From: an uncultured Nitrospiraceae bacterium
Lineage (GTDB): Bacteria; Nitrospirota; Thermodesulfovibrionia; Thermodesulfovibrionales; UBA6898
Reading direction: 5' to 3'
Assembly (NCBI GenBank): GCA_963811165.1
Contig: CAWEQH010000009.1
Location: 32,001 to 96,000, forward strand
Length of the DNA: 64,000 nt
Shown here: positions 1-64,000 of the stretch, one piece after another
Position numbering within the stretch: the stretch's first letter is position 1
Layout: each line of letters begins with the position of its first letter
The notes under the pieces: model-generated
What the model was told of the DNA's origin: nothing
Seen by the model: the letters and a program-made list of their open reading frames with translations, nothing else
Databases searched by the model: none
Made by a program: the position numbers and the translations under genes

Positions 1-2
1 CG

Positions 3-410
3 CTTTCCGACCACAGGCTGATTGCGGTCTGCTTTTTCTTTTTCATGTGGCAGGCACCGCATTTCTGGCTTCTCCTGATGGAGCGCGGGGAGGAATATAA
101 GAGGGCGGGTCTTCCGTCGGCGACGGAGTTGTTCAGCAAGTCCCAGTTGCGCAGAATAATATTTATCTGGATAAGCGCTGCAGCGGTAAGCGCCCTTTTC
201 ATCCCGATGGGGGGAGTCGTTGAAAATCACGGCATAGGCCTTTTCCTTCCAGGCGCTTCATTGTGGCTCGTCTATAACGGCGTCCGGGTACTAAGGGGAG
301 GGGAAAGCGATGCCGGCTGCATCCTCGCCTTCAGAAAAATAAATGTCTTTGTCCTTGTTGTAATGCTCCTTTTGTCCCTGGATACGCTTGTCCGGGGCTT
401 TCTCCTCTAA
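3..410 (+). CDS. ctaB: UbiA-family prenyltransferase, heme o synthase-like (5' truncated by window edge)
   Basis: Frame open from position 3; motif FFMWQAPHFWLL...EEYKRAGLP typical of CtaB/CyoE; hydrophobic C-terminus. Confidence 0.75.
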   Translation, partial: LSDHRLIAVCFFFFMWQAPHFWLLLMERGEEYKRAGLPSATELFSKSQLRRIIFIWISAAAVSALFIPMGGVVENHGIGLFLPGASLWLVYNGVRVLRGGESDAGCILAFRKINVFVLVVMLLLSLDTLVRGFLL

Positions 411-472
411 GGCTCTGGGACCGTTAACGGCAACGGAAAGATATAAATGAGAGTAAGGCGGAATAAAAGCAG

Positions 473-2218
473 CTATTGCCTTGGCAGGGTAATACTGAAA
501 GTGCTTCCCTTTCCCGGGGAACTTTTTGCCCAGATTTGGCCCCCGTGTGCCTCAACGATTGTCCTGGCAATGGACAAACCGAGGCCTGATCCCATTGCCT
601 CGCGGGTCGCCCTGTAGAACGCATCGAAGATATGAGGGAGCTGATCATTGGCTATGCCTATGCCGGTGTCCCTGACCTCTACTAAAACGTCTTTGTCCAT
701 ATTCATGACCCTTACGTCTATCGTTCCTTCGATAGTATACTTGACGGCATTATCAAGAAGGTTTGCGATGACCCTGTGTATCATCGCCCCGTCCGCCTGT
801 ATAACGGGGAAGGGCCTCTCCGAAAAATTATATGTTATTTTGATCTGTTTCTGGTCGGCTTCCCCCTTTGCGCTTTCTATTTGTTTGAGCAGCGCGGCCC
901 CCAGGTCGAATGGACCGAACTGCGGCATATATTCTTCCGTTTCAAACCGCGAAAACTCGATGAAGGTGGTGAGTAAATGCTCAGCCGTCGTTAACCTGTC
1001 CCTCACTAATTCAAGGTCGGCCTTCGCGTCCTTGGCCTTGCCCGATAGGGTCCTCGTCAGGAAACCTACGGAAGGGATGATGGCATTTTTTATGTCGTGG
1101 GCGAACATCGAGAGGATGTTCTTGCGCTCCCTGCCGAGTTTCCCGATCTCCGTCAATCTGTTTTCCAGTGCCGTGATCAACTTTTGACGTTCGACAGAAT
1201 AACGGATCGACTTCAGCAGGGACTCGCTTTCGACGCGCCCTTTGACAAGATAGTCCTGCGCCCCGCTGCGCACCGCCTTTACCGCGAGTTCTTCATCGTG
1301 AAGCCCTGTCAGTACAATTATGGGCATGTCGGGATAGATCGTATGGATCCTGATAAATGTCTCCAGGCCCTGACTGTCGGGCAGTCCGAGGTCGGAGAGT
1401 ACTACGTCGAACTTGTCCTTTGCCAGATGCTCGACACCGGAAGACAACCGGCCGGCATAGGTAACATTCACGCGGCTATCGGTCTCCGATAACAGCGCGC
1501 GGATGTAATCGGCGTCGCCCGGGTCGTCCTCCAGCAATAAGACTTTTATAGAGCCATAATCCGTCGGCGCGCCCTCAGTAATTATTCCCGCGTCCTTCTT
1601 CAAGCTGTCATCTTTAAGTATCTTTTCATGGAGTTCGGGGTTGACTTTCTTCATGCACCGAGGACAGATGCCGTGGGTAAAAGAGGCGTCGGTATGTTCC
1701 TCGATATATTTTTCGACCCTTAGCCAGTACCCTTTGTCGTCACGGATATTCCTGCACCATGCGCACATGGGGATTAAACCCCTCAGCGTCTTGATTTCCT
1801 TGAGGTTTTTTTCAAGTTGAGCGATCATTTTTTGCCGTTCTATCGCGTACCGCATGGAACGGATGAGCAGGTCGCCCTCGACCCTCCCTTTGACGAGATA
1901 GTCCTGTGCGCCTCCCTGCACCGCTTTTATCGCCAGGTCTTCGTCGCTCATCCCCGTAAGCACGATTATGGGGGTATCGGAATAGCGGGTATGGAGCCTC
2001 AGAAATGTCTCTATGCCGTTACTGTCGGGCAGTCCCAGGTCGGACACGACGATATCAAACCGCTCCGACGAGAGATTGTCAAATGCAGAAGACAATCTGT
2101 CCGAATGCCGGATGTCGACGGAAATACCTTTCGTGTCCCTCAATATCTCGCGGAACAGATAGGCATGGTCCGGATCGTCCTCTATCAATAATACCTTTAT
2201 ATGTTCTTTTTTTTTCAT
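473..2218 (-). CDS. Hybrid signalling protein: REC + Cys4 domain + REC + HisKA + HATPase
   Basis: Two receiver domains (LLIEDD...SDLGLPD...GAQDYLVK), CAWC...HGICPRC module, H-box FAHDIKN, N-box NLLDNAVKY, G boxes DTGIGI and GSGLGL. Confidence 0.9.
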   Translation of the reverse strand: MKKKEHIKVLLIEDDPDHAYLFREILRDTKGISVDIRHSDRLSSAFDNLSSERFDIVVSDLGLPDSNGIETFLRLHTRYSDTPIIVLTGMSDEDLAIKAVQGGAQDYLVKGRVEGDLLIRSMRYAIERQKMIAQLEKNLKEIKTLRGLIPMCAWCRNIRDDKGYWLRVEKYIEEHTDASFTHGICPRCMKKVNPELHEKILKDDSLKKDAGIITEGAPTDYGSIKVLLLEDDPGDADYIRALLSETDSRVNVTYAGRLSSGVEHLAKDKFDVVLSDLGLPDSQGLETFIRIHTIYPDMPIIVLTGLHDEELAVKAVRSGAQDYLVKGRVESESLLKSIRYSVERQKLITALENRLTEIGKLGRERKNILSMFAHDIKNAIIPSVGFLTRTLSGKAKDAKADLELVRDRLTTAEHLLTTFIEFSRFETEEYMPQFGPFDLGAALLKQIESAKGEADQKQIKITYNFSERPFPVIQADGAMIHRVIANLLDNAVKYTIEGTIDVRVMNMDKDVLVEVRDTGIGIANDQLPHIFDAFYRATREAMGSGLGLSIARTIVEAHGGQIWAKSSPGKGSTFSITLPRQ

Positions 2219-2243
2219 CTGCCGCTATCTCCTTCTTGTCAAA

Positions 2244-2283
2244 AAAAGTCCCCATCCCATTGTTTCACATGTCGGGGACTTTT
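2244..2283 (-). terminator. Possible intrinsic terminator between the two kinase genes
   Basis: aaaagtcccc...ggggactttt inverted repeat, T-run on minus strand; loop is long (20 nt). Confidence 0.35.
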
Positions 2284-2307
2284 ACAACGGCATCTCCTGA
2301 TCTCTAT

Positions 2308-4059
2308 TCACTCAACGGTCTGTCTTTCGGGAATGGTGAAATAAAAAGTGGAACCTTTTCCCGTCTCCGATTCCGCCCAGATACGTCCGCCGTGTCTTTC
2401 AACGATCTTTTTACAGACGGCGAGTCCGATGCCGGTCCCGGGATATTCCTCCTGCGTATGGAGTCTCTGGAACATGACAAAAATGCGGTCAAAAAACTCC
2501 TCCGCTACCCCTATCCCGTTATCGCTTACCGAAAACAGCCATCCATCGTCTCCGCGTTTGGCAGAGATATGGATGCGCGGTTGTATGTTACGGCAGAACT
2601 TGACGGCGTTTTCGATAAGGTTCTGAAAGACCTGGCCCAATTGCGCTTCGTCCGCCATTACTGTGGGCAATGCATCATAGGTCACGACGGCGCCGCAGCT
2701 TTTTATGGGTTTATCCAAATCCGCAAGGACGCGGTCAAGGACCTTATTGCAATCGGTCCTGAGAAACGGTTTTCCCCTCGTTCCCAGACGGGAATATGCG
2801 AGCAGGTCATTAATCAGTGCCTGCATCCTTTTCGCCCCATCCACGACATAGTGCAGGTATTTCTTTGCTTCCTGGTCCAAGCCGTCTTTGTAACGCTCTT
2901 CCAGAAGCTGGATAAAGCTCGTAATCCTGCGCAGGGGCGCCTGCAGGTCATGGGAGGCGACGTAGGCAAACTGTTCCAGTTCCTTATTTGATCGCTCGAG
3001 CTCAGCCATCGTATCGGCAAGTTTTCGTCCCGTGCGAAGATGTTCGTTGAGTTCGGTCCCGAGCTTCTCCTTCATCTCTCTTTCATAGATCTCCTTTTCC
3101 CGAAGCTCGAGGGAGAGTCTGTGGCTCGAAAAAAGGAGCCCCGCACCTTTATAAGCGGCAAGCCCTCCGAGGACGAGAAACGCGGCGGCCAAAATAACAA
3201 GACCCAGTGCGATCTCCCTGGCGCGCTGAAACACCTCCTTAGCCGGTCTTTGCATCACCAGTCCCCAACCCCATTTCATGGGTCGAAATGTTGAGATGAT
3301 CGGCTCATTATGCACCGGGTCCAAGCCCTCTTGGGTCCCTGTAAGGCCCCTCTTTACTTTATCGACCGCCGGTATCTTTGAAAAATCAACTATCCTGTCG
3401 AGACGGTAGTCGGGATGATAAATAAGGTTGCCGTGCCTGTCGACGGCGTATATAAAACTCCTTCCTACATGCATCGGACTCAACACGTTTTTCAAATAGT
3501 CCTCCTTAGGCTGGAGCACGAGCACCCCCGCGACTTTCCCCGATTGATCCTTGATCGGTACGGCGATCACAAAGAGATATCGCCTGGGAAAAGCTTCCCT
3601 CAGGAAAAAATCAGACACGTAGGGTACCAATTTTTTCGAGACCCCCCGATACCAGCCCCGGGAGGAGAAGTCTATGCCTATCGCATCCGGGTTCTCCGGG
3701 TATTGGGCAAACATGGCCCCTTTCGGGAGTGTGACGGCGGCCCTTTCGATAGTCGTAAGGTTTTCGAGAAGGCCCCTAAGATGTACACCAACAGAATTCC
3801 GGTCGCCTTTTTCCAAGGCCTTTATAAGCTCCGGTCTCGCGGCAAAGATCGTACCACTCGATATGTCATCATCAATTTTCTCTTCGACGTGATACACTGC
3901 GAGATTGAAAAAAGCCTGGTTCTCTTCAACCGCGATCTGTTTAAATTGCGAGATGACCTGCAGATAGACGTAAATGGTGAGGCAGACAAGAGGGAATGCA
4001 ACCGTGAGAAAGCCTGCAAGAAGTATCCGCCATCTCTTTTCGAGAAGCCATTGTTTCAA
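2308..4059 (-). CDS. Membrane sensor histidine kinase with dCache-type periplasmic domain
   Basis: Two TM segments flanking DFSSRGWY...PYVSD Cache-like region; ELEQFAYVASHDLQAPLR H-box; NLIENAVKF; GTGIGLAVCKKIVERHGG. Confidence 0.9.
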   Translation of the reverse strand: MKQWLLEKRWRILLAGFLTVAFPLVCLTIYVYLQVISQFKQIAVEENQAFFNLAVYHVEEKIDDDISSGTIFAARPELIKALEKGDRNSVGVHLRGLLENLTTIERAAVTLPKGAMFAQYPENPDAIGIDFSSRGWYRGVSKKLVPYVSDFFLREAFPRRYLFVIAVPIKDQSGKVAGVLVLQPKEDYLKNVLSPMHVGRSFIYAVDRHGNLIYHPDYRLDRIVDFSKIPAVDKVKRGLTGTQEGLDPVHNEPIISTFRPMKWGWGLVMQRPAKEVFQRAREIALGLVILAAAFLVLGGLAAYKGAGLLFSSHRLSLELREKEIYEREMKEKLGTELNEHLRTGRKLADTMAELERSNKELEQFAYVASHDLQAPLRRITSFIQLLEERYKDGLDQEAKKYLHYVVDGAKRMQALINDLLAYSRLGTRGKPFLRTDCNKVLDRVLADLDKPIKSCGAVVTYDALPTVMADEAQLGQVFQNLIENAVKFCRNIQPRIHISAKRGDDGWLFSVSDNGIGVAEEFFDRIFVMFQRLHTQEEYPGTGIGLAVCKKIVERHGGRIWAESETGKGSTFYFTIPERQTVE

Positions 4060-4143
4060 CTTATTTCCCCTGTCTCATTATAGTACGATATTATCGCTAT
4101 TACGGTAAAATACATTTGGAACTGTCGATAATTGAAACGAGTG

Positions 4144-4440
4144 ATGAAAGAAGCCGGCGGACAAAATGACGATATGCCGGTCGAGCTCCCCATAGAGGGG
4201 GTGCTGGACCTGCATACCTTTAATCCCCGCGAAGTAAGGGAGCTGCTTCCCGATTACATCGCCGCCTGCAAGGAGAAGGGCATATTCGAGATGCGCATAA
4301 TCCACGGCAAGGGGACAGGGGCCCTGAGGGAGACAGTCCATTCTATACTCCGCAGACTGCCGGGGATTGTTTCGTTCAGGCAGGCCGGGGAAGACGCGGG
4401 GGGATGGGGCGCGACACTGGTCGTGCTCGAACGGGATTAA
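4144..4440 (+). CDS. Stand-alone Smr/MutS2-domain protein
   Basis: LDLHTF, IIHGKGTGALR, GGWGATLV motifs. Confidence 0.9.
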   Translation: MKEAGGQNDDMPVELPIEGVLDLHTFNPREVRELLPDYIAACKEKGIFEMRIIHGKGTGALRETVHSILRRLPGIVSFRQAGEDAGGWGATLVVLERD

Positions 4441-4488
4441 ACAGTTGGAAAGGGCACACTCGCTTCCTGATTTCGGCATTTACGATTA

Positions 4489-4629
4489 GGACAAGGCAGG
4501 CATAGTATTGTCGCTCATTCTCGGCCCCGATAAATCGGTGCCTCCGAGGCTTTTTCCTCTTTATATCAGAAAACTTTTGTGAGGAATATCGGCAAAAGAA
4601 ACCGCTCCGATACCATACCTGCCTTGTCC
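4489..4629. repeat. Structured dispersed repeat, copy A
   Basis: Terminal stem ggacaaggcagg/cctgccttgtcc enclosing cgctcattctcgg...ctccgaggc...aatat...gaaaccgctc. Confidence 0.85.
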
Positions 4630-4684
4630 CCCATTGGTCAGATCTAAACCAAGCTGTTGGAAAGGCCCAATTGCACCATCAACT

Positions 4685-4810
4685 ATGCATGAGGACAGCA
4701 TGCGAGCGGCTTCAGCGGCGCGTATTGCATCACCTTTCAGGTGATGCGCGACGGTGCCTCGGAGGTCGCTGCAGCGATCGAGAATGAGCGCGCGTGCTGT
4801 CCCCATGCAT
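4685..4810. repeat. Structured dispersed repeat, copy B (inverted relative to A)
   Basis: atgcatgaggacagca/tgctgtccccatgcat stem; core reads gagcggcttc...gtatt...gcctcggag...cgagaatgagc on +. Confidence 0.9.
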
Positions 4811-4862
4811 CAGTTCCTTATGCTGATTAAATAAGTCCGCCCCATGATTTAGGAGGTTAAGG

Positions 4863-5687
4863 CTATCGAGGCAGCGAAAACTCGACTTCCTGATTGCTGA
4901 CAGGACACGTGAATTTGAGCGATACGGCGGTCAGCTTCAGCCCTTCCGTATTCTTGTTCCCCTTTCCGTATTTCGGGTCCCCCATTACCGGATGTCCTAT
5001 CATTTCAAAATGCCTCCGGATCTGGTGCAGCCGCCCGGTCCGGATAATGATATCGACGACCGATGTATCTCTCACAGGGTCGTATGACAGGACCTGATAT
5101 TCCGTCAGTGCAGACTTGCCGTCGAGAGGAACCGCTATAGTGCCTCTCAGGTGATTTTTTCCAAAATCGCCGAGGACTTCGGCACGATATCTTTTTGTGA
5201 TCAGATTTCCTTGGAATATCTCGGAAAGTCTTGCAGCGGCCCGCCTGTTATGGGCTATAAGCATAATGCCGGACGCCTCCCGGTCGAGGCGATGGACGAG
5301 AAATACCTCTCTTTTCGGTTTGAAGAAGAGCTCCGCATGTCTCATAAGGGAACAATGATCGCCATACAGGGTACCCTGCGCCGTCATCCCCGGAGGCTTA
5401 TCCCATACACTATAATCTCCCCGGTCGCTTAGGCAGTCGGCAGAAGGAGATTTCAACGAAAGTATTTTTTCATCATAATGCAGTTCAATATGGTCTCCTT
5501 TTTTGAGGCCTGTGGTCGCCCTCCTCAGCCTGTTCATTCCGCCTTTCTTCCTTTTCAGCCAGACGGCACCCTTATTCATCGCATCCTTCACTTTACTTTT
5601 GGAGAGGCCGGATTTCGAAACAAGTAAGTCGGAGGCCGTTGCGTGCATATCCGAATCGAGGTCTATCTTTAGGTCTATTGTATTCAC
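4863..5687 (-). CDS. RluA-family RNA pseudouridine synthase
   Basis: DKPPG, HRLDREASG, TGRLHQIRRH, GHPVMGDPKYG. Confidence 0.93.
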   Translation of the reverse strand: MNTIDLKIDLDSDMHATASDLLVSKSGLSKSKVKDAMNKGAVWLKRKKGGMNRLRRATTGLKKGDHIELHYDEKILSLKSPSADCLSDRGDYSVWDKPPGMTAQGTLYGDHCSLMRHAELFFKPKREVFLVHRLDREASGIMLIAHNRRAAARLSEIFQGNLITKRYRAEVLGDFGKNHLRGTIAVPLDGKSALTEYQVLSYDPVRDTSVVDIIIRTGRLHQIRRHFEMIGHPVMGDPKYGKGNKNTEGLKLTAVSLKFTCPVSNQEVEFSLPR

Positions 5688-5855
5688 CGTTTAGTTTACC
5701 ATCATTAGGGGTTTTACCGGCCATTGAAGTCAAATCCGATTTGTGTTAGCATCTTTTATGTCCGGTCGATATCGTAATTAGCCGGACCGAAATACCGGAC
5801 TTGGATCAGAGGGAGAATCAGGGCCTGGACATTTCAAAGGAGGAGGAGATAATCT

Positions 5856-7070
5856 GTGGCTGAAGTCTATCACGCGCTGGGTCTTACCATGCATCAGCCG
5901 CTTGGAAACCTCCTGGAACTTCATAACTCCGGTGAATCCTGGGAGGCCAGTCAGATACTGTGGTGCTACGACAGGCCTACGCGGATGCTCGAAGGATATG
6001 AGGACGTGGCGCGGCTGCATATGAGTTTCTCGGGAACACTCCTGAAACAGCTCGAAGACCCTGCTGTCAGAGAGGCCTTTCACGATGTGGTAAACATACA
6101 CGATTTTATCGACCGCTACAAGCGGTCGAACATCGAGTTTACAGGCACCGGACTCTACCATCCCGTCTATCCCCTGACCCCCCCTTCGGACTGGGACGCC
6201 CACACATCCTGGTGGTTGGGGCTCGGACGTCATCTCCTTGGAAGGGAGCAATTCCAGGGGTTCTGGCCGCCTGAAATGGGTTTCTGCATGGAGATGATCC
6301 CGATGCTTAGGCGCCACGGATATCGCTATGTTGTTGTGGACTCTTGGTACATAAAACCGAAGCGGAAGATGAGATGGGAAGAGCTTCGGTACAGGCCGTA
6401 TATCGCACGCTATGAGGGAGAAGAGATTATTGTCGTGCCGCGGGACCGGGAACTCTCGGACGCCCAGGAATCGGGGCTGGATCCCGGATGGTTTCAGCAT
6501 GAAATATATGAAAGGACGAAGTGGTGCGACTTTCCGGCGCTCGTCACCACCTGGACAGACGGTGAAAACGGAGGCTGGTTCCGGACAACCCAGACGGAAA
6601 GCGGGTTCTGGGGCCACTTTTACCATGCCATCCTCAACAGGTACCGCGAAGGCACCCTCGGGTTTACGCCGATCCATATCAGCGAGTACCTCGACAAGTA
6701 CCCTCCGGAAGAAGAAGTGGAGGTGCATCGCGGTGCGTGGAACACGGGACACCACTGGGGCGGTGATTTCACGCAGTGGACAGGCTCACTCTTACAGAAA
6801 AGGGGCTGGGACGAGATACGTAATGCAAGCGCCTATTATCAGGCGGTGAAGAAACGCTTTGATAAATACAAGGGGAAGGCGTCTGACCCCGAGGAAGTCG
6901 GTCAGCTTATCGTAGAGGCATATGACCATATTCTTACCGCAGAGACCAGCTGTAATTTCTACTGGGGAAGCAGCTGGGTGCACCGTTCCTTCGATGGTCT
7001 TGAACAGGCATATTATCTTCTCGATACTGCTATGGGCCTGCTTAAGGGAAAAAAGGGCCGGAATGATTAA
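5856..7070 (+). CDS. Glycoside hydrolase family 57 protein
   Basis: HQP at N-terminus, SFSGTLL, FWPPEMG (nucleophile), TDGEN (acid/base), AETSCNFYW; strong RBS ggaggaggag. Confidence 0.85.
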   Translation: MAEVYHALGLTMHQPLGNLLELHNSGESWEASQILWCYDRPTRMLEGYEDVARLHMSFSGTLLKQLEDPAVREAFHDVVNIHDFIDRYKRSNIEFTGTGLYHPVYPLTPPSDWDAHTSWWLGLGRHLLGREQFQGFWPPEMGFCMEMIPMLRRHGYRYVVVDSWYIKPKRKMRWEELRYRPYIARYEGEEIIVVPRDRELSDAQESGLDPGWFQHEIYERTKWCDFPALVTTWTDGENGGWFRTTQTESGFWGHFYHAILNRYREGTLGFTPIHISEYLDKYPPEEEVEVHRGAWNTGHHWGGDFTQWTGSLLQKRGWDEIRNASAYYQAVKKRFDKYKGKASDPEEVGQLIVEAYDHILTAETSCNFYWGSSWVHRSFDGLEQAYYLLDTAMGLLKGKKGRND

Positions 7071-7163
7071 AAGAGTGACGACCGTGACCCTTCCAAGAAG
7101 ACCGGCCCATCGGTTATAATTTGGTAATCATCATTTTACTTTTATGATAGGAGGCCATGAGTT

Positions 7164-7955
7164 ATGAACCTTAAGCCGCTTCAAGACTGGGCCGTAATCA
7201 GAAGGTCCGAAGCCGACGAGAAGACCGCCGGCGGCATTATCATACCGGATACAGCGAAGGAGAAGCCCCTCGAAGGGGTGATTGTCGCGATCGGCCCGGG
7301 CAGATATAAGCTGGAAAAAGGGAAGGAAAAAGAGAAAAAGAAGAAGTTCTTCCCCACTGTTCTTAAACCGGGGCAGAAAGTCATTTACCAAAAATATGCC
7401 GAACGGGAAGTGGAACTGGGCAGCGAGGTTATCACTCTCGTCAGGGAAGAAGACATCCTCGGAACGGTAGAAGATTACGCTGTCGCCAATAGAAAGACGC
7501 ATGCCATAGAGGAGAAAAGGGAAGGGCCGGTAGCAATAAGGGAAAAGGCCCATGTCCCGGCGGTCACTCCCGCCAGGGTGTCCGGGAAAAAACCTTCCAC
7601 CGTCGAGAAAAAAACTCCGGAAAAGAAGCCGGCGGCAGTGAAGGGTAGCGCGTCTAAGAAAGCTGCGGCGAAACAGCCTGCGGAAAAGGCAACGAAAAAA
7701 ATCGTCGCGGAAAAGACGCAAAAGAAGGCACCAAAAAAGACATTACCTGTAAAGAAAAAGGCCGCTCCTCCGGCCATGAAATCCGTAGCCGGAAAGAAGG
7801 CGAAGGAAAAGGTCGTTGCCGGGAAACCGGCTGTAAAAAAGGCGGCCCAGCGTAAAACGACGAAGCCAGCGGCAAAGAAATCCGCAGTAAAAAAGATCGC
7901 TGTGAAAAAGATTGTGAAAAAGACATTGGCGAAGACCAAAGGCAAGAAGAAATAG
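7164..7955 (+). CDS. groES: GroES/Cpn10 domain fused to a long Lys/Ala/Pro-rich tail
   Basis: MNLKPLQD...EKTAGGIIIPDTAKEKP...VAIGPG...REEDILG, then ~150 aa KK/AAKK-rich low complexity; RBS aggagg. Confidence 0.85.
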   Translation: MNLKPLQDWAVIRRSEADEKTAGGIIIPDTAKEKPLEGVIVAIGPGRYKLEKGKEKEKKKKFFPTVLKPGQKVIYQKYAEREVELGSEVITLVREEDILGTVEDYAVANRKTHAIEEKREGPVAIREKAHVPAVTPARVSGKKPSTVEKKTPEKKPAAVKGSASKKAAAKQPAEKATKKIVAEKTQKKAPKKTLPVKKKAAPPAMKSVAGKKAKEKVVAGKPAVKKAAQRKTTKPAAKKSAVKKIAVKKIVKKTLAKTKGKKK

Positions 7956-7967
7956 AATCTGACTTCC

Positions 7968-7996
7968 GGGGGCTTGGAAAAGCCCCCTTTGTTTTT
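7968..7996 (+). terminator. Intrinsic terminator
   Basis: gggggctt-ggaa-aagccccc followed by tttgttttt. Confidence 0.75.
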
Positions 7997-8151
7997 ACCT
8001 CCTATGAAAGTTTTCTGTCGGAGTTTACCGCCCCCCGTTCTCTCTTTCGGCGCCTTCAACGTTTTGGTAATTTTTAAAAAGGCCGTTGCTTACATAAGAC
8101 GCTCTGCGAGTTGTAGACAGGGCACGAAAAGAATATCATCGCAATCAGGGT

Positions 8152-9339
8152 CTATTCGGTCTGCGTTCTCTCTTCGGGAGGCTGGTAAGTACATCCCATT
8201 TTTCCGCAGTAATGGCCGACGTATTCCGACTCGGGCCTGTAGAGGGCGGGTTTTTCCTGCGCCTCTGAGAACTTCTCCTCGATAATATGTGCGCACCAGC
8301 CGGCTATCCGGGAGACAGCAAAGAGCGGGGTCATGAGATCCACCGGTACGCCCATCATATGATATACAGAGGCGCTGTAAAAATCGCAATTAGGCTTTAT
8401 CGTCTTTTTTCCCCTTCTGTCGAATTCTTCGAGGGCGGCCTGCTCGACCTGGATCGACAGGTCATACCATTTCTTTTGCCCCAGTTTCTCCCCTAGTCTG
8501 CGCGACATCTCTCGAAGAATCGCGGCCCTGGGGTCCATCGTCTTATAGACCGCGTGTCCCATCCCCATGATTTTCCTGCCCTGATCGATCTCCTTCCTCA
8601 CCCACCCGGCGATGTCCTTTTCCTGTTCCAGTTCCATAAGCATCCTCATGACCCGCGCGTTGGCGCCGCCGTGCAGGCTTCCCGAAAGTGCCCCCACTCC
8701 GGCCGCCACTCCGGCATACATATGGGCCCTCGTCGACACCACCTCGCGGCAGGCAAAGGTCGATGCGTTAAAGGTATGGTCGGCGTGGAGGATAAGGCAG
8801 ACATCGAGGTCCCGGGCGATTTCGGGATCAGGCTTTCTTCCGTGCAGCTGCCACAGAAAGTTGCCTGCATGCGAAAGACCCTTGTCGGCAGGAAGCGGCT
8901 CAAGACCGTTTCTGATGCGGTGCCAGGCAGCGATGAGGACAGGGATTCTTGCGATTAATCTGATCGCCTTTCTTAAGTTCCCCTCCCGTGTCTCATCCGG
9001 CAGTTCAGGGTCGGCAATGGCAAGAAGGGGCACGGACGCCTGAAGCACGTCCATCGGGAGCGACTGTTTCGGCCATCTTCTGAATGAATCATAGATAAAA
9101 TCCGGTATCTCTCGTGACTCCTCTATCTGCCCGGTGAAAGATTTGAGCCGATCTTTATCCGGAAGCCCGTCATTGAGAAGCAGCCAGACAGTATCGGGAA
9201 AGGTGGACTTTTCTGCAAGGTCCTCTATCCGGTACCCGCGGTAGATAAGGACGCCTTGTTCTCCATCGATGAAACTGATCTTCGTATCGGCCACAGCGAC
9301 CCCGCGGAGGCCGGTATTTTTTATGCGGACTGTTTCCAT
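8152..9339 (-). CDS. gltA: Citrate synthase (or 2-methylcitrate synthase)
   Basis: GLRGV, LIYRGY, LHADHTFNASTF, GSLHGGAN, GMGHAVYK..DPR, PNCDFYS. Confidence 0.9.
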   Translation of the reverse strand: METVRIKNTGLRGVAVADTKISFIDGEQGVLIYRGYRIEDLAEKSTFPDTVWLLLNDGLPDKDRLKSFTGQIEESREIPDFIYDSFRRWPKQSLPMDVLQASVPLLAIADPELPDETREGNLRKAIRLIARIPVLIAAWHRIRNGLEPLPADKGLSHAGNFLWQLHGRKPDPEIARDLDVCLILHADHTFNASTFACREVVSTRAHMYAGVAAGVGALSGSLHGGANARVMRMLMELEQEKDIAGWVRKEIDQGRKIMGMGHAVYKTMDPRAAILREMSRRLGEKLGQKKWYDLSIQVEQAALEEFDRRGKKTIKPNCDFYSASVYHMMGVPVDLMTPLFAVSRIAGWCAHIIEEKFSEAQEKPALYRPESEYVGHYCGKMGCTYQPPEERTQTE

Positions 9340-9387
9340 TATTGTCGCTCCTTTTCCTTTATACCGGACATAATTCTCTGGGTTACG

Positions 9388-10350
9388 CTACCGCACCTCA
9401 ACCATAAAACTCAGGACTACAACTTTGCCGTTGTGCCCGACCTGGCTGAATACCTGGTAGAGACCCTTGGCCGGAAATACGACGGGCACATCGATTTCAG
9501 GTCCGAATTTTTTCGGGACGTTCATATGCATCATGTGCATCATATGTCCCATATGCTCATGTCCCATCGATGCCCCCGGCAACTCGCCGTGCTCGTGCAT
9601 AAAGTTTTCGAGGTCGGAAGAGATGATGGCAACATGCATAGGCGCCGCAAGATACGGTTCAAGGTCTGTGACCGGTTCGCCGTCTTTTCTGATCATATAT
9701 TTCAGGGTCGTCTCTTTCCCGGCGGTGATCGTTTCAGGGACAGTTGTAAGGGCCACCGATAAATCGCCGAACTTCTTGTTGCGGGAGAGATCTTTTGTAA
9801 AAAGACCCATCTTCGGTCCGCCTTCGACCGCCACAGTAAAATGTTCGGAGATGAGATTGTCCTTTGCCGCTGTGTCGAGGGCGATGATATAGCGTCCTGC
9901 CTTCGGAAAGGTGAAGCGCACCGGATATTCCGCCTTCTTCTTCATCTCATCCGTGATCGGCCAGAAATCGTCGGGGTGGATGTGGGCGAACACCGTAAAA
10001 TCTGCCGAAGCGATGACCACATGAACCAGGCGGTCGTGTGTGATCTGAAGGTCCTGGACCGGTTTGCCTTCGCGGTCCTTTATCGTAAAGAGCATCTTTG
10101 CCTCGGTCCCCGCCTTCAGCTCTGCAGGCACTGTCTTAAGGTCGACAACGACTTCGGAGGCCTTCATTATATGCATGTCCTTCATCTGCATATCTCCGTC
10201 ATGGGTGTTGTGGTGATGCTCGTGCATCGCCGGCATCTCTGAAAAAACGTAACCGCAGAAGAGCAGAGGCATAATTACGGCACCCATTACGACGACTTGC
10301 CGCAGACAGACAACGCGTCTTTTTAAAAAAATACTGATTCTGTTCGTCAT
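9388..10350 (-). CDS. Secreted His/Met-rich putative heavy-metal-binding protein (two YtkA-like domains)
   Basis: Signal/TM, MHEHHHNTHDGDM, FAHIHP, LEPYLAAPMH, MGHEHMGHMMHMMHM. Confidence 0.7.
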   Translation of the reverse strand: MTNRISIFLKRRVVCLRQVVVMGAVIMPLLFCGYVFSEMPAMHEHHHNTHDGDMQMKDMHIMKASEVVVDLKTVPAELKAGTEAKMLFTIKDREGKPVQDLQITHDRLVHVVIASADFTVFAHIHPDDFWPITDEMKKKAEYPVRFTFPKAGRYIIALDTAAKDNLISEHFTVAVEGGPKMGLFTKDLSRNKKFGDLSVALTTVPETITAGKETTLKYMIRKDGEPVTDLEPYLAAPMHVAIISSDLENFMHEHGELPGASMGHEHMGHMMHMMHMNVPKKFGPEIDVPVVFPAKGLYQVFSQVGHNGKVVVLSFMVEVR

Positions 10351-10434
10351 GAGATATCTCCTTGTGTAAATACGCTGATCTTAAATGGATTATATCATGC
10401 CAATTTTCGAACGCAAGATGATAAGTCAGCCGTC

Positions 10435-10555
10435 TGAGGACAGCATCCTTGCTCATTCTCGGTCCATCGAAGCTCCGGACCTCCGAGGCACCGTCGCGCA
10501 TCACCAATGTGGTGATGCAATACGCGCCGCTGAAACCGCTCGGATGCTATCCTCA
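10435..10555. repeat. Structured dispersed repeat, copy C
   Basis: tgaggacagcatcc/ggatgctatcctca stem; core very similar to reverse complement of copy B. Confidence 0.9.
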
Positions 10556-10599
10556 AACGTATTTTTTTTGTGGTTTGTACCTGGGTAGAGAGGCGGTGA

Positions 10600-11271
10600 T
10601 TATTTAAGAAGGATGTAGAGCGCTCCGAGACCGCCGTCGCACTGCCGGGCCGTAACAAAGGCCGCGACATATTTCCGGTACTTGCCCGAGAGGCGCTTGA
10701 CGAGCGTCTCTTTCAGGACGGGGCCGCGGGGTGAGCGAAGCCCTCTTCCATGGATAATCTTTACACATTGGTACCTCTTTTTCAGGGCCTCTTTGAAGAA
10801 GGTTTCGACTTCCTCCTCCGACTCCTCTACGGAAAGGCCGTGCAAATCGAGACAGTCCTTTACGGAGAAGCGTCCTTCATGGAGAAGCCTGGTAATATCG
10901 CCGCTGAAGTCCTCGTTTACCCATTCCACATACTCCTGCGTATGAGCGAGATTGACCGCCCGCCGGCCCGCGACGATTTCCTTGAGTGCGGTGAGCGCTT
11001 CGTTTTCCCGGTTGCCTTTCTTGCAGGGAACGGTCGCCCTCTTCACATCCGCCCGAAGTGACCTGAATTCCCTGATCTCCTTCACCCCGGACATCTCCCG
11101 GGCAAAGAGTTCTTCGTCGGTGAGGGTCTCTTTTTTTTTGGTAAGAACTGGTTTGGGGACTGCTGTTATGGGAGCTGCTTTAATCCCGCGGCCATCGATC
11201 ATTTTTTTCAGGCCCTCAAACGGCTGGAACGAAAAGGTCTCGGGTGTATTTCTTTTTTCGCCCATGTGCAT
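10600..11271 (-). CDS. Smr-domain protein with N-terminal extension (SmrA/B-like)
   Basis: LFAREMSGV, LDLHGLS, IIHGRGLRS...PVLK, DGGLGALYILL. Confidence 0.9.
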   Translation of the reverse strand: MHMGEKRNTPETFSFQPFEGLKKMIDGRGIKAAPITAVPKPVLTKKKETLTDEELFAREMSGVKEIREFRSLRADVKRATVPCKKGNRENEALTALKEIVAGRRAVNLAHTQEYVEWVNEDFSGDITRLLHEGRFSVKDCLDLHGLSVEESEEEVETFFKEALKKRYQCVKIIHGRGLRSPRGPVLKETLVKRLSGKYRKYVAAFVTARQCDGGLGALYILLK

Positions 11272-11368
11272 ATCCTTGCTTATTGTAACAAAAGTATTGT
11301 CCCGGGCACTCTCTTTTTGGTAGTTTCTTAGATCTGGGACACTACCCTCCTTTCTCCCCGGCGCATTC

Positions 11369-12823
11369 CTAATACCTCATCCTCACCCTGTAGGTCAGTT
11401 TTACCTCGCTGTCCTTTGCCACGGGCACGCTAAACTCGGCGGTGAAGGCCTCTGTCTTTTTGTATTCGACTGAGGAGCTAAGCATTCTCCAGTCTCCAGG
11501 AACCGGCTCCACGACCCTTACGATAACGTCTTCCTTCTTATGGTTCCTTATCGAGATTTCATATGCAGCCTCATACGTGTCGTAGGCGATCTTTTTCCAG
11601 TCCGTCTGTTTCCTGGACCCGACCACGTCGAATGCGTCTCCGAGTTTGATCCTGATCTTCTCGTCTTTTGGCGTATGGTCGATCGAGTCTTCCCCGATGA
11701 ACTGCAGGCTTCCCTCCGTATCGTTCTTATAGACGCGGACTGTACCCTTTGGAAGCGGGATGCCGAGGTTGTTTTCTTTTTTGTTTTGGATCTCGACATA
11801 GACACCGATCTTTTGGTTGGTCATCGCTTCGCCGTATTGGCTGTAATAATAGTATTTGGCGCCGTAAAAAAGCAGTTCCTTTTTTACGGGAATATCCCCG
11901 GCGCTTACGAGGCCGATCTGTTTCGTCTGGTTGTCTTTGATCGTGGAAGGTCTCTGCAATGTGTAAATGTGGTACTCAAAAAATGATTCTTCCTTAAACT
12001 GGGGGGCTGCCGGGCGGGCCATAGCGCCCGCGAGACGTTCCGTTCTTGCCTTATATTCAAATTCATCTTTGACCCTGTTTACGTCACCGGCCACGAGTTT
12101 GATCTTTGCATCTCTGTATATTGTACCGCTTTTGTTGTCGATCGTGACCCATCCGGAGAGGTCGGCACGGTCGTCTTTTTCGTTCATGGTGAGGACATAG
12201 TCGGCCCTCCAGTTTAAATTGTTTGTCAGATAAGATGCCTCGATCGCCTGGGCCGAGGTGAGACGGTTTTCGAGGAGCCAAAGAAGTGTAGGTTTCGATA
12301 TAAGGTTCTCGGGAACGCCGGGGAAAATGATCCTGCCGGGATGGCCGAAGGTTATCCCGCCGTCTATCTTGAATATGGGACCGCCGTTGTTTGAAAGGAG
12401 GGTTGCGGAGATGATCTCTTCCCTTTCCGTGTACGGATTTTTCTGATAGAGTTTTACCTCCTTCCCCACGTACTTGTCGAGGAGTTTCTGGGGGTTCAGG
12501 AGATCGTATTCGTAGTTTTGTTCGAGTACATCGAGGCTGCCGGGGTCCGTGAGCGACTTTATGTATACACTCGTCGGGATTATTTGCGATGCGACGTCCG
12601 TAAATCGTACCTCACTCTTTCCCGTGGGGATGGCGATCTTTCTCCGGTCTTTGACGAGTCCGAGGTTTACGTTATAGATCGTAACCGCGACAGCGGTCTG
12701 GTCCGCTAACCCCGATGAAAGACCGGCGCCTTTGTCCCCGCTCTCGGGATATGCGCTTCCGAGAAATAGTGTGACAAGAAAAAGTACCGACGATATAAGA
12801 CCAAAAAAAGGTTTTGCTTTCAT
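11369..12823 (-). CDS. Secreted DUF4139-family protein
   Basis: Signal peptide; AVTIYN..LGLVKDRR, LEQNYEYDLL, YLT..LNWRADY, FIGEDSIDHTP. Confidence 0.8.
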   Translation of the reverse strand: MKAKPFFGLISSVLFLVTLFLGSAYPESGDKGAGLSSGLADQTAVAVTIYNVNLGLVKDRRKIAIPTGKSEVRFTDVASQIIPTSVYIKSLTDPGSLDVLEQNYEYDLLNPQKLLDKYVGKEVKLYQKNPYTEREEIISATLLSNNGGPIFKIDGGITFGHPGRIIFPGVPENLISKPTLLWLLENRLTSAQAIEASYLTNNLNWRADYVLTMNEKDDRADLSGWVTIDNKSGTIYRDAKIKLVAGDVNRVKDEFEYKARTERLAGAMARPAAPQFKEESFFEYHIYTLQRPSTIKDNQTKQIGLVSAGDIPVKKELLFYGAKYYYYSQYGEAMTNQKIGVYVEIQNKKENNLGIPLPKGTVRVYKNDTEGSLQFIGEDSIDHTPKDEKIRIKLGDAFDVVGSRKQTDWKKIAYDTYEAAYEISIRNHKKEDVIVRVVEPVPGDWRMLSSSVEYKKTEAFTAEFSVPVAKDSEVKLTYRVRMRY

Positions 12824-12923
12824 ATAGGGCCTCCGTGAATTTCTTCTGATAGATATAAGTTTATCCCAGATAGGTCTTTAAAAATAGTAAAAATTATAAT
12901 TGTGGATCTACTATCCATTTGTG

Positions 12924-13056
12924 AAGAAGGGAGATCGTCTTTTCGCTCATTCTCGCCCGCCCGCCTGAGGCGGGCAAGCTCCGAGGCAATTTCTCGATCC
13001 GCCCGTGTCGGATCAATACGAGAAATTGAAGCCGCTCAAAGACGATCTCCCTTCTT
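12924..13056. repeat. Structured dispersed repeat, copy D, flanked by 8-bp direct repeat catttgtg
   Basis: Perfect 19-bp terminal stem aagaagggagatcgtcttt/aaagacgatctcccttctt; catttgtg at 12916-12923 and 13057-13064. Confidence 0.9.
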
Positions 13057-13183
13057 CATTTGTGCGATGCCGGAATAAAGTTTGTGAATTGTATGGGCGG
13101 TATTCCCCTTGCGGTCCTGCACTATGGCTTGACAACCATCCCCTTGTCGTATAAATTAACCCAAAAAACCAAGGAGGACAGGA

Positions 13184-13603
13184 ATGGCTAAGGCGACGAT
13201 ACGATATAACGGAGGACTGCAGTTCGTGGGAGAGGCCGATTCCAGGCATGCGGTCGTCATGGACGCGGAAGAGAAGTTCGGCGGCAGGGATTCAGGCGCC
13301 AGGCCGATGGAACTCCTGCTTATGGGTATCGGCGGATGCTCCGGCATGGACATCGTTTCGATATTGAAGAAAAAGAGGGAACATGTTACCGACCTTGAGA
13401 TAAATGTGGACGGGAAAATGGCCGAGGATTACCCCCATAAATATACTCAGATCGATATCGAATATGTCGTCACTGGAAAGAATTTGTCCGACGAGGCGGT
13501 GAAGCGGGCGGTGCAGCTCTCGATGGACAAGTACTGCTCGGTCAAGGCAACACTCGAAGGCTCCGCGAAGATAACCTTTTCGTACAAGATAGTCGAGGAA
13601 TAA
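13184..13603 (+). CDS. OsmC/YhfA-family protein
   Basis: GARPMELLLMGIGGCSGMD, LSMDKYCSV. Confidence 0.92.
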   Translation: MAKATIRYNGGLQFVGEADSRHAVVMDAEEKFGGRDSGARPMELLLMGIGGCSGMDIVSILKKKREHVTDLEINVDGKMAEDYPHKYTQIDIEYVVTGKNLSDEAVKRAVQLSMDKYCSVKATLEGSAKITFSYKIVEE

Positions 13604-13631
13604 GTAGGGGCACATTGCAATGTGCCCCTAC
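13604..13631. repeat. GTAG-type REP-like palindrome
   Basis: Perfect 28-bp palindrome gtaggggcacattgcaatgtgcccctac between convergent genes. Confidence 0.75.
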
Positions 13632-13647
13632 AGCCACTGTTTTTTTG

Positions 13648-16600
13648 TCATTCCGCCGCAGTCTGTTCTTTATGATGCTCTGCAGCGACCAACATATAGA
13701 TGGAGGGCACCACAAAGAGGGTAAAGAGGGTGCCTACGAACATGCCTCCTACCAGCACAAGACCGATTGAGTTACGGGCGGCTGCGCCGGCCCCGGTGAC
13801 GAGGGTCAGGGGAAAGTGACCGGCAATGGTGGCGGCGCTTGTCATCAGGATCGGCCGCAGTCGTGTCATTGCTGCTTCACGCACTGCCTCAAGCTTGGGG
13901 TGGCCCTCCAATTGCAGCCGGTTGGCAAACTCCACGATCAGGATTCCGTTTTTGGACACCAGTCCGACCAAAGTTACCAGTCCGACCTGGGAGTATATGT
14001 TTAGAGTGGTAGTCCAGCCGCGCGTCCAGAAGGGGACGTTGGGGTCCGGCATCTTCAGGAAGGTGAAGAGCAGCGCTCCGAACATGGCCAGCGGCACCGA
14101 ACCCGCCAGGATGACAAAGGGGTCGCGGAAGCTGTTGAACTGGGCGGCCAGCACCAAAAATATCAGGATGACTGCCAGGCCAAATGCAGGGAGAAACTTG
14201 TTTCCCTCGGTGCGCAACTGGCGTGACTCTCCGGTATAGTCGATGACATACCCTTTGGGCAGGATCTTCGCTGCCTCGTCCTCAAGGTAGCGGAGTGCCT
14301 CGTCAAGCGGCCGCACCGCCACGCCGCTAATCTTGACTGCGTTTAGCTGCTGGAAGCGGTTGAGGGAACGGGGCACGACAGAATCGCGAAGTGTGGCGAT
14401 GGTGTTAAGCGGGATCAGCTTGCCGCCCGGGCCGGTGACATAGATATTCTGGAGTTGCTCCGGGTTAAGGCGTCCGATCCGCTCGATCTGGGGAATTACC
14501 TTGTAGCTTCGGCCGAAGATGTCGAAGCGATTGACGAAGTCCCCCCCACCATGCCTCCCAGGTCGCCGCCAATCTGCCCTAGGTTGAGCCCCAGGTCTGC
14601 GACCTTGTCGCGGTCTATGAGGAATTCCGACTGGGGTTGGTCGATCTTGACATCGATCTGAGGCGGGAAGGCGAACATGCCGCTTTGAATGGCCTTCATT
14701 TGCAGTTGGTGTGCGAAATCGAGGATCTGTCCGGCCTCGGCGGTCGATGCCAATATGAATTCGACAGGAAACTGCCCGCCTCCCGGCAGCGCAGGCGGTG
14801 TCACAGGGAAGATCTGGATGCCGGGGATCTTCTGCAACTTCTGCTGGACCTCGGGCATGATCTGGAAGATGTTTCGTTTGCGCTTGTCCCAGGGCTTGAC
14901 CACCATGCCTCCGAAACCAGAATTGGGGAAGGTGATCTGAAAGGTGAAGTCGGTCTCGGGCACACTCATGAAGGCCCGGTTTACCGCCGCTGCGTAACGT
15001 GTGTTTTGATCGAGGGTGGAGTTGGCCGAGGCATCGAGGATGCCGAAGATGACGCCCTGGTCCTCGGTCGGCGCCAGTTCCTTGGCGGACATCCTAAACA
15101 TCGGCACGGTCAGCAGGGAGATAATGATCCAGACCGTGTAGACCGCGGGACGGACATTGAGGGTGGCGGTGAGCAATCTGCCGTATGTTTCCCTCAGGCG
15201 TGTGAAGTCATGCGAGATGCGGCCGGCCAGGCCGTGCTCCCCGGCGCCAGGTTTAAGCAGTGTGGCTGACATGACCGGAGAAAGGGTCAGGGCCACGATC
15301 CCCGAGATGGTGACGGCACCCGCGAGGGTGAAGGCGAACTCCTTAAACAGAGAGCCTGTCAATCCCCCCTGCAGACCTACGGGGAGATAGACCGCCGCAA
15401 GCGTGACGGTCATGGCGATGATCGGCCCGACCAGTTCGCGGGCGCCAAGCAGGGCGGCCTCTAGGGCCGATTTTCCGGTCCGCAGGTGGCGCTCGACATT
15501 TTCGACCACAACAATGGCGTCGTCGACAACCAGTCCGACAGAGAGGACGATGGCCAGAAGGGTGAGCAGGTTCACCGTAAAGCCGAAGGCCTGCATCAGG
15601 AATACCGCGCCGATAAGTGAGACCGGGATGGCGACTACCGGGATGAAGACCGACCGGAAGGAACCGAGGAAGAGGAATATGACGACGACCACGATCATCA
15701 GCGTGTCACCGAGGGTCTTGAGCACCTCGTGGATGGCGTTGGTAATATAGTCGGTAGCGTCGTAGGCGACACGGGACTGCATGCCGCTTGGCAGGTCCCG
15801 CTGAATGGACGCCATCTCGGTCTTCACCCGCTTGATAACGTCCACGGAATTGGCGTTAGGAAGAGGCCAGATCCCCATAAAGACGGCTGTCTGCCCCGAG
15901 AAGTGGACCTCTGAGTCGTAGTCCTCGGCCCCGAGGACCACGTCGGCGATGTCTGAAAGACGCACGATGGCGCCGTTTTGGTCACGCACGGCAAGCTGTT
16001 TGAACTCCCCGACCGTCTTCAGGTTTGTATCGGCGGTCAGGTTGACCTGGATGTAGACGCCTTTGCTCTGGCCGAGGGCGGCAAGGAAGTTATTGGCAGC
16101 CATGGCCTGGCGCACCTGGACAGGGCTGATGTTAAGGGCGGCCATCCGCTCAGGCTTGAGCCATATGCGCATGGCAAAGGTGCGGGCTCCCAGTATGTCG
16201 GCCCGCTGCACCCCGTCGATGGCCGCGAGGCGCGGCTGGACAATGCGCACCAGGTATTCGGTGATCTCATTCTGTTTCAGAATGTCCGAGGTGAAGCTGA
16301 GGTATGCCGAGGCGAACTGGCTGTCAGCCGACTCGATGTTGATCGCAGGCACCTCGGCCTCGGGCGGGAGATCACGGCGTACCTGGTCAACCTTCGAACT
16401 GATCTCGGCAAGTGCCTTGGTAGAGTCGTAGTTGATCTTGAGTCGCACCTTGATGGTCGAGAGCCCGAGCGTGCTCTGAGACTCCATGTACTCGATGCCG
16501 TCGGCGGCTGCGATGGTACGCTCAAGAGGGGTGGTGACGAACCCACGCACCAGTTCGGCGCTGGCTCCGACATAGACTGTGGTAACCGTCACCGCCGCGT

Positions 16601-16724
16601 TTTCACTGCGGGGATACTGACGCACATTTAGGGTCCGGATTGCCTGCAGACCGGCTATGAGGATAAGCAGGTTTACCACAAGGGCCAACACAGGCCGGCG
16701 GATGAAGAGATCGGTGATTTTCAT
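13648..16724 (-). CDS. RND efflux permease (AcrB/MexW-like), frameshifted at a G7 run (14541-14547)
   Basis: FIRRPVLA, GLVVDDAIVVVEN, SKNGILIVEFAN, RLRPILMT; adding one G restores GGDFVNRFDIFGRSYKVIPQ and joins the 742-aa and 242-aa ORFs. Confidence 0.88.
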
Positions 16725-16736
16725 GAGACGAGCATA

Positions 16737-16854
16737 CCAACCCCTCCCGACCTCCCCTTATCAGGGGAGGGGTAAAAGAGTCCGGTCTTATCCTTCTCAG
16801 TGGTGAAGAACGAAATTTCTTCCCCCTTGATAAGGGGGGATTGAGGGGGGTTGG
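16737..16854. repeat. Palindromic C/G-run repeat pair (cccctcc...cctccccttnnnaggggag type)
   Basis: Two inverted units, each with an internal hairpin, between MFP and permease genes. Confidence 0.7.
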
Positions 16855-16869
16855 GGTCGGTTTTCTCTT

Positions 16870-18012
16870 TCAATTGTTCTCAGGCCTTGGCGCCATCTGA
16901 AATGCAGGCGCCAGCTTGTTGTCCACAACCACCGACTGGCCGTTTCGGAGCTTAAAGACGCCGGTGCTGACGACCGTCTCGCCTTCCTTAAGCCCGCTAG
17001 TTACGGCGACGAAATCACCGCGTTTTTTCCCGAGGCGTATGAACTGTTGCCTGAGCACCTTTCCTCCCTTTCTGTCTTTGTTCTCTTCGATGATAAAGAC
17101 CGAGTCGCTATAGGGGGCATAGAGGACCGCTGTGGCCGGTATGACCAGCACCGGCTGGCGGACCGGCAACCCTACTGCCACATTGACGAACATCCCGGGC
17201 CGAAGTCTCTCTTGGCGGTTGGCCAGCGTAGCCTCTATTTTGATATTGCGTGTATCGGCATCGACCAGGGGATTGATTGCGGTGATCCGGCCCTCGATCG
17301 TCTCTCCGGGCAGGGCATCGCTCGTCACCCTGACAGGCAGGCCTAGGCGGACCCGCGGTAGCTCCTGCTGGGGCAGACTGAAGTCTACATATATTGGGTC
17401 AAGGGACTGCATGGTGACGATGGGATCTCCCTCGCGAAGCATCTGGCCGAGGTTGACCTGGCGTATCCCGATCCGGCCGCTGAAGGGTGCCCGGATCGTC
17501 TTTTTGGCTATGGTGGCCCGTATGGTTTCGGCTTGGGCAATCGCCTGCTCGTGGTTGGCGACGGCGGTGTCGTAGTCGGCCTGGGAAATCTGCTGCGTCA
17601 GCATCTTCTCGTCTCGTTCCAGGATGGTCTTCGTCAGCTTCACCTGGGCGACGGCGCCGGGAAGTTGGGCCTCTTCAGAGGAAGTGTCCTGACGAAGGAG
17701 GATGTCCCCTTTTTTCACGGAAGTTCCGGCATCGAAGGAGAGCTTGACCACCTTCCCCACCAGCTCGGCGGCTACGGTCACTCCCTGCACGGCGTTCAGA
17801 GTGCCGACCGCGTTTAGGCTGGTCTCCCATGAGTCGGCCTTTACTATTGCAGAGGTCACGGTCTCAGGCGGAGGAACGAACTTCTTGCCCTGATTGATCA
17901 TGGCGCGGATCTGCAGGGCCTTGACAGCACCTAACACAGCGATAAGAATAGCCAGTCCTATGAGGGTGAAGATTATGAGCTTCTTCACGGTTGGTCTTCT
18001 CTTTTCCACCAC
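16870..18012 (-). CDS. RND membrane fusion (adaptor) protein; start may be GTG at 17988
   Basis: TIRAPFSGRIG, LDPIYVDF, LRPGMFV, GLKEGETVV. Confidence 0.92.
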   Translation of the reverse strand: MVEKRRPTVKKLIIFTLIGLAILIAVLGAVKALQIRAMINQGKKFVPPPETVTSAIVKADSWETSLNAVGTLNAVQGVTVAAELVGKVVKLSFDAGTSVKKGDILLRQDTSSEEAQLPGAVAQVKLTKTILERDEKMLTQQISQADYDTAVANHEQAIAQAETIRATIAKKTIRAPFSGRIGIRQVNLGQMLREGDPIVTMQSLDPIYVDFSLPQQELPRVRLGLPVRVTSDALPGETIEGRITAINPLVDADTRNIKIEATLANRQERLRPGMFVNVAVGLPVRQPVLVIPATAVLYAPYSDSVFIIEENKDRKGGKVLRQQFIRLGKKRGDFVAVTSGLKEGETVVSTGVFKLRNGQSVVVDNKLAPAFQMAPRPENN

Positions 18013-19493
18013 CCGCCCCCCATCGCCTGAAACAGCGCCGCCGTGTCTGCAAAGCGGGCCGCCTGCGTCTGAACCAGCCCAAGACGGGTCTGCTGATACT
18101 GGCGTTCTGCATTGAGCAGCGAAAGATAGCTTACCGCCCCGAGCTGAAACTGCTTCTGCGTCAGGTCCAGGGTGTCGGCCGCGGCCGCTTCAGCGTCGGC
18201 CTGTGTCGTGAGCGCCCGTGCGTCCGCTTCCAGGGCGCGCAGCGAATCGGCCACATTTTGGAACGCCATCAAAACGGTTTCTTGATATTGTGACGCTGCC
18301 TGATTGTATAGTTCGACTGCGGCACGGCGCCTGGCGGTAAGCGTCCCGCCATGGAAAACGGGCTGGACCAGCCCTCCGGCGATGCTCCAGAGGGCCGCAC
18401 TGCTTTTCAACAGATCGCGAAGCCTGGAGGACTCCGACCCATAACTTCCGGTCAGCGTGATCTGGGGGTAGAGATTCGCCGTCGCCACGCCGATCTGTGC
18501 GCTCGCAGCATGCAGCAGCGCCTCAGAGGCAAGGATGTCAGGGCGCTGGCGCACCAGCGACGACGACAGGCTCACCGGTAATTCCCCAGGCAGCTGCAAT
18601 CCTTTGAGATCGAACTCAGGCATTGACCCCGCCTCGCCGGGGAAGATGCCCGTAAGCGCCGCCAACTGGTGCCGGGTCTGGGCGAGCTGTCTCTCTAACG
18701 GCGGCAGCGTCGACCGTGTCTGCGCAAGCTGCGTCCGCTCCGCAAGCACGTCAGAGCGCGACGCGCCGCCGAGCTGAAACTGATGTCCGACCAAGTCGAG
18801 CTGTTTCTCCTGTGCCTCCAGTATCTCCTGCGTCGCCCGGATTTGCCCACGAAGCGAGGCCTCCTTCACCGCTGCAGTGACGATATTGGACGTGAGCGTA
18901 AGACGGACACCTTCGAGCTGAAAGCGCTGGTAGTCGATCTGCGCCTGAAGCGCCTCCAGGTCTCGTCTTATGCCGCCGAAGATGTCAAGCATGAACGAGA
19001 CATTCACCGAGGCGTTATAAAGGGTGAAGGGGCTGAAACTGGTGCCGGGCTGTCCAAACGAGGCTCCCGAGATCTTTTCGTGAAGGGCCGAGGCGTTTGC
19101 GTCCACACTCGGCAAGAGTGCGCCGGCTTCTGCTTGCCAGTTCTCCCGCGCCTGGCGCAACGCGGCCTTTGCTGCAGCAAGTGTCGGGCTGTCTGCCAGC
19201 GCCCTGCGGATCAACTGATCCAGTACCTCGGAATGAAACAGCGTCCACCACTGGTCGGGTATCTCTTTCCCGAAGGCAAAGTGTTGGCCCTCGCCTCCGG
19301 TACCCGGCGCTGAAGACGTCTTCTCCGGCAGGGGGACTGTCGTGTACACATCTGTCTTCGGCGCCTCGGGACGGTGAAAATCAGGTCCCACAGAACATCC
19401 GGTCATTGCGATGGCGACGATCAGTAAGACGGTAAACCCGAAATGCGGAAGAAGGTTTGCCGCCTCCTCTCTATCCTTTGGTCTTTCTCTCAT
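17985..19493 (-). CDS. NodT/OprM-family outer membrane efflux lipoprotein
   Basis: Lipobox MTGC-SVGPDF, WWTLF, RQRPDI, YPQITLTG, AMGGGWW. Confidence 0.92.
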   Translation of the reverse strand: MRERPKDREEAANLLPHFGFTVLLIVAIAMTGCSVGPDFHRPEAPKTDVYTTVPLPEKTSSAPGTGGEGQHFAFGKEIPDQWWTLFHSEVLDQLIRRALADSPTLAAAKAALRQARENWQAEAGALLPSVDANASALHEKISGASFGQPGTSFSPFTLYNASVNVSFMLDIFGGIRRDLEALQAQIDYQRFQLEGVRLTLTSNIVTAAVKEASLRGQIRATQEILEAQEKQLDLVGHQFQLGGASRSDVLAERTQLAQTRSTLPPLERQLAQTRHQLAALTGIFPGEAGSMPEFDLKGLQLPGELPVSLSSSLVRQRPDILASEALLHAASAQIGVATANLYPQITLTGSYGSESSRLRDLLKSSAALWSIAGGLVQPVFHGGTLTARRRAAVELYNQAASQYQETVLMAFQNVADSLRALEADARALTTQADAEAAAADTLDLTQKQFQLGAVSYLSLLNAERQYQQTRLGLVQTQAARFADTAALFQAMGGGWWKREDQP

Positions 19494-19822
19494 CTCAGTC
19501 CGTGCATGAATCCCGTCAGTTTATCGCCTTTCCGATTTAACGAAGTATTTCGCACATTATATCAGGTCTTTAAGAGATGGACTACTGGGTGCGAGATGTG
19601 TGTTGAAGAAGGTTAAAAAAGGGAGCAATGTCGAAAAAGAGAAAGGATGCTTTGATAACTAAACATATTTATTTCTTTTCAGTCCTATGACCCCCATAAT
19701 TTTATCTTTTCAACCCAATGATGGGTTGCTAATCCGCGCAACATGTTTTAGGTTAGGGCAAGAGTTCAGTAAGGTGCTTTAAAGGGCAGTAGCGGAGCCC
19801 GATGAGAAAGGTGGTGTGAATA

Positions 19823-20194
19823 ATGTCGGGAAAAAAGAGCATAGAAAAGAAGGTGAACCGTCTCGCCGTATTTTTCATGATGTTTGTTGCGGCGCTTTTT
19901 GTGATCTCCATGGCAAGCTCGGCCAGTGCCTATCCTTTCACCCTGCAGGGTAAGGTCGTGTCGATCGACAGCAACAGCAAGAAACTCACTCTGCAAGAGG
20001 ACCAGTGCGGTATGAGCGGACGGTATGGAATCACATGGGATAACAATGCGACAGTGATGAGAGGGAATGATTTTGTGTCCTTTAACGACATCAGGGCAGG
20101 AGATGACGTAATAGTCACCTATTACGAAAAAAGCCCGGGCGAGTATGTTGCTGAAGACATTACTATTCCCACTATGGTGTCACCACATTGCTGA
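19823..20194 (+). CDS. Small secreted protein (OB-fold-like)
   Basis: Signal peptide ...ASA; GKVVSID...DIRAGDDVIVTY. Confidence 0.65.
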   Translation: MSGKKSIEKKVNRLAVFFMMFVAALFVISMASSASAYPFTLQGKVVSIDSNSKKLTLQEDQCGMSGRYGITWDNNATVMRGNDFVSFNDIRAGDDVIVTYYEKSPGEYVAEDITIPTMVSPHC

Positions 20195-20296
20195 TTGGTA
20201 AAAAAAGAGCCGGTAAGCGCCGGGATCGTTCGGCGCTTTCTTTTTTTACCCTAAAGTAAGGAAGCACAAATGCGAAAACAGAAAGGAGAAAAGGGC

Positions 20297-20764
20297 ATGA
20301 GAAAAACAATGCGTATGATTATCTTTCTCTTGGTCATTGGTCTTGCTACCGCCGGCATTGCAGCGGAAAAGAGTTTCAAGGCGGCGCTTTCCGGCAGTGA
20401 GGTCGTTCCCTCGGTGAAGACCATGGCAAAGGGTGAAGCGACCTTTACACCCGGAAAAGACGGCAAAGAGCTTATGTACAAGGTGACGGTCTCAGATATC
20501 GAAAATGTCACCGCCGTGCATATACATATGGGAAAGATGGGAAAGAACGGTCCGCCGGTGGCACTTATTGATATAAAGGGGAAAAAGGCCGGCAAATTCA
20601 GCGGCACCCTTTCGGAAGGCAAGGTTACCGCAAAGGAGCTGCTTGGCCCACTAAAGGGCAAGACAGTCAAGGACCTCACTAAGGAGATCGAAGCGGGAAA
20701 TACCTATCTCAATGTGCACACCGACAAGTATCCGGACGGAGAACTGCGAGGGCAGATTAAATAG
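20297..20764 (+). CDS. CHRD-domain secreted protein
   Basis: ALSGSEVVP, AVHIH.G..GKNGPPV, YLNVHTDKYPDGELRGQI. Confidence 0.92.
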   Translation: MRKTMRMIIFLLVIGLATAGIAAEKSFKAALSGSEVVPSVKTMAKGEATFTPGKDGKELMYKVTVSDIENVTAVHIHMGKMGKNGPPVALIDIKGKKAGKFSGTLSEGKVTAKELLGPLKGKTVKDLTKEIEAGNTYLNVHTDKYPDGELRGQIK

Positions 20765-20791
20765 TGGCCGGATGGGGAACGGGATGTTTCC

Positions 20792-20870
20792 TGTAGGGGC
20801 AACCCCCGTGGTTGCCTTTTTTAATGCGGCTCTGCCTACCGGAAGGGCGGCCGGGGAGGCCGCCCCTACA
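20792..20870. repeat. REPIN-like inverted doublet of GTAG REPs
   Basis: tgtaggggcaacccccgtggttgcc ... gggcggccggggaggccgcccctaca. Confidence 0.75.
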
Positions 20871-20920
20871 AGTAAGGATTACCCGTCCTCCCGATACCGC
20901 TTCTGGTATACTATCTGACG

Positions 20921-21424
20921 ATGATGAAAGAAGAGGGCCCGATCGAGAGAAAGAATTCTGTGTCCTCCGGCTCTCTCATTCCGGCACTTCTTAAAAATGT
21001 CGCTACCCTTGGTTTTATCGGGTACCTGCCCGTTGCGCCCGGCACATGGGGTACCGGGGCAGGGCTCATTTTCGTTGTGCTGCTGCCGATGTCTTCCTTT
21101 GCACTGCTGGGGATAGTGGTTACCGTAATCATGATAGGCACTATTGCAGCCGGCACCGCCGAAAGGTTGATCGGCGAGGCCGATAGCGGCCATATCATTA
21201 TCGACGAGTTTGCCGGGTTTCTCGTCTCGATCATTTTCATTCCCCCCACATACCGCTATCTGGCTTCAGCCTTCCTTTTGTTCCGTTTTTTCGATATACT
21301 AAAGCCATTCCCCATAAGGAGACTGGAAAGGACGATAAAAGGCGGCGCCGGCATTATGGCCGATGATATTTTGGCAGGTATTTTCACGAACGTGGTCCTA
21401 CAGATATGGAAAATGAATTTCTGA
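20921..21424 (+). CDS. pgpA: Phosphatidylglycerophosphatase A
   Basis: APGTWGT, IIIDEFAG, FRFFDILKPFPI, GIMADDILAG. Confidence 0.95.
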   Translation: MMKEEGPIERKNSVSSGSLIPALLKNVATLGFIGYLPVAPGTWGTGAGLIFVVLLPMSSFALLGIVVTVIMIGTIAAGTAERLIGEADSGHIIIDEFAGFLVSIIFIPPTYRYLASAFLLFRFFDILKPFPIRRLERTIKGGAGIMADDILAGIFTNVVLQIWKMNF

Positions 21425-21894
21425 CCGTCATCAAGGTGATTGCCGACAGGCTGACCGGAAAAGACCTGAAGCTGGGCGTTGCCGAGTCCTGCACCGGCGG
21501 GCTTATTGCACACGAGATCACGAACCTTCCCGGGGCGTCAAAATTTTTCGAGATGTCTGTCGTGAGCTACTCTGAAAAATCCAAAAAAACTGTGCTCGGG
21601 TTAAGTGGGTCTTTGTTGAGAAAACACGGCACAGTAAGCGAAGAAGCGGCAGTTGCCATGGCCGAAGGTGTCAGGAAACTCTCAGGCGCGGACGTTTCTC
21701 TTTCGATCACGGGTGTGGCTGGGCCCGAGCCTCTTGAGGACAAAGACATCGGCCTCGTATATATGGCGGTCTCTCTGAAGGACATGACGGAATCGAAGGG
21801 GTTGAGCCTGCACGGCGACAGGGAGACGATCAAGAGAGACGCTTCACTGGAGGCGCTCATGTTTTTGAACCAGGTCCTGCGTTTATGGCTTTAA
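21406..21894 (+). CDS. cinA: CinA C-terminal domain / NMN amidohydrolase
   Basis: AESCTGGLI, PGAS, VSEEAAVAMAEG, SITGVAGP. Confidence 0.92.
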   Translation: MENEFLTVIKVIADRLTGKDLKLGVAESCTGGLIAHEITNLPGASKFFEMSVVSYSEKSKKTVLGLSGSLLRKHGTVSEEAAVAMAEGVRKLSGADVSLSITGVAGPEPLEDKDIGLVYMAVSLKDMTESKGLSLHGDRETIKRDASLEALMFLNQVLRLWL

Positions 21895-22460
21895 GATGTT
21901 TTATCGCGGTGGCCCTGCCCGGACCGCTGAAGAGGGCTGTCGGGGAGGTCATATTAAAGCTCAAAGAATCCGGGGCCGACATCAAGTGGGTGCCTTATGA
22001 AAACCTCCACCTTACGCTCAAATTTCTAGGTGCTACCGGGGAGGAGCTCATAGATGAGATAAAGGGTGCGCTCAATAAAAAATTGTCCCATTACGCCCCT
22101 TTTTATATTAAAATAGGCGGCGTCGGGTATTTTCCCGGAGGAAGAACCCCGCGCGTAATATGGGTGGGAATCGAAGAACCGGGGTCCCTTGCGGACATCT
22201 GCGCGGATGTTGAGAATGTGATGGTGAAATTTGGTTATCCTCGGGAGGAGAGGCCATTTTCACCCCATCTGACGATCGGAAGGGTACGGTCTCCAAAGAG
22301 GGTCGCAGAGGTGACCAGGAGACTCGAGGGATTCCGCACCGTCGCTTTTGATGAATTCATGGTAAAGGAAGTGACTTTGATGAAGAGCGAACTTAAACCC
22401 GGCGGGGCGGAATATTCCGGCCTTGCCGAAATATCTTTGGAGGGGAAAAATGACGATTAA
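21885..22460 (+). CDS. thpR: RNA 2',3'-cyclic phosphodiesterase
   Basis: Two HxT motifs: [15 protein letters not shown]. Confidence 0.93.
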
Positions 22461-23473
22461 GGAGACCAGTAAAGAGATGAATAAGGACAAGCTTAAGGCC
22501 CTCGAGATGGCGATTTCACAGATCGAGAAGAATTTCGGGAAGGGGTCGATCATGCGGCTCGGGGAAGATGGTGTGGTGGAAGGTGTGCAGTCTATCCCGA
22601 CCGGCTCGCTCACGCTCGATATCGCAACGGGGATAGGGGGTCTTCCCAGGGGCCGGGTTGTAGAGATCTACGGACCGGAGTCTTCAGGGAAAACAACGCT
22701 TGCGCTGAATGCGATAGCACAGGCGCAGAACGCCGGCGGGGCAGCCGCATTTATCGACGCCGAGCATGCGCTTGACGTGAATTATGCGAAGAGGATTGGG
22801 GTGAAGATCGAAGACCTCCTGGTCTCGCAGCCCGATACCGGTGAACAGGCGCTCGAAGTGGCCGAAGCGCTTGTCCGAAGCGGGGCACTCGATATTATCG
22901 TGATCGACTCGGTCGCCGCGCTTGTACCCAAGGCGGAGATCGAGGGAGACATGGGAGATTCCCTTCCGGGCCTGCAGGCCAGACTCATGAGCCAGGCGCT
23001 CAGGAAGTTGACTGCCTCGATCTCAAAGTCGAACACGACGGTGGTCTTCATCAATCAGATAAGGATGAAGATAGGGGTAATGTTCGGAAGTCCGGAGACG
23101 ACGACCGGCGGAAACGCGCTCAAATTTTACGCCTCGATGAGGCTCGATATCAGAAGGATCGAAAACATCAAGGACAACCAGGAGATCATAGGCGGCAGGG
23201 TCAGGGTCAAGGTCGTCAAAAACAAGATGGCCCCGCCCGTTTCGGCAGGCCGAATTCGACATACTTTTCAATCTCGGTGTTTCGAGGGAGGGTGAGATCG
23301 TCGACCTCGGCGTCGAGAAAGGGATCATCGAGAAGGCAGGCGCCTGGTACAGTTACGGCGGCAACAGGATCGGCCAGGGCAGGGAGAACGTGAAAGAGTA
23401 TCTGAGGAACAATGTCCCTGTTGCCAAAGAAATAGAGGAGAAGATCACCGAGGCAGCGAATCTCAAGAAATGA
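22450..23473 (+). CDS. recA: Recombinase A with one extra base near 23236-23238
   Basis: [31 protein letters not shown]; removing one C restores [11 protein letters not shown]...AGAWYSY...IGQGRENV to TGA at 23473. Confidence 0.95.
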
Positions 23474-23489
23474 CCTCAAGGAGACAGGT

Positions 23490-24632
23490 ATGGATATCAA
23501 CGAGCTTTTAAAATCGGCCCATTCGATGGGGGCTTCGGATGTACACCTGAAGGTGGGGTCCCAGCCTATCGTCAGGGTCAACGGTCAGCTTGGTCCCATA
23601 CCGGGAAACAGACTCAGCCAGGAAGAGACGCTGAAAATAGCTTTTTCCGTAATGAGCCCCGGGCAGAGGGAGACATTCAAGAAGAAAAACGACATCGACC
23701 TTGCCTACAGCGTGCCGGGACTCGGACGTTTCAGATGCAATATATTCATCCAGAGAGGGACGATAGGTCTCGTGTTCAGGGTAATCCCGATGAGAATCCC
23801 CACCATAGAGGAACTGCTGCTGCCGGAGATCATCAAAAAGATCTCCATGGAGCCGCGCGGACTCATCCTTGTTACGGGCACCACCGGAAGCGGCAAGTCC
23901 ACTACCCTGGCCGCGATGATAGACAATATAAACAGCACCAGGACCGACCATATCATGACGATCGAGGACCCGATCGAGTATCTTCACAGGGACAAGAGGT
24001 CCATCGTAAACCAGCGGGAGGTCGGCAACGATACCGAATCCTTCAGCAAGGCGCTGAGGGCCGCCCTCAGACAAGACCCTGACGTAATCCTCGTCGGGGA
24101 GATGAGAGATTTTGAGACGATCCAGACCGCCCTTACCGCTGCCGAGACGGGACATCTCGTCCTGAGCACGCTGCATACGATCGATTCGACCGAGACAGTC
24201 AACAGAATAATCTCTGTTTTTCCGCCCTACCAGCATAAGCAGGTAAGGATGCAGCTTGCCTCGGTCCTGAAAAGCATTATCTCGATGAGGCTGGTCCCGA
24301 AAGAAGACGGCAAGGGGAGGGTACCTGCGGTGGAGGTCCTTATCGCGACCGCGATGATAAAAGACTGTATACTCGATCCTGACAAGACCAAGATGATACC
24401 GGACGTGATCGCCCAGGGCACGGTCCATTACGGCATGCAGACCTTCGACCAGTCGCTCTTTAGCCTTTTCAAATCGGGGTTAATCTCCTATGAAGAGGCC
24501 CTCAGAAGGGCCACCAACCCTGATGATTTTGCGCTGAAGGTCAAAGGCATACAGTCCACGAGCGACCTGGCCTATGACGACTCGCCCCGACCTGACAAGG
24601 AAGAAATGAAGATTGACAGATTCGCGCAGTGA
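23490..24632 (+). CDS. Type IV pilus retraction ATPase, PilT/PilU family
   Basis: GTTGSGKSTT, TIEDPIE, LRQDPDVILVGEMRD, AETGHLVLSTLH; lacks the canonical AIRNLIRE. Confidence 0.93.
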   Translation: MDINELLKSAHSMGASDVHLKVGSQPIVRVNGQLGPIPGNRLSQEETLKIAFSVMSPGQRETFKKKNDIDLAYSVPGLGRFRCNIFIQRGTIGLVFRVIPMRIPTIEELLLPEIIKKISMEPRGLILVTGTTGSGKSTTLAAMIDNINSTRTDHIMTIEDPIEYLHRDKRSIVNQREVGNDTESFSKALRAALRQDPDVILVGEMRDFETIQTALTAAETGHLVLSTLHTIDSTETVNRIISVFPPYQHKQVRMQLASVLKSIISMRLVPKEDGKGRVPAVEVLIATAMIKDCILDPDKTKMIPDVIAQGTVHYGMQTFDQSLFSLFKSGLISYEEALRRATNPDDFALKVKGIQSTSDLAYDDSPRPDKEEMKIDRFAQ

Positions 24633-25089
24633 TGTCAGAAGACATGCCTTTCGATTGCTCGGCTACCGGGGAAGAAGTGAAAAAGAATTAAGGGAGCGGC
24701 TTGTCAGAAAAGGTTTTTCGGAATCTGCGGTTTCAAAGACGCTTCTGTACCTGAAAGAGGCCGGATTTATCAATGACGCGGCCCTCGCAGAGGACCTTAA
24801 GAGACAGGCCCTCGGGCAGAAAAAGCTCGGTTACAGTGCGACCCGGTCTTTTATGCAAAAGAGGGGTCTCCCAAGGGACCTTGTAGAATCGACTTTGGGA
24901 TATGATGAAGAGGTCGAACTCGGTAACGCCCGGAACCTCCTGGAAAAGAAACTCAAGTCCGCGGGAAATTATCTCACGGTGAAGGAAAAAAAGAGACTTT
25001 AGGATTATCTGTCGCGAAGGGGCTTTTCGTCTTCCGTTATAAGTAAGGTGTTCAGAGACTTCGAATCAGACGAGAGAGAGGAAGGATGA
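24613..25089 (+). CDS. recX: RecX with in-frame TAG at 25000-25002
   Basis: RGRSEKELRERL..KGF, GFIND; frame continues past TAG as DYLSRRGFSSSVI (RecX C-terminal repeat). Confidence 0.88.
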
Positions 25090-25159
25090 AAAAGGTGTGT
25101 AATCGGTTGTTCCTTAAGGAAGATATAGGGGTGAATGAAGCGGGTGCAAGGAGAAGGCC

Positions 25160-27796
25160 GTGAAGGGCTCGGAGATAAGAAGAACGTTTCTTGAGTTTTT
25201 CAGATCGAAGGGACATACGGTCGTCCCGAGCTCGTCGCTCATCCCCGGCGACGACCCGACGCTTCTTTTTACGAACGCGGGCATGGTGCAGTTCAAGTCC
25301 GTTTTTTTAGGACAGGAGCGGAGACAATATAGCCGGGCCACCACGAGTCAAAAGTGCATGAGGGCGGGGGGGAAGCACAACGACCTCGAAAACGTCGGGC
25401 ATACGGCGCGACACCATACCTTCTTTGAGATGCTCGGGAATTTTTCGTTCGGGGACTACTTTAAGCGTGATGCCATCATCTTCGCCTGGGAACTCCTGAC
25501 AGAAAATTTCAACCTGCCGAAGGAGCGACTTTGGGCGACGGTCTACGAGGATGACGACGAGGCGGCCGGGCTATGGACGGAGCTCACAGAGATACCCGCG
25601 GCACGAGTGGTAAGACTCGGGGCGAAGGACAATTTCTGGCAGATGGGCGATACCGGTCCGTGCGGGCCCTGCTCAGAGATCATCATCGATCAGGGCGCCG
25701 AGATCGGGTGCGGGAAGCCGGACTGTACCGTAGGATGTGAGTGCGACCGTTATCTGGAGATTTGGAACCTTGTGTTCATGCAGTTCGACAGAGACAAGGC
25801 CGGGAGCCTCAATCCGCTTCCGAAACCGAGCATAGATACGGGCATGGGGCTTGAACGACTGGCCGCTGTGTTACAGGGCAAACATAATAATTTCGACTCC
25901 GATCTTTTTGTCCCGATCATCAGGGACATTTGCCGTTTCTCGAACAAGACGTACGGCAAAGACCGCGCGACCGATACTGCGATAAGGGTGATTGCGGACC
26001 ATATCAGGGCCATAACCTTTTTGCTCTCGGAGGGGTTGACCCCGTCCAACGAAGGCAGGGGTTACGTGCTCAGGAGGATCATACGCCGCGCCGCGCGCTA
26101 TGCAAAGTCCCTCGATATCGGCGTTCCTGTCCTTCACACGTTATGCGGTTCCGTGGCAGAGGCGATGTCCGATGCCTATCCCGAACTCGCCGATGAGCAG
26201 GCGAGGGTAGAGCAGATGCTTCGGATGGAGGAGGAAAGGTTCGACAAGACACTCGAACAGGGTCTTTCTCTTTTAAACAGCATCATCAGAGACGTAAAGG
26301 AAAATGGGGCCGATACCATAGGAGGGGATGATCTCTTCAGGCTCTATGACACGTACGGATTTCCGCTCGATATCGCAAGGGACATTGCGGCGGAGCATGG
26401 ACTTAAGATCGATGAGTCCGGGTTCCACAGCGAGATGCAGAAGCAAAAGACCAAGGCGCGTGCGTCGTGGACCCAAGAGGAGGCCGCATCAGCGCCCGTT
26501 TACCGGGAGCTGCTTGCGAAGTACAGAAAGACCGAATTTAGCGGGTATGAGTCCATAGAGTCGGAAGCAACGGTGCTTGCGCTCATCTCAAACGGCGAAT
26601 CGGTCGGTGAGTTGGCGGCGGGACAACAGGGGGAAGTCCTTCTGGACGTAACGCCCTTCTACGCCGAATCGGGCGGTCAGGTCGGAGACACCGGCGAGCT
26701 TTCGTCCGACTCGGTAAAGGCTGTCGTGCTCGACACGAAAAAACCGGTTGAAGGAATATCGGTGCATAAGGTCGAGATCAAAAAAGGGGCGTTAAAGACA
26801 GGCTCGAAAATACGGTGCTCGGTCGACGTCCAAAAAAGGCTTGCCACCATGAGAAACCATACGGCGACACACCTTATTCATGCATCGCTTCGAAACCTCC
26901 TCGGCGAACACGTCAAACAGGCCGGCTCTTACGTATCGCCTGAGAGTCTCCGGTTCGATTTCAACCATTTCTATGCCCTCGACAAAAATACGATAGAGGC
27001 CCTGGAAGACGAAGTAAACGAGCAGATACTTAAGAACATCAAAGTAGAGACCACGGTGATGGATACGGCGAAGGCCATGGAATCGGGTGTTACCGCGCTT
27101 TTCGGGGAAAAGTACGGCGACAAGGTGCGGGTTGTGACCGTCCGGGGAATATCTGCCGAGCTCTGCGGAGGCACGCATGTCAGCGCCACTGGTGACATCG
27201 GTCTTCTTAAGATACTTGCCGAAGGGAGTGTCGCGTCGGGCATAAGAAGAATTGAAGCGGTGACAGGCAAGGAGGCAGTCCGTTATTTCAGGGGCAGGGA
27301 AAAAGAGCTTGGCCAGGTAACCGAGGTCCTCAAGACCTCTGAAAACCCGTCTGAGAGGGTCAGGAAACTCGTTACGGAAATGAAGGAACTCGAGAAGGAG
27401 CTTGAGAAGTTCAAAGGCAGGTCTGCTGCAGAGAGATCTTCGGAGATACTCGCAAAGGCGCGTGAGGCCGGCGGGGTGAAGGTGGTTGCCTGCAGGGTCG
27501 ACGGCATGGAGACGAAAGACTTGAGGGTCCTGGCCGACAACGTCAGGGAAGGTCTCGGCTCGGGCATCCTGATGCTGGCGTCGGTGAAGGACGACCAGGC
27601 GGCAATGGTCGCGATGGTAACGAAGGACCTGGTCGAAAGGTTCAGTGCGGGGGACCTCCTCAAGAAGGTGGCTGCTGCTGCAGGAGGCAGGGGAGGCGGC
27701 AAGCCCGACATCGCACAGGGCGGTACGAAGGAGATCAAAAAGCTGGACAAGGCCCTCGAATCATTATACGATATAGTTAAGAAAGAGGCGGGCTGA
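25160..27796 (+). CDS. alaS: Alanyl-tRNA synthetase
   Basis: DPTLLFTNAGMVQFK, RHHTFFEMLGNFSFGDYFK, HTATH, ELCGGTH, GGGK. Confidence 0.98.
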   Translation: MKGSEIRRTFLEFFRSKGHTVVPSSSLIPGDDPTLLFTNAGMVQFKSVFLGQERRQYSRATTSQKCMRAGGKHNDLENVGHTARHHTFFEMLGNFSFGDYFKRDAIIFAWELLTENFNLPKERLWATVYEDDDEAAGLWTELTEIPAARVVRLGAKDNFWQMGDTGPCGPCSEIIIDQGAEIGCGKPDCTVGCECDRYLEIWNLVFMQFDRDKAGSLNPLPKPSIDTGMGLERLAAVLQGKHNNFDSDLFVPIIRDICRFSNKTYGKDRATDTAIRVIADHIRAITFLLSEGLTPSNEGRGYVLRRIIRRAARYAKSLDIGVPVLHTLCGSVAEAMSDAYPELADEQARVEQMLRMEEERFDKTLEQGLSLLNSIIRDVKENGADTIGGDDLFRLYDTYGFPLDIARDIAAEHGLKIDESGFHSEMQKQKTKARASWTQEEAASAPVYRELLAKYRKTEFSGYESIESEATVLALISNGESVGELAAGQQGEVLLDVTPFYAESGGQVGDTGELSSDSVKAVVLDTKKPVEGISVHKVEIKKGALKTGSKIRCSVDVQKRLATMRNHTATHLIHASLRNLLGEHVKQAGSYVSPESLRFDFNHFYALDKNTIEALEDEVNEQILKNIKVETTVMDTAKAMESGVTALFGEKYGDKVRVVTVRGISAELCGGTHVSATGDIGLLKILAEGSVASGIRRIEAVTGKEAVRYFRGREKELGQVTEVLKTSENPSERVRKLVTEMKELEKELEKFKGRSAAERSSEILAKAREAGGVKVVACRVDGMETKDLRVLADNVREGLGSGILMLASVKDDQAAMVAMVTKDLVERFSAGDLLKKVAAAAGGRGGGKPDIAQGGTKEIKKLDKALESLYDIVKKEAG

Positions 27797-27842
27797 TGCC
27801 CGTCGAAGCGGTTTGAACTACTAATATTGAGGAGGGCTTATT

Positions 27843-28154
27843 ATGTCGTTAATCGATACCATCAGGAATGCGATGCTTGCCGGTTTCGGGATGCAGGAGA
27901 AGGTGAAGGAATTCGTTGATGACCTCGTGAAAAAAGGTGAGCTGAGCGAGTCCCAGGCCGCAAAGCTCGTGAAGGAGTGGTCTGATAAATTCGAAAAAAA
28001 CACTACCGACATCAGCAAGAGTCTTAACGAAGTGGTGACCAAGACACTAGAGAAGATGAACCTCTCGACGAAGGACGATATTCAGAAGCTTAACGAAAAA
28101 GTCGATACGCTGGCTGCAAGGCTGGCGAAGATCGAAGATAGAAAAGCGGAGTGA
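27843..28154 (+). CDS. Phasin-like / PHA-granule-associated coiled-coil protein
   Basis: MLAGFG...DDLVKKGELS...MNLSTKDDIQKL. Confidence 0.75.
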   Translation: MSLIDTIRNAMLAGFGMQEKVKEFVDDLVKKGELSESQAAKLVKEWSDKFEKNTTDISKSLNEVVTKTLEKMNLSTKDDIQKLNEKVDTLAARLAKIEDRKAE

Positions 28155-28169
28155 CGGGAAGGCTGCTAG

Positions 28170-29873
28170 ATGCCCTTTAACCTTCTGGGCCTCAGAAGGA
28201 CATTCAGAAACGCAAACAGGGTAGGGCAGATCGTCAATGTCTTTCTCAAATACGGCTTCGGAAAGATAGTCGACCAGCTTCACCTCAACAGGTTCGTCCC
28301 GTTCAGAAAGCGTCTCAGGACCTTCGGTCAGTGGCCTCCTCTGAAAAGCCCGACCGTGCCTGAAAAACTCAGGATGGCCTTTGCCGAGCTCGGCCCGAGT
28401 TTCATCAAGCTCGCCCAGATACTTTCGACGAGGCCCGACCTCATCAGCAAGCCCTTTGCGGACGAATTCAAGAAGCTTCAGGACAGGGTCCCCCCTTTTC
28501 CCGCTGAAGAGGCGAGGGCGATAGTAGAGGCAGAGACCGGCCGTCCCGTCGAGCAGGTATTTTCCAGACTCGACGCCGATCCGGTAGCTGCTGCCTCGAT
28601 AGCCCAGGTATATCACGGGACGTTGCGAGACGGCAGTGAGGTGGTCGTCAAGGTCCAGAGGCCGGGGATCAGGGACCAGATTGAGACTGACATCAGCATC
28701 CTGACGGCGGTGGCCCAGCTGATGGAGAGGTACATATCCGAGAGCGTCTTTTATAACCCCACCGGCATTGTCGAAGAATTTGCGAGGACCGTCAGGAAAG
28801 AGCTCGATTTTACCGAGGAGGCGAGGAACTGCGTCCGGTTCAGGAGGAACTTCGAGTCTGTCCATGAGGTGGTCATTCCGAAGATCTACAGTGAATTCAC
28901 GACGGACACGCTTCTCGTCATGGAGAGGATCGACGGCGTAAGGATAGACGACATTGCAGAGATTACCGCACTCGGGCTTGACCGGGTGAGACTGGCGAAG
29001 ATCGGCGTGGACGCCTATTTCAAGCAGGTGCTCGAGGACGGTTTTTTTCATGCGGACCCTCATGCGGGCAATATCTTCGCGCTGAGGGACGGCAGGATAG
29101 GGTTCATGGATTTCGGGATAGTCGGGAGGGTCACGCCCGAACTCAGGGAGACGATGGCTAATACCTTTCTCGCCCTGATCCACAAGGACTTCGACAGGCT
29201 TATCGAGCAGTACATCGAACTCGGTCTCGTGCCCGAACACGTTGACCTCGACGTATTCAGAAGGGAATTCAGGCTGGACCTCGCGGATTTTCTCGAGCCG
29301 CTCTACGGTCGGACGTTAAAAGAGTTGAATTTTGCGGAATACATGGACACCGTGACCCATCTTGCGATCAAGCATAGGATGAAGATACCGTCTGACCTGA
29401 TACTCGTCAATAAGGCGATGCTTATCCTTGAAAACCTCGGCCGGGAACTCGACCCGGATTTCGATTTCATAGCCGCCGCGGAGCCCTATGCGACAAAGCT
29501 CGTGAAGGAGAGGATAAGTCCGGGCAGGATCTATGAGAAGACAAGAAAAAACCTTATGGAAGTGAGCGACTTCGTGGTGCTCTTCCCTAAGCAGATGAAA
29601 CAGATCATAAGGAAGATCCTGAAGGACGACATCCATATCAAGATGACGCATATGGGGCTCGATAAATTCATACGGGACATGGACCGTTCGAGCAACAGGA
29701 TATCCTTCAGTCTTATCATAAGCGCCATCCTGCTCAGCTCGGCGATCATGCATGCCACGGGTGTCGGCCCTAAGTATCATGGCATGTCGATCCTCGGTTT
29801 CCTCTCCTTCGGCTTCGCCTTTCTTATGGGCATCTGGCTTCTCATATCGATAATAAGGTCGGGCAGGCTCTGA
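28170..29873 (+). CDS. ABC1/UbiB/AarF-family kinase
   Basis: LGPSFIKLAQILSTRPD, AAASIAQV, VKVQRP, FFHADPHAGN, DFGIVG. Confidence 0.93.
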   Translation: MPFNLLGLRRTFRNANRVGQIVNVFLKYGFGKIVDQLHLNRFVPFRKRLRTFGQWPPLKSPTVPEKLRMAFAELGPSFIKLAQILSTRPDLISKPFADEFKKLQDRVPPFPAEEARAIVEAETGRPVEQVFSRLDADPVAAASIAQVYHGTLRDGSEVVVKVQRPGIRDQIETDISILTAVAQLMERYISESVFYNPTGIVEEFARTVRKELDFTEEARNCVRFRRNFESVHEVVIPKIYSEFTTDTLLVMERIDGVRIDDIAEITALGLDRVRLAKIGVDAYFKQVLEDGFFHADPHAGNIFALRDGRIGFMDFGIVGRVTPELRETMANTFLALIHKDFDRLIEQYIELGLVPEHVDLDVFRREFRLDLADFLEPLYGRTLKELNFAEYMDTVTHLAIKHRMKIPSDLILVNKAMLILENLGRELDPDFDFIAAAEPYATKLVKERISPGRIYEKTRKNLMEVSDFVVLFPKQMKQIIRKILKDDIHIKMTHMGLDKFIRDMDRSSNRISFSLIISAILLSSAIMHATGVGPKYHGMSILGFLSFGFAFLMGIWLLISIIRSGRL

Positions 29874-29944
29874 ACAGTTGAAGTTATACTTGCATCTATT
29901 TATATTTCTGAAACAACAGCAAGGGGAAAGGGGGGATTAGGGAC

Positions 29945-30526
29945 ATGTCCGACACCAGGTATTGTTTATGCTGCGATGAGCAGGTGCCTTTTGGTTTGGT
30001 GGAGAGGAATGAACGGAGGGAGGTCACCTGCAATTACTGCGGATTTATACTCGATATCGAGAAATTTGCAGAGATGCGTCAGGTGGATTCAAAGGGGTAT
30101 ACGCTCGTCGCCGACGATTCGAGGTACACAAGAAAAATAATCGAGGACCTCGTCATCGATAAGAAATTCTCCTCGGACGTCATGTCTTTTGAAAACGGAC
30201 TCGAACTGATCACTGCATACTCCAAATTCCTTGCGGAAAGGAAGGCGGTCGACGTAGCGATTATCGATCTCAACATGCCGGTGATGAACGGTCTTACCGC
30301 TGCCAGGGCGATCCGGGCGATCGAGGCGCAGAAGAAGATTCCCTTTGTCCCGATAGTTTTTTTCTCGGCTGAAAAGGCTGACGATGACCTCAAGGAACAG
30401 ATGCAGAGCCTCGAGCCCGCCTATTATGTAAACAAGGGCTCTGACCCCGACCCCGATAAACTTGCCGGCCGTGTCGAGTATTTGTTGGGATATTTGCGGG
30501 ACAAGTTCGGTCGCCAGCCGGGATAA
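29945..30526 (+). CDS. Zinc-ribbon + receiver-domain protein
   Basis: CLCC...CNYCG, then LVADDS...IDLNMPVMNG...FFS. Confidence 0.82.
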   Translation: MSDTRYCLCCDEQVPFGLVERNERREVTCNYCGFILDIEKFAEMRQVDSKGYTLVADDSRYTRKIIEDLVIDKKFSSDVMSFENGLELITAYSKFLAERKAVDVAIIDLNMPVMNGLTAARAIRAIEAQKKIPFVPIVFFSAEKADDDLKEQMQSLEPAYYVNKGSDPDPDKLAGRVEYLLGYLRDKFGRQPG

Positions 30527-30594
30527 TCGATCGAGCTCAGGAGAGAACCAGCTTCTCTTAAGAGGCTTAAAAAAATCTCCCCCAAAGGAGATCT

Positions 30595-30990
30595 CTAAAC
30601 TCCCGCTCTTTGGGGAAGCCCATGATACTGAATGGTAACTTTATAGGTGATGTCTACATGCCTGGAGGTGATGCCGCTGCCCTCACAATGTAACTCTCCC
30701 TTTTCCGATGATACATGATTTCTGATCATCTGTGTGACAACCTGGTCAAGATGGAACCCTTCCGTGCAATCCTTACAATCTCTGTTGAGGCATTCAACAC
30801 GGAAATACGCGTGGCTTTCGGAGAAGAAATTGAGAGTCCGCAATAAGTGAACCGCACCCATTCCCTTTCCGTTGTGTTCCATGTCAACGACTATGCCTGA
30901 AACTTCGGGAAAACGCTGAGAAATAAGTCCGGCATCATCCCTCTCCTGTGTTCTTTCCAGCTTTGCATCACACTTTTCACGATAGGTCAT
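30595..30990 (-). CDS. Hypothetical Cys-containing protein
   Basis: 131-aa ORF with RBS aaggtg; CLNRDCKDC...C possible metal site. Confidence 0.65.
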   Translation of the reverse strand: MTYREKCDAKLERTQERDDAGLISQRFPEVSGIVVDMEHNGKGMGAVHLLRTLNFFSESHAYFRVECLNRDCKDCTEGFHLDQVVTQMIRNHVSSEKGELHCEGSGITSRHVDITYKVTIQYHGLPQRAGV

Positions 30991-31134
30991 TATTCACCTT
31001 TCAGATGACGGGGCTCGTTGAACTGATCTATTAATACCACGTCCCGGGTCCATAAGTCCAATCGGTCCCGGGATAACAGCCATTACCGGGGGAAAGGGCC
31101 TTTACGTATTGTAAGAACCCTCTTCTCACGGGGG

Positions 31135-31635
31135 TTACTCCTGGTAGCCCACGGATGTCACCACAAAGGCCTCCGTACCGCCTGGTCTGATCACCACAAC
31201 TTCTTCCCCCTCGGTCTTGTGCAATAACGCTTTTGCCATCGGAGAATCGATACTGATAAAACCCCTCTCGGCGTCGAATTCGTCCGGGCCGACAATACGA
31301 TACCGGAACCGGCCCCCCCCTGAACCCTCAAGCTCGACCCAGGCGCCGAAAAACACCTTCGACGCATCATCAGGCTTCCTGTCCACGACAATCAACTCGC
31401 TTAACCTCTTTGTGAGGAACCTCATGCGGGAATCGATCTGTCTTAATTGTTTCTTACCGTAAATATACTCGGCGTTTTCTGACCGGTCCCCCATGGCAGC
31501 GGCTTCGGCAACCGCCTGTGTCACCTGCGGGCGCTTCACCTTCCAGAGGTATGACAGTTCCTCGCTTAAATGCGTTCGCCCTTCAGGCGTAATATACGGG
31601 GAGACGTTTGCGTTGTGAAGGGAGGGCCTGGCCAT
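31135..31635 (-). CDS. greB: Transcription elongation factor GreB
   Basis: GDRSENAEYIYGKKQLRQID, IVGPDE, ISIDSPMAKAL. Confidence 0.95.
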   Translation of the reverse strand: MARPSLHNANVSPYITPEGRTHLSEELSYLWKVKRPQVTQAVAEAAAMGDRSENAEYIYGKKQLRQIDSRMRFLTKRLSELIVVDRKPDDASKVFFGAWVELEGSGGGRFRYRIVGPDEFDAERGFISIDSPMAKALLHKTEGEEVVVIRPGGTEAFVVTSVGYQE

Positions 31636-31638
31636 TCC

Positions 31639-31842
31639 TTATTTCCTTTTTTTGTCCCCTTCGTCTTTACGGGCGGTATGAGTGATGATGAAATTCTCCG
31701 GCCGGAGGTCCGGATCTTTCTCCAGCTCCTCGACAAAGACAGTGATCGCCTTTCGCATGAAGGCCGAGAAGTGTATACGTCCCGGTAATGCCTGGATCCT
31801 CTGTCGTGTATCTTCGTCGATTGTTGCCGTATACTTTGCCAT
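31639..31842 (-). CDS. Small protein, possible ribbon-helix-helix regulator
   Basis: RBS ggagg; N-terminal strand KYTATID then two predicted helices; stop 3 nt before greB start. Confidence 0.55.
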   Translation of the reverse strand: MAKYTATIDEDTRQRIQALPGRIHFSAFMRKAITVFVEELEKDPDLRPENFIITHTARKDEGDKKRK

Positions 31843-31943
31843 AACTGTTCCTCCGTTCCTTATATGGTATTATAACGGAACCACCGCTTCGCCGTGTCGC
31901 AACCCGCCGCCAGGAGTGAAAGGCGGTCCTTCTGCCGGGCAAT

Positions 31944-32423
31944 TCACCGGCCCAAGACAGAGTGTCTGCTCAAGTAGAACAACCCCGCAGCGATCGAAAT
32001 AAGCAGAAGGCCTGAGACGGAGAAAAGCCCCCTGAAAAAGTTTTTTATGTCCTGAAGTGAGGGCTTCCCTGCCCAAAGTATCTGCGCGAACAACCATAAC
32101 AGGAATGCATCTGAAAGGGAAAAAGATTTGAGTGTATCAACACCCATAGCGAAGTTTATTTCGGGCACTCCGTTGCGTCCAATGACACGAAGATACCGCA
32201 AGAGAAAAAACAGACCGACCCACCAAAGAAGTGGCGCAATGGCGATGAACGAGGAAAGCACCTTGTATCTTGTTCGTGATATTACGCTGCCGAAGACGAA
32301 ACTGTTGCCTTCCGCCCTCGGCCAGACTGAAAACCCCTCGGCCTTTCCTAAAACAAGCGCCGCACCATAGTGAGCCAGCTCGTGCAGGAAGGTGCCGGGG
32401 AAGAAGAAGATGAATTTCACCAT
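31944..32423 (-). CDS. Membrane protein with HExxH motif (putative zinc metalloprotease)
   Basis: FPGTFLHELAH, IAIAPL, several TM segments. Confidence 0.7.
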   Translation of the reverse strand: MVKFIFFFPGTFLHELAHYGAALVLGKAEGFSVWPRAEGNSFVFGSVISRTRYKVLSSFIAIAPLLWWVGLFFLLRYLRVIGRNGVPEINFAMGVDTLKSFSLSDAFLLWLFAQILWAGKPSLQDIKNFFRGLFSVSGLLLISIAAGLFYLSRHSVLGR

Positions 32424-32509
32424 AAGCCGCAGTGTAATAATGTATGTAGTCCTTTGCCCGCAAAAGATGCTCCATTATAACAAATAACCGCATCGCGGTC
32501 TCATATCTC

Positions 32510-32548
32510 GTTGACTTGGCAGTGTCCTATGGGCACTGCCGTTGACTT
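32510..32548. mobile_element. Putative IS/MITE footprint: 23-bp palindrome with 8-bp direct repeats
   Basis: gttgactt-[ggcagtgtcc tat gggcactgcc]-gttgactt. Confidence 0.6.
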
Positions 32549-32629
32549 TCCGGACCGGCGTGATAGACTGGAAAAAAATGAGAGAGAGAACATACGGGAC
32601 TAGTGCCCCTGTTTTCGCGGGAGGATGCA

Positions 32630-32794
32630 ATGTCCGCTATTCTTTCCAAAGAAGAGATCAGGAAAATACACGTCTACTGGCGAGCTGCCAACTATCTTTC
32701 AGTCAGGGACAAGCTGATTGAACACGAGGAATATATCACAAAGTTTGGAGAGGATATGCCCGAGATAAGAGACTGGACATGGCAGGGGAGATGA
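32630..32794 (+). pseudogene. xfp: Phosphoketolase remnant: N- and C-termini fused in frame
   Basis: [10 protein letters not shown] (Xfp N-terminus) joined to [26 protein letters not shown] (Xfp C-terminus). Confidence 0.85.
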
Positions 32795-33408
32795 GCAGGC
32801 AGCCTATGGGCCGTCCCCGGGGTGAGCTATGGCTGGTCCGCCACGGTGAGACAGAGTGGAGTGCTTCAGGCCGGCACACGGGACGAAGCGATGTGGCGCT
32901 TACGGAGGAAGGGCGGCGACAGGCCGCACTGCTTACGGAGCGGCTGGCCGGTCGCTCCTTCTCTCACGTCTTGTCGAGTCCCCTTGCCCGCGCCCTCGAT
33001 ACATGCAAGATTGCAGGGTATGGTGATGCTGCTGAGCTCTCGGACGATCTGCGCGAATGGGATTACGGCGACTATGAAGGGCTCACTATCACAGAAATTC
33101 GGGGCAAGGTACCAGGCTGGACAATATGGAACGGCGACCCGCCGGGCGGGGAAGGCATCGCGCAGGTCGCTGTGCGGGCCCGAAGGGTGATCGACCGGGC
33201 CAGGTCCGCAGGAGGTGATATGGCGCTGTTCGCCCACGGCCATGTGCTCAGGGTCCTGGCCGTATGCTGGCTCGGTCTGCCGCCTGATAACGGGAGATTC
33301 TTTGCCTTGGGTACGGCCTCGCTCAGTATCCTTGGATACGAGCGCGAAACGTCTGTGATAACGTTGTGGAACCAGGAATGGTGTGAGTATACGAGAAAAA
33401 AGAAATGA
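32779..33408 (+). CDS. Histidine phosphatase family protein
   Basis: [29 protein letters not shown]. Confidence 0.92.
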
Positions 33409-33462
33409 GAGTCACATGAGTGAGAGGGAACTGCTTTTTCGCATGTTCATACTAGATAAAAT

Positions 33463-33616
33463 TAGTGCAGGGACACGTTCCAAAAAACTTTATAATGCCG
33501 CAATTTGGATTATTATGTATCAGACCCTTTTGCGGGTAACGATATCCGCATATTGATCATGAAATCCCTCACAAAGGTGGCGCAGATAAAATTTTTTTCC
33601 ACGTCCCCCTGCACTA
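33463..33616. mobile_element. MITE-like element / internally deleted IS
   Basis: ~30-bp imperfect terminal inverted repeats beginning tagtgcaggg and ending ccctgcacta; non-coding interior. Confidence 0.6.
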
Positions 33617-33767
33617 TTGCTTGAACTACCTATCGATACGCACTATCAAAGTTTAAGGTTGTGCCTGTCATTATAAGTCTATAGGAGTGTGCTATAATAG
33701 ACACCGTTAGCATTTAAAATCAGCGAGTTATGGATGATGAGGTGGCGGGTCCATAGTTCCAGTCGAG

Positions 33768-35270
33768 GTGAAAGTGGAAGACAGCAACGAACTCATTAAA
33801 CAGCGCATCAAAAAAGTGGAAGAGTTGAAGGAGATGGGCATCAAGCCCTACGGCGACCCATTCTCTGCGGACGATCATGCCGCTGATCTTGTGGCCGGAT
33901 ACAAGGACACGACCAAGGAAGAACTCGAGACCACGCCCGTCACATGCTCACTTGCGGGCAGGATCGTTGCGATGAGGGACTTTGGGAAGGCCGCTTTCGC
34001 GCATGTCCAGGACGCCACCGGAAAGATGCAGATTTATTTAAAGAAGGACCTCCTCGGGGAAGGGTATACGCTCCTTAAGAAGATCGATATCGGCGACATC
34101 ATCGGGCTGAAAGGGAGGCTTTTCAGGACGAGGACGAACGAGCTTACCGTCGAGGTCGTCTCCTTTACGCTCATGACGAAATCGATAAGGCCGCTCCCTG
34201 AAAAATGGCACGGCCTCAAGGACGTAGAGACCAGATACCGGCAGCGTTACGTCGACCTCATCGTGAACCCCGAGGTCAGGGAGAATTTCGCCAAGAGAAG
34301 CGTGATCATAAAAGGTGTCAGGGACTTCCTGGAATCAAAGGGTTTTATTGAGGTCGAGACCCCGATGATGCATCAGATACCGGGCGGTGCTACGGCCAGG
34401 CCGTTTAAGACGCATCATAATGCGCTCGATATAGACCTTTATCTCAGGATCGCTCCGGAGCTTTACCTAAAGAGACTCCTCGTCGGCGGCTACGAAAGGG
34501 TATACGAGCTCAACAAGAACTTCCGAAACGAAGGCATATCCACAAAACATAATCCCGAATTTTCGATGCTCGAATTCTATATCGCATACAAAGACTACAA
34601 CTTCCTCATGGACCTTACCGAGGAAATTATCACCACCGTCGCGATGAAGGCGGCAGGGTCGCTTAAGATACCTTACGGCGACGAGACCATCGACCTTACG
34701 CCTCCGTGGCCGCGCGTCCCGATGCTCGAAGCTCTGGTAAAAAACGGGGTGCCGGCCGATATCCTTAATGACGCCGAGAAGGCAAAGACATGGGGAAGGG
34801 CGAACAAAATAGACATCCCGGACGGTTCATCCATGGGAAGGATACTCGACGAGATCTTCAAGGAAAAGGTCGAGCCGGGGCTTATCCAGCCTACGTTTAT
34901 CACAGACCATCCTGTGGAGCTGTCGCCGCTTGCAAAGAGAAAGGCGGACAACCCCGGGCTGGTCGAGAGGTTCGAGCTCTTCATCTCATCCAGGGAGCTG
35001 GCCAATGCCTTTTCAGAGCTCAACGACCCCTTCGACCAAAAAGGCAGGTTCCTCGAACAGGTGAAGGCCAAACAGGCGGGCGACGAAGAGGCCCACTGGA
35101 TGGACGAAGACTTCATAAGAGCGCTCGAATACGGCATGCCGCCTGCCGCAGGCGAGGGTATCGGCATCGACCGGCTTGTCATGCTCCTTACGAACTCCCA
35201 GTCTATCAGGGACGTGATCCTTTTCCCGCAGCTCAAACCGGAGTATCAGGATATGCCGGACGCCGAATGA
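33768..35270 (+). CDS. lysS: Lysyl-tRNA synthetase (class II)
   Basis: RYRQRYVDL, LRIAPELYLKRL, FRNEG, GMPPAAGEGIGIDRL. Confidence 0.98.
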   Translation: MKVEDSNELIKQRIKKVEELKEMGIKPYGDPFSADDHAADLVAGYKDTTKEELETTPVTCSLAGRIVAMRDFGKAAFAHVQDATGKMQIYLKKDLLGEGYTLLKKIDIGDIIGLKGRLFRTRTNELTVEVVSFTLMTKSIRPLPEKWHGLKDVETRYRQRYVDLIVNPEVRENFAKRSVIIKGVRDFLESKGFIEVETPMMHQIPGGATARPFKTHHNALDIDLYLRIAPELYLKRLLVGGYERVYELNKNFRNEGISTKHNPEFSMLEFYIAYKDYNFLMDLTEEIITTVAMKAAGSLKIPYGDETIDLTPPWPRVPMLEALVKNGVPADILNDAEKAKTWGRANKIDIPDGSSMGRILDEIFKEKVEPGLIQPTFITDHPVELSPLAKRKADNPGLVERFELFISSRELANAFSELNDPFDQKGRFLEQVKAKQAGDEEAHWMDEDFIRALEYGMPPAAGEGIGIDRLVMLLTNSQSIRDVILFPQLKPEYQDMPDAE

Positions 35271-35312
35271 TAGGGCAGGCCCTCTTAGGTACCCCTCAGC
35301 GGTCAGACTGAT

Positions 35313-36548
35313 ATGAACATTTCCTACACGATATTCATAGCCCTCAGGTACCTGAAATCGAAGAAGAGATACAAGGGTGTCTCGGTAAATACCGCCATTT
35401 CGATCGGAGGCGTTGCCGTCGGGGTGATGGCCCTCCTGGTCGTGCTCTCCGTGATGACGGGCTTTCAGCAAGACATTCAAAAGAAGATCCTGGGCGCCAA
35501 CGCCCATATCATCATCAGAGACTATAAAGGGGCGATGTCGGCCCCGGCATACGATGAGGTTTCAGAGAAGCTAAGGGGCGAGAAGGACGTCGTCTCCTTT
35601 GCCCCTTTTGTGCTGGGGCAGGTGATGGTCTCATACGGAAAGAGGGCGCACGGGGTCTTTTTGAGGGGTATCGACCCGGACAGCGAGTCAAAGACCACGG
35701 AGATACTTTCTCATATCAAAGACGGCAGCATCAAAGGGCTTGGGGAGGAGGGCGGTGTGCCGGGTATCATTCTTGGCAAGGAACTCGCTGCCAACCTCGG
35801 CGTTTTCACGGGCGAGAAGATCAATATCGTCTCCCCTATCGGCGAGATAGGCCCGATGGGAATGCTCCCGAAGGTCAAGCAGTTCAGGGTCGCGGGGATA
35901 TTCGAGATAGGCATGTTCGAATATGATTCCAACCTCGTGCTTACCGGCATCGGCCCTGCCCAGGATTTTTTCGGCATGAAGGACCAGATCTCAGGGGTGC
36001 AGCTTAAACTCCATGATATCTACAAAGCCCCGCAGGTGAAAAAGAGGATACAGGAGAAACTCGGATTTTCCTACCAGGTGCTTGACTGGATGCAGATGAA
36101 CAAGAACCTTTTTTCCGCGCTTAAGCTCGAGAAGTTCGCGATGTTCGTCATCCTCGTCCTGATAGTGCTTGTGGCCTCGTTTAACATCATCAGCAATCTC
36201 ATCATGAACGTCATAGAAAAGAGCAGGGAGATCGCGATCCTTAAGGCGATAGGGGCCACCAACGGAGGCATCATGACGGTATTTATGCTTCAGGGGCTTT
36301 TTATCGGGCTGATAGGGACTGCGATCGGCATCACGGGCGGATATCTGACCGGCTATATTCTTAATAAATACGAATTGATAAAGCTCCCGGCAGACGTCTA
36401 TTACCTAAGCCATCTTCCGGTGAAGATGGAGCTTTTCGATTTCGTCACCGTTTGTGTCTCGGCGATTATCATCAGCTTTCTTGCGACCCTTTATCCCGCA
36501 TGGCAGGCCGCGAAGCTCAATCCGGTGGAGCCCCTGAGATATGAGTAA
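35313..36548 (+). CDS. lolE: Lipoprotein-releasing ABC transporter permease LolC/E
   Basis: IALRYL, VLSVMTGF, ALKLEK, EIAILKAIG, YPAWQAAKLNPVEPLRYE. Confidence 0.93.
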   Translation: MNISYTIFIALRYLKSKKRYKGVSVNTAISIGGVAVGVMALLVVLSVMTGFQQDIQKKILGANAHIIIRDYKGAMSAPAYDEVSEKLRGEKDVVSFAPFVLGQVMVSYGKRAHGVFLRGIDPDSESKTTEILSHIKDGSIKGLGEEGGVPGIILGKELAANLGVFTGEKINIVSPIGEIGPMGMLPKVKQFRVAGIFEIGMFEYDSNLVLTGIGPAQDFFGMKDQISGVQLKLHDIYKAPQVKKRIQEKLGFSYQVLDWMQMNKNLFSALKLEKFAMFVILVLIVLVASFNIISNLIMNVIEKSREIAILKAIGATNGGIMTVFMLQGLFIGLIGTAIGITGGYLTGYILNKYELIKLPADVYYLSHLPVKMELFDFVTVCVSAIIISFLATLYPAWQAAKLNPVEPLRYE

Positions 36549-37218
36549 AACGGACCTTATTGTGGCGGTGGGCGTCACAAAGTCCTTCAAAACAGAGGCT
36601 GGAGAGCTGAAGGTCCTCAAAGGCATAGACCTCTCGATCAGAAAGGGAGAGATGCTCGGCATCATAGGGGCCTCGGGCGCAGGCAAGAGCACGCTTCTTC
36701 AGATCCTGGGCGCCCTCGACAGGCCCACCTCGGGCAAGGTCTTTTTCAGGGATAAGGAGATCGCCTCAATGGACGACAACTCCCTGGCGCGGCTGAGGAA
36801 CACGAGCATCGGCTTCGTCTTTCAGTTCCACCACCTGCTTCCCGAATTCAATTCAGTCGAAAACGTGATGTTCCCGGCAATCATAAGCGGTATGTCTTTT
36901 CCGGAGGCCCAAAAGAAGGCCGAGGCGCTCCTCGGTGAGCTCGGGCTGTCCCAAAGGACGAGACACAGACCCGGCGAGTTATCGGGCGGCGAGCAGCAGC
37001 GCGTTGCCGTTGCAAGGGCGCTTATCCAGAACCCGGAGGTAGTGCTTGCCGACGAGCCGACCGGGAACCTCGATACGTCTACCGGGAACGACCTTTTCGC
37101 GTTGTTCCTGGACCTTAACAAAAAAAAGGGGATCACCTTTGTAGTCGTCACGCATAATAAGTCCCTTTCCGACCGCTGCCACAGGGTCCTCGAAATGGCG
37201 GACGGAATGGTTGTGTAA
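36541..37218 (+). CDS. lolD: Lipoprotein-releasing ABC transporter ATPase
   Basis: GASGAGKST, FVFQFHHLL, LSGGEQQR, LADEPTGNLD. Confidence 0.95.
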   Translation: MSKTDLIVAVGVTKSFKTEAGELKVLKGIDLSIRKGEMLGIIGASGAGKSTLLQILGALDRPTSGKVFFRDKEIASMDDNSLARLRNTSIGFVFQFHHLLPEFNSVENVMFPAIISGMSFPEAQKKAEALLGELGLSQRTRHRPGELSGGEQQRVAVARALIQNPEVVLADEPTGNLDTSTGNDLFALFLDLNKKKGITFVVVTHNKSLSDRCHRVLEMADGMVV

Positions 37219-37311
37219 GCGAAAAAGGTGACCCCAGCATAAACATAAAGAAAATGCAGACGATCAGACTGCCGCGTTTATGGGGATAATAGTAATTCAT
37301 ATCTTTAAGTG

Positions 37312-37584
37312 TCAGTGTTTATTGCTCAGTACCTTGATCTTTCTTGCTGCGAAGAAAGCTTCGGCGCTCACAACCAATTGGGCTGATATACCGCAAATTA
37401 GTAGCATGAGTAATCCATAAAATTTATATTGAAGACCTGTAAGTGCCAGAAGTACCGATATCAAAAAGATCAACAGATAAAAAACAAGACCTTTTTTCCA
37501 TTGACCATTATAGAGTTGGCCCAGGCCTGGCGTAATAAATCATAGTATTGCCGCTAATATTGGTCTTCTATTTTTGGTTTCCAT
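37312..37584 (-). pseudogene. Integron cassette 4: truncated membrane protein with in-frame TGA at codon 15; resembles the N-terminal anchor of some signal peptidases I
   Basis: Hand translation METKNRRPILAAIL*FITPGLGQLYNGQWKKG...; no closing attC seen. Confidence 0.7.
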
Positions 37585-37600
37585 TTTCTTAATTATTTAC

Positions 37601-37691
37601 GTACAACGACCATGCGAACCAGCGAGCACACAGGCCAAAGATGAAAACCAAAGCGCGTTTATTGCGAGTCTGGTTGAGCGTTTTGTTCTGC
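37601..37691 (-). other. attC site 3 (91 bp)
   Basis: Minus strand gcagaac...gctcaaccag...ctggttcgc...gttgtac directly after antitoxin stop. Confidence 0.75.
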
Positions 37692-37931
37692 TCAGATATC
37701 TTCTATTTTTGTTCCCAATCCGGATTTGATACTGTGGCGCGCCTGTTCTATTCTCTTAAGAAATCGTGGATCATTTTCCAGACGATAATCAAACCAGTCT
37801 TCTTCGTCCTCGAAGCCGATGAGAACCCCGGCGGGCTTGCCATGGCGCGTTATTATTACTTCTTCCTTTTCCGCCATTCTTAGAAACTTTGAAAGATCGT
37901 CTTTGACTTCCGATAGAGCTGCTTTTTTCAT
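37692..37931 (-). CDS. Phd/YefM-family antitoxin (cassette 3)
   Basis: LSEVKDDLSKFL...EVIITRHGKPAGVL; RBS aggag. Confidence 0.9.
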   Translation of the reverse strand: MKKAALSEVKDDLSKFLRMAEKEEVIITRHGKPAGVLIGFEDEEDWFDYRLENDPRFLKRIEQARHSIKSGLGTKIEDI

Positions 37932-37933
37932 AT

Positions 37934-38053
37934 TTATTCTCCTGCGTGTTCCAGCCACCGTGCTGCTTTCGGCTTCGGGATTATTGCCAAAATTTTGACC
38001 GTCTCGTCCTCCACGTCATAAAATACCCTGATATCACCTATCCTCTCCTCCAT
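37934..38053 (-). pseudogene. C-terminal fragment of a RelE/ParE-family toxin (39 aa)
   Basis: MEERIGDIRVFYDVEDETVKILAI...; ATG lies in the attC R' box; N-terminal part absent. Confidence 0.75.
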
Positions 38054-38140
38054 AACGAAATGGCTGAGCCGCCGGGGTAACCAGCCCGATCCAAAACCAA
38101 ACCAGTTTTATCCCCGGTCGGATCGAGCCGGGTGTTAGAC
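38050..38140 (-). other. attC site 2 (91 bp)
   Basis: Minus strand gtctaac...gct(c)gatccg(a)ccgggg...ccccggcggctcagc...gttatgg with two extrahelical bases. Confidence 0.88.
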
Positions 38141-38158
38141 ATTTTTTATTTCTCAAAT

Positions 38159-38401
38159 TCATTTTTGTAAAAGTAGTGAGAATGAAATATAGTAGAAAAA
38201 CAAAATTACTGGAATTGATGCAATTCCAACAACATTGCAGATAGTCTTTGAATATCCTTGTTTGCTTCTGTACTTAATCATCGGGTATGCCCAATATAAT
38301 TCTCTATATCTTAGGATCCTATAAGTCGCAAATGAGCCATAGGAAGCCAAGAAGAAGTACAACAGACCTGGAATTATATTTGCTATGTCTCTATTATTCA
38401 T
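38159..38401 (-). CDS. Integron cassette 2: small two-TM hypothetical protein
   Basis: ORF fills the space between attC sites; cassette starts gttagac and ends gtctaac (complementary); AT-rich. Confidence 0.75.
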   Translation of the reverse strand: MNNRDIANIIPGLLYFFLASYGSFATYRILRYRELYWAYPMIKYRSKQGYSKTICNVVGIASIPVILFFYYISFSLLLQK

Positions 38402-38408
38402 TATTGTG

Positions 38409-38499
38409 GTCTAACGATTGCCTTAACCAGCGCGGGCAACCACTGAAGCCTGAAAACGCGCTAGCTTATTCCGCGTCTGTGTTGAAGGCTTTGTTATGT
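38409..38499 (-). other. attC site 1 (91 bp)
   Basis: Minus strand acataac...gcctt(c)aacacag(a)cgcgg...ccgcgctggttaaggc...gttagac. Confidence 0.88.
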
Positions 38500-39029
38500 T
38501 CATTTGTTTTCCTAAATTCTGCAGCTAATGACGGACGGGAGAGTAGAACAAGTGTGGCTCCAAAGACTATTATGGAAATTAAATTTTGGATTGTCTGCGC
38601 AGGAAAATATTCAAATAATGTTGCCCAATACTTTGGTGAACTCTGAACGCGCCAATATTTTATAAGAGAGACCACTTTCAGGAGTAACATACCAGTGGCA
38701 AAGGACATAGCAATAATCCGGCCAGTTTTTTTCTTTCTAATAAGTAAGAGAGCTGCAACCAGCCCGACCAGAAACATTGAGACAGACTTGACCCATATGA
38801 TCATGAGTTCTCTCTTTGTTGAGTCTTCCAATTCCTTTTGGGTTTTATCGCCGAATCCCGCTTCTTTCCTTATAACATCTGGGGTGTTCCATACTTCATT
38901 GATTAATGATTCAATTCTCTCTTGACGGGGATAATAGTGAACAAGTAGAGGAATATGTGACAACCACAATATGAGCCAGACAATTCCCATGACTGAAATT
39001 ATTTTGTCATTTTTCATATTTTTGGACAT
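38466..39029 (-). CDS. Integron cassette 1: multi-TM hypothetical protein
   Basis: ORF reads into attC (HNKAFNTDAE*); start at 39029 or 39017 just inside the GTTATGT boundary. Confidence 0.78.
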   Translation of the reverse strand: MSKNMKNDKIISVMGIVWLILWLSHIPLLVHYYPRQERIESLINEVWNTPDVIRKEAGFGDKTQKELEDSTKRELMIIWVKSVSMFLVGLVAALLLIRKKKTGRIIAMSFATGMLLLKVVSLIKYWRVQSSPKYWATLFEYFPAQTIQNLISIIVFGATLVLLSRPSLAAEFRKTNEHNKAFNTDAE

Positions 39030-39050
39030 AACAATTAATATACGAACTTC
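39026..39050 (-). other. attI-like recombination site
   Basis: GTTATGT at 39032-39026 complements the R'' (acataac) of cassette 1; upstream sequence is not an attC palindrome. Confidence 0.6.
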
Positions 39051-39074
39051 CTGATTTTCCCCATCTTTGTTATC

Positions 39075-39104
39075 AATATAGCACATTCAAAAAAAGGTTT
39101 GGAA
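39075..39104 (-). promoter_or_regulatory. Pc-like sigma70 promoter facing the cassette array
   Basis: ttccaa-18 bp-tatatt with extended -10 TGn. Confidence 0.5.
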
Positions 39105-39269
39105 AAAAAGTGTTTAAAATCAACATGCGTCTATTGCCGTATTCCGTATATTATGGAAATATCGACCAATTACGGATAGTCGTAAAAACGGGGATATCTT
39201 TTGTCTTTAGGTCCTTTAATCCTCGTCGAAAACTTCGGCGAGTCTGCACTATCGGCGGGCAAGATTTTT

Positions 39270-39306
39270 AGAAGGGGGACTCTGGACTGTCGAGTCCCCC
39301 ACTTCT
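39270..39306 (-). terminator. Hairpin downstream of SOR gene
   Basis: agaagggggactc...gagtcccccacttct. Confidence 0.5.
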
Positions 39307-39338
39307 GTACTATGGATCCTCAGATTACCAAACCGTAT

Positions 39339-39818
39339 TTACGTCACTTCCACATCGAGGCCGCTTTCCCATAGACCGTGGAGATTGCAGCGCTGACGGG
39401 CGACCAGGGTGACCTTACCGTTTGGAGCGGCCTCTTTAGTCAGCACTACCGTGAAGGCGGCCTTAGGTTTCAGGTATCCCTTAGACTGAAAGGTGACCAT
39501 TCCGGCAGGCTCATTGCCGATATTGAGTTCTATATACTCGATCCAGTGTGCAGGCCCCATGACGTGGAGGTTTTCTCCGACGCTCACCTCAACGGTGAAG
39601 GGTTCTCCGGCCTTCACTTTCCCCGGAGATGTGATAAACGGTGCGTGGCTTTTCTCAAGGGGCGTTTTGTTCTTCGGGTCTTTTGCCCTGTTAAACGTCT
39701 CAAAGAGTGTTTTGTCGACGCCCGTGGGGTAAAAGATATCGGCGCCGATTGCCTTTGCCGCGATGCTGATCGAAAAAGTTCCGATTGCAGCACTTTTCAG
39801 AAAACCTCTTCTGTCCAT
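39339..39818 (-). CDS. Superoxide reductase-like (neelaredoxin/SORL) protein with twin-arginine signal
   Basis: MDRRGFLK; EKSHAP, HVMGPAHWIEYI, CNLHGLW. Confidence 0.88.
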   Translation of the reverse strand: MDRRGFLKSAAIGTFSISIAAKAIGADIFYPTGVDKTLFETFNRAKDPKNKTPLEKSHAPFITSPGKVKAGEPFTVEVSVGENLHVMGPAHWIEYIELNIGNEPAGMVTFQSKGYLKPKAAFTVVLTKEAAPNGKVTLVARQRCNLHGLWESGLDVEVT

Positions 39819-40267
39819 GATTACTCCTCCTTTTGAGCTTCGATGATCCGTTCTCTGACTCTAAGATTCTTTTACCATGGAAATGCTGAACTGACAACTG
39901 AAAAATGGCTTAGCGAATGTAAGACGCAAGACGTGAGATGTGAGAAAAAGGAACTTTTCGATTTGTCGAGCGAACGCTTAAGAATCATCAAAAATACCTA
40001 AAAAAACCGTGATTTCAAACTTTCTTCACAATAATCGTTTAAATTAAACGCAGAAAAAATATATTCTAAAGAGGAGATGAATGAATGTAAGCGTTGGGTC
40101 AATGCACGGCATTTTACCTGCCGTATTGACTGCGGGTACGGGATGTGAGATATTGCTCTTAAGAAAGTGGGAGGCAGCGGAACGTTTTACAAAAGCGGGT
40201 ATCTCATAAATAATAGAGATGTTATGTCGCAAACAATATCAAATTTATTAAGATGAGGAGAAGAAGG

Positions 40268-40657
40268 ATGAAAAAAATAGCTTCAGTAACAATGGTCCTG
40301 CTTTTAATAGCGGGCATCGCGTACGCGAAGAATTATGAGGTGAAGAAGAAGGCCGGCGGCTATGACGTGGTCGCTACGCTTGACAAGAACCCGCCGGTCG
40401 CAGGCGACAATATTATTACGGTTGCAATAAAGGACGCATCGGGAAAGGCCGTTACCGACGCCAAGGTAAAGGTTGATTATACGATGCCTGCAATGCCGGG
40501 CATGCCTGCGATGAATTATAAGGCCGACGCCAAACTCGCCGGCAGCGAATACAAGGCGACGATGAACCTTTCGATGTCGGGCTCCTGGAACGTCGCGGTG
40601 AAAATCACAAAGGGCGGCAAGACCTCGACGATGAAGTTCAGCGTGGATGCACAGTAA
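40268..40657 (+). CDS. FixH/YtkA-like secreted Met-rich protein
   Basis: Signal peptide; KNPPVAGDN, YTMPAMPGMPAM, LSMSGSWNV. Confidence 0.8.
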   Translation: MKKIASVTMVLLLIAGIAYAKNYEVKKKAGGYDVVATLDKNPPVAGDNIITVAIKDASGKAVTDAKVKVDYTMPAMPGMPAMNYKADAKLAGSEYKATMNLSMSGSWNVAVKITKGGKTSTMKFSVDAQ

Positions 40658-40663
40658 GTCTCG

Positions 40664-41974
40664 ATGAAAAATGCAGGCGTAATGTGTGGCGGAGGGGTTA
40701 CCGAATTTCCCAATCGACCGCTCATTTCGCTTTTTGCAATATTTTCCATCTTTCTTTTTTTCGGGGTTTCCTTTGCCGATGATCTGAGGCTTAAGGACCT
40801 CATCGGGGAGGCGTTAGAGAAGAGCCCTGAGATCCTGGCCGCCCAAGCGAGGGCATCGGCAGCCAGGTTCAGGATACCCCAGGCAAAGAGTCTGCCTGAC
40901 CCGATGCTTATGTTCGGCTACCAAAACGAGGGATTCAACCGGTACTCCTACGGCGAAACTCTGATGTCCCAGTGGATGTTCTCCGGCTCCCAGATGTTCC
41001 CGTTTCCGGGCAAATTGGGATTAAAGGGGCAGATTGCATCGAAGGACGCAGAAACCCTCGGCGACATAAAGACGTTTACGCGGCTGAAGGTGGTCTCGAA
41101 AATCAGGGAGGTCTACTATGACCTTTTTCTTGCCTATAAAAATATCGATCTGATAAAGGAGAGGCTTTCTCTTTTTTCGCAGATCGAGGACGCAGCGGTT
41201 GCGCGCTATTCATCGGGGATGGGATCACAGCAGGAGGTGCTGATGGCCCAGACCGAAAAGTATATGCTCCTTGAAAAGGAGGAGATGCTTAGGCAGAAGA
41301 TCCAGTCGGCCGAGGCCATGTTGAATAGCACGGTGGGAAGGGACGTAAACGCCCCTCTGGGAAGACCTGTCGAGCCTGAATATAATCCCTATGCCCGCAC
41401 TGTTGATGAGATGCTGTTGCACGCCTATGAGAAATCTCCCGAGATAAAGGCCAAGGAGAGGATGGTTGCGGCCGCAGGACTTAGGGTGGACCTGGCCAAC
41501 AGGGAATATTATCCGGATTTTACGATCACGGCGGAGTACGACAAGAAGGGCGGACCCTTCATGGACATGTGGGCGCTTACAACCACGATCAACATCCCCC
41601 TCTACTACAAAACCAAACAGAGGCAGGGCGTTTTGGAGGCCGAGGCGATGCAGCTGGAGGCGAGACAAGAGCTTCAGGCGACGAAACTGATGATCGCTTC
41701 AAATATCAGGGACAATTATTCGATGATCAGGACTGCCGAGAGACTTATGGATTTATATAAGGGCGGTCTGATCCCCAAGTCCTATCAGGACTTCGAGTCC
41801 GCCCTTGCCGGATATGCGACTGGCAAGGCAGAGGCGTTGACCGTAATTTCGAGGCTGAAGTCCTTGATAGAATTCGAAAACCTTTACTGGGTTCAGCTTG
41901 CCGAAAGGGAAAAGGCGATTGCAAGATGCGAATCGATCTCAGGCATCTCGGAGACCTTGGGGGAAGGGCGATGA
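40664..41974 (+). CDS. cusC: TolC/CusC-like outer membrane factor
   Basis: SLPDPML, QMFPFPGKLGLK, YYPDF; upstream of cusBA. Confidence 0.85.
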   Translation: MKNAGVMCGGGVTEFPNRPLISLFAIFSIFLFFGVSFADDLRLKDLIGEALEKSPEILAAQARASAARFRIPQAKSLPDPMLMFGYQNEGFNRYSYGETLMSQWMFSGSQMFPFPGKLGLKGQIASKDAETLGDIKTFTRLKVVSKIREVYYDLFLAYKNIDLIKERLSLFSQIEDAAVARYSSGMGSQQEVLMAQTEKYMLLEKEEMLRQKIQSAEAMLNSTVGRDVNAPLGRPVEPEYNPYARTVDEMLLHAYEKSPEIKAKERMVAAAGLRVDLANREYYPDFTITAEYDKKGGPFMDMWALTTTINIPLYYKTKQRQGVLEAEAMQLEARQELQATKLMIASNIRDNYSMIRTAERLMDLYKGGLIPKSYQDFESALAGYATGKAEALTVISRLKSLIEFENLYWVQLAEREKAIARCESISGISETLGEGR

Positions 41975-43233
41975 AAAAGAACTATTTGATACTCACCGCT
42001 ATAGTGGTCCTTATAGCAGGTGCATTATTTTACGCGATAAAGACGGGCCACGGCCCCGATAGCCGGAAGGCCACTCAGGTATTACCAACAACTCAGGAGC
42101 ATCAGACAGGGACGCCCACTTCGACTCAGCCCCAGGCGCAGGCCCCGCAGTCTGAACAGGAAGAGGAAACCCCTACAGTAGAAATACCGCCTGAAAAACA
42201 GCAGCTGATAGGCGTCAAGACAGCCGAGGTTTCGGTGAGGCCTCTGCGGAAGATCATAAGGACCGTCGGGCTGATCGAATACGACGAGAGAAGGATTGCG
42301 ACCGTCAACACCAAGTTCGAAGGCTGGGTAGAAAAGCTTTATGTGGACTATAACGGAAAATACGTGAAAAAGGGCGAGCCCATGGCAGACGTCTATAGCC
42401 CTGAGCTTGTGGCCACCCAACAGGAGTTCATCAACCTGCTTAGGTGGGCAAAGAAGAGCAGTACCCCCCCGTCACCTTCCCTTGGTAAGGAGGAGAATGC
42501 GGTGGGGGATGCTTCTTTCACAGAGATGCTTGCCAGGGATGCCGGCGTGATGATCGAGGCTGCAAAACAGAGGCTCAGGTTATGGGACATCAACGAGGCC
42601 CAGATAAAAAAGATCGGTGAGAGCGGCAAGCCGATCAGGACACTCACTCTTTATAGCCCGGTAAACGGCTATGTTGTCCAGAAAACGGCGCTTCGGGGGA
42701 TGAAGGTGATGCCGGGAGAAAAGCTGTTCGATATCGCCGACCTTTCGACTCTATGGGTAATTGCGGATATTTATGAAAGCGAGCTGGCGATGGTAAAGCC
42801 AGGTGAAATGGCGAAGATCACCCTGAGTTATTTTCCGGATAAAGAGTTCTCTTCACGTATCGATTATGTGTATCCCTCTATCTCCGGAACGACCAGGAGC
42901 GCCAAGGTAAGGTTCGAGATCCCCAATTATGGGGGAAAGCTGAAGCCTCAGATGTATACCAATATCGAGGTGAAGATAGAGCTCGGCAGGAGGCTCTCGA
43001 TACCGGATGATGCAGTCATCGATACCGGTACGAGACAGATTGTGTATGTCGATAAGGGCGACGGGAATTTCGAGCCTAGGGAAGTGGCACTCGGCGTCAG
43101 GGCGGAGGGGATGCGAGAGGTCATGATGGGATTGAAGGCGGGGGAGAAGGTGGCCTCCTCGGCGACGTTCCTTATTGATTCAGAGGCCCAGCTTAGGAAT
43201 GTAACGCCGCTGAAAAGCAACAGGAAGAAGTAA
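41971..43233 (+). CDS. cusB: CusB-like membrane fusion protein
   Basis: GWVEKLYV, YSPELVATQQE, IADLSTLWV, LKPQMY, FLIDSE. Confidence 0.92.
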   Translation: MKKNYLILTAIVVLIAGALFYAIKTGHGPDSRKATQVLPTTQEHQTGTPTSTQPQAQAPQSEQEEETPTVEIPPEKQQLIGVKTAEVSVRPLRKIIRTVGLIEYDERRIATVNTKFEGWVEKLYVDYNGKYVKKGEPMADVYSPELVATQQEFINLLRWAKKSSTPPSPSLGKEENAVGDASFTEMLARDAGVMIEAAKQRLRLWDINEAQIKKIGESGKPIRTLTLYSPVNGYVVQKTALRGMKVMPGEKLFDIADLSTLWVIADIYESELAMVKPGEMAKITLSYFPDKEFSSRIDYVYPSISGTTRSAKVRFEIPNYGGKLKPQMYTNIEVKIELGRRLSIPDDAVIDTGTRQIVYVDKGDGNFEPREVALGVRAEGMREVMMGLKAGEKVASSATFLIDSEAQLRNVTPLKSNRKK

Positions 43234-43348
43234 GCAGCGAAAAGTGAAAAGTGAAACGAGACAAGGCGAAAAATAAATTAATGACATCAAGTTATATGCC
43301 TGATGTTTTTTTCTGTTCACCATTTACTATTCACTATTTACCGACTTT

Positions 43349-46300
43349 ATGATCTCCAAAATCATCGAATATAGCGCCCGGAACAAGTTCATCGTCTTTC
43401 TGACGGTCGGATTTCTTATTGTATGGGGGATATGGGCGATCAAAAATATCCCGCTCGATGCGATACCGGACCTGAGCGACACCCAGGTGATCATCTTCAC
43501 CGACTGGCCCGGCAGAAGCCCCGATCTTGTCGAAAACCAGGTCACCTATCCCATTACCTCGACACTTCTGGCTGCGCCGAAGGTCCAGGCCGTGCGCGGC
43601 TTTTCTTTCCTGGGCAGTTCTTTTATCTATGTCATCTTCGAAGAAGGTACGGATATTTATTGGGCCAGGAGCCGCGTGCTCGAATATATAGACTCGGTAA
43701 AAGGGAAGCTTCCTTCCGGCGTGAGCCCTGTGCTCGGTCCGGACGCAACGAGCCTCGGATGGGGCTTTAGTTACGCCGTGGTCGATGAAACGGGCGGGCA
43801 CGACCTTTCGCAGCTGAGGTCTATTCAGGACTGGAATATCAAACTCGCTCTCGAAAGCGTGCAGGGTGTGTCTCAGGTGGCGAGTGTGGGCGGGTTCGTA
43901 AAACAGTATCAGGTGAATATAGACCCGAACCGCCTTGCGGCGTATAACGTGCCGATCATGAAGGTGGTCGACGCCGTCCGGGCGAGCAACAAAGACGTAG
44001 AGGGAAGGGTCGTCGAATTCTCCGGAGCAGAGTACATGGTGAGGGGACGCGGATATATAAGAAATGTTCAGGACATCGAAAATATCTCGGTAGGCACGAA
44101 CGGCGCGGGCTCGCCGGTCCTGGTGCGGGACGTTGCGACGGTCCAGCTCGGCCCCGACATGAGAAGGGGCATTGCCGAACTCGACGGCAAGGGGGAAGTG
44201 GCGGGAGGCATAGTCGTAGTCCGCTTCGGAGAGAATGTGTTGAACGTGATCGAACGCGTCAAGGCAAAGATCGCTAAGGACATCCAGCCGTCGCTGCCTA
44301 AAGGCGTCAGGATTGTAACGACATACGACAGGTCGGACCTGATCCACAGGTCGATAGAAACGCTTAGGGAAGAGATAATAAAGCTCTCCATAGCGGTGAG
44401 CGTGGTCTGCCTCGTCTTTCTCTTTCATCTTCCGAGCGCACTGGTGGTGATATTGACCCTGCCGGTTTCGATAGTGATCTCCTTTATCTGCATGTATTAC
44501 CTGGGCGTTACCTCAAACATCATGAGCTTGGGCGGCATAGCCATCGCCATAGGTGCAATGGTCGACGCCTCGATCATTATGGTCGAAAACGCGCATAAGA
44601 AGATGGAGGAATGGATCTGTGACGGCAGAAGGAGATGCAGCAGGACCGACGTGATCATCGACGCGGCTAAAGAAGTTGGACCGTCTCTCTTTTTCTCTCT
44701 TTTGGTAATCACCGTCGGCTTTCTTCCGGTATTTACCCTACAGGCCCAGGCAGGCAGGCTATTTAAGCCGCTGGCCTTCACAAAGACCTTTGCGATGCTC
44801 TTTGCATCCTTCCTTGCGATCACGCTTACCCCGGTGCTGATGGATCTCTTTATCCGCGGGAACATCAAACCGGAGGGCGAAAACCCGATCGTCAAATTCC
44901 TTGGCAAGTTTTATAAGCCGAGGGTGCATTTTTCCCTGAGGCACAGCTGGCCGATCGTCATCGTTGCGATGTTAATCGTTACCATTACCGGCATCATATT
45001 CATATTTCCTATGTTCGGCATCACGGTCCTACCCTCAGTGAAACTCGGCTCAGAATTTCAGCCTCCACTAAATGAGGGGACGCTCTTTTATATGCCTGTC
45101 ACCGTGCCAGGTGCTTCAGTATCGGAGGCGTCAAGACTCCTAGTGATGCAGGACAGGCTGCTTAAAACCATCCCTGAAGTTTCACAGGTCTTCGGAAAAG
45201 CCGGAAGGGCGGAGACGGCCACTGATCCCGCTCCCCTTGAGATGTTTGAGACTGTTGTCAATCTCAAACCCGAGTCGCAATGGCGGAAGGGCATGGATGT
45301 GGATACACTCAAAAACGAGATAAACGATGTCCTGACCATCCCCGGCGTGTCAAATACGATTACTATGCCTATAAAGGCGCGGATTGATATGAACGCTACG
45401 GGTATGAAGACGAATGTCGGCGTAAAGGTCATCGGGCCGAAGCTTGATGAAATCGAAAGGGTCTCGAAACAGGTGGAGGACGCGATCAAAGATATCCCCG
45501 GCACGCGAAGTACGTATGCAGAGAGGGTCGGGACCGGCTATTTCCTCGATATAATCCCTAAGCGTGAGGAAATAGCCCGCTACGGCCTTTCGATAAACGA
45601 TGTTCAGGACGTGGTCGAGACATCACTTGGAGGTATGAATGTCACGACTACGGTCGAGGGCAGGGAACGCTATCCGGTGAACGTGAGGTATATGAGGGAA
45701 TTGAGGAACGACATAGAAAAGATAAAGAGGATACTCGTGCCCGTCACACTTTCAACCGGTCCCTCAGGCGGTCCGTCAGGTATGGGAGGCCCTGTGCAGG
45801 CTGAAGCCGCAGATCGCATCCCGCTCGGTGAGATCGCCGACATTTCTCTCATTAAAGGCCCTACGGCGATCAAGAGCGAGGAGGGACTTCTTGCAAACTA
45901 TGTCTACGTCGATTATTCAGGGGGCGACCTCGGAGGATATGTGGAGGCCGCGATGAAAAAGGTCGCCTCGGCGGTCAAACTGCCGGAGGGCTACAGGCTT
46001 CTCTGGAGCGGCGAATACGAATATATCGTAAAGATGCATGAGAGGCTGAAGACGGTGATCCCCCTCACACTCGTTATCATCTTCGTCCTTCTCTATTTTA
46101 ATACGAAGTCCGTCACAAAGACGTTCATCGTGCTCCTCGCCGTGCCTTTTTCACTCGTCGGATCTTTCTGGTTCCTTTATTTTCTCAACTACAACATGAG
46201 CATCGCGGTATGGGTCGGCATGATCGCCCTTGCCGGACTCGATGCCGAGACAGGTGTCGTAATGCTCCTTTATCTCGATCTCGCCTACGAGCAATGGAAG

Positions 46301-46597
46301 AAGGAAGAAAGGATGAAGACCGTGGCCGACCTTGACGATGCGATCATGCACGGGGCGGTAAAGAGGATACGGCCGAAGCTTATGACCGTCGGTGTTATCC
46401 TCGCCGGCCTTATCCCGATCATGTTCAGCCACGGTGCCGGCTCAGACGTCATGAAGAGGATCGCGGCGCCGATGATCGGCGGTGTCGTCACTTCAGAAAT
46501 CCTGGAGCTGACTATATATCCTGCTATCTATAAGATATGGAGGAGAAGGGAGCTGACGCCGGCTGATCCAAATCCACCATCAAAAATATCTGCATGA
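43349..46597 (+). CDS. cusA: CusA/CzcA heavy-metal efflux RND permease
   Basis: LDAIPDLSDTQVI, GTDIYWARSRVLEY, GAMVDA, FYMP, ATDPAPLEMFET, RIRPKLMT. Confidence 0.95.
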   Translation: MISKIIEYSARNKFIVFLTVGFLIVWGIWAIKNIPLDAIPDLSDTQVIIFTDWPGRSPDLVENQVTYPITSTLLAAPKVQAVRGFSFLGSSFIYVIFEEGTDIYWARSRVLEYIDSVKGKLPSGVSPVLGPDATSLGWGFSYAVVDETGGHDLSQLRSIQDWNIKLALESVQGVSQVASVGGFVKQYQVNIDPNRLAAYNVPIMKVVDAVRASNKDVEGRVVEFSGAEYMVRGRGYIRNVQDIENISVGTNGAGSPVLVRDVATVQLGPDMRRGIAELDGKGEVAGGIVVVRFGENVLNVIERVKAKIAKDIQPSLPKGVRIVTTYDRSDLIHRSIETLREEIIKLSIAVSVVCLVFLFHLPSALVVILTLPVSIVISFICMYYLGVTSNIMSLGGIAIAIGAMVDASIIMVENAHKKMEEWICDGRRRCSRTDVIIDAAKEVGPSLFFSLLVITVGFLPVFTLQAQAGRLFKPLAFTKTFAMLFASFLAITLTPVLMDLFIRGNIKPEGENPIVKFLGKFYKPRVHFSLRHSWPIVIVAMLIVTITGIIFIFPMFGITVLPSVKLGSEFQPPLNEGTLFYMPVTVPGASVSEASRLLVMQDRLLKTIPEVSQVFGKAGRAETATDPAPLEMFETVVNLKPESQWRKGMDVDTLKNEINDVLTIPGVSNTITMPIKARIDMNATGMKTNVGVKVIGPKLDEIERVSKQVEDAIKDIPGTRSTYAERVGTGYFLDIIPKREEIARYGLSINDVQDVVETSLGGMNVTTTVEGRERYPVNVRYMRELRNDIEKIKRILVPVTLSTGPSGGPSGMGGPVQAEAADRIPLGEIADISLIKGPTAIKSEEGLLANYVYVDYSGGDLGGYVEAAMKKVASAVKLPEGYRLLWSGEYEYIVKMHERLKTVIPLTLVIIFVLLYFNTKSVTKTFIVLLAVPFSLVGSFWFLYFLNYNMSIAVWVGMIALAGLDAETGVVMLLYLDLAYEQWKKEERMKTVADLDDAIMHGAVKRIRPKLMTVGVILAGLIPIMFSHGAGSDVMKRIAAPMIGGVVTSEILELTIYPAIYKIWRRRELTPADPNPPSKISA

Positions 46598-46705
46598 GGA
46601 TGGCACCGTTGCGCGTCACCGCGAAGGCGATACAATACGCGCCGCTGAAACTGTAGTGTCCTCATTTGATTGGGACACTGCCAACCGCTCTGATGCCGTC
46701 CCTCA
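46595..46705. repeat. Structured dispersed repeat, rearranged copy G
   Basis: ggcaccgttgcg...caatacgcgccgctgaaac matches B/C; left arm missing; hairpin inserted before accgctc. Confidence 0.75.
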
Positions 46706-46766
46706 CGCAAACGTGAGGGTGGTATGACAGGATTGACATAAGTTATTCGAAATATTATAACTATGT

Positions 46767-46991
46767 ATGATCCTGGTCCTCGGATTAGTCCCCTTTTTGA
46801 CGCTCCTGTTTTCTGCGCTCGTCCTTGGAAATGCCGGCAGAAATCCCAAAGAAAAAATTACCCTTTTTTTTTACAGCCCCTCAGATACCGACAGGGAGTC
46901 GGCCAACCTTATTGCAGCGCTCAGGTTTTTCTTCTGGATCTCCCTTCTTGTCTCGGCATGGATGATTTACGGAGCACTGAGAAGCGGCTGA
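46767..46991 (+). CDS. Small two-TM hypothetical protein
   Basis: 74-aa ORF with two hydrophobic segments; no clear RBS. Confidence 0.4.
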   Translation: MILVLGLVPFLTLLFSALVLGNAGRNPKEKITLFFYSPSDTDRESANLIAALRFFFWISLLVSAWMIYGALRSG

Positions 46992-47168
46992 TTACCGACG
47001 GGAACGCGTTGCACTGAACTGCTGACAGCGCTTGCCTTTTTCTTTATTTTTTAAACATTATATAGGGACAAATGAGACATATCTTTTTTTTGCGTCATCT
47101 GACGGGATACATTTCGAGGCGGCTTAATAGTAAAGGACTGCGAGTTTTGCCTTAGGCCGGCGAGGACT

Positions 47169-47600
47169 ATGATAAGGAATAAACATTCTGTTTTATGTTG
47201 TCTGCTCCTTGTCTATTTTGTTGTATATGCGGTATCACCGCTTTCCTATACGTATACCGCCGGTAAAATTGTAGACAAGATCTGCGGCACGAACGGTTCG
47301 TCTGCTTTCGCGGAAACCCTGAATATATTTTTGCTGGAAGTCATCTGCGCCAAAATAGAGGCAAAGAACGATGCCGATCAAACCAATTCTACGGCCAGGG
47401 TCCTCATCAGAAAGGCCCGTGCGATCCTGCCCGAAAATACCAATTTGCGGTCTAGTCCTTTTGACAGTGTATCGCTGTCCGGATATGTTACGTCGTGCTG
47501 CTATAGTTCTTTGTCGAAGGTCGTGGACCATTCGAATGAGCAACATTCCACTTGTGAATTCAATCCCCTGCATTCAGGGCCTGCCCCTCCGTCAGTATAA
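47169..47600 (+). CDS. Hypothetical exported protein ending HSGPAPPSV
   Basis: RBS gagga; N-terminal hydrophobic segment; Cys-rich. Confidence 0.6.
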   Translation: MIRNKHSVLCCLLLVYFVVYAVSPLSYTYTAGKIVDKICGTNGSSAFAETLNIFLLEVICAKIEAKNDADQTNSTARVLIRKARAILPENTNLRSSPFDSVSLSGYVTSCCYSSLSKVVDHSNEQHSTCEFNPLHSGPAPPSV

Positions 47601-47739
47601 TCAAAAAGGCATATTTTCTTTCAATGTGGCGAGTCTATTGTACAAGGGAAGAATTTTGACCCTTTCCGTGGTGTCATTTGGATGAGAGAGTGGAGGGGAT
47701 TTTTTATGTCCCTTTGATGATAAATAAAACGGAGGCAAA

Positions 47740-48297
47740 ATGAAGAAGATACTTTCAATTTTAGCGATAGCAGGTATTATTATCTCAGGATGTGCGAGCA
47801 AGGGCACGGTAAAAGAGACAAGTCAGCCCCAACAAAAAGCTGCAGAGCAGGAGCAGGTCAAGGATAAGATGGCGGAGAAGAAGGTGTCCCAGGAACCAGT
47901 TTCATCAAAAGAGTCTGCAGATCTGGATTCTCTTAGGCTTATCAGGGAAATGCAGGCAAAGATGAAGGACATCCATTTCGATTTTGACAGATATGCCATA
48001 AGAAATGACGATAGACCCATTCTTAAGGAAGTCGCCGAAACACTCAGAAAAAATAGTTTGGTGAAAGTCTCGATTGAGGGAAATTGTGACGAAAGAGGCA
48101 CTAACGAGTACAATTTGGCCCTGGGGGACAGAAGGGCAACCGCTGCCAAGGACTTTCTTTTGTCACTTGGGATACAAGCCGGCAGAATGGATACGGTAAG
48201 TTACGGCGAGGAAAAGCCTCTTTGTACCGAAAACAACGAGACTTGTTGGGCTAAAAACAGAAGAGACCATTTTGCCCTGGAAGGAGGCAAGCACTGA
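47740..48297 (+). CDS. pal: Pal/OmpA-family lipoprotein
   Basis: Lipobox ISGC; IHFDFD, EGNCDERGTNEYNLALGDRRA, SYGEEKP, KNRR. Confidence 0.9.
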   Translation: MKKILSILAIAGIIISGCASKGTVKETSQPQQKAAEQEQVKDKMAEKKVSQEPVSSKESADLDSLRLIREMQAKMKDIHFDFDRYAIRNDDRPILKEVAETLRKNSLVKVSIEGNCDERGTNEYNLALGDRRATAAKDFLLSLGIQAGRMDTVSYGEEKPLCTENNETCWAKNRRDHFALEGGKH

Positions 48298-48440
48298 CGC
48301 GTTATACTGCACTGACTTAATTCCAGGGGAAGCAATTTTTCAGAGGGGCGCAGGCATCTGACCTGTGCCCCGGCATTCCTTGCTGTTCTCCACTAGTTTT
48401 GCGAATACACTTTCTCTGTTTTGTCGGTTGAACGATGGAC

Positions 48441-48475
48441 ATTTAATAAATGAGAAAAAGGGTTCTCGAGGGTTC
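48441..48475 (+). repeat. Direct repeat of the CLC gene start (34/35 match to 53773-53807)
   Basis: atttaataaatgagaaaaagggttctcgaRggttc. Confidence 0.85.
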
Positions 48476-48529
48476 TGCCTTCTTAACAAGAGAAAAGTAA
48501 TAAGCGATTATCGCCCAATGCTAAATTAG

Positions 48530-48763
48530 TTATTTATTATTCTCTTTCTTGTCTTCAGGCTGAGCACCCTTCTTCAATTCCTTCTTTTTATCACCGACAT
48601 CAGAGTTAGCACGCATGTCTTTACTGCAATGCTTCGCATGATCTGTTATGGTAACAGTTTCTTTTCTTTGGTCATCCTGATTGTTGTTTGTGCTGCCGCT
48701 ATTTGCAAAAGCGCCTCCAGCGAAAGCAAGTATCATTACTCCTGTCATAAGAAGCCTCTTCAT
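48530..48763 (-). CDS. Small secreted protein
   Basis: RBS aggagg; signal peptide ending AFA; polar mature part. Confidence 0.65.
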   Translation of the reverse strand: MKRLLMTGVMILAFAGGAFANSGSTNNNQDDQRKETVTITDHAKHCSKDMRANSDVGDKKKELKKGAQPEDKKENNK

Positions 48764-48793
48764 TACAACCTCCTCTTTGTTGTTTTCCTTTCT

Positions 48794-49633
48794 TTACTCC
48801 GCGGGTCCAAGATAGGGAAGAGCCCCCTTGTCCTGGCTCGGTTCCCTGTAGACATTGACGACAAAATCAACCCTCCTAATTGTCCCGTTATGTTTAAACT
48901 CTGCAAAGACTGCATGCTTGCCCGGCCTCATAAACACAATGCTGACGGCAACATCAGGACCACCGAGGTTCTGTTTGGGCGTCATATATATAAATTCTTT
49001 CAGGTCCTCATCCCACGCTGCAACCTGTATGTCGGCACCGTCCATCTTTTCGATATCCTTCAGAGGCTTCCCCTTGTAGCTTATCTCGTAAAGAAAGGTG
49101 CCGACGTGGTCCGCATAGATCTTCTTGGGATATAGCTTTACCTTTACATCGTAGTTCTCATCACCGGGCTTCGAAGCGGGTTCCGCCCTACCATCGGCTT
49201 TTTGCAACCTTATATCCTTTCGGAGATTTACCCAGCCCGTATCTGTCCTGAATACCACCTCAAACCGATATTTGCCGGTTGCTGGCGCCGCGAAATTGAA
49301 TAAGTATTTGCCGGCACCGTTGGTTACAGGTCTGACGTGGGCAAAGGTATGAAGGTCTTCGTCCGTTATGAAGACATTCATATCATCTATTTTGACGGAT
49401 GATTCCCTTTTCACCTCAAACGAAAACTGATCATTCAGCCCTGCTGTCGGGCCGCCATATTCCATTACAAGTTCATACCCACCGGGATTCCTCACAACAT
49501 GCCATATATAGGGTTTCTCGTTGTGAGTATCGGGGATGATAAGCACCTCTTTGTCAAGATCGAGGTCTGCCCCTGCTGTCGCTGTCAACCCAAGGACGAT
49601 GAAGATTATGCCCGCGAAGACTTGTGTAATCAT
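48794..49633 (-). CDS. Secreted YtkA-like protein, paralog of 9388-10350
   Basis: DLHTFAHVRP, GPDVAVSIVFMRPGKHAVFAEFKHNG. Confidence 0.7.
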   Translation of the reverse strand: MITQVFAGIIFIVLGLTATAGADLDLDKEVLIIPDTHNEKPYIWHVVRNPGGYELVMEYGGPTAGLNDQFSFEVKRESSVKIDDMNVFITDEDLHTFAHVRPVTNGAGKYLFNFAAPATGKYRFEVVFRTDTGWVNLRKDIRLQKADGRAEPASKPGDENYDVKVKLYPKKIYADHVGTFLYEISYKGKPLKDIEKMDGADIQVAAWDEDLKEFIYMTPKQNLGGPDVAVSIVFMRPGKHAVFAEFKHNGTIRRVDFVVNVYREPSQDKGALPYLGPAE

Positions 49634-49642
49634 TTTTCCCCC

Positions 49643-51694
49643 TCAATGGTGATGCCTCATCGACATCGGCTGCCCGAGTATATAGGCGTTAATGACCATA
49701 AAAAGGACCGCCAAACACGCCATCGGTATGAACGCCCTAAGGGCCTTGTCCCCATAGTATTTCACGGCTATCCTGTAGCCCGCATAGAGGGAAAAGATGT
49801 TCATCACAAGAAAAATACCCATTTGGAGCCAGAATATGGATTCCTGTCCCATTAGCGGCGTTACTGACCAATCAGGGCTTCCGAATCCGGCGAGGGTATT
49901 CGTTAACCTCTCTACGGCAGGGACAATTTCAGGACCTTCCTTGAAAAGGTGGTTGATATTATGGGCAAGATGCATGGAAAGCCCGACCGGGATAAACATA
50001 TATGCAAATTGAATGAAAGTGCGTTTCAGAGAAAGCGGGGAGTCCGGGCTTGTAAGTTTCCTTACCGCCAGACTACTTAAAAATAGAAGGACAGGAGCGA
50101 TTATGAGAGATCCAACAGTAAAGACGATCAGGAAAGTCGCCTTTTCCCGTGCGGCATGTGAGACTACTCCGAGTGTATCGAAGGGCAAAATCTTTCCGAC
50201 TGTGTCCATCCACCCATGCCATGGCTCAACCATTACCCCTGTGACAATTATCGTAATGCCTACGAGCACGATTGCTAGGAGCGCCTCATCCATATATCCC
50301 TTTGAAGATACCCATAGGTCTTTTGCAAAGCTTCTGGTCCGTATGACGATATTGTCCTGCGAACAAGACTTTATGCACTCGCTGCAGAAATTACAGTAGT
50401 TGTTCCGGTCAAGTGTCATAGGCGTCACAAACATAGGGCAAGGATGACTTTTATCGGTACCTTTGATACACTCTTTAACTTTGTGGCTACGGCAAACATC
50501 GAGACACTTGTTCCTGAGTTCTATCGGACTGAACATAGAATATATGCTTATGAGTCCGCCGATAGGGCAGACATACCTGCAAAACGTCCTGCCTTTAAAA
50601 ACCACCGCCATTCCGATAGCAGCAGCAAAAAAGCCTAATAGGAGATACGCGGTAAGAGCGGGCTTATTAACGATGCCGCTATAACTGTCCCACCACGTGA
50701 GACCAAAAAATATCAGACTCGATAGATAGACGTTCCTCAAAGGTTTTGGAAAGTCCTTGTTCCTGCTTATCAGCCGCCCAATCCAGTCCTGTATAGCGCC
50801 GAATGGGCACATCATACACCATATCCTTCCGACTAAAACGAAGGTGAAGATGATAGCTGCCCACCATATGGTCCACATCAGCAATGTCGCGATATTCCTG
50901 TCCCCCTGCTGGATGTCGAACAGCCCTGCGGCGATTATGATCAAGAATATTAAGAGTACGGGGATTTGGAACACCGGCTGGAACCAGGCCGACTTGAAAA
51001 AAATGCGGAGCCACGGTATGTCGAGTAGGTTAAGTTTTTGGCCGGGTTCCAGTTTGAGAGCCTTCCTTTGATAAAGTATTACAGCTCCGAGAAGGCCGCT
51101 CAATAAAATGACTCCTATTACAAAAAGCATCCTGTACAGAGGGGCGCGGGATTTCTCCTGATAGGATATCTTGCCGCCATATATAAGAGGTTCAGAAAAG
51201 GTCTTTCCTTGAAGGGATTTGACGGCGAGTGTGAACGTATACTCTCCCTTTTCCTGAATGGGATATGCGACCGCAAACATCCCCGCCATCTGCTCAGGTT
51301 GAAGCTTTTTGAAACTGGAAAGGTCCGCCATCGATGTCATGGACGACATATCCATGGTCTCGCCGAAATCGAGGCCGCTGCTTTCATTCCCTTTTTCGGA
51401 TGGTGAAGTCATCTTGTGCGAGGCATGGTTCATAGGCAGATCTTTTTCAAGCTTTATATAGAGTTCGGCGTCATATATGGGAGATCCGGACATAGGCTCA
51501 GTCAAGGATACGACAGCCTTGGGAATTGTTTCCTTTTGATATGTCTCAGGGTCAAGTCTGAACGTTACATTCGCACCATCTATCCTGAATGAGGTCGCAG
51601 TAGCAGCGTGGTCATGACCTTCCATACCGGATGCATAATTCTCCATCACCAATACAAGGAAAAACACTGTGAGAATTGCAAAAATCTTCTTCAT
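49643..51694 (-). CDS. Polytopic 4Fe-4S-binding membrane protein with His/Met-rich periplasmic N-domain
   Basis: GRIWCMMCPFG, FCRYVCPIGG, CNFCSECIKSC, HLAHN. Confidence 0.85.
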   Translation of the reverse strand: MKKIFAILTVFFLVLVMENYASGMEGHDHAATATSFRIDGANVTFRLDPETYQKETIPKAVVSLTEPMSGSPIYDAELYIKLEKDLPMNHASHKMTSPSEKGNESSGLDFGETMDMSSMTSMADLSSFKKLQPEQMAGMFAVAYPIQEKGEYTFTLAVKSLQGKTFSEPLIYGGKISYQEKSRAPLYRMLFVIGVILLSGLLGAVILYQRKALKLEPGQKLNLLDIPWLRIFFKSAWFQPVFQIPVLLIFLIIIAAGLFDIQQGDRNIATLLMWTIWWAAIIFTFVLVGRIWCMMCPFGAIQDWIGRLISRNKDFPKPLRNVYLSSLIFFGLTWWDSYSGIVNKPALTAYLLLGFFAAAIGMAVVFKGRTFCRYVCPIGGLISIYSMFSPIELRNKCLDVCRSHKVKECIKGTDKSHPCPMFVTPMTLDRNNYCNFCSECIKSCSQDNIVIRTRSFAKDLWVSSKGYMDEALLAIVLVGITIIVTGVMVEPWHGWMDTVGKILPFDTLGVVSHAAREKATFLIVFTVGSLIIAPVLLFLSSLAVRKLTSPDSPLSLKRTFIQFAYMFIPVGLSMHLAHNINHLFKEGPEIVPAVERLTNTLAGFGSPDWSVTPLMGQESIFWLQMGIFLVMNIFSLYAGYRIAVKYYGDKALRAFIPMACLAVLFMVINAYILGQPMSMRHHH

Positions 51695-52266
51695 TTCTTC
51701 CTGAACATCTCGTTGATTATGAGAATCCCTCTCCTGGCGCCTGAGGCAATGGCCTGAGCAGATTTCTCTGAACCACGGGGAGCGTTTATATCAGTCCCCA
51801 CCTTGAATGATTCTGATGCCTTCTTGCCCTCGAACTGCTTTAGAAACGATTGATCCAGTAGCTTCGGCGATTCCTTATTCTCGAATATCCGGACCTTCAT
51901 TAGGTCACCCCTGCCGCTGACCACGACGCCCATCTCGATTTTTCCGCCCTCACCCTGGGCGTCGATAAAGATGATTGCGGCTGCCTTTTTGGGAGGAGTT
52001 TCCGGACGGTCTTTAACTACGGCAAAATATATTGATGGCCTGAGGTCCTCTTGGGGCAACCGTCCGCCGAGAGTTTTTTCAATGATGGCCCTCTGTTCGT
52101 CTGAAACGTAGAGGTTCTTCTGTTCGAATGAAACGGCGCCCGGATAGAGGGCCTTCAGCTTCTCGCCTGGCCAGACAAGGTCATGGGCGTAAGATAATGA
52201 GCTGATTAGGATCAGAGAAACGAGGGCTGCTAAAAAGACTAACAGCAACCGTCTGCTTCGATACAT
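51691..52266 (-). CDS. FMN-binding-domain-like exported protein
   Basis: GEGGKIEMGVVV, FENKES, FLKQFEGK; lacks S/T-GA-S/T motif. Confidence 0.7.
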   Translation of the reverse strand: MYRSRRLLLVFLAALVSLILISSLSYAHDLVWPGEKLKALYPGAVSFEQKNLYVSDEQRAIIEKTLGGRLPQEDLRPSIYFAVVKDRPETPPKKAAAIIFIDAQGEGGKIEMGVVVSGRGDLMKVRIFENKESPKLLDQSFLKQFEGKKASESFKVGTDINAPRGSEKSAQAIASGARRGILIINEMFRKK

Positions 52267-52287
52267 AACTATATATCCAGTCTCATC

Positions 52288-52677
52288 TTACTGCGCGTCG
52301 ACGCTGAACCTCATCGTAGCTGTCTTTCCACCACGAAGCGTCTTTACGCTCACATTCCACGAGCCTGACATAGAAAGGTTCATCTTGGCCTGATAACTAC
52401 TCCCTTTCAATGAGGCATCGGATTTGTAATTCATTGCCGGCATTCCCGGCATCGAGGGCATGGAGTATTCGACCTTAACCCTTGCATCGGTAACAGCCCT
52501 GCCGGCAGCATCCTTGACTTCGATTGTGATAGTATTGTCGCCGACCACGGGCGGGTTCTTGTCGATCATTGCAGCAACTGTGTACTCACCGACCTTTTTT
52601 GTTACTTCATAGCTCTTCGCATAGGCGATACCTGTCATAAGAAGCAGGACAATTGAAACTAACGCGATCTTTCTCAT
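52288..52677 (-). CDS. FixH/YtkA-like protein, paralog of 40268-40657
   Basis: KNPPVVGDN, YSMPSMPGMPAMNYK, LSMSGSWNV, FSVDAQ. Confidence 0.82.
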   Translation of the reverse strand: MRKIALVSIVLLLMTGIAYAKSYEVTKKVGEYTVAAMIDKNPPVVGDNTITIEVKDAAGRAVTDARVKVEYSMPSMPGMPAMNYKSDASLKGSSYQAKMNLSMSGSWNVSVKTLRGGKTATMRFSVDAQ

Positions 52678-52804
52678 TTCTTCTCCTTATTATTCAATCA
52701 TCATTAAAGCTGGCTCCTGGCGACCTCCCTTCAATTGCGCCATTTTTATAGTTTATATATATCACGTAACTTTGAATAAAATATGAAGGAAGTGATCCGG
52801 TCAC

Positions 52805-53125
52805 TTGACATTGTGGATAGAAGTTAATTATATTGTGATCATAATGCTAAATAAAAAAGGTCACATACTTTCAGTCGGCATCAAGGAACTGAAGGCTAAA
52901 TTCAGCAGTCATGTGGATAGGGTTTGTCATGGCGAACAGGCTATCATCACCGATCATGGCGAAGAGGTTGCAATGATACTGCCCATTTCCAGGGAAAGAA
53001 GGATAGTCAAATCGCTTGAGGAGTCGGGACTGGCACAGTGGTCAGGTGAAAAGCCGAAGGGCCTCCAAGGGGTCGCCATTAAGGGAAAACTCTTGTCAGA
53101 GACCATCCTTGAAGAACGCCAATGA
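52805..53125 (+). CDS. Phd/YefM-family antitoxin (start uncertain, possibly further downstream)
   Basis: SVGIKELKAKFS...IITDHGEEVA...LSETILEER. Confidence 0.85.
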   Translation: MTLWIEVNYIVIIMLNKKGHILSVGIKELKAKFSSHVDRVCHGEQAIITDHGEEVAMILPISRERRIVKSLEESGLAQWSGEKPKGLQGVAIKGKLLSETILEERQ

Positions 53126-53589
53126 TTCTGTATCTGGGCACAAGTAGTCTTGTAAAGCTCTACGTTGATGAACCGTATTCAGATGTTATACGGGATTGGG
53201 CCAAAGTGGCTGAGATGCTCGCAACATGCAGGATCGCCTTTACCGAGGTCATGTCCGCAGTAGATCTGCGATTCAGGAACAACGACATGTCGAAGAAAGA
53301 CTACGACATGTTCATCAAGCAATTTTCTCAGGATTGGGCTCATTTCGTTAAAGTGGATTTCGACGACGTCGAGGCCGGCACGTTCATTAAAAAATATGGC
53401 TTAACCCGGTTCGGGGCCATTCAGCTTTCCTCTGCGAAGCTTATAAAGGAAGAGCAGCACAAATTATTGCCGCTGTTCAAGACAACTTACAAAGACCAAA
53501 GTGATATATCCCTCTTCTTCTCCTCTTCTGACGAGGCGCTTTGCAAGGCGGCACATACCGAGGGATTAAAGGTCTTGCCCTTAGGCTGA
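53122..53589 (+). CDS. vapC: VapC/PIN-domain protein with degenerate active site
   Basis: MILYLGTSSLVKLYVDE, AFTEV, FGAIQLSSA, SSDEAL...EGL; overlaps antitoxin stop. Confidence 0.82.
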   Translation: MILYLGTSSLVKLYVDEPYSDVIRDWAKVAEMLATCRIAFTEVMSAVDLRFRNNDMSKKDYDMFIKQFSQDWAHFVKVDFDDVEAGTFIKKYGLTRFGAIQLSSAKLIKEEQHKLLPLFKTTYKDQSDISLFFSSSDEALCKAAHTEGLKVLPLG

Positions 53590-53781
53590 GGACGAATAAT
53601 ATGCTTTCTCGGATATTTGTTCATTCCAACTTTTTAAAAAAAATATATATGAAGCCAATCGAACAGTTACCATGTGTTTTTGGATAAAATCGGTTCGGGT
53701 TCTCTACTATGCTCTTGTGGAGGAAGGCTTCGAAAGGACGCTTACTCTGTTTTATCTATTGGCCGCTGGGAGATTTAATAA

Positions 53782-55140
53782 ATGAGAAAAAGGGTTCTCG
53801 AAGGTTCAGTTTTATTTATCAGTATCAGCAAGTGGATTTTTCTTGCCTCCGTTGCCGGTATTATCGTCGGCTTTTCGACTGCGATTTTTCTTAAGCTGCT
53901 CGGCATCAGTATGGACTTTGCAAAGGGGTATAAATATTACTTCGTACTTTTACCCTTTGCGATGTTCTTAAGTGTCGTTATCGTGAAGTATCTTGCACCT
54001 GAGGCTGAAGGCCATGGGACCGAAAAGGTAATTGAAGCCGTACACAAACGATCGGGAAAGATAAACCCTCTCGTTGTTCCCGTCAAATTGCTTGCGACTA
54101 TCATCACGATCGCCCTTGGAGGATCGGCAGGGAAAGAAGGTCCCTGTGCCCAGATTGGAGCGGGGCTCTCGTCGGTGATGTCGGACATCCTCAGATTTGA
54201 CGATAAAGACCGCAGAAGGTTAGTCATATGCGGAATCAGCGCCGGGTTTGCAAGCGTCTTCGGCACCCCTATAGCGGGCGCTATCTTTGGGGTGGAAGTA
54301 TTGTTTGTGGGAGGCCTTCTGTATGATGTTCTCCTGCCCTCGTTCGTTGCGGGAATCGTCGGCTACCACGTTTCGTCTTCTCTTGGCATTACCTACTTTC
54401 ATCACACACTGAATTTTGTGCCTGTCTTTAGCAGCTTTTTTTTCATCAAGGTATGTCTGGGCGGATTGTTCTTCGGCCTCTGCTCTTTTTTGTTTATCGA
54501 GTTATTGAATTACCTTGAAGCCATAGGCCGTAAGATCGGGATGCCAAAGCCCTATAAAGGCATCCTCGGCGGCGTTATCCTTGTGGGTTTGACACTGCTT
54601 GTTTCTACACGCTACTTAGGTCTGGGGTTGGACACCATCGAGACCGCTCTTGAAGGCGGGCAGATCCCGTGGTCGGCTTCCTTCATGAAGATGCTCTTCA
54701 CCTCTGTCACCCTTAATTTCGGGGGCAGCGGAGGCATCGTGACCCCTATTTTTTTTATAGGGGCAACGGCAGGCAACATCTTTGGTCATGCATTGGGACT
54801 CGATCCCGCGGTTTTTGCCGCCATCGGCATGGTAAGCCTTCTGGCGGGGGCCGCGAATACGCCGATCTCGGCAAGCATCATGGCGGTCGAGATCTTCGGG
54901 CCGGTAGTCGCCCCCTATGCTGCGGTTTCGTGCGTCATCAGTTTCCTGATGACCGGACACAGGAGTGTATATCCGAGCCAGGTACTATCGATGTCAAAAT
55001 CATCTTCTATCGCGGTAGAAAAGGGCCATGTGATGTCTGACATGGGAGGAGTCAATGTGACCCCAAGGGAAAAAAGCATTACGGGAGGGATAGCAAAGGT
55101 GCTGGAAAATATCCGGAAAAAAAGGAAGGGCCCTTCCTGA
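53782..55140 (+). CDS. CLC-family chloride channel/transporter
   Basis: GHGTE, GGSAGKEGP, FGTPIAGAIF, GGSGGIVTP, ANTPI. Confidence 0.93.
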   Translation: MRKRVLEGSVLFISISKWIFLASVAGIIVGFSTAIFLKLLGISMDFAKGYKYYFVLLPFAMFLSVVIVKYLAPEAEGHGTEKVIEAVHKRSGKINPLVVPVKLLATIITIALGGSAGKEGPCAQIGAGLSSVMSDILRFDDKDRRRLVICGISAGFASVFGTPIAGAIFGVEVLFVGGLLYDVLLPSFVAGIVGYHVSSSLGITYFHHTLNFVPVFSSFFFIKVCLGGLFFGLCSFLFIELLNYLEAIGRKIGMPKPYKGILGGVILVGLTLLVSTRYLGLGLDTIETALEGGQIPWSASFMKMLFTSVTLNFGGSGGIVTPIFFIGATAGNIFGHALGLDPAVFAAIGMVSLLAGAANTPISASIMAVEIFGPVVAPYAAVSCVISFLMTGHRSVYPSQVLSMSKSSSIAVEKGHVMSDMGGVNVTPREKSITGGIAKVLENIRKKRKGPS

Positions 55141-55372
55141 TAATAGAGTAAAGACCCTTCTTTTCCTTTTTTTCCTCTTTGTGCGTGCCGCTCTTTTCCA
55201 TTAGTATCTGGCCTTCCTTCGTCATATCCTTGTTGTCCAACATCTATACTGTCTGGAAAAAGAGGTTATGTCATGATACAGTGTAATAAGAATTTGGCTT
55301 AAGTATATCGGCTGAACTTTGTGAAGGCATCCGGAGTTGACCCCAGGACGTTTGTCAAAAAAGGAGGTTCTT

Positions 55373-56434
55373 ATGAAAAGCTCGCTGAGTAGAAGGGATT
55401 TTTTTCGAAGGGCCGGGGTAGGCGCTTTGGGATTAGGGTTCGGCGTTTCTCTTTTTGACGGGATATATGAGTATGCCGAGGCGGTCACAGAGGAGGAAAA
55501 ACATGCCCTTCTCATGAAAGGTTCCGTAAATTTTATGGGGTTTGTGGCCAAGGAAATCACCCCAAATGATGAATTCTATATCACAACCTACTCCGATAAG
55601 GTGCCTGTAGTCGACCCAGGGAGATTCAGTTTAAGGATCGAAGGCCTCGTCGAAAAACCTTATACGCTCTCGCTTAAAGATCTCGAAGAGATGAAGGACA
55701 AGACGGAGTTTGTCACGCTTGAGTGTATCGGCAATCCGATCGGAGGAGATGCCATCAGCAATGCGCTCTGGGACGGCGTAACTTTGAGAAAGATCATAGA
55801 GAAATCTGTTCCCAGGAAAGGGATTGTGAAGACCGCATTTTATGCCGAGGATGGTTACAGCGACAGCATCCCCTATTCTTTGTCTCTTTCAGAAGATGTA
55901 TTTCTCGCATACAGGATGAATGGGGAGCCCTTACCCAGGAAGCACGGCTATCCTCTGAGGGCGATAGTCCCGGGCATTTATGGAATGAAGCACGTCAAAT
56001 GGCTCTCGAAGATAGAGCTCGTTAATTATGATTTTAAGGGGTACTGGGAAAAAAGGGACTGGTCCGACGAGGCGGTTATTCCGGACAAGTCGCAAATCCT
56101 TATGCCGATGGAGGGAAAGAAGATACCGCTCGGCAATTATGTCATCGGCGGCGTTGCATTTGCCGGACGGTATGGAATAAGCAAGGTGCAGGTCTCCCTC
56201 GACAACAAAAAAACGTGGCACGATGCGGCGTTGAAGCCTCCGCTTTCGAAATGGTCATGGACGCTATGGAGCTACAACTGGATGCCCTCAAAGGCCGGGG
56301 AGTATACGATAACCGTCCGGGGTATCGACAGAGCAGGGAAAGTCCAGGAGTCTTCCTCTCTCTTAGGAAAATTATTCCGGTCATTCCCTGACGGTGCAAA
56401 GGGACTTCACTCGGTTAACGTTACAGTCAGGTAG
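55373..56434 (+). CDS. Tat-exported sulfite-oxidase-family molybdoenzyme
   Basis: SRRDFFR; TLECIGN, MNGEPL..HGYPLR, GMKHVKW, GYWEKR; C-terminal dimerisation domain. Confidence 0.9.
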   Translation: MKSSLSRRDFFRRAGVGALGLGFGVSLFDGIYEYAEAVTEEEKHALLMKGSVNFMGFVAKEITPNDEFYITTYSDKVPVVDPGRFSLRIEGLVEKPYTLSLKDLEEMKDKTEFVTLECIGNPIGGDAISNALWDGVTLRKIIEKSVPRKGIVKTAFYAEDGYSDSIPYSLSLSEDVFLAYRMNGEPLPRKHGYPLRAIVPGIYGMKHVKWLSKIELVNYDFKGYWEKRDWSDEAVIPDKSQILMPMEGKKIPLGNYVIGGVAFAGRYGISKVQVSLDNKKTWHDAALKPPLSKWSWTLWSYNWMPSKAGEYTITVRGIDRAGKVQESSSLLGKLFRSFPDGAKGLHSVNVTVR

Positions 56435-56518
56435 GCGGGATAACGACGGGGGAATCCGTCAAGATGTGATGACGCGTTGTTTCAGCCCGGCCTTGCGCCA
56501 CATCGGTTATAATTAACC

Positions 56519-57835
56519 ATGTCGAAAGAATTGATCGTAGTCGGAGGCGGGCTTGCGGGTTCCGAGGCTGCATGGCAGGCGGCACGGAGGGGGATAAAGG
56601 TCACCCTCTACGAGATGAGGCCCGGTAAGATGACCGAGGCCCACAAGACGGGGGACCTAGGTGAATTGGTCTGCTCAAACTCCCTCAGGTCGAATGATCT
56701 CTACACCGCGCCGGGACTTCTGAAACGGGAACTTTCGTTGGCCGGCTCGCTTATTATGGAGGCCGCAGAGTCGTCTGCGGTTGCGGCCGGTTCGGCGCTT
56801 GCCGTAGACAGAAATATCTTTGCCGCATTTATTTCCAGGAGGCTTTTTGATAATCCCGGCATCGAGATCATAAGAGAGGAGGTCGTTGCACTGCCGGAAA
56901 GACCTGCGGTGATCGCTACAGGGCCGCTCACCTCTGAATCGATGGCTGGTTCCCTATCGGCATTACTGGGCGGTGAGCATCTCTATTTCTACGACGCCAT
57001 TGCCCCGATTATCGATACCGAGTCTATCGACTACGAAAAGGTCTTCAGGGCTTCGCGGTACGGCAAGGGCGGCGACGATTATATCAACTGCCCGATGAAT
57101 AAAGAGGAATATGAGGCCTTTTATGATGCCCTTACCGAGGCCGACAGGGTGACGCCCAGGGAGTTTGAAAACCAGAGGGTCTTTGAGGGGTGTATGCCTA
57201 TCGAGGTAATGGCGTCGAGGGGAAAGGAGACGATCCGCTTCGGGCCGATGAAGCCGGTCGGTCTCTTAGATCCGAAGACGGGCAAGGAGCCTTATGCGGT
57301 GGTCCAGCTGAGGGCGGAAAATAGGGGATTGACCTCGTATAATATGGTCGGTTTTCAGACGCGTCTGAAATGGCCTGAACAAAAGAGGGTGTTCCGGATG
57401 ATCCCGGGACTCGGGCAGGCTGAGTTTCTGAGGTTCGGCAGCCTTCACCGAAATACGTTCATCAACTCCCCTCTTTTTCTCAACGGGGACCTCTCGTTTA
57501 AAAACAGGGATAATATCTATGTCGCCGGGCAGATATCCGGTGTCGAAGGGTATATCGAATCAACGGCGATGGGACTTATTGCGGGAATCAACGGGTCCCG
57601 CAGGTTGACCGGCAAGGACACAATAACGGTGCCGCCCACGACTGCGCACGGGGCGCTGATACGGCATATCGCCGGATCCGAGGGCAAGAACTTCCAGCCG
57701 AGCAATATCAACTTCGGGCTGTTCAGTATGTCTGACGAAATCCTGAAGATCAGGGACAAGAAAAAGAGGAAGACGGCTGTTGTCGAGAGGGCGCTTGAGG
57801 ACTGGGAAGAATACGTAGAGAAGGTGGTTCCGTGA
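56519..57835 (+). CDS. trmFO: FAD/folate-dependent tRNA m5U54 methyltransferase
   Basis: GGGLAGSEAAWQ, ELVCSNS, FEGCMPIE, AGQISGVEGY. Confidence 0.96.
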   Translation: MSKELIVVGGGLAGSEAAWQAARRGIKVTLYEMRPGKMTEAHKTGDLGELVCSNSLRSNDLYTAPGLLKRELSLAGSLIMEAAESSAVAAGSALAVDRNIFAAFISRRLFDNPGIEIIREEVVALPERPAVIATGPLTSESMAGSLSALLGGEHLYFYDAIAPIIDTESIDYEKVFRASRYGKGGDDYINCPMNKEEYEAFYDALTEADRVTPREFENQRVFEGCMPIEVMASRGKETIRFGPMKPVGLLDPKTGKEPYAVVQLRAENRGLTSYNMVGFQTRLKWPEQKRVFRMIPGLGQAEFLRFGSLHRNTFINSPLFLNGDLSFKNRDNIYVAGQISGVEGYIESTAMGLIAGINGSRRLTGKDTITVPPTTAHGALIRHIAGSEGKNFQPSNINFGLFSMSDEILKIRDKKKRKTAVVERALEDWEEYVEKVVP

Positions 57836-57866
57836 AGGGGAGGGAAAGGGGCAGCCTTTTAGAGAA

Positions 57867-58759
57867 ATGATGTCTGACATGAAAGGGCATATCGGCAATT
57901 TTCTGAGGTATCTCGACCTCCAAAAAGGGGCCTCGGCCCATACGTTGAGGGCCTACGGGAAGGACCTTGAAGAATTCGACGAATTCGTAAAGAAGGGACC
58001 CGAAGAGGTCGAGATGATCGACGTGAGGGCGTTTGTCGCCCGGCAGATAAAAAACGGGCTCAACAAGACAACCGCCGGAAGGAGGCTTGCGGCGGTACGT
58101 TCTTTCCTGAAGTATCTTTACCGGGAAGGATATATCAAGGCGAACCCTGCAAAGTTTGTGTCGACCCCAAAGACCCAAAAACTCCTCCCGAAGTTTCTGA
58201 CTGTCGATGAGACTTTTTCTCTCGTCGAACAGCCTAAGGGCATAGGCTTTATGCGGGCAAGGGACAGGGCCATCCTCGAACTTCTCTATTCAAGCGGTCT
58301 GAGGGTAAGCGAGGTTGCAGGTCTCACCATGGAAGACGTCAATACGAGGGAAGGGTTGGTTAAGGTAAAAGGAAAGGGCAAGAAGGAGCGTATTCTCCCT
58401 GTCGGATCAAAGGCGGTCGACGCAATGAAATCATACCTGGTTGAAAAAATGCTTCTTAAGCGCAGAAACAAGGCCGTATTCCTAAACAACAGGGGGAAAA
58501 ACTCTCCGACAGGGGCATACGAAGGATAGTCGTGAAATATGCAAAGCAGGTCGGGATCAGCGGCAGTATAGGTCCTCATACGATGAGGCATACCTTCGCA
58601 TCGCATCTCTTGCAGTCCGGCGCGGACCTCAGGGTGATCCAGGAACTTCTCGGCCATTCCTCACTCTCTACCACGCAAAAGTATACCCACCTCGATATTA
58701 CCCATTTGATGGACATCTACGACAAGGCACACCCGCTCTCTTCCAAAGACGAGGATTAG
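57867..58759 (+). CDS. xerC: Tyrosine recombinase XerC, one base missing in G5A5 run (58492-58501)
   Basis: [33 protein letters not shown]; second frame [13 protein letters not shown]...QELLGH...TTQKYTH. Confidence 0.9.
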
Positions 58760-58779
58760 GACAAAATCGTATCGTGAGA

Positions 58780-58902
58780 AGGAGGCAACCATCTTCTCTC
58801 TTATTCTCGCTACGCTCCGAGGCACTTTCTCGCCCGCCGATGGCAAAAACAGGGCGGGGGTGAATACGGGAAAGAGAAGCCGTTCGAAGATAGTTACCCC
58901 CT
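58780..58902. repeat. Structured dispersed repeat, copy E (diverged)
   Basis: aggaggcaaccatcttc/gaagatagttaccccct stem; attctcg...ctccgaggc...aatacg...gaagccgttc. Confidence 0.8.
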
Positions 58903-59017
58903 GCATCCGTGCCGGGAAGAGCGCGAAGTATATCAATAGGGTTGGTTAGATCGTATAATGTAATGACATACCCTATCGGCTTTTTGTAATATAACGGATT
59001 ACCCAAAAGGAGAAATC

Positions 59018-59548
59018 ATGTTTCACGCTACGACAATACTCTGCATAAGCAGAAAAGGCAAGGTTGCAATAGGCGGTGACGGGCAGGTCACTATGGGCAG
59101 TACGGTGCTGAAGCACAATGCCAGGAAGATACGAAAGATGTATGGCGACAAGGTGATCGGAGGCTTTGCCGGCGCCACGGCCGATGCCTTTACTCTGTTC
59201 GAAAAATTCGAGGGAAAGCTCGAGTCATACAGGGGCAACATCACGAGGGCGGCTGTGGAACTCGCCAAGGACTGGAGGACCGATAAAGTGCTCAGGCGGC
59301 TTGAGGCCCTGCTGATCGTTGCGGACAAGGAGCATATCTTTATCATATCGGGAAACGGTGATGTCATCGAGCCCGAAGAAGGCATCGCTGCAATCGGCTC
59401 GGGCGGCCCCTATGCCCAGGCCGCTGCAAAGGCGCTTACTGAAAATACCGATCTGGACGTCACGGAGATACTTCAAAAGGCGATGAAGATCGCGGCGGGC
59501 ATCTGCATCTATACGAACGAGAATATCTACATCGAGGAGCTGGCATAG
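59018..59548 (+). CDS. hslV: ATP-dependent protease subunit HslV
   Basis: [23 protein letters not shown]. Confidence 0.97.
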
Positions 59549-59549
59549 C

Positions 59550-60887
59550 ATGGACACCCTTACACCAAGGAAGATCGTTGAAGAGTTGAATAGGTTCATC
59601 ATCGGACAGGATAACGCGAAGAAGGCGGTCGCGGTCGCATTGAGGAACAGATGGAGAAGACAGAGGCTCGCTCCCGACCTTAAAGATGAAGTGCTTCCGA
59701 AAAATATTATCATGATCGGCCCGACCGGCGTCGGAAAGACCGAAATTGCGAGAAGGCTGTCGAAGCTCGCCAACGCCCCTTTCATGAAGGTCGAAGCGTC
59801 GAAGTTTACCGAGGTGGGTTATGTGGGACGAGATGTCGAATCGATGATAAGGGACCTCACCGAGATCTCCGTTAATATGGTGAAGGCCGAGCACCTCGAA
59901 AAGATAAGGGAAAAGGCCAAGCGCCTGGCTGAAGAGAGACTGCTTGACCTCCTGCTGCCCCAGCAGCGGGTCACGAGGACAGAGGTTGATGAACAGGAGA
60001 GAGAGCGGACCAGGGAGACCCGAGAGAGGCTGAGGGAGCAGCTGCGAAGCGGCAAGCTCGATGCGCGCTATGTGGATGTCGAGGTCAGGGAGAAGACTAT
60101 GCCTTTTGGGGTGATCTCGAACGTCGGACTCGAGGACCTCGAAATGAACCTTAAGTCGATGCTCGGCAACCTGCTTCCGGAGAAGTCGAAAAGGAAAAAG
60201 GTGAAGATCCCCGAGGCACTTGTGTTACTTGAGCAGGAGGAGTCGAATAAACTGATCGATATGGACAAGATCACTCAGGATGCGGTCGAGCGTGTCGAGC
60301 AGACCGGGATTGTTTTCCTCGATGAAATTGATAAGATCGCGTCGAAGGGCGGCGGCTATGGCCCTGATGTATCGAGGGAAGGGGTACAGCGGGACCTTCT
60401 GCCGATTGTCGAGGGCTCGACGGTGACGACGAAATACGGGCCGGTCAGGACAGAGCACATACTTTTTATCGCCTCCGGGGCTTTTCATATGACGAAACCT
60501 TCGGACCTTATCCCGGAGCTTCAGGGCAGGTTTCCGATACGTGTTGAGCTCGAACCCCTGGGCAAGGCCGAATTCAAAAGGATCCTGACCGAACCCCATA
60601 ACGCACTCGTCAGGCAGTATACAGCTTTGCTTGCCACGGAAGAAGTGGAAATCAATTTTCTCGACGAATCGGTCGACGAGATAGCCGAGATCGCGGCCCT
60701 CGTCAACGACAAGACCGAAAACATAGGCGCAAGAAGGCTGCACACCATACTCGAAAAGCTGCTGGAAGACATTTCCTTCGAGGCGCCCGAGAAGCCCCAT
60801 ACAAAACTCAATATCGACAGAACATATGTCAGGGAAAAACTGACCGATATCGTGAAGGACGAGGACCTGAGCCGATATATCTTGTAG
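59550..60887 (+). CDS. hslU: ATP-dependent protease ATPase HslU
   Basis: [41 protein letters not shown]. Confidence 0.97.
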
Positions 60888-60909
60888 CTCGTTTTCTTAT
60901 ACTGCGGAT

Positions 60910-61024
60910 AAGGAAGGAGATAGTATTCTCGCTCATTCTCGGTCCGCTTAGGCGGACCTCCGGGGGCTTTTCTCCCGATACTGACCGGGATAAAAGAAGC
61001 TGCTCGAATACCATGCCCTTCCTT
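60910..61024. repeat. Structured dispersed repeat, copy F
   Basis: aaggaaggagatagtattc/gaataccatgcccttcctt stem; tcgctcattctcgg...ctccgggg...gaagctgctc. Confidence 0.85.
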
Positions 61025-61059
61025 AAGGATAAAGTCTTCCGTAACGCGGGCGACGACCA

Positions 61060-61737
61060 TTGACGGAAAAAATGACGGACAGAATCGCGGCAATATTGTT
61101 TTTTTTGTTCGTGGCTGGGTTGTGCGCTTGCTCGACATCAAGACAGGAAGTGGGTCCGGGGTCCGGTGTTGCCGTTGCCTCCTGGTACGGCCCTGATTTT
61201 CAGGGCAGGCCCACTTCTTCCGGCGAGATATTTAATATGTATTCCCTTACCTGCGCCCATAGGACCTATCCCTTCGGCACTAAACTCAAGGTTACCAATA
61301 CCGCCAATAAAAAGAGTGTGGAGTGCATCGTCAATGACAGGGGGCCGTTTGCAGCAGGGAGAGACCTCGACCTTTCATATGCGGCTGCCAGGGAGATCGG
61401 AGTGACGGGTCCCGGAACCGCCGAAGTTCTTATCGAGGTCAATGGCAGAGACAGTTCTTATATCAGGAAGGTGAGGGTACAGGCGGCCGCGAAGTCGGGC
61501 CCTTTTGCGATACAGGTCGGCTCCTTTAGCGAAGGCGTCAATGCGATAAGGTTGAAGAAGGCGCTCAATCTGAAATACGGGAATGTCTATATCCAGGAAG
61601 TTGAGATAAAGGGCGCGACCTATTATCGGGTGAGAGTGGGCAATTACGATGCATTACCGGATGCGGTTTTAGCGGCTGAACAGCTTGGACAAGAAGGATA
61701 TCCGGCCCAGGTAGTCAGGGCGGATACGAAGATCTGA
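61060..61737 (+). CDS. rlpA: RlpA lytic transglycosylase lipoprotein with SPOR domain
   Basis: Lipobox; ASWYG, AHRTYPFGT, VNDRGPF, DLSYAAA; IQVGSF, YRVRVG. Confidence 0.92.
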   Translation: MTEKMTDRIAAILFFLFVAGLCACSTSRQEVGPGSGVAVASWYGPDFQGRPTSSGEIFNMYSLTCAHRTYPFGTKLKVTNTANKKSVECIVNDRGPFAAGRDLDLSYAAAREIGVTGPGTAEVLIEVNGRDSSYIRKVRVQAAAKSGPFAIQVGSFSEGVNAIRLKKALNLKYGNVYIQEVEIKGATYYRVRVGNYDALPDAVLAAEQLGQEGYPAQVVRADTKI

Positions 61738-61817
61738 GACCGCCGAGTTTCAGCCTGACCGGCGTCATTATGCATGCCGGCTGTAAAAAAAAATCTGTTT
61801 TGATGTAAAATTCCAAT

Positions 61818-62402
61818 ATGAAAAAATACGAAGATGTGGTGGAATTTCACGGACATTCCTGTCCCGGGCTTGCTCTTGGCTACAGGGTCTCGTTGCGGGC
61901 ACTCAGGGAGTTTAAGAGAAGGTCTCAAGACGAGGAACTCGTTGCGATAGTCGAAAACAATTCCTGCGCGGTTGACGCGGTCCAGCTCATGACAGGTTGC
62001 ACCTTCGGAAAAGGCAACCTTATTTTCAGAGACTTCGGCAAACAGGTCTATACTTTCCTTATGCGTCCTTCGGGAAAAGGCATCAGGATTTCGGTAGACT
62101 GGAAGCGACTTTCCGAGACGGAGGATGAAAAGGCCCTTTGGGACAAGTACGCCAAAGGAGACCGGTCAAAAAAGGTGGTGCAGTTCGTCCACGGCAAGAA
62201 GACGGCCAGGGTGCGGCATATACTCGATATGGATGAGAGAGAGCTCATGAGGGTGACAAGGCCGAAGGAGAAACTTCCTCCTGAGGCGGAGATCTACCGG
62301 AGCATCGTCTGCGATGGCTGCGGGGAGAAGACAGCCGAGCCGAAGGTGAGAATAAAGGACGGAAGATTATTGTGCATCCCGTGTATGGAAGGGAAGAACT
62401 AA
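61818..62402 (+). CDS. FmdE-family protein with C-terminal zinc finger
   Basis: FHGHSCPGLALG, CAVDAVQ..TGCTFGKGNL, CDGCGE...CIPC. Confidence 0.9.
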   Translation: MKKYEDVVEFHGHSCPGLALGYRVSLRALREFKRRSQDEELVAIVENNSCAVDAVQLMTGCTFGKGNLIFRDFGKQVYTFLMRPSGKGIRISVDWKRLSETEDEKALWDKYAKGDRSKKVVQFVHGKKTARVRHILDMDERELMRVTRPKEKLPPEAEIYRSIVCDGCGEKTAEPKVRIKDGRLLCIPCMEGKN

Positions 62403-63283
62403 TGGAAGAAATTATCAGGAAAGCCGAGATACTTATCGATGCGTTGCCTTATATCAGGAACTTTTACGGCAAGACCTTTGTCATAAAATACGGAGGGGCC
62501 GCGCAGACTGAGGAGAGTCTGAAGGAGTCGTTTGCCAAAGACGTTGTCATGATGAATTACATCGGCATCCATACGGTCATCGTTCACGGCGGCGGTCCGA
62601 AGATATCCGCCGTGATGCAGAAGATGGGGAAAAAGCCCGAGTTCGTAGACGGGCAGAGGGTGACGGACCAGGAGACGATGGACATCGTCGAGATGGTACT
62701 CGGAGGACTCATCAATAAGGAGATCGTTTCCCTTATAAACAGGCACGGCGGGAAGGCGGTAGGGCTGAGCGGAAAGGACGGGGGCATGATCCGCGCCCAG
62801 AAGAAGATGATCAAGAAACCTGCTCCTGAGACCGGGGTGGGGGAGATAATCGATCTGGGCCTTGTGGGAGAAGTGACATCCGTAGATCCGTCGGTGATAG
62901 ACGGTCTCGACAAGGGCGGCTTTATCCCTGTTGTTGCGCCGATAGGGGCAGGCCCAAAGGGCGAGACCCTGAACATCAACGCAGACTACGTCGCCTCAGC
63001 GATCGCATCAGCGCTTAAGTCCGAAAAGCTTGTTTTGCTCACCGACGTCCCGGGACTGCTCGACAAAAAGGGCAAGACGATATCGACGCTGAAGAAAGGC
63101 CGGATCGATAAATTGATAAAGGACGGCACGATCTCCGGAGGCATGCTTCCCAAGGTCACTGCCTGCATGAACGCCATCGCGGGCGGCGTGAACAAGACGC
63201 ATATCGTCGACGGAAGGGTGCCCCACTGTCTTTTGCTTGAGATATTCACCAAAGAGGGCATAGGGACGGAGATACTTGTTTAA
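62402..63283 (+). CDS. argB: Acetylglutamate kinase
   Basis: VIKYGG, VHGGGP, NINAD, LTDVPG, GGMLPK, LLEIFT.EGIGT. Confidence 0.96.
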   Translation: MEEIIRKAEILIDALPYIRNFYGKTFVIKYGGAAQTEESLKESFAKDVVMMNYIGIHTVIVHGGGPKISAVMQKMGKKPEFVDGQRVTDQETMDIVEMVLGGLINKEIVSLINRHGGKAVGLSGKDGGMIRAQKKMIKKPAPETGVGEIIDLGLVGEVTSVDPSVIDGLDKGGFIPVVAPIGAGPKGETLNINADYVASAIASALKSEKLVLLTDVPGLLDKKGKTISTLKKGRIDKLIKDGTISGGMLPKVTACMNAIAGGVNKTHIVDGRVPHCLLLEIFTKEGIGTEILV

Positions 63284-64000
63284 TCCATATACTGCAGTAT
63301 TGATAATCCTCGGAGCGGTACTCGGCGGCTTCGTGGCCTATATCATAGTCTCTTCCCGCCTTAAAGAATTCTACTCTAAGAAGATCGGCGAAGAACAGAT
63401 GAAGCAATCTGAAGTCGTCGCGAAGGCAAACAGCGCGGAGGCGGTCAACGGGGAGTTACGACGGCAGATCACGCAGAAAGATGCCGACCTTGAGCGGCTG
63501 CAGCGCGAGCTCGACAAAGAACGGGAAGTGAAGGCGCGGCTTGAAGAGGGGCAGAAATACCTTAAAGAGCAAATCGATCGTTTCGAAGAAATGGAGACCA
63601 AGCTGGGGGAAACGTTCAAGGCCCTTTCGCTCGATGCCCTGGCCAGGAACTCCGACGAGTTCAAAAAATACGGGGAGGAGTTTATTAAGCTTGCGGAAGA
63701 AAAGCTCAAATCCCAAACGGTCGAAGGCGAGAAAGAGCTGGAGGGAAAAAAGGGGCTCATCGACCAAAACATCCAGGCCATAGGAAAGACCCTGGCCGAG
63801 GTCCAAAAGAGGATTGAAGATGTCGGTAAAACCAGCGGTGAGAAGTTCTCCGAGGTATCGATGCTCATCAAAAAGCATGAAGAAGTAACTGTCAAACTGA
63901 AGGATACCACTGACCATCTGCGGCACGCCTTTGCGAGTTCCAAAAAAAGGGGGGAGTGGGGCGAGCGCATGGCGGAAGACGTTATCAGGCTGATAGGGAT
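63276..64000 (+). CDS. rmuC: RmuC-family protein (3' truncated by window edge)
   Basis: TTG start after ggag; N-terminal TM, coiled coil, FKALSLDAL, SSKKRGEWGE; frame open to the end. Confidence 0.85.
   Translation, partial: MFNPYTAVLIILGAVLGGFVAYIIVSSRLKEFYSKKIGEEQMKQSEVVAKANSAEAVNGELRRQITQKDADLERLQRELDKEREVKARLEEGQKYLKEQIDRFEEMETKLGETFKALSLDALARNSDEFKKYGEEFIKLAEEKLKSQTVEGEKELEGKKGLIDQNIQAIGKTLAEVQKRIEDVGKTSGEKFSEVSMLIKKHEEVTVKLKDTTDHLRHAFASSKKRGEWGERMAEDVIRLIG

Follow-up and report, generated by a model that had tools for sequence, protein, structure and literature searches.

A strand-specific three-stem core in an uncultured Nitrospiraceae bacterium and in MITEs of its relatives, a candidate RNA scaffold with predicted CsrA-binding tips

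A strand-specific core of three stems recurs in the genome of an uncultured Nitrospiraceae bacterium and in its relatives, where young copies lie inside MITEs of ~160–210 bases. We give a probability of about 0.5 to the reading in which this core probably serves as a scaffold made of RNA, its hairpin tips being predicted CsrA-binding sites in hosts where that protein is present. The linker strand would be transcribed, and the near-invariant junction would position two hairpins for a protein; the core itself likely works as RNA. No published description of this MITE-borne, structured and likely RNA module was found in full-text searches of the literature.

The interiors of MITEs are usually taken as remnants of the parent insertion sequence (IS). 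In the present elements, the inner part is better conserved than the ends and probably passes between shells that belong to different families of transposase. Should the CsrA reading be true, transposons spread ready-made regulator sites, tuned to the host regulators, in phyla unstudied for it. The invariant junction is also a concrete candidate for an activity that is new, whether of RNA or of single-stranded DNA.

Copies of the core in the window

The window is the whole stretch of 64,000 nucleotides that was analysed (contig CAWEQH010000009.1, positions 32,001 to 96,000). The seven stretches of the original prediction are present in it where they were placed, and their linker strand reads P1-GAGCGGYTTC-P2-GCCTCGGAG-P3-CGAGAATGAGCGA-P1'. 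The repeat family is real, as a profile made from six window copies gave 45 matches in the 3.66-Mb genome (43 with E<1e-4) that include six of the seven copies. The seventh, at 46595, is a broken copy missing from these 45 matches: a hairpin interrupts it after GAGCGG, and both P3 and the 3' linker are gone. Three copies (B, C and G) had been described as alike; this holds for B (4685) and C (10435), while G (60910) has another P2 type and the third member is the 46595 copy. The GTATT bulge occurs in some subtypes and is not family-wide. The copy bounds first drawn miss the element ends; inverted repeats and target duplications lie 20–40 bp outside P1. The features are as follows.

4489..4629, minus strand: copy A core (P1, linkers, P2 with AT-rich loop, P3), 3' of the stop of a Smr-domain gene
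4667..4683, plus strand: copy B terminal repeat, type-2, eroded; same motif at the ends of IS1380-family copies L226 and L241
4685..4810, plus strand: copy B core, back to back with A, with convergent genes on both sides; mostly deleted in G002 and G006
10435..10555, minus strand: copy C core, P2 type as in B; ends unrecognisable; G006 site without core
12924..13056, minus strand: copy D core; matching G002 site without copy
13081..13097, minus strand: copy D terminal repeat, type-1 (IS1380-like), eroded
46568..46585, plus strand: copy E terminal repeat, type-2, intact
46595..46705, minus strand: copy E, core of B type, P3 and 3' linker deleted
46653..46681, plus strand: GTAG-tagged hairpin (REP-like) inside the copy E 5' linker
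58756..58759, plus strand: copy F left target duplication, 4 bp, TTAG
58760..58945, minus strand: copy F whole element, 186 bp, core at 58780–58902; one end type-1-like, the other eroded
58946..58949, plus strand: copy F right target duplication, 4 bp, TTAG
60910..61024, minus strand: copy G core; the G002 core at the matching site has a different P2

Across the own genome (n=36), both ends are recognisable in 3 copies, one end in 11, and none in 22; terminal repeats of the window copies are eroded or single-ended only. Copy A is identical at 132/141 positions to its matching site in the sister genome G002 and at 130/141 in G006.

Fold, covariation and strand bias

RNA folding of the linker strand gives z = -2.6 to -7.5, and this strand is lower in energy than the other in 6/6 copies, both as RNA and as DNA. 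Covariation of the stems, proposed at the outset, is confirmed in 24 hand-picked copies, where 24/31 pairs show changes on both sides and 87% of cells pair, compared with 38–49% with slid partners. The proposed strand bias is likewise borne out, with P1 mismatches being G-T in 299 cases and A-C in 68 (194 copies), or 53 and 15 in the own genome (32 copies). Around the freely exchanged stems, ~28 junction bases are near-invariant. This invariance is partly forced by the search patterns, yet 94/119 metagenome matches picked by the 3' half alone carry the 5' linker.

In five young families with 48 copies, P1 variant states are G-T in 33, A-C in 13, compensated in 17 and other in 27, whereas their ends and spacers show no strand bias. 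The bias is therefore not a mutation bias, and the original suggestion that one strand is selected for its fold in single-stranded form is supported. In the same families, variants per site amount to 0.28 inside P1, 0.38 in the ends and 0.69 in the spacers; the core varies less than the ends.

These data bear on the notion that the core has no function and that its covariation stems from arm-to-arm template switching and gene conversion among copies. The modules at shared sites do differ between genomes, two sister genomes have a decayed copy B, and presence is patchy, with the core in 38/301 genomes of the phylum. However, the mismatch spectrum is strand-specific and missing in ends and spacers, the unpaired linkers are kept across phyla, and the loop of copy A, unique to its site, is retained across species, all of which make a functionless core quite improbable. 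Copy A is 92% identical in G006, and the four-fold sites of three neighbouring genes there are 37–54% identical.

Mobile shells of the core

The elements had been set apart from MITEs on the ground that their termini are not conserved. For the family this is wrong, as conserved ends exist beyond P1, although erosion has affected them in this genome; copies with surviving ends show that the mobile unit is a MITE of DDE type, about 160–210 bp long. Young copies in relatives possess terminal inverted repeats of 17 bp and target duplications of 4 bp, matching intact IS1380 elements. Type-1 repeats occur at both ends in 53/231 copies, which is not a frequency because 40 loci were picked for having one type-1 end. 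The flanking 4-mers are identical in 24 of these 53 two-ended copies, compared with 7.6 after shuffling (shuffle maximum 16). IS1380 elements (NF033539, 406 bits) have the same ends, four of five with an exact 4-bp duplication. The cognate transposase (PF13701) is found in 15/54 genomes of the own family, and the search for PF13701 in the own genome gave no match. A second type of shell belongs to IS66: an IS66 element (NF033517) has the same ends as a 195-bp core-bearing MITE from Desulfobacterales (G482), and the 8-bp duplication matches at 7 or 8 of 8 bases in 7/13 IS66-type copies. No autonomous IS containing the core was seen in 41 IS1380 loci (30 + 11), and PF01609 elements of five genomes have neither core nor ends.

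The site of copy F is empty in G002, with a single TTAA where F has TTAG/TTAG; this fits insertion of the element, and precise loss between the duplications could also explain it. Among 35 copies in G002, 18 are at sites without a full core in the own genome, 12 are shared, and 5 are unplaceable. Seven of the 18 core-less sites differ by 180–207 bp. Another five differ by only 104–145 bp, about the core alone, which counts against the MITE reading, as does the finding that neither end is visible in 119/231 copies. On balance, the window copies are likely aged insertions of core-bearing MITEs. Their shells would be moved by transposases encoded elsewhere, while nesting and recombination may let different ends recapture the core and P2 and P3 may be swapped between copies.

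Relation to MITEs, REPs and Rfam families

Bacterial MITEs of DDE insertion sequences include RUP, NEMIS/Correia, ERIC and YPAL (PMC3733652). The present elements resemble them in their size range (70–300 bp), short terminal inverted repeats, lack of genes, target duplication, location adjoining coding sequences, and strong folding. In contrast to them, a single core is shared by shells from two or more transposase families. This core is better conserved than the ends and is absent from the autonomous IS examined.

The core also resembles GTAG/CGTC REPs and BIMEs/REPINs in being intergenic and palindromic, with G-T pairing and inverted pairs. Compared with these (PMC3733652, PMC6006769), the core differs in lacking a terminal tag and an adjoining RAYT, in forming a three-way junction instead of a single hairpin, and in its TIR shells. 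It is highly doubtful that the core represents a unit of REP/BIME kind, served by an HUH or other nuclease of its own, that landed in MITEs and was then amplified by them. Many copies outside Nitrospirota do stop at P1 with unrelated flanks, hairpins tagged with GTAG, the REP mark, insert into the core, and CGTC-type REPs are likewise without a known transposase (the GTAG mark and the CGTC point from PMC3733652). However, the core ends have no GTAG or CGTC tag, and core-less MITEs look like hairpin deletions rather than empty targets. The HUH transposase first suggested as a partner did not emerge: PF01797 has no match in the own genome and Y1 none in G001, 50 sampled Y1/GIY-YIG loci (the Y1 part being 30 of the Y1 matches listed) are without the core, and neighbour-gene clustering found no recurring mobile gene beside 314 sites.

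The absence of an Rfam family for the core, as expected from the outset, agrees with the window having no match at gathering score and only weak hairpin matches by E-value. Self-cleaving ribozyme families in Rfam have no match in the window or in a cmscan of 14 loci. Hammerhead, hairpin-ribozyme and k-turn structures did not fit, as judged by eye.

Hairpin tips and CsrA

CsrA binds the consensus ruACArGGAugu in a loop (PMC5694010). The P3 tip of the core contains GGA in 32/34 copies from 9 csrA-bearing genomes, compared with 3/225 copies from 13 genomes without a csrA match, and the P2 loop has GGA in 25/60 GGA-type copies against 11/142 others. Outside the order, csrA accompanies GGA loops in four genomes and is missing from the one genome that has no such loops. 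On a RecA tree, the link between csrA and the loop needs two changes, and the AU test does not reject a single origin for the csrA-less group (p-AU 0.11); the association represents one to three independent events only. The CA(N)GGA form is missing in 33/65 GGA loops, and csrA-bearing genomes are often without the core, which is carried by 0/11 genomes in family f10 and 1/8 in f3. From these loops, the hairpin tips are predicted to bind CsrA in csrA-bearing hosts.

The core shares with CsrA/RsmA binding hairpins (PMC5694010) a short stem with a GGA loop, one or two per element. Unlike them, it is spread in transposons rather than being an sRNA gene, its binding is a prediction, and the window copies are without GGA. 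A further likeness is to TwoAYGGAY (RF01731; PMC2864571): in csrA-bearing lineages the core has two GGA-loop hairpins, some of them ATGGAT or ATGGAC. The core differs from that motif: its loops are often CAGGA or CYGGA, the family is defined by the invariant GAGCGG, CCTCGGAG and GAGAATGAGCG linkers, and it persists without GGA loops. Two AYGGAY loops are found in none of the window copies and in a minority of GGA-type loops elsewhere. RF01731 has no match in the window, in the cmscan of 14 loci, or in a scan of five genomes, for which the control genomes gave none either.

The own family has no csrA match (0/54 genomes), and its tips are small hairpins of other kinds. Because the junction stays conserved even there, it must have a partner or role besides CsrA. 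A further proposal, which we hold only tentatively, is that an old RNA three-way junction, whose invariant core has its own activity as protein dock or catalyst, would have been repeatedly recruited, in at least four phyla, by transposon ends unrelated to one another. It would spread CsrA sites through genomes that possess CsrA, swap loops upon csrA loss, and be kept by the host at some sites.

Genomic setting and the nature of the folded strand

With respect to the gene on its 3' side, the linker strand is antisense in 108 copies and sense in 53 (23 and 13 in GGA-type copies). Since it is mostly antisense, read-through would often yield the opposite strand. The antisense excess, the G-T bias, and the near-invariant junction around exchangeable stems would each suit an unrecognised class of ribozyme, self-cleaving or processing, whose antisense placement would spare host mRNAs. 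This is very unlikely, as the core has no Rfam match, no circular permutation was found (two candidates were chance neighbours), and cleavage offers no clear benefit to a DNA transposon.

In 28/42 copies the linkers are on the strand of negative skew, compared with 9 on the other, regardless of neighbouring gene direction; this is a DNA-level effect and counts against the RNA reading. A different explanation keeps the MITE shells and takes the core as folded single-stranded DNA, similar to a primosome assembly signal, that recruits PriA to aid copying or repair of the element. The replication-strand bias (28 versus 9) and the GNA triloops and tandem GA pairs in the core agree with it, and priA is present in 5/5 genomes tested. 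Moreover, ColE1 contains the minimal 3' half GAG-CGNAG-CGAG-AA-TGAGCGA, with a spacer of 4 bases, at positions 1332–1354; from its position this stretch would be the ssiA site. Among 2.9 million viral contigs the pattern is present at only 31 loci, of which 5 are ColE1-like. The core is like PriA primosome assembly sites (ColE1 ssiA, phiX174 pas) in an 18-base 3' motif of the ColE1 stretch, a mini-hairpin and tandem GA pairs. On the other hand, it differs from these sites (PMC3167613, PMC5778457) in its 5' half, long P1 and P2, and many chromosomal copies. The family profile matches neither the ColE1 nor the phiX174 site, the ColE1 stretch is without the core's 5' half and P2, and P3 of the core is mostly longer than the minimal ColE1-like form. 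In most copies the strand that folds is the template of the leading strand, which is the less exposed one. Transposase peptides of IS1380 and IS66 bind the beta clamp, with little orientation bias for those families (PMC3971601), and such binding may explain the core orientation. The PriA reading also leaves the loops that track csrA unexplained, and overall we regard it as unlikely.

A search of viral contigs with the family gave two matches, both by chance, and a plasmid search gave no match covering >80% of the query. One match in the genome collection (L018) was also a chance match.

For an RNA scaffold, the composition of the P3 loops in the csrA-less group (n=217) is unfavourable, since GNA triloops (65) outnumber GNRA (5) and UUCG (1) loops and are DNA-like. 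The distinct isolated mismatches number 76 G-T and 22 A-C, 11 G-G and 1 C-C, 15 T-T and 5 A-A, and 19 G-A and 11 C-T. By energy rules, this spectrum fits RNA somewhat better than DNA.

Distribution of the core

All seven repeat stretches that had been predicted in the window were found as stated. Their core, a fold of three stems (P1, P2, and P3) with conserved linkers, lies in the window at the following lowest coordinates:

4489, copy A
4685, copy B
10435, copy C
12924, copy D
46595, copy E
58780, copy F
60910, copy G

A profile made from six of these copies gives 45 matches in the source genome, and a later profile gives 42. The exact linker pattern is contained in 13 of 41 related genomes, in which a reversed control pattern has 0 matches, and its 3' half is present in 38 of the 301 genomes of the phylum, almost all from one order. 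A genome-collection scan returned at least 122 stretches, with taxon names from 80 among the matches listed; the carriers among these are Thermodesulfovibrionales, other Nitrospirota, Desulfobulbaceae, Desulfobacterales, Latescibacterota, and one candidate-phylum genome. Rfam scans of the copies, suggested as a check in the original prediction, gave no family. Full-text literature searches found no description of the core. The comparison literature comprised parts of PMC3733652, PMC5935869, PMC3167613, PMC5778457, PMC6854812, PMC5703833, PMC6429828, PMC5694010, PMC6006769, and PMC3971601, and one table row of PMC2864571.

Element ends and MITE shells

The element bounds first proposed were too small, as the inverted repeats of relatives' copies sit outside P1: a 17-bp inverted repeat is located 20-40 bp beyond it in their flanks. 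Among 231 distinct copies, both ends are type 1 (IS1380-like 17-bp inverted repeats) in 53, type 2 (a motif ending IS1380-family copies) in 7, and type 3 in 4, while 48 have a single end and 119 have none; these counts are not frequencies because 40 loci were chosen for having one end. In 2000 random genome windows, both ends occurred in 0 and one end in 171. Identical 4-mers lie outside the type-1 ends of 24 of the 53 copies (shuffled expectation 7.6). Type-1 ends also bound IS1380-family elements of ~1650 bp, with an exact 4-bp duplication at 4 of 5, and the right ends of two other copies matching the IS1380-type transposase model PF13701 match type-2 ends. A young 195-bp element in a Desulfobacterales genome carries the same core within the ends of an IS66 element with an 8-bp duplication. 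At least four additional shell types carry the core (L492, L510, L459, L474, L012, L493, and L429; origin of ends not assigned), and the 119 metagenome matches include shells without assigned origin. The core is absent from all 41 IS1380 loci inspected, and the same ends also enclose other cargo.

MITE shells and duplications are established, and the family is very probably MITE-borne. Transposases acting in trans would move the shells, and new ends would recapture the core; a core serving as an HUH substrate is improbable. The PF13701 search of the source genome gave no match, and its copies are therefore likely stranded.

Other structured cargo in IS1380-type and IS66-type ends (L204-L207, L213, L558, L573, and L594-L597) includes a pair of CGTC-type palindromes and a multi-hairpin module of a different kind. 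With 154 matches in genome G482 and 189 in G485, one 13-base IS66-type end marks a recent and very large burst of MITEs.

Sites in sister genomes

Copy F, 186 bp long, is inserted between two TTAG, and the site in the sister genome G002 has a single TTAA. When 35 G002 copies were compared with the source genome, 12 sites were shared, 18 unshared, and 5 unplaceable; seven of the unshared sites differ by 180-207 bp, five by 104-145 bp, and two keep remnants. At shared sites the P2 module, the P3 module, or the entire subtype is frequently different, suggesting that copies exchange sequence or that insertion has recurred. Copy A is identical at 132/141 positions to G002 and 130/141 to the second sister, G006, and four-fold sites of its neighbour genes are 67-73% and 37-54% identical, respectively. 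Its P2 loop was seen at that one site only. Copy B is decayed in both sisters.

A back-to-back core pair (G000:C10:1123048-1123371) has its order swapped at L137 of G002, as if inverted via recombination between its two cores. At 13604-13632, a GTAG-type REP-like hairpin lies 3' of the osmC stop; in G002, a type-1 MITE with the core adjoins the site. Hairpins of 20-30 bp, among them a perfect palindrome of 20 bp, are inserted at fixed core points, often directly 3' of CGA (source genome-wide; L006, L470, L608, and L611), and form a distinct class of very small insertions. The source genome has this palindrome at 4 places (8 strand matches), one within an ORF.

Fold and strand specificity

P1, P2, and P3 all covary, in agreement with the original prediction. 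The junction, formed by the conserved linker bases, is near-invariant, partly imposed by the search patterns used; the 5' linker (at most one mismatch) is also present in 94 of 119 matches selected by the 3' half. The predicted mismatch bias was recovered as well, with G-T outnumbering A-C on the linker strand, which reads GAGCGGYTTC. Strand-specific selection is established, and a core without function has little probability. In five young families, compared on small numbers of related copies, the G-T excess is limited to P1 and the ends vary more than the interior. Among isolated mismatches, G-G exceeds C-C and T-T exceeds A-A; the difference of G-A over C-T is not significant. By energy rules, this spectrum leans towards RNA. 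That such an RNA would be a ribozyme is quite unlikely.

Structured motifs of such kind may be single-stranded DNA, according to a part of PMC5737381. Three features favour DNA: P3 in the source lineage has mostly GNA triloops; irrespective of neighbour gene direction, the linker strand coincides with the strand of negative skew in 28 copies versus 9, of 42 compared; and ColE1 shares the minimal 3' half, downstream of its origin, a pattern that is rare among viral contigs. The family profile matches neither ColE1 nor phiX174. A primosome-like DNA signal is a minor possibility.

Hairpin loops and csrA

In favour of RNA, other lineages have GGA loops at both hairpin tips, resembling the CsrA consensus as given in part of PMC5694010. 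Across the order csrA is present in 48 of 111 genomes, with 0/10 in each of three core-bearing families and 0/54 in the source genome's own family. Loop type accompanies csrA: by hand tally, P3 has GGA in 32/34 copies from 9 csrA-bearing genomes versus 3/225 from 13 genomes without a csrA match, and two of the three exceptions are GGA triloops. Outside the order, GGA loops and csrA occur together in four genomes, and both are lacking from the candidate-phylum genome. A RecA tree built from 41 genomes needs two changes of the csrA/loop label. It places two csrA-bearing GGA genomes, weakly supported, among those lacking csrA, and does not reject one origin for the csrA-less group; the link of loop type to csrA is thus suggestive, not proven.

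The core may be an RNA scaffold displaying two hairpins, which are predicted CsrA sites in hosts having CsrA, and the junction would have a second role beyond these sites. Together with MITE movement in trans and core recapture, this reading is given a probability of about 0.5. Antisense placement of the linker strand is in excess, which argues against simple read-through transcription as the source of its RNA.

Window genes and assembly

4132-4440 (+), Smr-domain ORF, a real gene
4078-4479 (-), longer ORF opposite the Smr gene, without family match and with a start not preserved in G002
22423-23581, recA, seemingly frameshifted, with a single-frame match spanning profile positions 1-253 only
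13648-14376 (-) and 57867-58529 (+), an RND permease ORF (C-terminal portion of the profile only) and xerC (first 213 of 295 profile positions only)

Four consecutive C's are found close to where the matching frame of recA ends, and its frameshift may be an assembly error. Several window genes look split, as with error-prone assembly. Parts of G000:C1:570828-610858 are repeated in contigs C2 and C3 of the source genome at 93-97% identity, as either strain variants or related prophage-like regions.
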